The translations under genes and the position numbers were made by a program. Of a DNA stretch of 36,473 nt, positions 1 through 36,473 are shown in pieces (position 1 is the first letter of the stretch; each line of letters starts with the position of its first letter). Source of the DNA: a virus (taxonomy: Duplodnaviria; Caudoviricetes); the IMG/VR virus record IMGVR_UViG_3300033067_001710, positions 1 to 36,473 of that record, one strand, 5' to 3'. Under the pieces are notes generated by a model. That model saw nothing but the letters and a program-made list of their open reading frames with translations, made no database searches and was not told the origin of the DNA.

Positions 1-817
1 CTTGCGGGATCCCGGTCACGGATGACGAGTTGCTCGGAGGTGTGGTGCCAGCCGCGGTAATCGCTCCAATCGGAGATACGTCAGCGGCCTCCATTATGGC
101 GTACCGGTATTTGTGGTTTGTCTCAGCAGTGGTCATCTTGGTGCTGACGCCAGCCACAGTTGCAGCGACTACCTCCCCAATCACATGTACGTAACGCCAG
201 TATCCAGAGTAAGCGATAAGCGCATCGAGCGCGGTGTTGAGATCGGCGAGTTGGAATGCAGGCGCGGTGGTTGAGAACCAAAACACATCGCCTGCCTGAA
301 ACGATTCTGGAGTCCCGTCGGTAAACGTGATGGTTAGACCGGTGTTTGGGATGGCGTATGCCCCGGCTAGAGGCACCGTGATGGGCAAAGACCAGTTTCG
401 GTTCTCCTCATCGGAATCGTCAGGACCGGCGTCCAGCGAGTATTTGAACGTCGCAGAACCTTGCTCGCCACCGGTGACAATCTCGACTGCGACTTGGTAC
501 CGGTTGTTGGGTGTGCCGGTCATGGCGCACGTACCGTCGCCAACTTGCGATGGTGCACCCGTCGTGATAACTCCGGCCACGGAGTTGACCGCACGGATGG
601 CAAGGATCGTCCCCCCACCGTTTTCTAGCTCGTATTTGCACGCGTCGACGAGCGGGCCAATGCCAAGCGAATCGGCAGCTTTGGGTGCAGTCATCGAGAT
701 GATTGTGTTGTATGCGCCTGCCGAGCACACCCCAATGAGAGCACGGACGGGACCAACACCCAACGACACACCATTGCCACCGTCAACAACTGTGATTGAT
801 CTGTCAGGGACGGTCAT
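1..817 (-). CDS. Tail sheath protein (DUF2586-like), N-terminal part; continues across the window end into 36473-35593
   Basis: ATG at 817 overlaps the upstream stop (ATGA). The frame is stop-free from 817 to 1 (MTVPDRSITVVDGG...VTGIPQ) and joins in frame to GDVVLDIVAGG at 36473, about 565 aa in total. Lies directly before the tube gene. Confidence 0.85.
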   Translation of the reverse strand, partial: MTVPDRSITVVDGGNGVSLGVGPVRALIGVCSAGAYNTIISMTAPKAADSLGIGPLVDACKYELENGGGTILAIRAVNSVAGVITTGAPSQVGDGTCAMTGTPNNRYQVAVEIVTGGEQGSATFKYSLDAGPDDSDEENRNWSLPITVPLAGAYAIPNTGLTITFTDGTPESFQAGDVFWFSTTAPAFQLADLNTALDALIAYSGYWRYVHVIGEVVAATVAGVSTKMTTAETNHKYRYAIMEAADVSPIGAITAAGTTPPSNSSSVTGIPQ

Positions 818-1017
818 GGCTTGACTCCTTGCACTTGATATCCAATCGGGTGTCCGAGCATGGCAGCAACAGCAGCGTCATACTCACCTTCGGTCACGAG
901 CTTGCCTTGCGCCCACTTCAATCCCATGTAAAACATGGGCAGCACGACGTTTTTGTTTGGTTTCTCGGCGAACCATTCTTCGAATGGGCGCTTCTGGTCT
1001 TCAACGAAATTGAACAT
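814..1017 (-). CDS. Small hypothetical protein (67 aa) between tail-completion and sheath genes
   Basis: GAGG RBS, stop coupled to the sheath start, fills the operon gap. Confidence 0.7.
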   Translation of the reverse strand: MFNFVEDQKRPFEEWFAEKPNKNVVLPMFYMGLKWAQGKLVTEGEYDAAVAAMLGHPIGYQVQGVKP

Positions 1018-1032
1018 GGGAACCTCGAGGCC

Positions 1033-1575
1033 CTATTCGCGGCCCGTCTCGATGTCTGTATCACCTAGCCCGATGGTCATCTCACCCTCGGCTGGATCAT
1101 CCTCAACCACGGTGATGGTAGTGCTCGCATCAGGCGGAGTTGCAACGTCAGCAGTGGCGGTAGGTATGTCGACGTACTGGTCTAGCACCGGGATTTTGAA
1201 CGTCACCGGTAACACAACAACCTCGCCCTGCGTCAACCACTCGACCGTGCCTGGTTGCAACCATCGCTCGCCAGATACAGCAAACGATGTGCTTGCCGAC
1301 TTGTAACACGCGAGGACTAGGTTGTGCAGCAACGACTCCGCCTGGTCATACGACACACCCCAGCAATGCACGTCAAACCCGGGTTGCCTGGTCCGGATGC
1401 TCCGGTACGTTTTGCCCAACTGGACGGGGGGAGCCCAGCTCCCACCGATTGGCACCCAAACGATGCGCGGTGGCGCATTGTGCAGGTGCAGGTACCGACC
1501 ACCGATACCAAACTGCAACGTCGGCATTGCAACCAGCAACGCAGCGTTGATCTCGGCGATGACTGTTGCAATCAT
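1033..1575 (-). CDS. Putative tail terminator/completion protein
   Basis: Position between the neck and sheath genes; PPRIVWVP and FDVHCWG segments; ATGA coupling. Confidence 0.6.
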   Translation of the reverse strand: MIATVIAEINAALLVAMPTLQFGIGGRYLHLHNAPPRIVWVPIGGSWAPPVQLGKTYRSIRTRQPGFDVHCWGVSYDQAESLLHNLVLACYKSASTSFAVSGERWLQPGTVEWLTQGEVVVLPVTFKIPVLDQYVDIPTATADVATPPDASTTITVVEDDPAEGEMTIGLGDTDIETGRE

Positions 1576-2147
1576 TGCCCCAACACCCCGCGCGCTTTTT
1601 CGGACAGGATGCTCTGAAACTCAGCACGCCAAGACGATGGTAACCCATTGCTCGGGATAAACTGTCGTTTGGGGATCGATATGTTGAGAGTCACCTCTTT
1701 GACTTGAGGCACGTCGGGTGTCGAGTTTGGCACGAACACCGCCATCCCACCGTCAAGCACAGAGATCTTCTGTTGTCGCGGGGCAAACTGGTGTCCGAAA
1801 TTGTGCACCGCTGCGTATTCGGTCGATGCCGTCAGGAAAAAACCGGTTGCCGATATGTCAGCAGTCGCAATAGAGTTGTACATGCGGCCCGTGTCACGCA
1901 AGAGAAGCGAGCTTCGGTTCTTGCCAGTGCGCTCTCCGGCCTGAATGTTTCGCGACCTATCCTGTTTGAGAGGAGGCCATGCGTTGCCGTACGGGTCCGT
2001 CGCTTCGGAAAACGTTTGCTTGACCCTGTCCAGAGCTTCCTCGGCAATCTCTTCGGACACCTCAACCATGAACCCCGTGCCAGCCATCGATTCAGCGGCC
2101 GCCACGAGAGCATGCAGTTTGGACAGTTGCCCCTTGACTCCAGACAT
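1572..2147 (-). CDS. Phage virion morphogenesis (Mu gpG-like) neck protein
   Basis: DPYGNAWPPLK, LLRDTGRMYNSI, YAAVHNFG and IPKRQFIP motifs; ATG at 2147 overlaps the upstream stop (TGATG). Confidence 0.85.
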   Translation of the reverse strand: MSGVKGQLSKLHALVAAAESMAGTGFMVEVSEEIAEEALDRVKQTFSEATDPYGNAWPPLKQDRSRNIQAGERTGKNRSSLLLRDTGRMYNSIATADISATGFFLTASTEYAAVHNFGHQFAPRQQKISVLDGGMAVFVPNSTPDVPQVKEVTLNISIPKRQFIPSNGLPSSWRAEFQSILSEKARGVLGQ

Positions 2148-2545
2148 CACCAGTCCCAATCCACGATGTCTGCTGACGACACGAGCGGTGCCCCCTCAGC
2201 AACAGATGGTGTCGCGTCATCGGATGCATCGACCGGCTCAACCATGCCAAGCGCACAATCACGCAACCATTTGCGCGCGATGTTTGCCCTACCTTCAAGT
2301 CTCTCGACATCCTCTGGGCTCACACCCAGTACGTACGCGAGGTCGTATGACGCAATCGCGCAAACATGACGTGTCAACGACACACCGTATGTCGAGAGCG
2401 GGGTGCCGTACCGTTTTCGGAGATAAGAGTCTGCCTCGTCAGACGCAGCATCGAGCACTGCGTCCTGACTTGCGGTCGCAACTTGGGCCAGGACGGCCGA
2501 TGGCAGTCCGTGGATTGCGAGGTCTGCTCTTGTTGCGTACGCCAT
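2147..2545 (-). CDS. Head-tail adaptor, Mu gp36/DUF1320-like
   Basis: MAYATRADL start, ASDEADSYLRKRYGTPL, CAIASYDL, ARKWLRD. Confidence 0.85.
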   Translation of the reverse strand: MAYATRADLAIHGLPSAVLAQVATASQDAVLDAASDEADSYLRKRYGTPLSTYGVSLTRHVCAIASYDLAYVLGVSPEDVERLEGRANIARKWLRDCALGMVEPVDASDDATPSVAEGAPLVSSADIVDWDW

Positions 2546-2549
2546 GTTG

Positions 2550-2912
2550 TCAACGCGCCTTGCTTGGACGCGTCGCCTCTTCTTGGTCCAGCTCGTCCAG
2601 CAACGTCACCACCGGAGGTTTGGGTTTCTCGACTTGAGGTCGGATCTCGACCTTTCGACTCGACACGACCACCGCCCCGACCATCGGGTCGGCCATCAAA
2701 ACCGCGAACGATTTGGAGTCGATCGCACCATCGGCGATGGCTTGCTCGGCTTCGGCTTTGGTCAATGGGTCTGCCAGTAACTCAGCACGGACCACCGTGA
2801 ACTCGTGCTGAGAACTACCGTTGGGCCAAAACGACTTCCCCCGCCAAAAACCGTCGTACCCTTGACGGGGTGAGACGTGCCCTTTGACCGTGATCTTATA
2901 TGCAGTTATCAT
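2550..2912 (-). CDS. Hypothetical protein after the capsid gene (Mu gp35 position)
   Basis: ATG at 2912 overlaps the capsid stop (TGATG); GFWRGKSFWP segment; synteny. Confidence 0.65.
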   Translation of the reverse strand: MITAYKITVKGHVSPRQGYDGFWRGKSFWPNGSSQHEFTVVRAELLADPLTKAEAEQAIADGAIDSKSFAVLMADPMVGAVVVSSRKVEIRPQVEKPKPPVVTLLDELDQEEATRPSKAR

Positions 2913-3850
2913 CAAGCCTCGCATTTGTCCATCATCTGCCAAAAACCATACCCGCCTGCACCGCGTCCGTGGACACCGACCTGCACAACGTTTGACTCAA
3001 ACATGTTGTCATCGGTCGGTGAGTTGCGGACCACCAACTGGTTTGGCGACTTGCGCACCTGGCAAAGCAACGGCTTCAGACTCTTGCTGAGGTCTGCCAG
3101 ATACCAAGTCGTTGTGCTCGTCGCATCGAGCGCGGGGATAACCATGATCTCGGCAGTGCCGAAATTCATATTCGAGTCCGTCGCAGTCGATGACGAGTTG
3201 GCCAGATAGCCAACGTTCTCGGCCTTGACGATTTTCTTTGCCGTCGCTTCCAATGCTTGCGGCACAATCAGATGCGTTGGGTTGATACCCATGGGCAAAC
3301 CATCGGCGGCTTTTCGCACCTTCATCGCCGACCGGACCGTCTCGTAGTTGGCCGCAGTCAATGCAGTCCCGGTGTGCAGGTTGGCTTGCGTGGTAGCTGC
3401 TGACCCCTGCACCTCAAGCGGATGGTCCGTATCAAAAAAGTACTGCCCATCATAACAGATTGCAGCACCACCGCCGACTAGCGCGGCAAGTACCAAGTCG
3501 TTGGGCCACAGTTTGGCCGATCGACCTAAGTGCTGCACCGCAGACGCGTACGACCCAACGTTGTCGTCAGCAACATCGTTCGCCGAGATCTCAAACGACT
3601 CTTCGTAGTCGACGTTGGTCAGTACGTAACTGCGCTCTTTGAGGTTGCGCAGCTGGCGAGCCCCGACCCATTGCCTCAAACGGGGCAGCACATCTAGGGC
3701 CGGATAGGTGTTGGATGTGCTCGTACTGGGGATTTCCGCAGCGAGCATCTTGTACCAGAGCATGCTGTCAAGATCAGCCTCATATGCTTGCTTGAAACGC
3801 ATGACAAGGTTGGTCCGTAGACCAGCTAGTGTTGAGTCAGCAATCAGCAT
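2912..3850 (-). CDS. Major capsid protein, Mu gpT-like
   Basis: PRLRQWVGAR, DDNVG, CYDGQYFFDTDHP and RGAGGYGFWQ motifs; AGGAG RBS. Confidence 0.95.
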   Translation of the reverse strand: MLIADSTLAGLRTNLVMRFKQAYEADLDSMLWYKMLAAEIPSTSTSNTYPALDVLPRLRQWVGARQLRNLKERSYVLTNVDYEESFEISANDVADDNVGSYASAVQHLGRSAKLWPNDLVLAALVGGGAAICYDGQYFFDTDHPLEVQGSAATTQANLHTGTALTAANYETVRSAMKVRKAADGLPMGINPTHLIVPQALEATAKKIVKAENVGYLANSSSTATDSNMNFGTAEIMVIPALDATSTTTWYLADLSKSLKPLLCQVRKSPNQLVVRNSPTDDNMFESNVVQVGVHGRGAGGYGFWQMMDKCEA

Positions 3851-3941
3851 TGTCGTTCTCCTATATACGCTTTATGGCTCTTGGTAGGAGTCAACAATCA
3901 GCATTGTCGTTCTCCTCTATACGCTTTATGGCTCTTGGTAG
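3834..3941. repeat. Tandem duplication, 2 x 54 bp with 2 mismatches, spanning the upstream stop, RBS and capsid start
   Basis: 3834-3887 versus 3888-3941, read directly. Confidence 0.97.
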
Positions 3942-4876
3942 GCGGAGATCAACCGCCAATTGGTCCCGTCAAACCCAACGTTGCAACCAGCTTTTTTGCT
4001 TGCAGTCATTGTCATGAGCGTGCCGGCCCCGGCACCACCGTTGACAACCGCAACAGTGTGAGCACCAGCCGTTGCACGCACGATGTGGATGTAATCTCCG
4101 GCAACAGCCCCAGTGGTGTTGACCGTGAGGGTTGAGTTTTGGTCCGTCGCGTCGATGTACCTGAACTGGCCTCCCGTGACCACGATGGCGAGCGCCCCCG
4201 CTGTGAACGTTGCAACAGCGGCACCACCGATGACGCGACCACCCATTTCGGTAGCAGTCGCTCCTGAATTGGTCCGAAGGGCCTGGTACGCAGTGCCGGG
4301 CGTGACACCACCAACAGCAACCAACCCACCGTTGGCTGCGTTCGCATGCGTGTGTGTTGCGTTAGCAAAACTTGCGATGGTCGGCGTGGTCAATGTCTTG
4401 TTGGTGAGAGTTTCCGACCCGGTCAATGTCGCGACGTCGGCAGTAATGCCGTACGGATGAATCGCAACCCACACCCCAGCGGAGTCGACCCCCATGATTT
4501 TGCCACACCGTATTCGAGTCCCACCGTTGTCGGTTTTGGCAACGGTCTGGTTGTCAACGATGTAGCAGTAGCTGCCGACTTCGGCTTGGGTGATCTCGTC
4601 TGCCGCTGCGGAGTTGGCGAACTGGAACACGCCAGCCTTGATTTCAACGTTGATCGCCCCGCTGGAACCGGAGGCGTTGTCCGCGTCAGCTTGCGCAACA
4701 CCGAGCACCTTTTGGGTGGTCGACACTGCACCTGCAACGGCGTAACCAGTGGAGTCAGCACAGACGATCGTCCCTTGATAGAGCGATGTCGCCGCCTTGA
4801 CTCCGAGCGAAAACGAATGAGGCATCACGCCAGAATCCCATTTTTGGGTTGATCTCTTCGATGTGGCAGCGGTCAT
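3926..4876 (-). CDS. Head decoration/cement protein with a long C-terminal extension
   Basis: Between protease and capsid genes. N-terminal GVKAATSLYQGT...CYIVDNQTVAKT...GVWV domain, a TLTGSETLTNKTLTTPTI fibre-like linker, and a Gly/Ala/Thr-rich C-terminal domain. Confidence 0.75.
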   Translation of the reverse strand: MTAATSKRSTQKWDSGVMPHSFSLGVKAATSLYQGTIVCADSTGYAVAGAVSTTQKVLGVAQADADNASGSSGAINVEIKAGVFQFANSAAADEITQAEVGSYCYIVDNQTVAKTDNGGTRIRCGKIMGVDSAGVWVAIHPYGITADVATLTGSETLTNKTLTTPTIASFANATHTHANAANGGLVAVGGVTPGTAYQALRTNSGATATEMGGRVIGGAAVATFTAGALAIVVTGGQFRYIDATDQNSTLTVNTTGAVAGDYIHIVRATAGAHTVAVVNGGAGAGTLMTMTASKKAGCNVGFDGTNWRLISAYQEP

Positions 4877-5835
4877 TGGCCGACCTCCGACTTGTACTTG
4901 GCAAGTTCGGCAACGTCATGTCCGAACAGTTTGGCAAAATGTTTTTCTTCGTCCGTCAACGTTGCGGTCGACTGGACAGCCGGTTGTGTGAGCTTTGCCG
5001 CGACGGGCACAAGGTCCGGTGCGACCCGAACAAATTCGGCCAACGCGGCGAGCGACTGTTTCTCCGCCCATTGACGTAGTGCGTCGTTGAATTTGCGATT
5101 GTTCGCCTGAATCAAAGCGGTTTTTTCGGCAGACTCTTGCGCTGCTCGGAGCCCAGCAACCTCCGCACTCAACACCTGCACCTGCTCGATGGCAGCAAGC
5201 CCGGCCCGCAACACCCCAAGGGCCCCGTCAATGTTTTCAGTATTGGAAAGCTCCAAGATTCTGGCAATGATGGAATCTTTCTCTTGGATGAGGCGAACGG
5301 CCTCGTCTTCGTGGGCATCTTCGTGGAATAGCGCTCCCATGTGCGCACCTTTCTCTGGCTCCGCGCCAGACTCGTCAACCCCATCGGCAACGAGCGGGGT
5401 CATCCCGTACGTGGCCGGCAGGTTCGTTAATGCTACGTTCAGTATCTTCTCTATTCGTTTCGTTTTTTTGTCAAAATAGAACGTAGGGGAGAAATAGAGC
5501 CATTCCCCGGCTTCAATCGCGGCAAGCGCAGCCGGCGTCCATTTGATGTCGACTGCCCACAGTTCCGGACCTTCCCTTACCTCAAGCGCGAAATTCGCCG
5601 CCGCGGTCTTGTCTTGAGGTCTGGCGACTTCAGACACCATGGCGTGGTCGTAGTCAAATACAAGCCGGTTACCGTGCTCAGAAAAATCCTTTATTACAGA
5701 TTCTGCTGATTTCTCGTCAAACAGAAACTTACCCTTGGTTGTTGACGTCCAGCCCGCGGCAAACAGCCGTACCTCAACAGGAGCGCGTGATTCGCCAAGC
5801 GTGATGGCGTCTAGTGTGCCTCTAAGTAGTCCCAT
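4873..5835 (-). CDS. Mu gpI-like prohead protease with a C-terminal scaffold
   Basis: FDYDH, WTPAA, YFSPTF and VALTNLPA motifs; helical C-terminal half. Confidence 0.92.
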   Translation of the reverse strand: MGLLRGTLDAITLGESRAPVEVRLFAAGWTSTTKGKFLFDEKSAESVIKDFSEHGNRLVFDYDHAMVSEVARPQDKTAAANFALEVREGPELWAVDIKWTPAALAAIEAGEWLYFSPTFYFDKKTKRIEKILNVALTNLPATYGMTPLVADGVDESGAEPEKGAHMGALFHEDAHEDEAVRLIQEKDSIIARILELSNTENIDGALGVLRAGLAAIEQVQVLSAEVAGLRAAQESAEKTALIQANNRKFNDALRQWAEKQSLAALAEFVRVAPDLVPVAAKLTQPAVQSTATLTDEEKHFAKLFGHDVAELAKYKSEVGQ

Positions 5836-6511
5836 GTAGTTTCAACTCCAGCTGCTCACTGATCCCCGGCGGATATCTAGATGGATCAGGCGTCCAGTCC
5901 GAATCTTTCGGAGTTTTTCCAAACCCTGTATCTGCCTTCACATCCGGACCCTTGTCTGTTATTCCACGTTTTTTTGCTTGCCTATCAGTAAGACATCTGA
6001 TTGACGAGCGGCAATAGTGGTGCAGAGGAGGTGTGTGCGTAGCCCACCATGGGTCAGATGCGGGCCTGACCACCCCGTCCAGCGGCTCACAGATGTCAGA
6101 TATTCTATTGTCCATAATCGCGTCAAACATCCAATATGGGCGGGCCTTGCGGATGACAGGAGTTGTCATCTGCTTGTAACGCCCTGCATTGTAAGCCCTT
6201 TGGATGTTCGTGCGGAATATCTTTTCTATGCGTAAAGCTGGATTCTTTTCCGTGCCAGCCCAAGCAGAGATGAGTTTCGCCCCAATCGCCTCCTGAAATG
6301 CCTCCAATGTCGTCCCTTTTTCAATTGCGGAAACCAGGGCATTGAAAACATCGTTGATCAGGTCGGCCTGCTCGATGTTGCTGAGTCGAAGCGCACTAAC
6401 CCGCGCCTCGAACGCGAGCTCTTGCCAATCCGACTCCGACATCACCGACCTGGCCCGGAACCAAGCCAAAGCCTCGGCAAAGACAAGCAGGTCAGCAGAA
6501 ACAGCCCACAT
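5822..6511 (-). CDS. Minor head protein, Mu gpF / SPP1 gp7 family
   Basis: IFRTNIQRAYNAGRY, PYWMFDAIMD, WWATHTPPLHHYCRS. Confidence 0.92.
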   Translation of the reverse strand: MWAVSADLLVFAEALAWFRARSVMSESDWQELAFEARVSALRLSNIEQADLINDVFNALVSAIEKGTTLEAFQEAIGAKLISAWAGTEKNPALRIEKIFRTNIQRAYNAGRYKQMTTPVIRKARPYWMFDAIMDNRISDICEPLDGVVRPASDPWWATHTPPLHHYCRSSIRCLTDRQAKKRGITDKGPDVKADTGFGKTPKDSDWTPDPSRYPPGISEQLELKLHGTT

Positions 6512-6515
6512 GCTC

Positions 6516-6989
6516 TTACCAGAGCACCGTGATCTTTTGCGCGGTTGTCCCGCTCGCCGTGATCGTGTTGGCCCGAATCGTCAACGTGTCCCCGTCGGGA
6601 ATCCCAGCGATGGTCCTCGATGTGCCGTTGGGTTGTACGACAATCAAGGTCCCGCCCGTGTAAACCTTGATTTGCCTACATGCCGCGCCACCATCCGACA
6701 GGAGGTTCGCGTCGGCACCAAGAGCCCCGGCACTTGCATACTGCTTGTATACACTGGCAGAGTCTATGCTCGGTTGTGAGGTAACGGACGACACTGTGGT
6801 CACACCAGCGATGGTGGACGCGGACGCGTTGACCTTGAGGGCTCCCGTGCTGTCTCCCTGTGCAACGCACGTCTGCCCATCCGTCAGGGTCGGAGGTGTG
6901 GCAAGGTATTCAACCAGGAACGGTTTCAGCCCTTCGATGCTGGACATGAGTGTTTTGAGCAGCATCTGCCCCAATGTAGTTGCAGCCAT
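6516..6989 (-). CDS. Putative head spike-base protein
   Basis: C-terminus (CRQIKVYTGGTL...IPDGDTLTIRANTITASGTTAQKITVLW) resembles the RcGTA Rcc01079-type spike-base family as I recall it; TAATG coupling to the portal gene. Confidence 0.55.
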   Translation of the reverse strand: MAATTLGQMLLKTLMSSIEGLKPFLVEYLATPPTLTDGQTCVAQGDSTGALKVNASASTIAGVTTVSSVTSQPSIDSASVYKQYASAGALGADANLLSDGGAACRQIKVYTGGTLIVVQPNGTSRTIAGIPDGDTLTIRANTITASGTTAQKITVLW

Positions 6990-8536
6990 TACACATCCTC
7001 CAGCACGGCAACTCTGCCAGCCAACTCCGCCAAAATCAGCGACTTCTCAAGCGCGGCGGCAGCCGCGGTCGCGTCCATGTCACGATAGGTATCCACAAGT
7101 TTCGCTTTCAGCTCCTCTTGCCATCCTTCAGTATCTTCCAGATGCATCACGATGTCAATCAGTTTCGCGACGTCTGGACGCAGTGCAGCTGCACCGTCGA
7201 CTCGCGCGCTGTCCGCAAGCCTAGCCACGTAATCCTGCCCGGACACAAATCCAGACACACTTTCCTCTTCGCCTACACCTGCCGAAAGGTGGGCTGAATG
7301 CCCGTGTTTCACGTGAAACATATGGGCCGGTTCGGGCTCGGGCTCGGGTTCTTCTTCATGCACAGGCGCGGGTGGCCCTGCGTCTGTACGCAAAGGCAGG
7401 CCAAATCGTTCGAGTAGCGCTCTCACGTCCAGAGCGGGCTCGACCGCAAGCAGTTTGGCGAGCCCGTCTCCCAGCGTGTTCAGCGTCGAAGCCTCTTTGC
7501 CCAAATCCTCGGGAGGCGCAGTTTCGAACCGAGGCCACGGAGCAAGATTCGTGCCACCGAAGTTCCACTGCGCCCACGGCTGTAGGTAACCATGCGCCCA
7601 TGTGGCTACTTTGCCCGCGTCCAGTTCTAGGTAGTCTTGTCTCACCTTAGACGCAGATGTAGCACCAGTGTTGGCGGATGTAGGCACTTCGGTAGTCAAC
7701 GGTTGACCCAACAGCACAATCGCGAGCCCGGCATTTGCCGTGTCAACGACACCTGCAAACGTTTCCCAAGTGCGGGCCTGAGCTTCCAACATTTCCAGCT
7801 CATACCCGGACGGGAGCACTATTGCAGCGCTTTTTGCCATGACTTTCAGATCATTCCAAAAAGCGCGTCTATCTGATTCCTTGGAGCCTTCAGGAGCCTT
7901 GCCTACAATGGCACCGGACCCGTGTTTTTCGTTGTGCTTCCCCCACCCGCGCAGCCCGTGTAGTTTTATGAGCCACAGGAGCCCACACGCCAGCCAAGCA
8001 CCTTCGGCCCATGGCCGCTTTTTACCGTAAGGCTCGAAAAACGTCCACGTGGGATCGGCGGGATCAACCTCCACCGGGCCTTGCTCCGTCTGCACAATCC
8101 AATGTCGTGTCGTGTAGTCAACAGACAGGAAACGTGGGTGCCACGTCTCAAGGACGGGAATCCAGCGCCCGTTTATATTGGTAGGTATTGCCCTACCATA
8201 TCCTACACCGAGAAACAGACCCCATTGGAGCAATCTGCCCAGCTCCGCCTCCGGAGTAGCATCCCACCAATCCTGTTCGACTGCCTTGAGTACTCGTTTC
8301 GAGTCTGCCTCAAATTCCAGTTTTTCGCTGTTGTTGAGCCCAAGCAGAGCGCCTACACGAGTACTTAGCACCCCATGTATGCGGTCATCTCGCACCATGG
8401 CGTCACAAATGTCTGCTGCTTGCTCCAAAGTCCCAGCGTCCGCAGCTGCGAGCGCAGCCTCCACGTCCCCAGGATACCACGCCGCCGTTGTACTCCATTG
8501 GCTCGGGTCGCGGTAGTATGTAGCCTGTTTTACCAT
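6989..8536 (-). CDS. Portal protein, Mu gp29/DUF935 family
   Basis: 515 aa directly after TerL; MVRDDRIHGVLSTR and AIVLLGQPLTTE segments. Confidence 0.9.
   Translation of the reverse strand: MVKQATYYRDPSQWSTTAAWYPGDVEAALAAADAGTLEQAADICDAMVRDDRIHGVLSTRVGALLGLNNSEKLEFEADSKRVLKAVEQDWWDATPEAELGRLLQWGLFLGVGYGRAIPTNINGRWIPVLETWHPRFLSVDYTTRHWIVQTEQGPVEVDPADPTWTFFEPYGKKRPWAEGAWLACGLLWLIKLHGLRGWGKHNEKHGSGAIVGKAPEGSKESDRRAFWNDLKVMAKSAAIVLPSGYELEMLEAQARTWETFAGVVDTANAGLAIVLLGQPLTTEVPTSANTGATSASKVRQDYLELDAGKVATWAHGYLQPWAQWNFGGTNLAPWPRFETAPPEDLGKEASTLNTLGDGLAKLLAVEPALDVRALLERFGLPLRTDAGPPAPVHEEEPEPEPEPAHMFHVKHGHSAHLSAGVGEEESVSGFVSGQDYVARLADSARVDGAAALRPDVAKLIDIVMHLEDTEGWQEELKAKLVDTYRDMDATAAAAALEKSLILAELAGRVAVLEDV
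7305..7320. promoter_or_regulatory. parS: parS-consensus palindrome 1 (TGTTTCACGTGAAACA), inside the portal gene
   Basis: Perfect 16-bp match to the canonical ParB/Spo0J binding site. Confidence 0.85.
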
Positions 8537-9861
8537 GTGGACGTATATATGTGGCTGCTGTAGGTAGACTGGGGCGCGGCCATGTCAAGCGCGGTCAAAC
8601 CCCACACCAGCGCGTCAACCCTATCCGGACTGTATGTGTCTGACGTTGGATCCCAACTGCACATCTGGTCTTCCAATATGTGCAAACATCCTACGTGGTG
8701 GACGCGCCCTTGTTCGTAGAGGGCCGATATTGGCTCCGCCCGGGTTTGCTTACCTCTACTTGCACGTACTGAGGTGTATGGTATCGTGCTCCGTGCTGTC
8801 CGGAGGTTGGCCTCAACCAGGTCGCCACCGTTGTTGACCTCCGCCACCACACGGTCAGCTCGATTCCGGTCAAATGCCGACACTGCTCGTGCCGCCCATT
8901 GTGCTGGTGTGTAGGTTCCAGACGCGTCATCGAGCACATATCCGTGACCGTCCTCACCTAGCCCTACTACCACTATCCCAGTCTCATCTGAGTGCTCGTT
9001 TGACGACACCGCGGGGTCAATCGCGACCACCACACGCCGGAGCCCGGGTGACTCCGTGCACCGCAGCTTGTCAATCCTGTCTCGTTGCCAAAGCGCGCGT
9101 GGATTGTCTTTCAGGATTTCTGCATTCAGTTCTTGTCTGCCGAGTCTGGTCCCTTCGTAGTTTCGGATAATCTCCCGAAAAAACGCATCTGCCAGGTTGG
9201 CTCTGTTGTCATACGTTGTGCCGCGCGTGACTACAACGTCGCTCCTATTGACAAGCCCCTTGATGACCGGTGTAGGTCTTGGGGTGGTGGTTACCACACC
9301 CTGTGGGTGCTGCCCAAGCCGGAACCCAAACATCAATTGGTCCCAAGCCGCTGGGTACCTCCAAGCCGCCAGCTCGTCCGCCCAAAATGTGTCGCACTGC
9401 GGTCCTCTGAGTCTGTCTGGATTGTCAGCAGAGTACACCGACCCAACGGCCCAATTGGGCCACGTCAACCTACGTTTGGACGGCTCGTAGGTGGGGCGGA
9501 ACCACTTGGGAGCGATTGTAAGCAGCCCGGATTCCCCTTCGAGCATCGTGTCCCGAGCATCCCCGGCTGTTGCTGCGACGAGATTCACGCGCCGGGCCAG
9601 TCCGTCCTCAACCCGACGTTGCACGAATTGTGCGCCCGTCCTAGTTTTGCCAAACCCGCGACCTGCCATGACCAGCCAGATCGTCCAGGCACCGTCGGGA
9701 GGCAACTGGTTGTCACGGGCCACCATCTCTTCCCAATTAGAAGAGAGTCTGGAAAGCTCTTCAGGGTTCAGGCTCTTGAGGTACGTCTGCATCTGCGTCG
9801 GGGAGAACGATGCCAGCAAGTCGCGCAATCTTTTCTGCTTTTTCTCTTGCTGAAGCATCAA
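8530..9861 (-). CDS. terL: Terminase large subunit (start uncertain: 9861, 9858 or 9792)
   Basis: AGRGFGKT Walker A, LRGPQ, WADE Walker B, TTTP, VAIDPA nuclease motif, SPDRVDALVW. Confidence 0.96.
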   Translation of the reverse strand: MMLQQEKKQKRLRDLLASFSPTQMQTYLKSLNPEELSRLSSNWEEMVARDNQLPPDGAWTIWLVMAGRGFGKTRTGAQFVQRRVEDGLARRVNLVAATAGDARDTMLEGESGLLTIAPKWFRPTYEPSKRRLTWPNWAVGSVYSADNPDRLRGPQCDTFWADELAAWRYPAAWDQLMFGFRLGQHPQGVVTTTPRPTPVIKGLVNRSDVVVTRGTTYDNRANLADAFFREIIRNYEGTRLGRQELNAEILKDNPRALWQRDRIDKLRCTESPGLRRVVVAIDPAVSSNEHSDETGIVVVGLGEDGHGYVLDDASGTYTPAQWAARAVSAFDRNRADRVVAEVNNGGDLVEANLRTARSTIPYTSVRASRGKQTRAEPISALYEQGRVHHVGCLHILEDQMCSWDPTSDTYSPDRVDALVWGLTALDMAAPQSTYSSHIYTSTW

Positions 9862-10225
9862 TTGACTTTACCTCGATGAGCGCGCCTTTCGGTCCTCTCA
9901 CTTCAAGGCCCTGCGTTTTGCCCCAACGACGCGCGAAACGTCTTTCCAGCCACCAAGCCGTGGCTTTCCAATCGCTCTTGCCAGCTTCCCTTAGAGCGAT
10001 TATCCCGCTCGTTTCAGCATCGGCAAGGACAAGCTTCACGGCCTTAGCGAATTCAGCGTATACGCCAGATTCTTGCGATTCTGCCGCTTTCATCCATTTC
10101 TGGTATGCACTCCGAGAGATACCTACCGCAGCACATGCCGTCTGGATGTAGCACCCCTGCGCCAAGCGCCTACAGAAGGCGTCTTGCAGTTCGGGCGTAA
10201 GTTTTGTCGGCTTTCTTCGCACCAT
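9761..10225 (-). CDS. terS: Terminase small subunit
   Basis: TKLTPE...ACAAVGISRSAYQKW HTH and WKATAWWLERRF motif; directly upstream of TerL. Confidence 0.85.
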   Translation of the reverse strand: MVRRKPTKLTPELQDAFCRRLAQGCYIQTACAAVGISRSAYQKWMKAAESQESGVYAEFAKAVKLVLADAETSGIIALREAGKSDWKATAWWLERRFARRWGKTQGLEVRGPKGALIEVKSIDASAREKAEKIARLAGIVLPDADADVPQEPEP

Positions 10226-10234
10226 TCCGCTGTC

Positions 10235-10306
10235 TTAAGTGTCGATCGACGCGCTTCCAGGCGGCCAGAGCGACAGGATCTGCTGCAGCATTGGGCGTTC
10301 AGGCAT
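10235..10306 (-). pseudogene. 23-aa stub MPERPMLQQILSLWPPGSASIDT, possible remnant of an S8-peptidase (IetS-like) gene start
   Basis: ATG overlaps the last ATPase codons (ATGCCTGA). MPERP(M/L)L matches my recollection of the N-termini of S8 peptidases that follow such ATPases. Confidence 0.45.
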
Positions 10307-11090
10307 TATCGGTCTCGTTGCTGAGCAGCGGCACAGCAAACCGCTGCGACCACTGTTTGAGTCGCTCATCGACGATCTTGCGAAGATCGGCGTCCGGCAA
10401 ACCGAGGACGTAGCGCCGTTGCACGTCTAGGCCGAATTGCTCGATCTCCGAGAAGCTCAGCCCCTTCAGCTTCTTGGCCAGCGTGTTGGGCGCGATGCCG
10501 AGCTTCGCACCAAGCCGCTCTTCGAACCGTTGGAACCACTCCTGGATCTGCGGTGCTGTTGGTGCAGAGAGCTGCAGTCGAAGCTGAAATCGCCGCCACA
10601 CCGCTCGGTCGAGAAGCTCCGGATGGTTCGTTGCGGTAACCACGACAACGTAGGGCGGCAGAGCGTCCACCTGGAGCAACAACGAGCTGACGACCCGCTT
10701 GATCTCACCCGTCTCGTGGACATCACCTCGTTCCTTGCCGACCACGTCGAATTCGTCGAAAAACAGAACGCATCGCTGGGTGCGAACCTGCTCGAAGAGG
10801 CGCGACAGCCTGACGGCGGTTTCGCCAAGGTAGCTGGCGATCACCGCCTCATAACGAACGACTAGCAACGGCCGGACGAGCTCTCCAGCGAGTGCTTCGG
10901 CCATGGAGGTCTTCCCGTTGCCGGGCGGTCCGGCAAGGAGGATCCTGTGCCGTGGCTCCAGGTTGTGTGCTCGCAGAAGATCCGCGCGATTCTGCTCTTC
11001 GATCACCTCCCTGCACGCAGCAGCGACGGTTTCCGAGAGGATCAGGTGCTCCATGCGCAGTCGAGGCTCGACCTCGTAATAGGCTGTCAT
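10299..11090 (-). CDS. AAA+ ATPase, IetA-like (family normally paired with an S8 peptidase), lacking the usual N-terminal domain
   Basis: GPPGNGKT, SYLGET, LFFDEFD, ETGEIKRVVSSLL, ATNHPELLDRAVWRRF; ATGA-coupled to the upstream gene. Confidence 0.85.
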   Translation of the reverse strand: MTAYYEVEPRLRMEHLILSETVAAACREVIEEQNRADLLRAHNLEPRHRILLAGPPGNGKTSMAEALAGELVRPLLVVRYEAVIASYLGETAVRLSRLFEQVRTQRCVLFFDEFDVVGKERGDVHETGEIKRVVSSLLLQVDALPPYVVVVTATNHPELLDRAVWRRFQLRLQLSAPTAPQIQEWFQRFEERLGAKLGIAPNTLAKKLKGLSFSEIEQFGLDVQRRYVLGLPDADLRKIVDERLKQWSQRFAVPLLSNETDNA

Positions 11091-11440
11091 TCGACGCGAC
11101 TGTCAGCTTTTTTAGCGGTTTTGCGACAGGATTCCGAGCAGTAGCTCGGTGGCCTCCCTCGGTTGACAAGCCAGGTAAAGTTCTCCCCGCATATCTTGCA
11201 AGTCCTGCGCCAATACATGTCTTTGATTTCCATCTTTATTGCCCTTTTCGCCCTAATCCATTCCCTTTGGAGCTTGCGGACTCGTTCCGGGCTCCGAGCC
11301 CGGTCCTCAGCCGCCCATTTCCGTTGTGCTTCCCTCCGCCTACATGACCGTATCTCTAACCACAGATGCCACGTCTCCACACCTATCCCGTGCTGGGAGT
11401 CGACGAACTCTTGTAGGATGCCCTCATACATGTCTAGCAT
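11087..11440 (-). CDS. Basic zinc-finger protein
   Basis: CKICGENF...GRPPSYCSESCR; start at 11440 or 11431. Confidence 0.7.
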   Translation of the reverse strand: MLDMYEGILQEFVDSQHGIGVETWHLWLEIRSCRRREAQRKWAAEDRARSPERVRKLQREWIRAKRAIKMEIKDMYWRRTCKICGENFTWLVNRGRPPSYCSESCRKTAKKADSRVE

Positions 11441-11975
11441 ATGTGCCAACGTCTGCCGTAATGTATGCGAAGGTGGCAGCTGCAAGAGCCGCACGGGCCT
11501 CTGCCATGATCATCGCTAGCAGTGCCGTTTTGCCAGTGCTCGGGTTGCTGGTTGAGGTGCTCGCCAGCCATAGCAACCACGTTGCGACCGACGCAACTGA
11601 CTTCCGTCTCGATTTTGACAACTTGCCAACTCTTTTTGCCATATTGGCAATCTCGCGGAACGTGAGCTGCGCAGTCGGCGATTCAGCGGCTAACGCCAAA
11701 CTCACATTACCATACATTGCGGTGCTGCTGTACTGCAGTTCTAGCGCGCGGTGGTGGTGCTCGTCCAACATCCGCAACCGGGCCACGATGGCTCTATCCC
11801 TTTCCGCGCTTTCCATTATATAGTGAGTTATGGAGTCGTCTGGGTTTCCGCTGCGACTGCAATTAGATACCCCATCGGCCAGCAACGCAAGCTGCCCACC
11901 AAGCGCAGACCTCAACCCCAGAGCACATTCCGCTGCTCCGCCGAAATGCCAACGGAGATCATCTTCGGGCGTCAT
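11424..11975 (-). CDS. Hypothetical protein, possibly a late-transcription regulator
   Basis: GAGG RBS and ATGA coupling. RLRMLDEHHHRALELQY is reminiscent of Q/sigma-region-4-like phage regulators; function is inference. Confidence 0.55.
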   Translation of the reverse strand: MTPEDDLRWHFGGAAECALGLRSALGGQLALLADGVSNCSRSGNPDDSITHYIMESAERDRAIVARLRMLDEHHHRALELQYSSTAMYGNVSLALAAESPTAQLTFREIANMAKRVGKLSKSRRKSVASVATWLLWLASTSTSNPSTGKTALLAMIMAEARAALAAATFAYITADVGTYARHV

Positions 11976-12640
11976 TTGCCGAGCAATCTCCTCAACCTAC
12001 CCACCACCCCTGCCTCATGTTTCACGTGAAACATGTCAGCTGGATCGAACTCCAGCTTTTCCTTGTATTCGCTGAATAGTGACACGACAGCTTTGCTGTA
12101 TTCCTCTACACGTGCAGTAAAATAGCCAGCGCGCTTGAGTTGCGCGACGAACGACACAGGATCCCCTGTCTCCAGATCAGGCCAGGCCCGCCCGTAGCGC
12201 GACCTCAACACCCGCAGATATGCAGCTGCACCTTCGTCTAAAGTCCGGAAAGCCTGGAACCGTGTGGCAGTGTGGCTTGGGTGCAGACGCACAGTTGCAA
12301 AGCCAGCTTGCGTCGACGTGATCTCCACGTCATCACCTGGACGCCCGTCCGTTCGTGGTTGAGACTCTGCCAGCCATCGAAACGCCGTACTCCGGAGCAC
12401 AAACTCAGACGTGGACCGACAGAAGTGCTCGCCATCCCACTTGTCTGTTGCCTTGGTTCCTCCAAGGTTGTAATTCCAGCAATGCTGCCACCTACCAGTC
12501 TCGAGAGCGCTCTGCGCCAGCAACACGAGCAAAGCATTGCGCGTCGGGACTGCCCCCTCCTGTGCGTACCATGCCCTACACAGCGCACGAGCTAGCAGTC
12601 TGGGGTTTACCTCCGTCCTGATAGCAGTAACCTCGCTCAT
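11972..12640 (-). CDS. Putative endolysin, glucosaminidase/GH73-like lysozyme fold
   Basis: LAQSALETG, NYNLGGTKA, FQAFRTLDEGAAAY and GYFTA motifs. Confidence 0.75.
   Translation of the reverse strand: MSEVTAIRTEVNPRLLARALCRAWYAQEGAVPTRNALLVLLAQSALETGRWQHCWNYNLGGTKATDKWDGEHFCRSTSEFVLRSTAFRWLAESQPRTDGRPGDDVEITSTQAGFATVRLHPSHTATRFQAFRTLDEGAAAYLRVLRSRYGRAWPDLETGDPVSFVAQLKRAGYFTARVEEYSKAVVSLFSEYKEKLEFDPADMFHVKHEAGVVGRLRRLLGK
12018..12033. promoter_or_regulatory. parS: parS-consensus palindrome 2, inside the 3' end of the lysin gene (palindrome extends 12016-12035)
   Basis: catgtttcacgtgaaacatg. Confidence 0.85.
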
Positions 12641-12678
12641 GCTGCTACCATGCCATATGTGCTGGGCACATGCAACAC

Positions 12679-12714
12679 AAAAAGTTGAGGCCCGGGAGGA
12701 GGGGCCCGGGCCTC
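12679..12714 (-). terminator. Intrinsic terminator-like hairpin in the leader of the leftward transcript
   Basis: 10-bp stem gaggcccggg/cccgggcctc (12687-12696 and 12705-12714) followed by AACTTTTT on the minus strand. Confidence 0.65.
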
Positions 12715-12751
12715 GGAGCCGAACCATGGAGGAGTTGACGTAGCTACACAC

Positions 12752-12780
12752 AGTATATTAATGGCAACTAATGTAGTCAA
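12752..12780 (-). promoter_or_regulatory. Sigma70-type leftward promoter
   Basis: TTGACT-17 bp-TATACT on the minus strand. Confidence 0.8.
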
Positions 12781-12791
12781 GCCTGTCATGC

Positions 12792-12842
12792 AAAAAAAAA
12801 CCTGCCCAGTCCCTTGACATACGTACATACGGTTCGTATTGT
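12792..12842 (+). promoter_or_regulatory. Sigma70-type rightward promoter with an A-tract UP element
   Basis: A9 tract at 12792-12800; TTGACA (12814)-17 bp-TATTGT (12837). Confidence 0.8.
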
Positions 12843-12878
12843 TGTAGTACCATCAACAAGATGGTGATTGGAGACGAG

Positions 12879-13064
12879 ATGATCAGAACCGAGGGCCTCA
12901 GACCAAATCAGCTGCTACAGGAGTACCGAGACGAGCTCCGCTACGCCTCAACCGAGCATGCTCGTATCAGGCGTATATACCGCAAAAACATCTACGGGGA
13001 GCTCGTGTTGCAAAAACGAGCCCTACTGGAAGACTTTGCCATGGAGGTGCAATATGACTACTGA
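12879..13064 (+). CDS. Hypothetical early protein
   Basis: GGAG RBS; first gene after the promoter. Confidence 0.65.
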   Translation: MIRTEGLRPNQLLQEYRDELRYASTEHARIRRIYRKNIYGELVLQKRALLEDFAMEVQYDY

Positions 13065-13302
13065 TCTGCAAGATCTGGAAGACCTGGGAAACATCCCGTC
13101 GGGAATGGTCATGGCACGCGCACTCTGCGCTGTCGGGAGACGCTCACAATTTGTGCGTGCGGTGCTCAAAGCCATACTTGCCGAACGAGTCGCTCTACAA
13201 CAAGCAGGAGTTCGAAACGATGATCCCGCTGTCCTCGCGTTTGACTCGGCCTACCTTGCCGTACTTGAGTGGGCCTATGGCCCAGGCAGTGAGGACAAGT
13301 GA
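13054..13302 (+). CDS. Hypothetical early protein
   Basis: GGAGGT RBS before ATG 13054 (MTTDLQDLE). Confidence 0.7.
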   Translation: MTTDLQDLEDLGNIPSGMVMARALCAVGRRSQFVRAVLKAILAERVALQQAGVRNDDPAVLAFDSAYLAVLEWAYGPGSEDK

Positions 13303-13589
13303 GCGAGCTGGCTCGCCTCATCTGGCGTGACGCCGTGTCTGGAATCCTGTTTGAGTACATCCCACACTGGCCGCGTCACGCAGCTCGCGTAAGTGCGGCT
13401 GTGTGGGTCTACAACAACGTTGCAATGGCACAACGTGCCCTGTGGGACATGTCCAAGGATTGCAACGATATTCGCATACTGCTACTTTACGGCTTTGCCA
13501 CCATGCACCTAGTGCCCGGTGGGTATCGCCCATCCTACGCTGAGTTGACCAGTTTCGTAAAAACAATGGAGAAGACACAATGCGAATAG
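13299..13589 (+). CDS. Hypothetical early protein
   Basis: GAGG RBS, GTGA coupling. Confidence 0.65.
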   Translation: MSELARLIWRDAVSGILFEYIPHWPRHAARVSAAVWVYNNVAMAQRALWDMSKDCNDIRILLLYGFATMHLVPGGYRPSYAELTSFVKTMEKTQCE

Positions 13590-13807
13590 ATATAGAGATC
13601 CCATCCTTCGGGTGCCCCGTGTGTGGCTTCGGCATAGAGCAGGGCATATGTGTGCTCTGCAACCCACAGTGCGACTGCGGTCGGGCCATACGCGCCCGCG
13701 TTTTCGCGGCGTCGTTTGACGACTCTCCCACCATAGATGACACCATAGATGACACCACCCTCGATGAGCCCACGATCCCCGAAATACAACCCTGGGAGAT
13801 CTACTGA
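13580..13807 (+). CDS. Small Cys-rich acidic protein
   Basis: GGAG RBS; CPVC, CVLC, CDC; TIDD repeat. Confidence 0.65.
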   Translation: MRIDIEIPSFGCPVCGFGIEQGICVLCNPQCDCGRAIRARVFAASFDDSPTIDDTIDDTTLDEPTIPEIQPWEIY

Positions 13808-13932
13808 TGGGTGCCATGTGGCTCCAATGGGAGTTGTGCATCGCGGCCAGCGTCATTGCGGGCCATATCAACGTCGCGAGCGAATTGTGCGACTTTTACG
13901 TCGCCTGGTTTGTAGAAAGGAGTTGGCATTGA
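13807..13932 (+). CDS. 41-aa ORF absent from the ORF track (MGAMWLQWELCIAASVIAG...)
   Basis: TGATG overlap upstream and TTGA overlap downstream. Confidence 0.55.
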   Translation: MGAMWLQWELCIAASVIAGHINVASELCDFYVAWFVERSWH

Positions 13933-14105
13933 AACGTAACGTCACATTGTCACTGGACGATGCAGTCCTAGACGGTCTGGCCATCCTGGCTGGCGACGAC
14001 TGCATCCCGCGTAGCCACGTTGTCGCACAACTGGTAACAGCCGAACTCGCACGGCGCGAAGCAGCGACCGCGCACACACACACACCAGACCCAGCCAATG
14101 GGTGA
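13929..14105 (+). CDS. Ribbon-helix-helix (CopG-like) regulator
   Basis: AAAGGAG RBS before TTG; KRNVTLSLDDAVLDGL...PRSHVVAQLV pattern. Confidence 0.75.
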   Translation: MKRNVTLSLDDAVLDGLAILAGDDCIPRSHVVAQLVTAELARREAATAHTHTPDPANG

Positions 14106-14654
14106 GTAAACTTTTACGCACCTAACTCCCCACTTCCGCAACGGCTATACCCACACAAACCGTAATGATTCTGCCCACTTGGTGGTGCATGTGCAATCGC
14201 GCGCGCGCAACTGCGTAAACTTTTACACACCAACCGCGTATCCCACTTCGCACCTTCGCACCGCGTGGCGCGACCACCATGAGCGGTTCGATGTGGTCTG
14301 CTGTTCCTGACCCCAACCTCCCCAACCTCCTGACGAAACTTTAAAAGTAGTTTGCACGCACGCGTGCGTGCAAACAACTCACAACCTTTTCTATAACCCC
14401 CCAAAGGTTGGGAACAGTTGGGAACAGGGTGTTTCCCAGCCGTTTTTGGCTCCGGAACCCGTTCCCAACGCCGATCCCAACCACCCACATGGTCCCGACC
14501 TCGGACCCAAAAAGGTTGGGATTCGCGGGTGCTAGTGGCGTTCATTCTCCAGTATTAAGGCTTTGACAGATATCGGACATTAGGATTGTGCTGGAAATGT
14601 GTGCGTATGGGTGTTCCCAACGCACCTTGTCCCCGTCCGTGCTTTTGAGCGGAT
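14106..14654. other. Probable replication origin / repeat-rich non-coding region
   Basis: Multiple CCCAAC/GTTGGG units in both orientations, a 26-bp perfect palindrome at 14350-14375, and a GTAAACTTTTAC direct repeat; lies just downstream of the primase/helicase genes. Confidence 0.55.
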
Positions 14655-16355
14655 TTACTGATTAGGTAGGTAATATCGCCAGATGTTTGCTCCGTCGATT
14701 CGCCGTCGCTTGCGGACCCAACCGAGCGATTTCATGGCCGTCGCGACCCTCATCTGGTCAAACCTGGTTTGCCGGCCGGGTTCGATGCTGAGCGCGTCCC
14801 CGAGAATGTCCGCGACCGACACCCCTTCGGTGCCGATATCATCCGGCCGTAGGGGGTTGGCGAGCCATGCCGCCAGTATCTCAACCCATGGGTCACCGTC
14901 CGCACGCCGCTCGTCCTGCTGCTCGGCAGCCGCCGCTTCAACTGCCGCGTCGACGAACCACCACTTTTGACCACCACGGTACAGGTGTACTGCCTCTGCC
15001 CATATCTGGTCACGGTCCTTGCGCAGCGCGTCAAGAGCTATATTCCCGCAAGCCACGGGAAGAAACCGCCGGCCGCCCGTCGCGTCCATAAGATACATGT
15101 CATCATTTGTAGTGCCTGCGCACACACAGCGACGGGGGTGGTCTTCCTTCAGCTTGGCGTATGGCGCCCTATATGTGTCAGTTTGTCGCACAAGAAACGC
15201 CTTGACGTTGCGCACGTCGGCCCGCGCAAGGCCAGTTAGCTCAGGCAACTCAACCAGCCACGCGCCTTGGATGCCGAGCAGCGTGTCCTTGTTTTGCAGG
15301 TTAGCAAGGTCAACGGAATCATACCACGTGCCAGGAACACCGCTCGCAAGGATGGAAACCGCTGACGATTTGCCTAGTCCTTGCGGACCCTCCAAGACGA
15401 TGGCCTGATCAGCCTTGCATCCTGGGTCGTAGGTCCGCGCCACGGCGGCTACAAGCCAGCATACCGATGCCTCCCGTAGGTACGCAGCGTGCTGCTCGTC
15501 GCGCGCCGGAGCCCCCAGATACGCCTCGGCAAACATGCGCACACGGGACATGCCGTCCCACACCAGGCTGTCAAGGTAGTCTCGCACTGGGTCGTAGCGA
15601 TGCCTCTCCACAGCAGCCAATATTCCAGCATCTACATAATTCGCCGGGAAGTCAAGTTCGTACTCGCGCTCTACGTAGGTGCGTGTCCGCCGAAGGTCTC
15701 CATCGGCAAGAGGACGGGGGAACGTCTTGCTACCACCGTCAAAATCCGTGCCAGCCCACGGAGGCTCGCGCATAATCATCGGAATACTAGACCGCTCATT
15801 GAAAGCGAAAAGACGCTCAAGTGCAGGATCGTTTAGAACGATTGTCTCAGCATTGCCAAGAGTCTTGCGTATCGCACCTTTGTATGTGCAGAGCAGCAGA
15901 TCGCGCCATGTGCCATCTTTGACTACCTCTGCTTTGGTGGCAACAGCATGGCGATCAGCACGGTCCAGATCGCGAGAACGTGTCGCGGTCGGCACATCGA
16001 AGCCGAACCGGAGCCCGATTTGGCGCAGCGCCTCAACCGGTTTGATGTGCTGGTGTGCGCAGACCACGTCGATGACCGACCTGTAACCATCCCGGCCCTC
16101 CGTCTGGCACCTGTTGTGGTAGCACTTGATACCGTTCGCACTTGGTGGAATCCTGGCGTCTTTCTCCCCACACCCTGGGCACTGGACGTGGGCTCCGTTG
16201 ACCTCGAGCCCGAGCCAGGACACAATGTCTGCAATAGGCACATCGTTCGCACGTTTCCATACATCGCCGCTCCCTCCGTTGGTTGAACGTTTTTCCGCAG
16301 TAGCTTTAGGCTTATTCTCCGGAAACATCGTTTCCACAATTTTTAGAAGTGTCAA
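14655..16355 (-). CDS. VapE/VirE-family helicase with an N-terminal zinc-binding domain (start TTG 16355, or ATG 16370/16328)
   Basis: CPGC...CYHNRC, LVWDG, PGCKAD, LEGPQGLGKS, DTYRAPYA, GTTN, DATGGRRF, RDQIWAEA. Confidence 0.9.
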   Translation of the reverse strand: MTLLKIVETMFPENKPKATAEKRSTNGGSGDVWKRANDVPIADIVSWLGLEVNGAHVQCPGCGEKDARIPPSANGIKCYHNRCQTEGRDGYRSVIDVVCAHQHIKPVEALRQIGLRFGFDVPTATRSRDLDRADRHAVATKAEVVKDGTWRDLLLCTYKGAIRKTLGNAETIVLNDPALERLFAFNERSSIPMIMREPPWAGTDFDGGSKTFPRPLADGDLRRTRTYVEREYELDFPANYVDAGILAAVERHRYDPVRDYLDSLVWDGMSRVRMFAEAYLGAPARDEQHAAYLREASVCWLVAAVARTYDPGCKADQAIVLEGPQGLGKSSAVSILASGVPGTWYDSVDLANLQNKDTLLGIQGAWLVELPELTGLARADVRNVKAFLVRQTDTYRAPYAKLKEDHPRRCVCAGTTNDDMYLMDATGGRRFLPVACGNIALDALRKDRDQIWAEAVHLYRGGQKWWFVDAAVEAAAAEQQDERRADGDPWVEILAAWLANPLRPDDIGTEGVSVADILGDALSIEPGRQTRFDQMRVATAMKSLGWVRKRRRIDGANIWRYYLPNQ

Positions 16356-17032
16356 AACAACACCCTCCATGGTACGGTTTGTGTCGCAGCCCGGATAATC
16401 CGTGTTTCTCGGTGTGGGCGTTCGGGTGTGTCCGCACCCTTGCACTTACGTGTACCGAAGAGTGGAACAAGCCGGCTCGGGTTGTGCACGGTGGTGTCGA
16501 TGGCGGGGCCGAAACCCCGCGCTAACGCACCGAGCAACGCGCGGTAGCCAGCCTTCAACTCCGAAGTGTCGGCAGACTGCTCACATGAGACGAAGATAGA
16601 CCACCCATTACCAGACATACCTACAGACGTAGCCTCCTTGCCCACCACAGGAATCAGGATATCAAGGACTTTACGGGCAATGACCTTGGCAGCCTCAAGC
16701 TCCGCATCCGTTGCCGAGATACCGGAGGGCCGCTGGGCATCGACATCGATATACAGCACACGTCTCGCGACGATATCCCCATCAGACGCACGTCCGGCCG
16801 TTGCTCGCACCCATTCTCCCAGCACACCATACCGGGCCGTTATGGCTGCGTTTATGCGCCCAGAACAGATATAGACACCAGAGTAGCCAGGCTGACCACT
16901 TGCTAGCGCTCCGCAGCGCTCGATGTCCTCTGCTGCGCAATAGCACACCATGATCGGATTAGTCTTGCTTGACGGCAACGCGACCAACTCGACTATTTCG
17001 CCATGACAGATTTGAAGAGCTTGTCGGAGCAT
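16352..17032 (-). CDS. Putative AEP-type primase/polymerase domain protein
   Basis: YIDVD, MSGNG and D...NPSRLVPLFGTRKCKGADTPERPHR motifs. Confidence 0.7.
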   Translation of the reverse strand: MLRQALQICHGEIVELVALPSSKTNPIMVCYCAAEDIERCGALASGQPGYSGVYICSGRINAAITARYGVLGEWVRATAGRASDGDIVARRVLYIDVDAQRPSGISATDAELEAAKVIARKVLDILIPVVGKEATSVGMSGNGWSIFVSCEQSADTSELKAGYRALLGALARGFGPAIDTTVHNPSRLVPLFGTRKCKGADTPERPHRETRIIRAATQTVPWRVLF

Positions 17033-17457
17033 GTATGATGTCTTCCCTTTCTACCACACAATGCGCAGACCTCTGATTGACACACCCCCAATGGATCACA
17101 CTCTGTACCGCAGTCGCACACGCCAGCCCACTCCGCGACCCACTCATCAACCGCTGCAAGAGCAGCCGCCACGCTGCGCACGGTTACGACGATTCCACCC
17201 CCGTACTCCCTAATTCGATGCGCCCATTGTTTCTGCTCTTTCGAGAGCCGCCCAGTATCCGTCTTCACCTCGATACCTACAAACCGACCATAAACGCATC
17301 CAATGATGTCGGCACTGCCGATACCACATCCTCCGAATACATACCCACCCCCTGGTAGCTTTTGCCGTACTACAGAGTTTCTCATAAACACGCAACCTGG
17401 TCTTGCCCCGATTGCAGCCAGTATCTGTGACTGCAGAATTGACTCTCGGTTAGCCAT
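16993..17457 (-). CDS. VRR-NUC domain nuclease with a C-terminal Cys-rich tail
   Basis: ESILQSQI, GSADIIG, IEVKTDTGRLSKEQKQW. Confidence 0.9.
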   Translation of the reverse strand: MANRESILQSQILAAIGARPGCVFMRNSVVRQKLPGGGYVFGGCGIGSADIIGCVYGRFVGIEVKTDTGRLSKEQKQWAHRIREYGGGIVVTVRSVAAALAAVDEWVAEWAGVCDCGTECDPLGVCQSEVCALCGRKGRHHTCSDKLFKSVMAK

Positions 17458-18751
17458 GGCTCCATTTCCATTCCGGTTTTTCGCCATAAAGTGAATAGTA
17501 ACGATGAAACGCCCATCCGCGCCTGTATCCACGCTTCTTGGCGATATATAAAAAGTCTAGAAAACGTTGTTTTTTGGTATCGTCGGTTTGCCGAGCGCGC
17601 CGGCTCACGAGCGCGAGGTCTGTGGCTCTGACGACGGGTGGTGGCGGGGGGGGCCACGGGGCCCCGCACCGCACGCATACCAGACCACCTGTGCGCTGTA
17701 TGGCCCCGCACTGCTTGCAGGTACGCGTCCCCAACGCAGACTTGGTGCCCCGCCTGATCGCCTTGCCGCTCAAACTGTATTCCCGGTCCTCGTCTGGCAA
17801 TCCGTGCTCATGCACGCACCCAACGAGATCGATTACCGTGACATGAGATTTGCCGGGGGCGGGGCGAAGTCCGCGCCCAACCATCTGTAGGTATATGCCG
17901 GGAGTGCTCGCACCGCGGGCCAGAATGACCGTCTCGATGCCCGGACAATCGTAACCCTCCGTCAGGACGTAGACATTTGTGAGGACACGTAGGCGCTTGT
18001 CGGCGAACGCGTCCAATGCAGCGGCCCGGACCTCAGCAGAGCATCCCCCGTCGACGCATGCCGCCTCAACCCCAGCACCAGAAAAACGCATTGCCAAATC
18101 ATTGGCATATGCCACATTTGGACAAAACACAAGCGTTTGGGTACCTGGAGTGCGCTGTTGATACGCGTCCAGCGGGTCAAGAGCTAGCTGTTTGCGTTTG
18201 GTTTCCGGGGCAAAAACGTGCGTCGGAACCAAGTGCCCTGCCTCGATCAGCTCTCTCGGTTGCGCGACCACCACCAACGCGCCAAACACGTCGTCCAAGG
18301 CCCTACCATCGCCCCGCGATGGGGTTGCTGTAAGCCCCAGGATGGTCGATGTGCGGTAGTGCTCAGCAATCGTGTGCCAGCCCGATGCCGCCACATGGTG
18401 ACACTCATCCCATATCACCACAGTTGCGGGAGGAAGGGAACCCCTTGCCACCAACGTGTCCACGCTGGCTACTTGGACGGGAATGTTAGGCTCCGACTTC
18501 GCCCACGGTGCTACGATGCCAGCCGGCACTCCAAACATGGAGAGTTTGGATTGCGCTTGACGCAGCAACTCAGCACGGTGCGCGACCCACAGTACCCTAC
18601 CACCACGTGCGACAGCCGACCGAGCTAGCTCGCTCGCAATGACCGTTTTCCCAGACCCCGTGGGAGATACCAGGCACACGGACCTTGCACCCTGCCGGTA
18701 CGCCTCGCGCGCGCGCTCGATGGCCCTGGACTGGTAATCTCTCAGCTGCAC
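17450..18751 (-). CDS. Superfamily-2 DExH helicase with a C-terminal zinc finger
   Basis: LRDYQ, SPTGSGKT, DECHH, GLTATP, LTEGYD, QMVGRGLR, CxxC-CxxC. Confidence 0.95.
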   Translation of the reverse strand: MQLRDYQSRAIERAREAYRQGARSVCLVSPTGSGKTVIASELARSAVARGGRVLWVAHRAELLRQAQSKLSMFGVPAGIVAPWAKSEPNIPVQVASVDTLVARGSLPPATVVIWDECHHVAASGWHTIAEHYRTSTILGLTATPSRGDGRALDDVFGALVVVAQPRELIEAGHLVPTHVFAPETKRKQLALDPLDAYQQRTPGTQTLVFCPNVAYANDLAMRFSGAGVEAACVDGGCSAEVRAAALDAFADKRLRVLTNVYVLTEGYDCPGIETVILARGASTPGIYLQMVGRGLRPAPGKSHVTVIDLVGCVHEHGLPDEDREYSLSGKAIRRGTKSALGTRTCKQCGAIQRTGGLVCVRCGAPWPPPPPPVVRATDLALVSRRARQTDDTKKQRFLDFLYIAKKRGYRRGWAFHRYYSLYGEKPEWKWSHG

Positions 18752-18767
18752 GGTTCGACCCTCGGCA

Positions 18768-18977
18768 TCACTTCGTCTCCCTCAGTACCGATTGGATCGC
18801 AACGTCGAGGGCATCCGCCAGTGCGACAACAATCGAGGCACGCGGGTCCGTGATAACCCCCGCTTCAATGCCTTGCACGGTTGACGCCGGTATCCCAGAT
18901 TCACGCGCCAGCCGACGGATCGACCATCCGAGTGCGAGCCGCTCCTCTCTGATCTTTTTACCTACACTTTTTGCCAT
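18768..18977 (-). CDS. XRE/Cro-C1 family HTH regulator (69 aa)
   Basis: IREERLALGWSIRRLARESGIPASTVQGIEAG...LADALDV. Confidence 0.92.
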   Translation of the reverse strand: MAKSVGKKIREERLALGWSIRRLARESGIPASTVQGIEAGVITDPRASIVVALADALDVAIQSVLRETK

Positions 18978-19062
18978 GTACAACCCATGGGTCGCTATAG
19001 GGGCGTTGTCAAGATGTTTTGGGCTTGACAGGCATACAGACACGACCCATAGGTTGTACATG
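18975..19062. promoter_or_regulatory. Symmetric divergent promoter/operator region
   Basis: 20-bp inverted arms (18975-18994 and 19043-19062, 1 mismatch) around back-to-back TTGACA hexamers (19007-19012 minus, 19025-19030 plus). Confidence 0.7.
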
Positions 19063-19078
19063 CAGGGAGAAAAACCAG

Positions 19079-19447
19079 ATGCAAACCGAAACGCTAAGAC
19101 GAGTGATCGAGTTACTGGAGAGCGAGACTCCGACGGACGCATGGAGGATTGTGTGTGCCCTCGCCGCCACTTTCGAGCCGTCCACATTGCCTTTCGCACA
19201 GCATGTGGGTGTGCAATCAGATGTGCGCAAGAATTCCGATCGCAGAGAAGGATGTGATAGGTTGTACAAGGTTGTTACTGAGGAATGGCAACCGACTAGC
19301 AAGCTCCGTGCCATGTTTCCGCAATGGGCGGCCGGCGCCATCAGTGGCAGGTTGTGCTATCTACACAGACAAGGGCTTATAGAGAAAAAACAGGAATTCG
19401 GTATGAGTATGTGGAGGCGACGAGGAGGTAGTCATGATTGTCTCTAA
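19079..19447 (+). CDS. Hypothetical protein with a winged-helix-like C-terminus
   Basis: GGAG RBS; AISGRLCYLHRQGLIEKK...WR pattern. Confidence 0.65.
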   Translation: MQTETLRRVIELLESETPTDAWRIVCALAATFEPSTLPFAQHVGVQSDVRKNSDRREGCDRLYKVVTEEWQPTSKLRAMFPQWAAGAISGRLCYLHRQGLIEKKQEFGMSMWRRRGGSHDCL

Positions 19448-20258
19448 CAGTGGGAACGCAGGGTTGTTTGCAGCGTTGGCGGCTGTCGGCGCGTCGCTCG
19501 CTGCTGTCGCGCGGGACTCCGCAGTTGACACGGGGCGCTACAAACACAGGTTTGCCAGTCTAAACGCGATACTGGAAACGTGCAAACCAGTGCTCTCAAA
19601 GCACGGTCTGGCCATCCTACAGATGCCGGCCTGCTCCGATGGGGTGGTTACCGTAACCACCATGGTCACACATACCGATGGTGGATACATATCAACCGAC
19701 CTGTCAGTCCCCGTGGGGAAAGCTGACGCCCAAGCGATCGGCTCGGCAATCACATATGCCAGACGTTACGCGTTACGCTCAATATTGGCAATAGGGGAGG
19801 ATGACGAGGACGACGGGACATGTGCAGTTGCTGCTGTGCGGGCTGCGTCGCGAAATACCCGTGACAGACTCATGTCTGAGTTGTCGAAACTAACCACAGT
19901 ACAGGAGTTGACAGCATTCGGGAAAAAGGCGAAAATTCTTGCGGAAGGCATGGGCCAGGAGGACGCCGACGCAGTTCGTACCATGTTTTCGGATAAGTGG
20001 GACAAGCGTGTAATACCAGATGACGACGGGGCAGGTGCAGTTGCTGCTGCGCGGTCTGGGTCGCGAAATATCCGTGACAGACTCATGTCTGAGTTGTCGA
20101 ACATAACCACAGTACAGGAGTTGACAGCATTCGGGAAAAAGGCGAAAATTCTTGCGCAGGGCATGGACCAAGATGACGTCGACGCAGTTCGTACCATGTT
20201 TTCGGATAAGTGGGACAAGCGTGTAATACCAGAAAGGATACACCATGACGACTTGTAG
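19434..20258 (+). CDS. erf: ERF-family single-strand annealing protein with a duplicated C-terminal 71-aa module
   Basis: GGAGGT RBS; KPVLSKHGLAILQ, HTDGGYI, AQAIGSAITYARRYAL...EDDDG. Confidence 0.92.
   Translation: MIVSNSGNAGLFAALAAVGASLAAVARDSAVDTGRYKHRFASLNAILETCKPVLSKHGLAILQMPACSDGVVTVTTMVTHTDGGYISTDLSVPVGKADAQAIGSAITYARRYALRSILAIGEDDEDDGTCAVAAVRAASRNTRDRLMSELSKLTTVQELTAFGKKAKILAEGMGQEDADAVRTMFSDKWDKRVIPDDDGAGAVAAARSGSRNIRDRLMSELSNITTVQELTAFGKKAKILAQGMDQDDVDAVRTMFSDKWDKRVIPERIHHDDL
19809..20233 (+). repeat. Tandem duplication with a 213-bp period inside erf
   Basis: 19809-20020 versus 20022-20233; 14 mismatches counted. Confidence 0.97.
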
Positions 20259-20493
20259 TAGATACATGCGCGGAGCGGACATGACCGGCGAGATCCACAC
20301 AGGCGCAAAAAAGATGAAAAGAACGAAAAGAATGTCCTCGTTTACACTATCAGACGAAGCGCGCGCCCTGCTCACAGAGCAGGCCAAACGTGCGCGCATG
20401 ACCAAAACTGGGTGGTTGGAGTTTCTGTTGCTGAGCATGGCAGTTGCTGACCAGACCCCACCGACACGACAACCGCCAGACCCGACCTCGTAA
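20245..20493 (+). CDS. Ribbon-helix-helix-like regulator
   Basis: KRMSSFTLSDEARALLTEQAKRARMTKTGWLEFLL. Confidence 0.7.
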   Translation: MTTCSRYMRGADMTGEIHTGAKKMKRTKRMSSFTLSDEARALLTEQAKRARMTKTGWLEFLLLSMAVADQTPPTRQPPDPTS

Positions 20494-20535
20494 TGAATGG
20501 CGACACTGTAGCCATATCTATCACCTACTAAGCTC

Positions 20536-20585
20536 AAAAAAAAACGGTCACGCGTCTTGACTCTGTATAGACGCGTGACTATATT
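20536..20585 (+). promoter_or_regulatory. Sigma70-type promoter with a UP tract and an overlapping inverted-repeat operator
   Basis: A9 tract at 20536-20544; TTGACT (20557)-17 bp-TATATT (20580); gtcacgcgtct/agacgcgtgac arms at 20547-20557 and 20569-20579. Confidence 0.8.
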
Positions 20586-20668
20586 GTAGATGTGCCCGCG
20601 AATAGCGGGAGGGTGGACGGCGCGCGAAATATCTCGCGCGCGCGAGACCACCACCACGGAGATTGACC

Positions 20669-20977
20669 ATGAAGACCGCTATCTACACCGACGCGACCCT
20701 TGTTGACACCAGCATCGAATTCGGTTTCCTCGTCAAGCACGTGGACAACCAGACCGGTAAAACATGGTACACCGTGCTCGCCCGCCCCGCGTACACCAAC
20801 CTGAACCATGAGCCTCGTCTGAGAGGGTGGTGTGGCACAACCAACGACAAGTCCACCTACGCACTTGGCCTTGCCCGGGTCATCGCGAGCTACAAAAACG
20901 GTCGTGTTCGCCTAGCTTGGGTCCGGCCGACCCGGGAGCGCCTGGCCGCGCTAGGGTACGGCAACCTCGACGTTTGA
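20669..20977 (+). CDS. Hypothetical protein (moron-like, own promoter)
   Basis: GGAG RBS before ATG 20669. Confidence 0.75.
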   Translation: MKTAIYTDATLVDTSIEFGFLVKHVDNQTGKTWYTVLARPAYTNLNHEPRLRGWCGTTNDKSTYALGLARVIASYKNGRVRLAWVRPTRERLAALGYGNLDV

Positions 20978-21057
20978 GTACAGACCACTCCACCCTACAC
21001 GGGGGGCCATGTATGCATTCAAGCACAGACCCTTCTGTCTCGCGTAAGGAGAATCAG

Positions 21058-21258
21058 ATGAAAAACACGGAGATATATTTCGAGGTAGGCGACCACGGCG
21101 TCCAGATGTGCGACGCAGCCATCCTTAATGATGGCACTATTCTTGCATTCGGTAAACTGTGGGAATCGCTTGACGCAGTGCGCGGGCCGGGGAGAATCAT
21201 CGCGACCGAACTCCTCACCGAGCGCAATCCTCAGGCATGGCGCGTTGCGACATTTTGA
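21058..21258 (+). CDS. Hypothetical protein (66 aa)
   Basis: TAAGGAG RBS before ATG 21058. Confidence 0.7.
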   Translation: MKNTEIYFEVGDHGVQMCDAAILNDGTILAFGKLWESLDAVRGPGRIIATELLTERNPQAWRVATF

Positions 21259-21794
21259 CCATCCCACGGGATGGTCCAACCTTTCCCCTTGCACCACCCC
21301 CAAATCGCCCGCGAATCCAGCAAATGCTTTCCGGATACTGAGTGCAAAATGCGCTTTCTCTTGGATATCATCTGATATCCAGTTTTTTTACTGACCTGCC
21401 CTCCGTCGATGCTAGTGACTACATCACCATCTATGTCAACAATTGTCAGAGCATGCGTCGACGCACCAGTCCCGATTATCACCAAATCACCAACCTCAGG
21501 AGATAACCCATGAGCCGTATTTTGCCAGCACCCAGCGCGCTGGGCTCCGCTCACCAGCCGAGATATCGCAGTGCCGATCTTGTAAGGCTTATAGAGGCAA
21601 GGTAGGTCTACACCTACATGCCGGAGAATGCCCCCGGCGACCAACCCGCAGGTCCATGTTTTTTTGAGATCCCATTGGGAGCCGGCCGGTGGCTGTCCGA
21701 GCACATACTCCCACATGCTGCGGTGGTCTGGGTTGCCACCGTCCAAGCCTTCCAGACTTAACGCAAATTTGACAATGTTGTCAATATGACTCAT
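21231..21794 (-). CDS. CHAP/NlpC-P60-like cysteine hydrolase, candidate second lysin
   Basis: WTCGLVA...PEVGDLVII...THALTIV...SIDGG Cys-His arrangement; ATGA coupling. Confidence 0.65.
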   Translation of the reverse strand: MSHIDNIVKFALSLEGLDGGNPDHRSMWEYVLGQPPAGSQWDLKKTWTCGLVAGGILRHVGVDLPCLYKPYKIGTAISRLVSGAQRAGCWQNTAHGLSPEVGDLVIIGTGASTHALTIVDIDGDVVTSIDGGQVSKKTGYQMISKRKRILHSVSGKHLLDSRAIWGWCKGKGWTIPWDGQNVATRHA

Positions 21795-22075
21795 CGACAC
21801 AACTCCGCAGTCTCGCAATCCCCCGACAACTCTATGCAAAAAAGAGGCCAATTCAGCCCGTTGCTCGCAGCTGCTGTGCAGACGGCTGTGCAGTCCGCGC
21901 CGTTGGCCGTGGGGTGCCCAAGCAAACACCCCATGTCCTGTAAGTGCTGACACGACGTGTAGCATGTGGGGTCAAGCTGCGTTGGATACGGTGTAGCTTC
22001 CGGCAATGCAGGTACAGTCTGCTGATTGCACGACATGGTCATGTACGCTCCCAGGATGTAAACCATTCTGCTCAT
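21791..22075 (-). CDS. Cys-rich putative lipoprotein
   Basis: Short signal-like N-terminus ending MTMSC; multiple Cys; coupled on both sides. Confidence 0.55.
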   Translation of the reverse strand: MSRMVYILGAYMTMSCNQQTVPALPEATPYPTQLDPTCYTSCQHLQDMGCLLGHPTANGADCTAVCTAAASNGLNWPLFCIELSGDCETAELCR

Positions 22076-22872
22076 GTTGAAAACCTTTGGGCTTTTACCG
22101 TGTAGATATCAGAAACCATGGAAGACCCGAAAAGATTCGGAGAGACCCAGGCCAGACCTCTATCCCCCCAACCTGCCCCCCACCAGTTATCAACGAGCAC
22201 TCGACCGTCTGCCTCGACTCCGAGGACAGACATCATGTGCCCACCCAAAATCTGGCTGGAGTTGATGCGCTCGATGGTCGCTGTCCCGACATGATTGCAA
22301 AACGCATCGTCAACGTAAATGCCAAAAATCACGGGGAGACGATTGCGCAGTGCAGTTGCAACGTCAGCAACTCGGACCCCCTCGGTGGTGTCGATGCGCG
22401 AGTATTCAAACCCTCTCTGGTCAAACGCAGCGCGTTGCTGTTTGGGCCATGGTGCGAGCACTGTGTTGGTTGACTCAACAACCAGATCGAGCCATTCCGC
22501 ATCGACCGACCGGCACATGCCCATCGCACGGACGGCATCCATGGCGAGGCGCGGATAGCAACCTCGATCTGTGTACTCTGTTGGTGCTTTGCTGTGCCGG
22601 GCAGACTCTTGAGCGAGAGCGATCGAGTACGCCCACGCGGGGGATGGGTCGGGGACATCGACTTGGCCTTGAAGGGCGAGCGAGATCTGCCATGCGCGGG
22701 CGATTGCACACCCGACACACGATTGACCCAGTTGCGTGATCTGTTTGCCGCGCCACGGTAGATGGTTTGGTTGTTGTAGTTGAGTTGCGGGAGATGCCCC
22801 TGCAAGACCGCGGGCCAACGGCCAATCACGGCCATCGGGATAGTCAACGCGCCAACCGAGCTTGCGGATCAT
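22072..22872 (-). CDS. Papain-like (C1 family) cysteine peptidase
   Basis: GGAGG RBS; LGWRVDYPDGRD, Q...SCVGCA, GGHMMSVLG, DNWWGAGWGDRG. Confidence 0.85.
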   Translation of the reverse strand: MIRKLGWRVDYPDGRDWPLARGLAGASPATQLQQPNHLPWRGKQITQLGQSCVGCAIARAWQISLALQGQVDVPDPSPAWAYSIALAQESARHSKAPTEYTDRGCYPRLAMDAVRAMGMCRSVDAEWLDLVVESTNTVLAPWPKQQRAAFDQRGFEYSRIDTTEGVRVADVATALRNRLPVIFGIYVDDAFCNHVGTATIERINSSQILGGHMMSVLGVEADGRVLVDNWWGAGWGDRGLAWVSPNLFGSSMVSDIYTVKAQRFST

Positions 22873-22874
22873 TG

Positions 22875-23813
22875 TCAACCTCCTGGGAGACAGTGGGGTG
22901 AGAACCAAATGCGTTCGAGCCTGCGGTTGTGTCCTGTTTTTGCATAACCGAGGCCTTGGACCCATTCGACGGGCTTCCACTCGGGGGGAAACTCAAATGT
23001 CCCCTCATGCCCGCAGTACGCGATGCGGTAGTTCGGATCATCGCCATGCGCGACCGACCACGAATGGGCGCGAGCGGCAACGTCCTCGGCATCATGGGTG
23101 TACAAAGCATCCCGCAAATCGTGCGAGTAGGGCGGATCGAGAAACACCGCGGTGGGTTTGGCGATGTGCGTTGTTGGCGATGGCCCGAGTACGCGCTCGA
23201 AATCACCACAGCAAACACGGACGCGCTCAAGTCGTGAGGCCAGGTCGCAAAACCAGTCAAGGATCGGACCTACCTTGCCCGCGTCACCGAGGTGCGGCCG
23301 TTTACGGTTGACACCATGGCCCGCGGTGCCAAGGTGCGGCAGTTGCCGGTTGACACCCTTGCCACGTATCCAATCGAACCCATCCTCGCTTGCGACCCAT
23401 GGGCCCTCCCCGCTACACCATCCGCGTCCAATCCAACAGCAGATCCCCCACACCCACCACCCAGCGATTTTGGCATCGTAGTAGTCGGGGTCGGATTGGA
23501 CCTTGATAGGCTTGTAATCGAGCAACCATAGGTGACGTGCTGATAGGTCCGCTTCATTGACGGGTTGCGCGGCCCAATGTGCAGTCTGCTCTGGATCATG
23601 TTGGATGGCTCGCCAAAAATTGGCGATATAGCTGTCGATGTCGTTGACCGTCTCAACACCCCAGGGCGGAGGCCGGCGAAGCAACACCGCGCCGCCACCA
23701 AAAAACGGCTCAATGTAGTTGCGGACAGATCCGAACCTTGCCCAAACAAGTCCCGCGGCCTTGCGCTTGCCGCCGAACCATGGAAATGGTGTGTCCAGCA
23801 TCATTGCGGACAC
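22875..23813 (-). CDS. DNA adenine methyltransferase (Dam/D12-like)
   Basis: PFPWFGGK, YIEPFFGGGAVLL, ETVND, VFLDPPY. Confidence 0.92.
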   Translation of the reverse strand: MSAMMLDTPFPWFGGKRKAAGLVWARFGSVRNYIEPFFGGGAVLLRRPPPWGVETVNDIDSYIANFWRAIQHDPEQTAHWAAQPVNEADLSARHLWLLDYKPIKVQSDPDYYDAKIAGWWVWGICCWIGRGWCSGEGPWVASEDGFDWIRGKGVNRQLPHLGTAGHGVNRKRPHLGDAGKVGPILDWFCDLASRLERVRVCCGDFERVLGPSPTTHIAKPTAVFLDPPYSHDLRDALYTHDAEDVAARAHSWSVAHGDDPNYRIAYCGHEGTFEFPPEWKPVEWVQGLGYAKTGHNRRLERIWFSPHCLPGG

Positions 23814-24046
23814 CCATGCCGTTGCGATTCACCGAGCAGTTGCTCAATGAGCGGTGCGAGGTCAGACGCCGCATTGCACGCCGCCTCGATGTCGGCGCGG
23901 TGGTACGTGCGAGCAAGTTGCGCGCAAACCTCCGAAGAGATAGTGAGCGTCGGATACAACGCCGGGCGGCATTGCAACAGTCCAAACAACGCGGCAACAC
24001 CAACACCGAGCAACGCGAGCAACCACAATGCGAGTCTGTCATGCAT
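23801..24046 (-). CDS. Small membrane-anchored protein
   Basis: N-terminal hydrophobic helix LALWLLALLGVGVAALFGLL. Confidence 0.6.
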   Translation of the reverse strand: MHDRLALWLLALLGVGVAALFGLLQCRPALYPTLTISSEVCAQLARTYHRADIEAACNAASDLAPLIEQLLGESQRHGCPQ

Positions 24047-24063
24047 GCCAAATGTCTTGAGGC

Positions 24064-24091
24064 AAAAAAACCGCCCGGTCAAGACGGGCGG
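24064..24091 (-). terminator. Intrinsic terminator
   Basis: ccgcccg/cgggcgg stem followed by T7 on the minus strand, just after the stop at 24106. Confidence 0.85.
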
Positions 24092-24105
24092 CTCGAATGT
24101 TTGAG

Positions 24106-24465
24106 TTAGCCGAGTATGTGCACTACTCCCCGAACCACCTCAACTATCGCAGCTCCAACAGCTGCAATCGCACCCCACTTGCCTGCGACTGCAAGTTTGG
24201 ATGGGGGGGGAGGCATGTTGCAGCCACACCGACCATCAGCAATCAGTGCTCGGTGTATCTCGTCAACACGCTCGGATAGATCCTCAACCAGCCCGATCAA
24301 CCCCGTACCGTGTTGTCTTTGTCCAAGGGCGTAGTCAAACCTCGATGGTGTCCCGATTAGCTCTGTCTGGCGTTGGTCGCGGCGTTTTTGCTCGGCTGCA
24401 CATGCAACCAGATTGGCAAGCGTTTCCTCGTGCTCGCAGTAGTGCCGTCCGTTGTCTGATGTCAT
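24106..24465 (-). CDS. Protein with a C-terminal hydrophobic helix (lysis accessory candidate)
   Basis: ATGA-coupled to the holin-like gene; WGAIAAVGAAIVEVV. Confidence 0.6.
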   Translation of the reverse strand: MTSDNGRHYCEHEETLANLVACAAEQKRRDQRQTELIGTPSRFDYALGQRQHGTGLIGLVEDLSERVDEIHRALIADGRCGCNMPPPPSKLAVAGKWGAIAAVGAAIVEVVRGVVHILG

Positions 24466-24710
24466 CGGTCAACCACTCGATCGATAAACGACACACCACC
24501 AACTGCACCTATCCACGCTAACCCCGCGTAGCGCAACGCGGGCATCCAATCCGGACCGCCGAGCACTGCCGCGACCAAACACGCGACCGCAGCAGCAACC
24601 AACAACACCCACGCCCCATCGATGGCTGGGACGCGTGCTCTGATTCCCGCCACGATTGCAACGGTCCAAGCCGCGCATGTAGATGCAACAACAAGATCAA
24701 CGTCTGACAT
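24462..24710 (-). CDS. Holin-like protein (three hydrophobic segments)
   Basis: 82 aa, GGAG RBS, located after the tail genes. Confidence 0.65.
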   Translation of the reverse strand: MSDVDLVVASTCAAWTVAIVAGIRARVPAIDGAWVLLVAAAVACLVAAVLGGPDWMPALRYAGLAWIGAVGGVSFIDRVVDR

Positions 24711-25026
24711 CGGGTATCTCCAGGTCTGGGCTATCATCTCGCGCGCGTCTCATCGCGTTGTCAACCTCGATCGCCTCTACCACTGGCAATCTCGATCTGT
24801 AGGTTTGGAGTGCAGGCACCTGCTCGATGCCCGTCACCGGCACACGATACTGCGATGTTTTTTCGTCGACGAGCGGCTCAGTCCACGCACGAGTGATCCC
24901 CGTGCCAGGGGGGACGGCCCCACCGTCAGCTCGCTGACCCTGACGTGGATAGCCGAGCAATTTGTCAAGTCGGCGCGCAAAACCATTCGCAGATTCCTCA
25001 TCTGCAAAAAAAACTGACTTACTCAC
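24697..25026 (-). CDS. Hypothetical protein
   Basis: GTGA coupling, fills the operon gap. Confidence 0.6.
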   Translation of the reverse strand: MSKSVFFADEESANGFARRLDKLLGYPRQGQRADGGAVPPGTGITRAWTEPLVDEKTSQYRVPVTGIEQVPALQTYRSRLPVVEAIEVDNAMRRARDDSPDLEIPDVRR

Positions 25027-25811
25027 TTGAACCTCGCGAAATACGTTTCCAGCGCATATGTTTCAGTATCCGAAAGATATCCAACACATGAGAATATGGA
25101 ACATATGTAACAGTCGGCATGGTAGACGGTAGCACGTTGACACCCGATCCTGGGTGATAGGTCCGGTGATCCGGCAAATGGCGCAGCCGATACGTTGCCA
25201 GAAATCTTGGAAACACCGTCAACCCGAACATCAAAATCTGGAGTCTTTGAAAGATCGAATCTCCATGTAATGACATGGGATGTCCCGACAACAAGCGTTC
25301 CCGCAGCGGAAGCGCTGAAAATCACGGTAGCAGTGCCATTGAAACTCTCGACAAGCAAAGTCCCGTTATTGCTAGTTTCTCTGAATCCAATACCCTTTGA
25401 CGTAATTGCCGTGGAGTTCATTGTATTGAAAAAGAATGAACGGCTGGCATCGAAGGCGTTGAACCGCACCACGGAGATCATGGTGCACCCAGTGCCATCA
25501 TGTAGGTGCTGTCCGTAGCTTGCCGCTGATGTGTGGACAAGTTTGGTCGAATTGGCCTTGACAAATTGCGGTGCTCGATGACCGTTGATCGTGACATCGA
25601 GAGGCTGGTTGGCTTTGAGCGTGTCGTCAAAACTCCCACCTGCACTGCCTTTGTCAGGCCATGCACTGATGGTGGTCGCTGGGGGCCCGGTGTCGAGCAC
25701 GATATTGCCCTGCGTCGCCTCAACCCAGTATATAGGCGAGTATTTGGCAGGGAGCGGCTTTGGTGCGCCACCTGGAATAACTGGAGATATGGCGTTGGCT
25801 ATGGCTGGCAT
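25023..25811 (-). CDS. LamG/concanavalin-like virion fibre or spike protein
   Basis: ISAWPDKGSAG, ANQP...INGHRAPQF, VRVDG and LETYFARFK pattern; AGGAG RBS. Confidence 0.65.
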   Translation of the reverse strand: MPAIANAISPVIPGGAPKPLPAKYSPIYWVEATQGNIVLDTGPPATTISAWPDKGSAGGSFDDTLKANQPLDVTINGHRAPQFVKANSTKLVHTSAASYGQHLHDGTGCTMISVVRFNAFDASRSFFFNTMNSTAITSKGIGFRETSNNGTLLVESFNGTATVIFSASAAGTLVVGTSHVITWRFDLSKTPDFDVRVDGVSKISGNVSAAPFAGSPDLSPRIGCQRATVYHADCYICSIFSCVGYLSDTETYALETYFARFK

Positions 25812-25817
25812 GTGCGG

Positions 25818-26747
25818 TTATGCGCTCCTCAGGACCCGAGCTGTCAACGACATCGACCCGCTAACGTAACATGTCCCTGATCCCCCCGCAACGACCGCTC
25901 TTGGATGGATCACGACTGTTTGGGCTGATCCCATACTATACCGACCTTTCATTATCAAGGTGGAACCCGACGTTGCATGGTAGATCCTGTCCGTTCCAGC
26001 AATCGTATGATGTGATGATGAGAAATATGCTGATAAAAACGTATCTAGCACTAGAGTCGACGTGCACGCCATTCCGCAGGCGAACTCGCATTCGATGACG
26101 TCTCCAAGAAACGCTGACACTGTAACTGTATAGTCGGCCCCAGATGCCTGGATTGTATTATGCCCAGACAATTCTGTAAAGTTGTACAGAGGTGTCCCTG
26201 ATGTACTATGTGTGGAATGTTGTACATCTTGAACTAATTCTGTAATAAAAGAAGTACGCTGGCTGAACGCGATTGGGTTGGCCGCAGCGACTGCCGTCTG
26301 CACCCAAATCCCGTTTGCTGTGCCAGTCCAGCCACCGACGGTAAGGAGTTCGGCCGTGTTGGTCACGTCGTCACGTTGCCAGGCTCCGGCTGAATAGTAC
26401 GCATTTCTCGTAATATACAGCCCGTCCGCAGCGAATATCCTGTTTTTTATGGTCCCTGCACCGGCCGACTCCCACAACAACTTGTAAGAACTTGGACTAC
26501 TAGTCGTTTTGATGGCCGCATTGGCGTCTCCTGATTGTCCGTTTGCAATCAAATCATGCGCAACCGTTTGAGCCGCACTCCACGTATTCGCCTGGTCAAT
26601 CCAGCCTTTATGGTCATACAGGTTTTTCGTGCGATTCGCGATTATCTGTAGTGCCGTCTCGAAATTGGCCTCATTGAGTAGGTCGATGTCGTCCTCAAAC
26701 GACTGTAGGTTCGCAGCCCACACATCAGCGTCTGTCAGTGTTTTCAT
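25818..26747 (-). CDS. Tail fibre protein
   Basis: ALQIIANRTKNL baseplate-anchor motif and NTWSAAQT; follows the gpI-like gene. Confidence 0.75.
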   Translation of the reverse strand: MKTLTDADVWAANLQSFEDDIDLLNEANFETALQIIANRTKNLYDHKGWIDQANTWSAAQTVAHDLIANGQSGDANAAIKTTSSPSSYKLLWESAGAGTIKNRIFAADGLYITRNAYYSAGAWQRDDVTNTAELLTVGGWTGTANGIWVQTAVAAANPIAFSQRTSFITELVQDVQHSTHSTSGTPLYNFTELSGHNTIQASGADYTVTVSAFLGDVIECEFACGMACTSTLVLDTFLSAYFSSSHHTIAGTDRIYHATSGSTLIMKGRYSMGSAQTVVIHPRAVVAGGSGTCYVSGSMSLTARVLRSA

Positions 26748-27415
26748 GGCTCATTCACCGGGATAATGTCGGCGGATCCACCGCACGTTACGGACCCACA
26801 CATTGGATGACCACATAGGATTGTGTACCACCCAGCACTCGTGATGGCAACAATATACCTACACGTCGAGTGAGCGGCTTTCCATTTCCAAATCTGTTTT
26901 TTCCATAGTTGAATGTCATCTGCCGTGATTGCTGGCGGGGACCCCGCGTTGTACGCGTACCAGTCCAGCAAAATCACAAATCTGGTCCAATCGGTCGGTG
27001 TAGTTGTCCCCGATTGCCCGGCCGTGCGCAGCCAAACCATGGTTGCACCTGGCAATGTCGGCATTGTCCCGTCAGCATTCAATGGCTCGATCGTCCACCC
27101 GAGCGCGGCGAACGCATTGTAGATCCCGTACTCAGTCCCGGAGTGCAACCACGTTGACCATGCTGCCAACAATCGTGCTCGGTAGTCATCAGCCGACTCG
27201 TTCGGTGCCTGTTCAAGTCCGCGTGCTGCGCCGTGCTCTGCCAGTGCATCATCTGGACACAACCCAACAAACCTCGCCTTCACGCCATCTTTTGCCCATG
27301 CGACTAGCAGGTCGAGTTGTCCACCGAGCGCAGTTGTCCACCGTTTTCCCCACGGACCGTGGAGCCAAATCGGAGTGCGGGCTTGCAATCCCTCCGTCAA
27401 CGTGCGGTAGGTCAT
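26744..27415 (-). CDS. Baseplate/tail protein (P2 gpI-like)
   Basis: DALAEHGAARGL...ESADDYRARL...GTEYGI; follows the J-like gene. Confidence 0.75.
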   Translation of the reverse strand: MTYRTLTEGLQARTPIWLHGPWGKRWTTALGGQLDLLVAWAKDGVKARFVGLCPDDALAEHGAARGLEQAPNESADDYRARLLAAWSTWLHSGTEYGIYNAFAALGWTIEPLNADGTMPTLPGATMVWLRTAGQSGTTTPTDWTRFVILLDWYAYNAGSPPAITADDIQLWKKQIWKWKAAHSTCRYIVAITSAGWYTILCGHPMCGSVTCGGSADIIPVNEP

Positions 27416-28818
27416 ACCGACACCACAGTCAAACCGGCAAGCGATCCCTTGGTAACAACCTCATGCGCGAGCGGAGTGATGTCTGCGGCCGGGTTGGTCA
27501 ACGTGACGTTGCGAACCTCCGTGGCTGAGTACTGAAGAGCATCGATGATTTGCGACAGATATACCGTCTGTCCCGTGTCCATGAGAGCGAGTAACTCATC
27601 GAGCGCGGCCTCCGCCTCCGCCTTGGCCGTTGCCGCGTATGCGGAGTAGGCGTAGATCACTCCAGCTGGGTCGATGGGCAAATCCTTGGCAGACCGTGCG
27701 TACACCCAGATGCCAACACCGACTTTGGCATCGAAGTTTGCTTGCACGTCTTGGATTACGGTTGACGATAGAGCCCCTGCTGTCCCAGCACACGTGACGG
27801 TAACACCTCCGTAACCGCTCCCCCAATGGTATTCGTCCCCGTCCGTGTACGTACCAGCGGCGAACGTGACGGTGACACCGGTGGTCCCGAGGACGTAGGT
27901 GCCGCCTCCAGGCAACGTGATACCAGTGCCATCCCAAGTCGTCCCACCATCGGACGACCACCGAAACGTGCCTGCACCAAGGGCACCCGTCGTCAACACC
28001 TCGACCACGAAGGGGTACTGGTTGACGGGGACTCCTGATACAGACACTGATGGGCATGATGCCCCGATTGGATAGTCGATTACTGTCGAGTGACCAACCA
28101 TCGTGTCGACGCGCGCTTTGGTGACGGACACTGCAGAGTCGTGACCGTTGCGCGCGTAGTACCGATACCAGTCTGCATTTTGCCCGTAGCCAAGTGTCGA
28201 CCATTGATCCTGACACCGCGAGATCAGGTCGGCGTCCGTCTCTTCATCGGTCCCCTGCGTTGTGAGCCACGGAGACGTGTAGTTGTATGCCGATTGCCCG
28301 GTCAGATACGACACGCCCGGGAGTGGCGTGGACATCTCGGTGATTGCATCTGTCGCAACGTTGTACGCGGACCCGGACGACTCCGCCTGGACCGAAAACG
28401 CAACAGATCCCGATAGTGGGATTGTAAACCCAGCGGTGTTGTTGTATCTCAACCCGGTCGCGTCGGTAAACCACAGTTGGTTTGCAGCGATTGTGTACGG
28501 GCCTCCCCCAGCAACATCCTCAACCGTCAATGTGCCGACCGCAAACGTCGCTGCATACCGATCAAGTCCGAACACATTGCTCGCGAGCAGTGTGAGCCAT
28601 TTGCCGGTTGACAACGTTAGCAGCCCACCCGACGTGACCGAAACCAACGTTGAGCTGAACGACGAGTACACGGACGCAACGGCGTACAGCAGTCGGTATG
28701 GCACGCTAGTGCTGTACCAACCCGACGTCGGAAACCCGACTGACTGCAGTGCAGACAGCATGTCTGTCAGCACCTCATCTCGTGTTTTGGATGTGAGCAG
28801 TTCAGCGAGTATTGTCAT
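27412..28818 (-). CDS. Baseplate J/gp47-like wedge protein with an internal insertion domain
   Basis: STGKWLTLLA, VQAESSGSAYN, GTDEETDADLISRC, VYLSQIIDAL. Confidence 0.88.
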   Translation of the reverse strand: MTILAELLTSKTRDEVLTDMLSALQSVGFPTSGWYSTSVPYRLLYAVASVYSSFSSTLVSVTSGGLLTLSTGKWLTLLASNVFGLDRYAATFAVGTLTVEDVAGGGPYTIAANQLWFTDATGLRYNNTAGFTIPLSGSVAFSVQAESSGSAYNVATDAITEMSTPLPGVSYLTGQSAYNYTSPWLTTQGTDEETDADLISRCQDQWSTLGYGQNADWYRYYARNGHDSAVSVTKARVDTMVGHSTVIDYPIGASCPSVSVSGVPVNQYPFVVEVLTTGALGAGTFRWSSDGGTTWDGTGITLPGGGTYVLGTTGVTVTFAAGTYTDGDEYHWGSGYGGVTVTCAGTAGALSSTVIQDVQANFDAKVGVGIWVYARSAKDLPIDPAGVIYAYSAYAATAKAEAEAALDELLALMDTGQTVYLSQIIDALQYSATEVRNVTLTNPAADITPLAHEVVTKGSLAGLTVVSV

Positions 28819-29327
28819 TGCGTGCCTCTCAAGAGCGAAACGGAAACGTCATCGACACCGAGCACAAGAGAAAACGAACCGAACATTGTCTCCACGTCCA
28901 GGTCTGCAGTCACGGTAACACTCCGACGGTTGCCACCACCTGCACCGTACTCAACAGTCAACCCGCACCGAGTCCTAAACACGCGCTCGTCTTTTTCTGC
29001 CTCTCGCTCGATGGCGGTCTTGAGTTGCAAGAGCGTCTGGTCGTCCATTTTTGCATGCACCAACCGTCGGATGTCAAAACCGGCGTTGGGATCATCGGGT
29101 AGAGACCCCCGCGGGGTGCACAGACGACGGCAAACTGCCTCGGCAACAACGCGTTGCCCTGTGATGGTCCGAAACGATGGGTCGAGGTCTGGCGTTGTTT
29201 GGGTTGTGCCAGCCCAGGTGGTGCAGTCGCTCCCGTAGTCGGTTGCGGTTGTGCTCACACGCCGGGCGGATGTCACTCCGGTTGTCGGTGTCGATGCTGG
29301 TATGATTGGAAAAGAAAACGATGGCAT
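28815..29327 (-). CDS. Baseplate wedge protein, gp25/gp46-like
   Basis: RRLCTPRGSLPDDPNAGFD...IEREAEKDERV. Confidence 0.8.
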   Translation of the reverse strand: MPSFSFPIIPASTPTTGVTSARRVSTTATDYGSDCTTWAGTTQTTPDLDPSFRTITGQRVVAEAVCRRLCTPRGSLPDDPNAGFDIRRLVHAKMDDQTLLQLKTAIEREAEKDERVFRTRCGLTVEYGAGGGNRRSVTVTADLDVETMFGSFSLVLGVDDVSVSLLRGTQ

Positions 29328-30640
29328 TAGACCGCCAGATTCCCCGAGGCGTCATTGGGGCTCACGTAGATGGTGGGTGGATAGGTCCATCCGCCGGTCC
29401 TGCGAACGACGAAATCAAACCCGCCAGACACAGCTGCCTTAGTACTGCTCGCATACATGCCGACGTACCCAGTCTCGTCATGGGCCAGCTCGCGATTGGT
29501 CCCTTGCTGTACCGAGATGATGACGCGTGACAACGACGTCTCATCGGTAACTCGTATAGTCACTGCGTCTGTCGACAGGACTGCAGTGCCAGCCACTGGC
29601 GAGATCAACGTGACAACTGGAGACGTCGTGTCAGCAATCGTTCCGAGGCCAATCGCGTACCCATCGACGTCGGAGTTTGCCCCGTACGTGAGAGCTTGAG
29701 TCCCGTTCCACGGCACAACGAGCGCACCAAACTGAGCATGCGTACGTGATGTGTCCGCCGGGTATTGTGTTCCAGTGCCGCGACCATTGGACCCAAGCCA
29801 CAGATCGATAAACTGGCCCTTGCGACCTCGATGCGAGGCCGTTGGGCACGCCAGACCTGCTGACCCAATTGCCCAAGCCGCCGAATCATCGTCGGCATAT
29901 GTCTGCAGCTCGCCAAACAGGTTGGTCAAGTAACCCTCTGCCGTAGCGTAAAATGTGACGGAGGCACCTGCAATCCACCCATGCCAATTGGCATTGTCTG
30001 TCAACGCGACGTATGTCGGAGCACCAGAACCGTTGTACAGAGTGGTCACTGCAATGCCGTCCCACCCGGTCAACGTTGGGTCAGTCGTATCAAACACCCA
30101 ACCCCATATCGAGTATCCGTTGCGGCACAAAAACACGCGGGTTGATTGCCCATCGGTGCTGTGCTGCACATGGAGATACAGGTTTGCACTCCCAGTACCG
30201 CCGAACATTGCACCCAGCGCGAGCGTTACAACCTCATCTATTGCTGTTGGCCGTGCCGATTTCGTCCCGTCCGTACCTCCATTCGCAGCTCCAAACCCGG
30301 TTTTGGAGATGATGATCTCGCCGTTTTCTGGCGTGATTTGGCGTAGGTCGATGCAAACATGTAGCCCTGTCGGTTGGCTGAGCACAATCCAAGAGTGCGG
30401 GACCCCAGCTGTGTTGTGCACGATGGAGCCAGGCACGGTCCAGCGGTTGACGTGATCCCCATTGCCAACGGCAACAGCATCAGATGCTCCCCACACTGTC
30501 CATGGTTGGGTTGCAAACCCGGTCAATGTCGCGACCAACGTGATAAATGTGGTCGCGATTTGTGCAGTCATCGTCCCGGGATATGGGATCGACTGGTTGA
30601 CGTTGTACTGCCATGTCCTGTGTACAGTCGGAAGAGCCAT
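29327..30640 (-). CDS. Virion-associated hypothetical protein with a C-terminal Ig-like domain
   Basis: 437 aa, Thr/Gly-rich; DTTSPVVTLISP...VTDE...DASGN; TAATG coupling on both sides. Confidence 0.65.
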   Translation of the reverse strand: MALPTVHRTWQYNVNQSIPYPGTMTAQIATTFITLVATLTGFATQPWTVWGASDAVAVGNGDHVNRWTVPGSIVHNTAGVPHSWIVLSQPTGLHVCIDLRQITPENGEIIISKTGFGAANGGTDGTKSARPTAIDEVVTLALGAMFGGTGSANLYLHVQHSTDGQSTRVFLCRNGYSIWGWVFDTTDPTLTGWDGIAVTTLYNGSGAPTYVALTDNANWHGWIAGASVTFYATAEGYLTNLFGELQTYADDDSAAWAIGSAGLACPTASHRGRKGQFIDLWLGSNGRGTGTQYPADTSRTHAQFGALVVPWNGTQALTYGANSDVDGYAIGLGTIADTTSPVVTLISPVAGTAVLSTDAVTIRVTDETSLSRVIISVQQGTNRELAHDETGYVGMYASSTKAAVSGGFDFVVRRTGGWTYPPTIYVSPNDASGNLAV

Positions 30641-30906
30641 TACGTGACCTTGAGTGTTTGCTTGAGGAGTGGTGGTCCCGTTGCTGCACCTGGGGTTGTC
30701 GAGGTCTGCAGTGCACCAGTCGTGATGTCGATGTCGACATCAGCGTTGGTAGTGATCTCGGTAACGATTGCAGCTGCAATAGAGGTAGATAGGTCGGAGC
30801 AAAAATCAGTGAGCGCTTGGTTGTCAGTCACCCATGCCCGGGCGAGCATGGCCGACCGCAGTGCTGTCGCGATTGCTGTCCCAAGTCGACTTGCATCGAG
30901 AGCCAT
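30640..30906 (-). CDS. Small baseplate-region protein (spike-associated position)
   Basis: MALDASRLG...IAAAIVTEITTNADV; directly after the spike gene. Confidence 0.7.
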   Translation of the reverse strand: MALDASRLGTAIATALRSAMLARAWVTDNQALTDFCSDLSTSIAAAIVTEITTNADVDIDITTGALQTSTTPGAATGPPLLKQTLKVT

Positions 30907-32019
30907 CTACTCAGCCTTGACTTTGGTTGATCCGGTCACGATTGTCCCTGCAAACGGTCCCGCTTGCACGGGGTCAGTATGACGCGCAACTCCAAGCAGT
31001 GCAAGAGCGCCCAGTTTGATTGCGGAAGCGGCCTTGATAGTCACAGACCCCGTAGTCTCGATCTCCAGATTGATGGCCTGCGATGTTTGCCACAGATGCG
31101 CGATGGGTGCCGCTGGACTGCCGTTTTCAAAACCGACGAGCACGCGTGACCCCTTGGGTACCTCAACTAGAAGTCCAGGGATCCCAACCCGCAATGGTAT
31201 CGCAGTCAGACCCGGGCCGAACCGTTGGTCATCGAGACGGACATCGAGACGGTCAACTCCAGCCGAGCGCGACCACGCAACAACCGACCCAGGGTACAAC
31301 GCGAGATAGTCCATGCGCCGGGTCTTTTCGTCGACGATCGCCTCAAGCCCGGACCTCGCTTGCTCTGTCTCAAACTGCAACTCTGTCCTCAAGTTTGGTC
31401 CGGACAGCATGTGTCTGACAGCAGCAACTCGCCGACCATTAAATGTCTCTCCCGGGAAAACCAACGGGGCATCGGCTGCGATGACAAGTCTCCGTTGGTC
31501 GGGGCGATCATCAATGACAACCCACGACTCGATGGCAGATGCCGGCCATGTGTCGGTCCCGATCCAGGTGGTCCCGTCCGTCAACACCCGGCGTTGCGCG
31601 CCTATATGGTCGAGCAACTCCCGTAGTTGATCCTTGGCCTTGCCTTCGCGGCGCACCCAATGCGCCAAAAATGTATTGAGTGCAGTTGCATCCGATGTCG
31701 AGGCCAACGTCACACCGACGTCGCGTGAAATGTCACCAAGCACAATTGAGGCCGGCACCCCCTTGTATGCCTTGCCGGGCAACACGTCTGTCAATCTCCC
31801 CGACCCACCGACCAACTGCACCTGTACCCGGCCGTTGACAACTCCAGTCCTCAGCACTGTCCCGACGAGCTGTATTGCCCCGTCGGCCAACGACAATGTT
31901 GACGACCCATCAAAATCTGCGTCACCATCGACCGACACACGAGCAGTCCACGTGCCGACGAGCGGCATATCAACCGTGGCGTCAATAGCGGGGCGGTTGT
32001 CGAGTCTGACGTGGCTCAT
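30907..32019 (-). CDS. Baseplate hub plus central-spike fusion protein
   Basis: MPLVGTWTARV hub-like N-terminus; DYLALYPG...GSRVLVGFENGSPAAP OB-fold; GTIVTGSTKVKA end. Confidence 0.72.
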   Translation of the reverse strand: MSHVRLDNRPAIDATVDMPLVGTWTARVSVDGDADFDGSSTLSLADGAIQLVGTVLRTGVVNGRVQVQLVGGSGRLTDVLPGKAYKGVPASIVLGDISRDVGVTLASTSDATALNTFLAHWVRREGKAKDQLRELLDHIGAQRRVLTDGTTWIGTDTWPASAIESWVVIDDRPDQRRLVIAADAPLVFPGETFNGRRVAAVRHMLSGPNLRTELQFETEQARSGLEAIVDEKTRRMDYLALYPGSVVAWSRSAGVDRLDVRLDDQRFGPGLTAIPLRVGIPGLLVEVPKGSRVLVGFENGSPAAPIAHLWQTSQAINLEIETTGSVTIKAASAIKLGALALLGVARHTDPVQAGPFAGTIVTGSTKVKAE

Positions 32020-32660
32020 GGGTCTGCGCTTGTCGCTTTTTCAGTTTCGTAGAACTTCTTCTCGATCTCAGCATCCGTCAACCCAGCAGCCGCGTCGACT
32101 AACCCGAGCCCAGGTGGAGCACCTGTGTTGAATAATCCGTCTTTTATATAATCCGGTTCATTCCGCCACAACCAGTCCCGAGCCATTTCGCTACGAGTAG
32201 GCGTAGTCGATGTGCTCTTTTTCGGCACCTTTGGAGCAGGACGCCATTCAGTGATCTTTATCTTCACTTCACGTGTTTGCGGGATACTTCCATCTTGTGG
32301 CAAAGATACCTCTTCAACATAAACAGAATTGATTCCGTGGAGCGCCAAAACCGGGTGAACGACGTCAACCGGGGACAACTTGCCCTTGTGCGTCACTGGA
32401 TTGATGATAGGTAGAATCTCCTGATATTGCTCCCAATGGTATTCTGTCCACATTATCAGGGCTAGCTCTATCTCGGCTGCGTTGGCACCATCATCGGTGA
32501 TTGTCGCACCATCAGCCCCCTTGGCGTTCTTCTTGTCCAGCTTTCTCGACAATGTTCCTGCAATGCGGACAATGCCAGGGAGCTTTATCCCTGCAAGTGT
32601 ACACGTGTCATACAGGTGTGGAGCAGCAGTCCAGTGTGGTATCCCGGCAATCGCACTCAT
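32016..32660 (-). CDS. Tail tube initiator / baseplate hub-associated protein
   Basis: Directly after tape measure; LAGIKLPG, GADGATITDDG, VVHPVL, TEWRP. Confidence 0.65.
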   Translation of the reverse strand: MSAIAGIPHWTAAPHLYDTCTLAGIKLPGIVRIAGTLSRKLDKKNAKGADGATITDDGANAAEIELALIMWTEYHWEQYQEILPIINPVTHKGKLSPVDVVHPVLALHGINSVYVEEVSLPQDGSIPQTREVKIKITEWRPAPKVPKKSTSTTPTRSEMARDWLWRNEPDYIKDGLFNTGAPPGLGLVDAAAGLTDAEIEKKFYETEKATSADP

Positions 32661-32672
32661 GTGTCACACCAG

Positions 32673-32688
32673 TGTTTCACGTGAAACA
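32673..32688. promoter_or_regulatory. parS: parS-consensus palindrome 3, in the 28-bp gap after the tape-measure stop
   Basis: TGTTTCACGTGAAACA. Confidence 0.85.
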
Positions 32689-34653
32689 TCATAGGTCAAG
32701 CTCAGCTAGCATCCCCTTGAATTCAGCGCGAGCACGCGCAATCAACTCGTCTGGAGTTAGCCCCGCTCCTGATATGTTGAGGGTAAACGTGTTTGTTTTG
32801 GGTCCGCCCTCCCCGCGTTTTTGCGAGCCAGACTCCGCCTGCATCGACGGCACGGGGACATTGGCACCTGCATATCCAAACCCTCCAGGAGCCATCATGG
32901 CAGATGCGCCTACACCAGCTGGGACTGTGCCACCACCGAACCCTGGTATCCCACCCGCAAGGCTCGCCAAGGTGTTTTTCGCGCTACTTGTCAGACCCTC
33001 TCCTATTCTGCTCATTTTGCCGCTTAGGTCACTTCCGCTTAGCAAGTCGATCAGCGCTGCGACCGCGTACACAACACCCCACACCGCAGCACCAATCAGC
33101 ACAATGCCACCCATGACCACCGCGGCAGTGGCTGCGACTAACGCCAGCCCAACGACAAACACTCCAATGAGGATACCTCCCACCACAGATAGAGCCCCTG
33201 CGATAAACCCAAGCGCATTCCCGATTTTACCGAGCGCTTCCGCGAACTCTTTCGGGTTGTCAGGGTTAAAGTCCATTCCTCCAAAGAGTCTGGCCAACGG
33301 GGCGAATCCGGCAGAAAACCCAGTTGCGAACCCTAACACAGCCTTGACTAAAGCTGGTAATATCTTTTCTGTATAATTCAGGATCTTGTCGAAATATACC
33401 GATATGTTTGCAATTCCAAGTTCGGCTGACACTTTGGCCAGCCCATCTCCCAACATGTCGATGATACCGACAATCCGTTTTCCGCTCTCAGACGCCGGGT
33501 CGAGAGCGTCAGCCAAAAACTGTGCCACTTTTTTGACGCCTTCGGCGAATTTGGACAACCCACCAGGTTTTTCAAAAGCTGCGAAAAACAGTTCGGTCGG
33601 ACGCGAGACGAGCGTGGAGATGATGCCAGTGAGAGTCTTTGACAGTTTACCCATTCCACCACCGAACTTGGATTCGATGGTGCCAAGAATGGCGTCAATC
33701 GCTACCTCCGACGAGATCTTTCCAGCCTCCTGCATCTTGCGCACTTCATCTCTTGTTTTTCCAAGTTTATTGCCGAGCGAGTCCATGACGTCTGCCGTCG
33801 ACAATCCGGCTTCCGCCAATTGCAACAGCTCGTCGCCCTGGAGTCGCCCCTTGCCACGGATTTGACCCAAAACGACAGATAGCCGTTGGATTAGGGTCGG
33901 ATCTCCCTTTATAGCAGCAAGGTCTCCAATTGCTGAAAAAGTGCGTTCGAGTTCGGCCGGTTTGAACCCAAAGCCGAGCAGGCTCTTGTAAGCGGAGATC
34001 ACATCAGTTGTCTGGAAAGGTGTGATAGATGCCATCCGCACGGCAGACTTGAACACATTGTCCGCCGCTGTCTTGCTCTTTGTCAACGTCTCCAGCGACA
34101 ATAGCGACGTCTCGCGAAACGCACCTGCTGTCAACGCCGCTTTGGCAAACGACATTGCCATACTGCCAGCAACATATGCGGCTCCTGTGCCGATAAGTGC
34201 GATAGCTCCGGCCGCTGCCACGGCAGCACCCGCAACACTGGCCAGCCCACCTACACCGGCTCTAACCACCCCACCCAGCGAGGAACCAACTTCTTGGAGC
34301 GCGTCGTCCGCGCGGCCCATCGCGCTCGCCACACGTATCGCACCACCACCTATCTGTGGGCCAAATACCCTCCCGATCCCCTGAAATATCTTGGCGGCAT
34401 TTCCAAGTTTTGGCTTGGCACCGAATTGACCTCCTACGCCGAAAAGCCCTCCAAAACCCGCAGCAACCCCACCACCACCACCGCCTGTACCGCTTTTTTT
34501 GAAAACCCGACCCATTGCCTTGTCGGTCTTTTTGAGGTCATCCTCAAGTCTGCCCAAAGCGGTCGAAATCCCCTTGACCCCAGCCGAGGCTTTTTTCGCA
34601 GGACCGCTTATAAGGTCGTCAAGCGCGACACCTATACGGATAGAGTCACCCAT
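32689..34653 (-). CDS. Tail tape measure protein
   Basis: 654 aa, Ala/Gly-rich; ASITPFQT, GQIRGKGRLQGDELLQLAEAG, GKISSE. Confidence 0.93.
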   Translation of the reverse strand: MGDSIRIGVALDDLISGPAKKASAGVKGISTALGRLEDDLKKTDKAMGRVFKKSGTGGGGGGVAAGFGGLFGVGGQFGAKPKLGNAAKIFQGIGRVFGPQIGGGAIRVASAMGRADDALQEVGSSLGGVVRAGVGGLASVAGAAVAAAGAIALIGTGAAYVAGSMAMSFAKAALTAGAFRETSLLSLETLTKSKTAADNVFKSAVRMASITPFQTTDVISAYKSLLGFGFKPAELERTFSAIGDLAAIKGDPTLIQRLSVVLGQIRGKGRLQGDELLQLAEAGLSTADVMDSLGNKLGKTRDEVRKMQEAGKISSEVAIDAILGTIESKFGGGMGKLSKTLTGIISTLVSRPTELFFAAFEKPGGLSKFAEGVKKVAQFLADALDPASESGKRIVGIIDMLGDGLAKVSAELGIANISVYFDKILNYTEKILPALVKAVLGFATGFSAGFAPLARLFGGMDFNPDNPKEFAEALGKIGNALGFIAGALSVVGGILIGVFVVGLALVAATAAVVMGGIVLIGAAVWGVVYAVAALIDLLSGSDLSGKMSRIGEGLTSSAKNTLASLAGGIPGFGGGTVPAGVGASAMMAPGGFGYAGANVPVPSMQAESGSQKRGEGGPKTNTFTLNISGAGLTPDELIARARAEFKGMLAELDL

Positions 34654-34659
34654 TGTAGG

Positions 34660-34833
34660 TCATTTACTCCCAAGGGATTTGGCGATAATGCGGAGTAGGT
34701 CGATGCCCGTCGCGAGGTGCAGTGCTCCCGACATCGACCGCACCTCATCCCCACTACACAACAGCGCGTGGAGGTCCTCGGCGGTCGCGTACAGATTGGT
34801 CTGCCCCGACCGCCACCGAGCAACTATTTTTTT
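34660..34833 (-). CDS. -1 frame extension of the tail assembly chaperone (gpGT-like)
   Basis: Slippery GCA AAA AAA TAG at 34835-34824; the -1 frame is open (IVARWRSGQTNLY...IAKSLGSK) to TGA at 34662-34660, just before the TMP start. Confidence 0.75.
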   Translation of the reverse strand, partial: KKIVARWRSGQTNLYATAEDLHALLCSGDEVRSMSGALHLATGIDLLRIIAKSLGSK

Positions 34834-35138
34834 GCGAGTGCAGTCTCATCCCCCCGGGCAACTGCAAGAATCGCCGTGCCGAGGTCGTCTGACAGGAGTG
34901 GAAACTTGTCAAACAACGACCTCATCTCGTCTGCAGACGGGTGGACAACGCACCTCAAACACAGATCAGCCATCGCAGCAAGCGTGGCCCCTTGTTTCTG
35001 TTTTTGGAGCGCTGCATCGATCTCAACCCGGCGCGGCCGTTTGAAATAGACAGGGCCCTGCAAGGTCTGCTGTACATACACACCTCCGTGCTCGGAGTCG
35101 AGTGCATCTAGTTGCTGATCTGTGATTGCCTCTAACAC
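34824..35138 (-). CDS. Tail assembly chaperone (gpG-like)
   Basis: Between tube and TMP; GAGGTG RBS; ends in AKK at the slippery site. Confidence 0.8.
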   Translation of the reverse strand: MLEAITDQQLDALDSEHGGVYVQQTLQGPVYFKRPRRVEIDAALQKQKQGATLAAMADLCLRCVVHPSADEMRSLFDKFPLLSDDLGTAILAVARGDETALAKK

Positions 35139-35146
35139 GCGTCACC

Positions 35147-35590
35147 TCAAAACATGTTGGACAATGGGTCGAGCCCGTTGAATGCGATCCGCCATGGGTC
35201 AAGAGTCCACTCCTCAACCAACCCGTCGGTGCCTTCGGAGTTAGACACAGACTCATCGGTGATCCGGCAACCCAGCACCTTGTCTGTGATGATTGCTTGC
35301 CCCGACGGCGCGTAGCTGACCACGATGTCAAACTGTTTGGTCATGTAGCCAGACCCAAGCGCTTGGCGGATCATGTCCGCAGTGTCTTTGGCAAGAGTCA
35401 TCGAGGCTTCCGGCTCATATTTCCCCGTGGTTCGCCCTTGGGCTTGAGGATGGGTGCCATACAACTTGCCAGGTGTCAACGCGTGCTTGTACGTGATGGC
35501 GGTAACGCGTCTGTACACCTCGCCATTAATGTTGATCTCGATGGACGCGTAGTCGTATTCGATCCCGTTTATCAGTGGTGTGTCAGACAT
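35147..35590 (-). CDS. Tail tube protein
   Basis: PLINGIEYDYASI, GRTTGKYE, FDIVVSY, TDKVLGCRI; directly after the sheath gene. Confidence 0.85.
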   Translation of the reverse strand: MSDTPLINGIEYDYASIEININGEVYRRVTAITYKHALTPGKLYGTHPQAQGRTTGKYEPEASMTLAKDTADMIRQALGSGYMTKQFDIVVSYAPSGQAIITDKVLGCRITDESVSNSEGTDGLVEEWTLDPWRIAFNGLDPLSNMF

Positions 35591-35592
35591 GG

Positions 35593-36473
35593 TCAGCTCC
35601 CGAGCACGGGGTTCTTGTACCCGGCGTTCGCGGTCAAGGTTTTGAAGTAACCAACCCCGACAAGGTCAAAATCTACCGTTCCGGACCTCGTTGACAGCAG
35701 GTTCTCATCTCGGCGGATGCGAACATTGACCGACGTTGCGTGCTCTGGTATCAGCGCATTGGAGATTGCAGTTGAGTACCGCTGATCAAGACCGCGAGCA
35801 AACAACTCGTCGATGTACCCGGTAGTTGAGTCTATGCGGATTTTTTTGTTGAGCGTCAGCGCGAGCTGCACATCGAGCACTCGACATGCCTCATCCATCA
35901 CCTGTCGATACTGCACAAGGTCGTAGTCAGAGCCCGCCACCGCTGCCATGCGCGGCTGGTTGACGTACACCCCAGAGATCCCCTCCCAAGTGCGAGACGT
36001 AGCAAACCTCGCGTCATCGAGCCCAGGGCTCGCAGCCTCATCGTGCGAGATCGATATAAACCCTGGGATCGGCCCGGCGTCCTCTATGCTGCCGATGTCT
36101 GTCGAGATCGACGCCTTGGCGAGCATGGCAGAAATCCCCCATGCAATCGGCCGACGAACAATCAATCCCGACGGGAGCGCGACCTCCCCGAACCCGGCAC
36201 AGACCATGACCCGGTTGCTTGTAGTCGATGCGTACGCGGAGATGAGAGCCGATTGCCAAGCAGCCTCATTGTTATCCCATGTAGAAAAACTGTAAGAGTT
36301 GTCAGCGTTGTATGTGCCTGCCGTCCATGTGATTGTCAATCCAGTGTCACCCAACACCTCCGCACTCGCAGTGCTGGTGATGGTCGAGCCGTATGTGTTG
36401 CCCCCGTCAGTCGAGACACGGTAGGTCATATTTGTCAACGTGCCACCCGCAACGATGTCGAGCACAACATCCC
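35593..36473 (-). CDS. Tail sheath protein, C-terminal part (continuation of 817-1)
   Basis: LDDARFATSRTWEGISGVYV, GSDYDLVQYRQVMDEACR; the frame is open up to the window end. Confidence 0.88.
   Translation of the reverse strand, partial: DVVLDIVAGGTLTNMTYRVSTDGGNTYGSTITSTASAEVLGDTGLTITWTAGTYNADNSYSFSTWDNNEAAWQSALISAYASTTSNRVMVCAGFGEVALPSGLIVRRPIAWGISAMLAKASISTDIGSIEDAGPIPGFISISHDEAASPGLDDARFATSRTWEGISGVYVNQPRMAAVAGSDYDLVQYRQVMDEACRVLDVQLALTLNKKIRIDSTTGYIDELFARGLDQRYSTAISNALIPEHATSVNVRIRRDENLLSTRSGTVDFDLVGVGYFKTLTANAGYKNPVLGS

Follow-up and report, generated by a model that had tools for sequence, protein, structure and literature searches.

The window, i.e. the whole stretch of 36,473 nucleotides of phage DNA analysed here, contains three exact copies of the 16-mer TGTTTCACGTGAAACA. 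The copies and the genes and elements relevant to their interpretation are the following:

6989..8536, minus strand: gene of a Mu-like portal protein (PF06074, E = 4e-42), which carries site 1
7305..7320, no strand assigned: parS site 1, within the portal gene; in the reading direction of the gene, it forms part of the peptide MFHVKH in a hypervariable linker
11972..12640, minus strand: gene of a glucosaminidase-family endolysin (PF01832, E = 2e-7; look-alikes in the Atlas), which carries site 2
12018..12033, no strand assigned: parS site 2, again coding for MFHVKH, here in the lysin's C-terminal tail, and part of a 20-bp palindrome
12687..12780, minus strand: late promoter predicted from its match to the consensus (TTGACT-17-TATACT), then a strong terminator-like hairpin, upstream of the lysin
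18768..18977, minus strand: gene of a phage XRE/HTH_3 regulator (PF01381, E = 2e-12), a candidate DNA binder
18975..19268, no strand assigned: control region between divergent genes, containing an inverted repeat, a putative XRE operator
32673..32688, no strand assigned: parS site 3, abutting the tape measure stop codon, in a 28-bp gap before the next gene
32689..34653, minus strand: gene of the tape measure protein (PF20155 and PHROG tape-measure families), with site 3 after its stop codon

An exact search of the full stretch recovered the three sites where the initial annotation had placed them, in the unrelated contexts that it had described (the portal gene, the 3' end of the lysin gene and the gap after the tape measure stop codon), and the trailing T that it had noticed is found directly 3' of all three sites on the plus strand. 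Letter for letter, the 16-mer matches the consensus chromosomal parS given in PMC7383237, in agreement with its earlier identification as the canonical ParB/Spo0J site. Markov models of orders 0 to 4 predict 3e-6 to 2e-5 copies, which bears out the naive expectation of about 1e-5 per copy, and the 16-mer is missing from all of 100 dinucleotide-shuffled stretches. No further site was detected in the whole stretch at up to three mismatches, so the exact copies are not surrounded by a set of degenerate ones. The peptide encoded at site 1 is missing from all 15 aligned portal homologues and falls in a gap-rich block; that encoded at site 2 is missing from all seven aligned lysin homologues. Judging from the gene map and these alignments, the sites occupy spots where the proteins tolerate them, namely two variable linkers and one post-stop gap. 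A function of MFHVKH at the peptide level was rejected, as the third copy is intergenic and the peptide is missing from the homologues. Promoter-like sites are not enriched (10, versus 7.9 +/- 2.4 in shuffles).

Sites 1 and 2 are internal to one contig of 7,981 bp from a public run, and site 3 is internal to one contig of 8,603 bp from the same run, in both cases with no differing letter. This run is a possible source of the window and thus counts against a join artefact rather than as independent support; given the internal position of the sites in long contigs, an assembly artefact was rejected. A second public run covers only fragments, none of which, among those listed, spans a parS site, and no RNA data set was listed as containing the genome. 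The record is classed as linear and as 64% complete by CheckV. The tail-sheath gene reads continuously across the two contig ends (residues 1-563 align to a relative with 55% identity and a 2-residue gap at the end-to-end junction), from which we infer that the genome is probably circular and essentially complete. The profile search of the genome gave no match at E <= 1 to ParB_N (PF02195), TIGR00180 or AAA_31, which confirms that a recognisable ParA/ParB is absent, as initially proposed; there were likewise no matches to a tyrosine integrase or a resolvase at the same threshold, and no ParB-like match among the ORFs of unrecognised function. The one AAA gene that might have passed for ParA is IetA-like and was rejected. 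The Mu-like part of the genome is restricted to head and neck genes: no MuA or MuB transposase gene was found among the 59 ORFs scanned, and a "transposase" match at E = 0.008 corresponds to the helix-turn-helix of the small terminase. A stack of additional host sites beside parS was also rejected, as a motif search gave one DnaA-box-like match and none for CtrA or dif. As to Spo0A-type control, three TGTCGAA heptamers are scattered in the genome, two of them within the duplicated ERF tail.

The phylogenetic context of these sites is made up of distant relatives. The single-protein portal scan identified no close relative, and the best portal homologues are at most 62% identical. The initial annotation had proposed to look for parS in related phages, but the result does not favor its reading: among 99 distantly related records, four have one variant site each and none has a perfect or repeated site, so that an argument from conservation is unavailable. 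Similarly, a single site, with two mismatches, was found in the 2.42 Mb covered by 160 capsid- and portal-related loci. Concerning the host, the portal is nearest to those of Meiothermus phages (36%) and of Myxococcus Mx4 (35%), and one cluster of lysin look-alikes is mostly bacterial, its commonest phylum being Myxococcota (with a phylum assigned for 12 of its 55 members), a weak hint of a myxococcotal host. A related phage contig falls in the bin of a Planctomycetales MAG, but matches in genomes of that phylum are scarce, with the portal found in only 4 of 301 and the lysin profile in 1 of 401. No spacer-like perfect match to phage bases 1-18000 occurs in 279 genomes, and no lineage marker was found among the genes neighbouring the lysin relatives. 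The M. xanthus parS, TGTTCCACGTGGAACG, differs from the 16-mer (PMC7022226), which would count against the main reading developed below if the host were a myxobacterium.

The 16-mer is widespread among other phages. About 5,700 IMG/VR stretches are estimated to contain it (from 2 of 64 parts), compared to 4 and 8 for two control palindromes of equal composition, which makes it approximately 700-1,400 times commoner than the controls in viral contigs. Around 300 of 50,697 GenBank phage records match it (289 in one query and 330 in another, both of which overcount, owing to some imperfect, non-parS matches, and at the same time leave out sites that are flanked differently), and the 30-34 Listeria matches among them are suspect. 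One Listeria "phage" record, OR846716, was left out, as its two ParB-family genes 3 kb apart indicate that it is likely host chromosome. T is the commonest trailing flank of the viral matches (189 of 316). ParB_N was found in none of the 49 carrier records searched. In a set of 13 hand-picked cultured carriers, from which OR846716 is excluded, nine have at least two sites, ten are devoid of a ParB_N match and ten of an integrase or recombinase match. The 16-mer is present in very small genomes, such as those of Spiroplasma phage 4 and other microviruses, as well as in a T5-like phage, where it lies in the terminal repeat, the part of such a genome that enters the cell first. The host genera of many cultured carriers do not form endospores, so spore entrapment, the only published explanation that we found, cannot apply to these carriers and fails as a general reason for the presence of the site. 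A literature search, mostly of non-subscription papers, turned up no survey of the occurrence of host-type parS in phages.

Since one site is common to unrelated phages, a host protein is suggested as its binder, and the presence of parS copies in a genome without recognisable partition or integrase genes makes the borrowing of host ParB likely. Judging from sequence, host ParB very probably binds the three sites; in fact, 17 of 17 ParB orthologues from various clades favour the consensus parS over the Noc site in vivo in E. coli (PMC7383237). What the phage would gain is less certain. Among the readings considered, the likeliest is that the sites serve to position or partition the phage DNA while the infection is delayed, in a transient carrier state; we give this use about an even chance overall, and slightly better than even, relative to its rivals, once binding is granted. 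In such a scenario, the host's ParB clamp would load onto the phage DNA at the three sites and spread from them; with intervals of 4.7, 11.1 and 20.7 kb on the circle, the clamps could coat much of it. The host ParA/SMC machinery would then position the phage genomes and, if lysis were delayed, these might be handed to daughter or dormant cells. Two points count against this reading: it is not obvious why a small lytic genome should require segregation, and the sites are scattered, unlike chromosomal parS with their clustering near oriC.

Several other scenarios may explain the sites. One of them is that host ParB, spreading from the sites, slows the transcription of the late lysis and virion genes and ties the timing of lysis to the CTP/ParB state of the host. 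The early genes are free of sites, all three of which fall in the late region, and the predicted late promoter lies about 0.72 kb upstream of site 2; yet the late region makes up about 77% of the genome, so that three out of three has a probability of about 0.45 (gene-map arithmetic), and no site overlaps a promoter. In P. aeruginosa and S. pneumoniae, ParB does repress certain nearby promoters, but in B. subtilis and V. cholerae its local effect is small (PMC7022226), and other phages carry the site among early genes, as Vibrio phage phi 3 does in its left terminal repeat. Such a brake is rather unlikely. We also regard as unlikely, and a little more so, that the phage is a temperate plasmid-prophage, an episome stably kept by the host ParABS. 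The absence of an integrase match and the XRE regulator, with its candidate operator between divergent genes, would fit this lifestyle. So would the circular assembly, although headful packaging would likewise produce one; moreover, no plasmid-type Rep initiator is recognised in the genome and the site is rare on natural plasmids (34 of 72,556 records, including some as large as a chromosome, versus 289 of 50,697 phage records in the same query, a comparison limited by the different host make-up of the two collections). Alternatively, replicating phage DNA could titrate host ParB, and with it SMC loading, and thereby disturb host segregation or division. Several diderms cannot do without ParB (PMC7022226), and three sites on each of tens of genomes would outnumber the 1 to approximately 20 chromosomal sites (PMC10197239). 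Titration is nevertheless improbable: a sponge should have many clustered sites rather than three without near-copies, and the gain within a single short lytic cycle is not evident. Another improbable scenario is that ParB clamps or ParB-loaded SMC disguise the phage DNA as chromosome and shield it from defence systems or nucleases; this would account for the site in the tiny microviral genomes and in the T5-like terminal repeat, but no mechanism of this kind was found in the papers searched.

The two remaining scenarios dispense with host ParB. The palindrome could be bound by a phage protein, the genome having two or three candidates: the XRE regulator, the 69-aa, two-helix product of ORF 20284-20493 and the product of ORF 11424-11975. 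Yet the XRE protein has another candidate operator, an inverted repeat formed by CATGTACAACC at 18975 and the complementary sequence at 19052, with a third, 9-base copy at 19260, which is likely its own binding site and unrelated to parS. The family of ORF 11424-11975 has a weak likeness to sigma region 4 (E = 0.03-0.05) and not to ParB. The predicted folds of two candidate regulators were uninformative, with pLDDT values of 67 and 41 and without PDB matches at E <= 0.001; that of the 183-aa ORF, predicted from its single sequence, is of poor quality. With the sites lying within or between late genes, away from promoters, and the same site present in unrelated phages, a phage-encoded binder is very improbable. 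Finally, the sites could be unselected, arising by chance, from a scrap of host origin captured and copied internally, from a peptide motif or from an assembly artefact. Sites 1 and 2 have 14 of 23 further bases in common on one flank (null of about 5e-4 per comparison, 12 comparisons), which hints at one internal duplication, but site 3 is intergenic and its flanks are unrelated to theirs. In addition, all three copies are free of mismatches, the probability of exactly palindromic codons in both coding copies is about 0.005, the positions are internal to long contigs and host-origin genes are absent from the phage genome. The view that selection has acted on the DNA itself is thus supported, and an unselected origin is hardly credible.

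If host ParB is borrowed for positioning or partitioning, this genome would add an apparent case of host centromere co-option, found in a virion lineage of which the relatives sampled so far show none. The breadth of the 16-mer across phages is more interesting than this single genome. A wider hypothesis, which we put forward tentatively and consider somewhat doubtful, is that integrase-less phages have evolved many times over, as a general strategy independent of sporulation, the borrowing of the host ParB-CTP clamp: parS would be gained in tolerant gene spots, and host ParB and SMC would then position, carry or shield the DNA. In that case, this genome would be an independent gain in a lineage of myophages with Mu-like heads, possibly on a myxobacterial or other diderm host. 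If true, this would explain in molecular terms how carrier states or delayed lysis arise during infection, or else uncover a new role for the ParB clamp on foreign DNA.

The precedent of phi29, invoked from the beginning, stands: this phage has five parS and undergoes Spo0J-dependent segregation into the prespore (PMC2731898), and in its relatives Nf and B103 host parS and Spo0J serve spore entrapment (PMC2731898 and PMC9437464). The phage studied here is likely a further case of this phi29-like strategy, which is already published. Like these phages, it has several host-type parS scattered on its DNA and is devoid of a phage ParB; as in B103, one of its sites lies inside the endolysin gene. 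In contrast to the protein-primed podophage phi29, it is a contractile-tailed phage with a Mu-like head and a primase-helicase module, and it exhibits neither a sign of an endospore-forming host nor an evident Spo0A-type control. The likeness would thus reside in ParB loading and holds without spore entrapment, the outcome specific to phi29. The chromosomal ParABS systems (parS, ParB-CTP clamp, ParA and SMC loading) have the identical consensus 16-mer, and the trailing T of the phage sites is the flank most often seen in viral matches; unlike the chromosomal sites, which are clustered near oriC, those of the phage are scattered over a 36-kb circular replicon without parA or parB. P1 and N15, plasmid-prophages with their own parABS, resemble it in having partition sites on phage DNA and no integrase, as do the extrachromosomal prophages of mycobacteria (PMC7157519), which also have their own parABS; all of these encode ParA/ParB and use their own centromere sequence, whereas neither gene is present here. 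A further parallel in site content comes from cultured carriers: Arthrobacter JasmineDragon, Gordonia Harambe, Glutamicibacter Voltaire, Butyrivibrio Arian, Vibrio phi 3 and Spiroplasma phage 4, among others, contain 1-5 exact or one-mismatch sites, which bear no parS annotation in the stretches examined. Cultured carriers are, like this genome, mostly without a ParB match, but their virion and replication genes are unrelated to those of this phage.

The 16-mer TGTTTCACGTGAAACA occurs in three exact copies in the window, at 7305 (site 1), 12018 (site 2) and 32673 (site 3). The initial annotation had reported these copies, the T that follows each of them and an expectation of about 1e-5 copies, and all three claims hold: 0/100 dinucleotide shuffles contain the 16-mer, T follows every site, and Markov models of order 0-4 give 3e-6 to 2e-5 expected copies. 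Allowing up to 3 mismatches adds no further parS-like site in the window. The 16-mer was also rightly called the canonical chromosomal ParB site, as it equals the consensus parS used in PMC7383237, where 17/17 ParB orthologs tested in E. coli favoured parS over the Noc site. One 7,981-bp contig of a public run, possibly the source of the window, spans sites 1 and 2, and one 8,603-bp contig of the same run contains site 3, both with identical letters. The three parS sites are real and very likely under selection; that they are under none is barely credible.

The contexts previously named (portal, lysin and tape-measure spacer) were confirmed and refined. Site 1 lies in a hypervariable linker of the portal and is missing in 15/15 portal homologs, site 2 lies in the variable tail of the lysin and is missing in 7/7 lysin homologs, and site 3 starts at the first base 3' of the tape-measure stop. 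Sites 1 and 2 share a reading frame and both encode MFHVKH; since the probability that both coding copies have exactly palindromic codons is ~0.005 given the codon use of the phage, the constraint acts on the DNA. On one side of these two sites, 14/23 further bases are alike (null of 5e-4 per comparison, 12 comparisons, shared reading frame not corrected for), a hint that one may have been copied from the other. Around the circle, the gaps between sites are 4.7, 20.7 and 11.1 kb. Site 3 forms a mini-ORF of 10 codons (32657-32689, -) that overlaps the tape-measure stop at its own start and the start of the next gene at its own stop; it may preserve translational coupling.

Host-type parS is widespread in phages. 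The exact 16-mer is present in ~5,700 IMG/VR stretches (estimated from 2/64 parts), against 4 and 8 for two control palindromes of the same composition, and T directly follows the site in 189/316 flank reads. These carriers are mostly not host origin fragments, since ParB_N was found in 0/49 records (taken from the initial 55 loci in a set of 139); a tyrosine recombinase was found in 2/35 carriers chosen for size or completeness. Among 50,697 GenBank phage records, queries of 32 bases with site 2 or site 3 at their centre gave 289 and 330 matches, respectively, and a control 32-mer gave none. Some of the matching rows are not parS, and Listeria records among them are probably contaminated with host DNA. 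The leading carriers are Microbacterium, Clostridium, Listeria, Bacillus, Gordonia and Arthrobacter phages and microviruses. The site was found at up to 1 mismatch in 14/14 GenBank records picked for diversity; leaving out a suspect Listeria record, 9/13 cultured carriers have at least 2 sites, 10/13 lack a ParB_N match and 10/13 lack a tyrosine/serine recombinase match. Matching plasmid records are far rarer (34/72,556), in a collection whose host make-up differs. The T5-like Vibrio phage phi 3 (NC_028895.1) has two parS-type sites per terminal repeat (821 and 2934), one of them between the A1 and A2 genes; genomes labelled as bajarodino virus (~6 kb) have 10-12 BLAST places each (~5-6 sites). 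Spiroplasma phage 4 carries a single exact copy. OR846716.1, labelled Listeria phage, contains six sites and two ParB-family genes and is likely host origin DNA. A search of main texts, in a library with few subscription papers, turned up no publication that surveys phages for host-type parS.

The window is the entire IMG/VR record, whose classification is linear with a completeness of 64%. A part of the tail-sheath gene lies at either end, and the joined reading gives a 565-aa protein; its residues 1-563 align to a relative at 55% identity, a gap of 2 residues falling close to the junction. The genome is therefore taken as circular and essentially complete. The Mu-like portal, gpF, protease and capsid, together with a contractile tail, bear out the earlier description of a Mu-like-head myovirus; a terminase, a glucosaminidase lysin, a VapE-type primase-helicase, an SF2 helicase, VRR-NUC, ERF, a Dam-family methylase and one XRE regulator are also encoded. 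Other features are:

3834-3941, duplication (54 nt, 96%) across the decoration/capsid gene boundary
10299-11090 (-), orphan IetA-like AAA ATPase (PADLOC E 4e-129), ~70 N-terminal residues missing
11424-11975 (-), 183-aa protein of an unnamed family (55 further representatives), weakly similar to sigma region 4
19806-20231 (+), tandem duplication (213 nt, 93%) within the C-terminal portion of ERF (annealing protein)
20284-20493 (+), 69-aa ORF, predicted extended segment and two helices
21231-22872 (-), papain-like C1 peptidase (Atlas) and unassigned Cys/His-containing ORF, after holin-like membrane genes and distant from the lysin
23277-23360, duplication (42 nt) in the methylase

At position 21512 the window has G, versus C in both runs aligned to it. 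The AAA gene was rejected as a ParA, its match being IetA. The lysis genes flank it on one side and the small terminase on the other; its product is 70% identical to a protein of a Paraburkholderia plasmid, and the genome encodes no S8 protease to partner it. Since IetA is described in PMC5006074 as the antitoxin of IetS, the gene could serve in counter-defence or be a remnant that was captured.

No close relatives of the phage were found. Distant relatives were picked by their capsid, portal, terminase or lysin, and from these 211 loci 99 whole records, selected in most cases by closeness or length and mostly fragments, were searched for parS. A single variant parS is present in 4/99 (control pattern 1/99) and a perfect or repeated one in 0/99, so the sites of the window look lineage-specific. 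Host hints point to Myxococcota (one lysin look-alike cluster), to Meiothermus and Myxococcus phages (portal) and to Planctomycetales, in which one MAG contains a related phage contig; searches within that phylum do not support the latter. According to PMC7022226 the M. xanthus parS is a variant of the consensus, which would be slightly awkward for a myxobacterial host. None of the hints gathered shows signs of an endospore former.

Because the identical site is common to unrelated phages and bacterial chromosomes, its reader is in all probability the host ParB. Judging from the sequence, the phage's own candidates fit poorly, and a phage-encoded binder is very improbable: an inverted repeat unlike parS overlaps the start of the XRE regulator, the 183-aa family is only weakly like sigma region 4, and the 69-aa ORF, compatible in its predicted structure with a ribbon-helix-helix regulator, has no significant fold match (sole match VapB antitoxin, E 6). 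The 183-aa gene lies near a predicted promoter-terminator pair at 12687-12780 and is a candidate late activator.

Host ParB-CTP clamps would load at the three sites and then spread, as they do over 16 kb in V. cholerae (PMC7022226), and host ParA and SMC would therefore handle the phage circle like an origin region. The circle would thus be positioned, and its copies handed to daughter or dormant cells if lysis is delayed, a reading for and against which we are evenly divided. That the sites instead brake late transcription seems rather unlikely, even with a predicted late promoter 0.72 kb from site 2. A stable plasmid-prophage is unlikely. ParB_N, TIGR00180 and AAA_31 have no match in the genome at E<=1, which upholds the claimed lack of recognisable ParA/ParB, and the phage is not a plasmid-prophage with its own parABS. 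Nor do tyrosine integrase and resolvase have a match at this threshold. Titration of host ParB and shielding from defence both appear improbable, to the same degree.

Despite its Mu-like portal and head genes, the phage is not a transposable Mu, no transposase being found among the 59 ORFs scanned. The closer parallel is phi29, which is segregated into the prespore by means of its five parS and Spo0J (PMC2731898 and PMC9437464), and whose relative B103 has parS in the endolysin gene, like site 2. By its sequence, the present phage resembles phi29 in its cis sites and in having no ParB of its own; entry into spores is an outcome described for phi29, and nothing indicates it here. Host-type parS on a ParB-less phage is of a known kind, and this genome appears to have acquired its sites independently.
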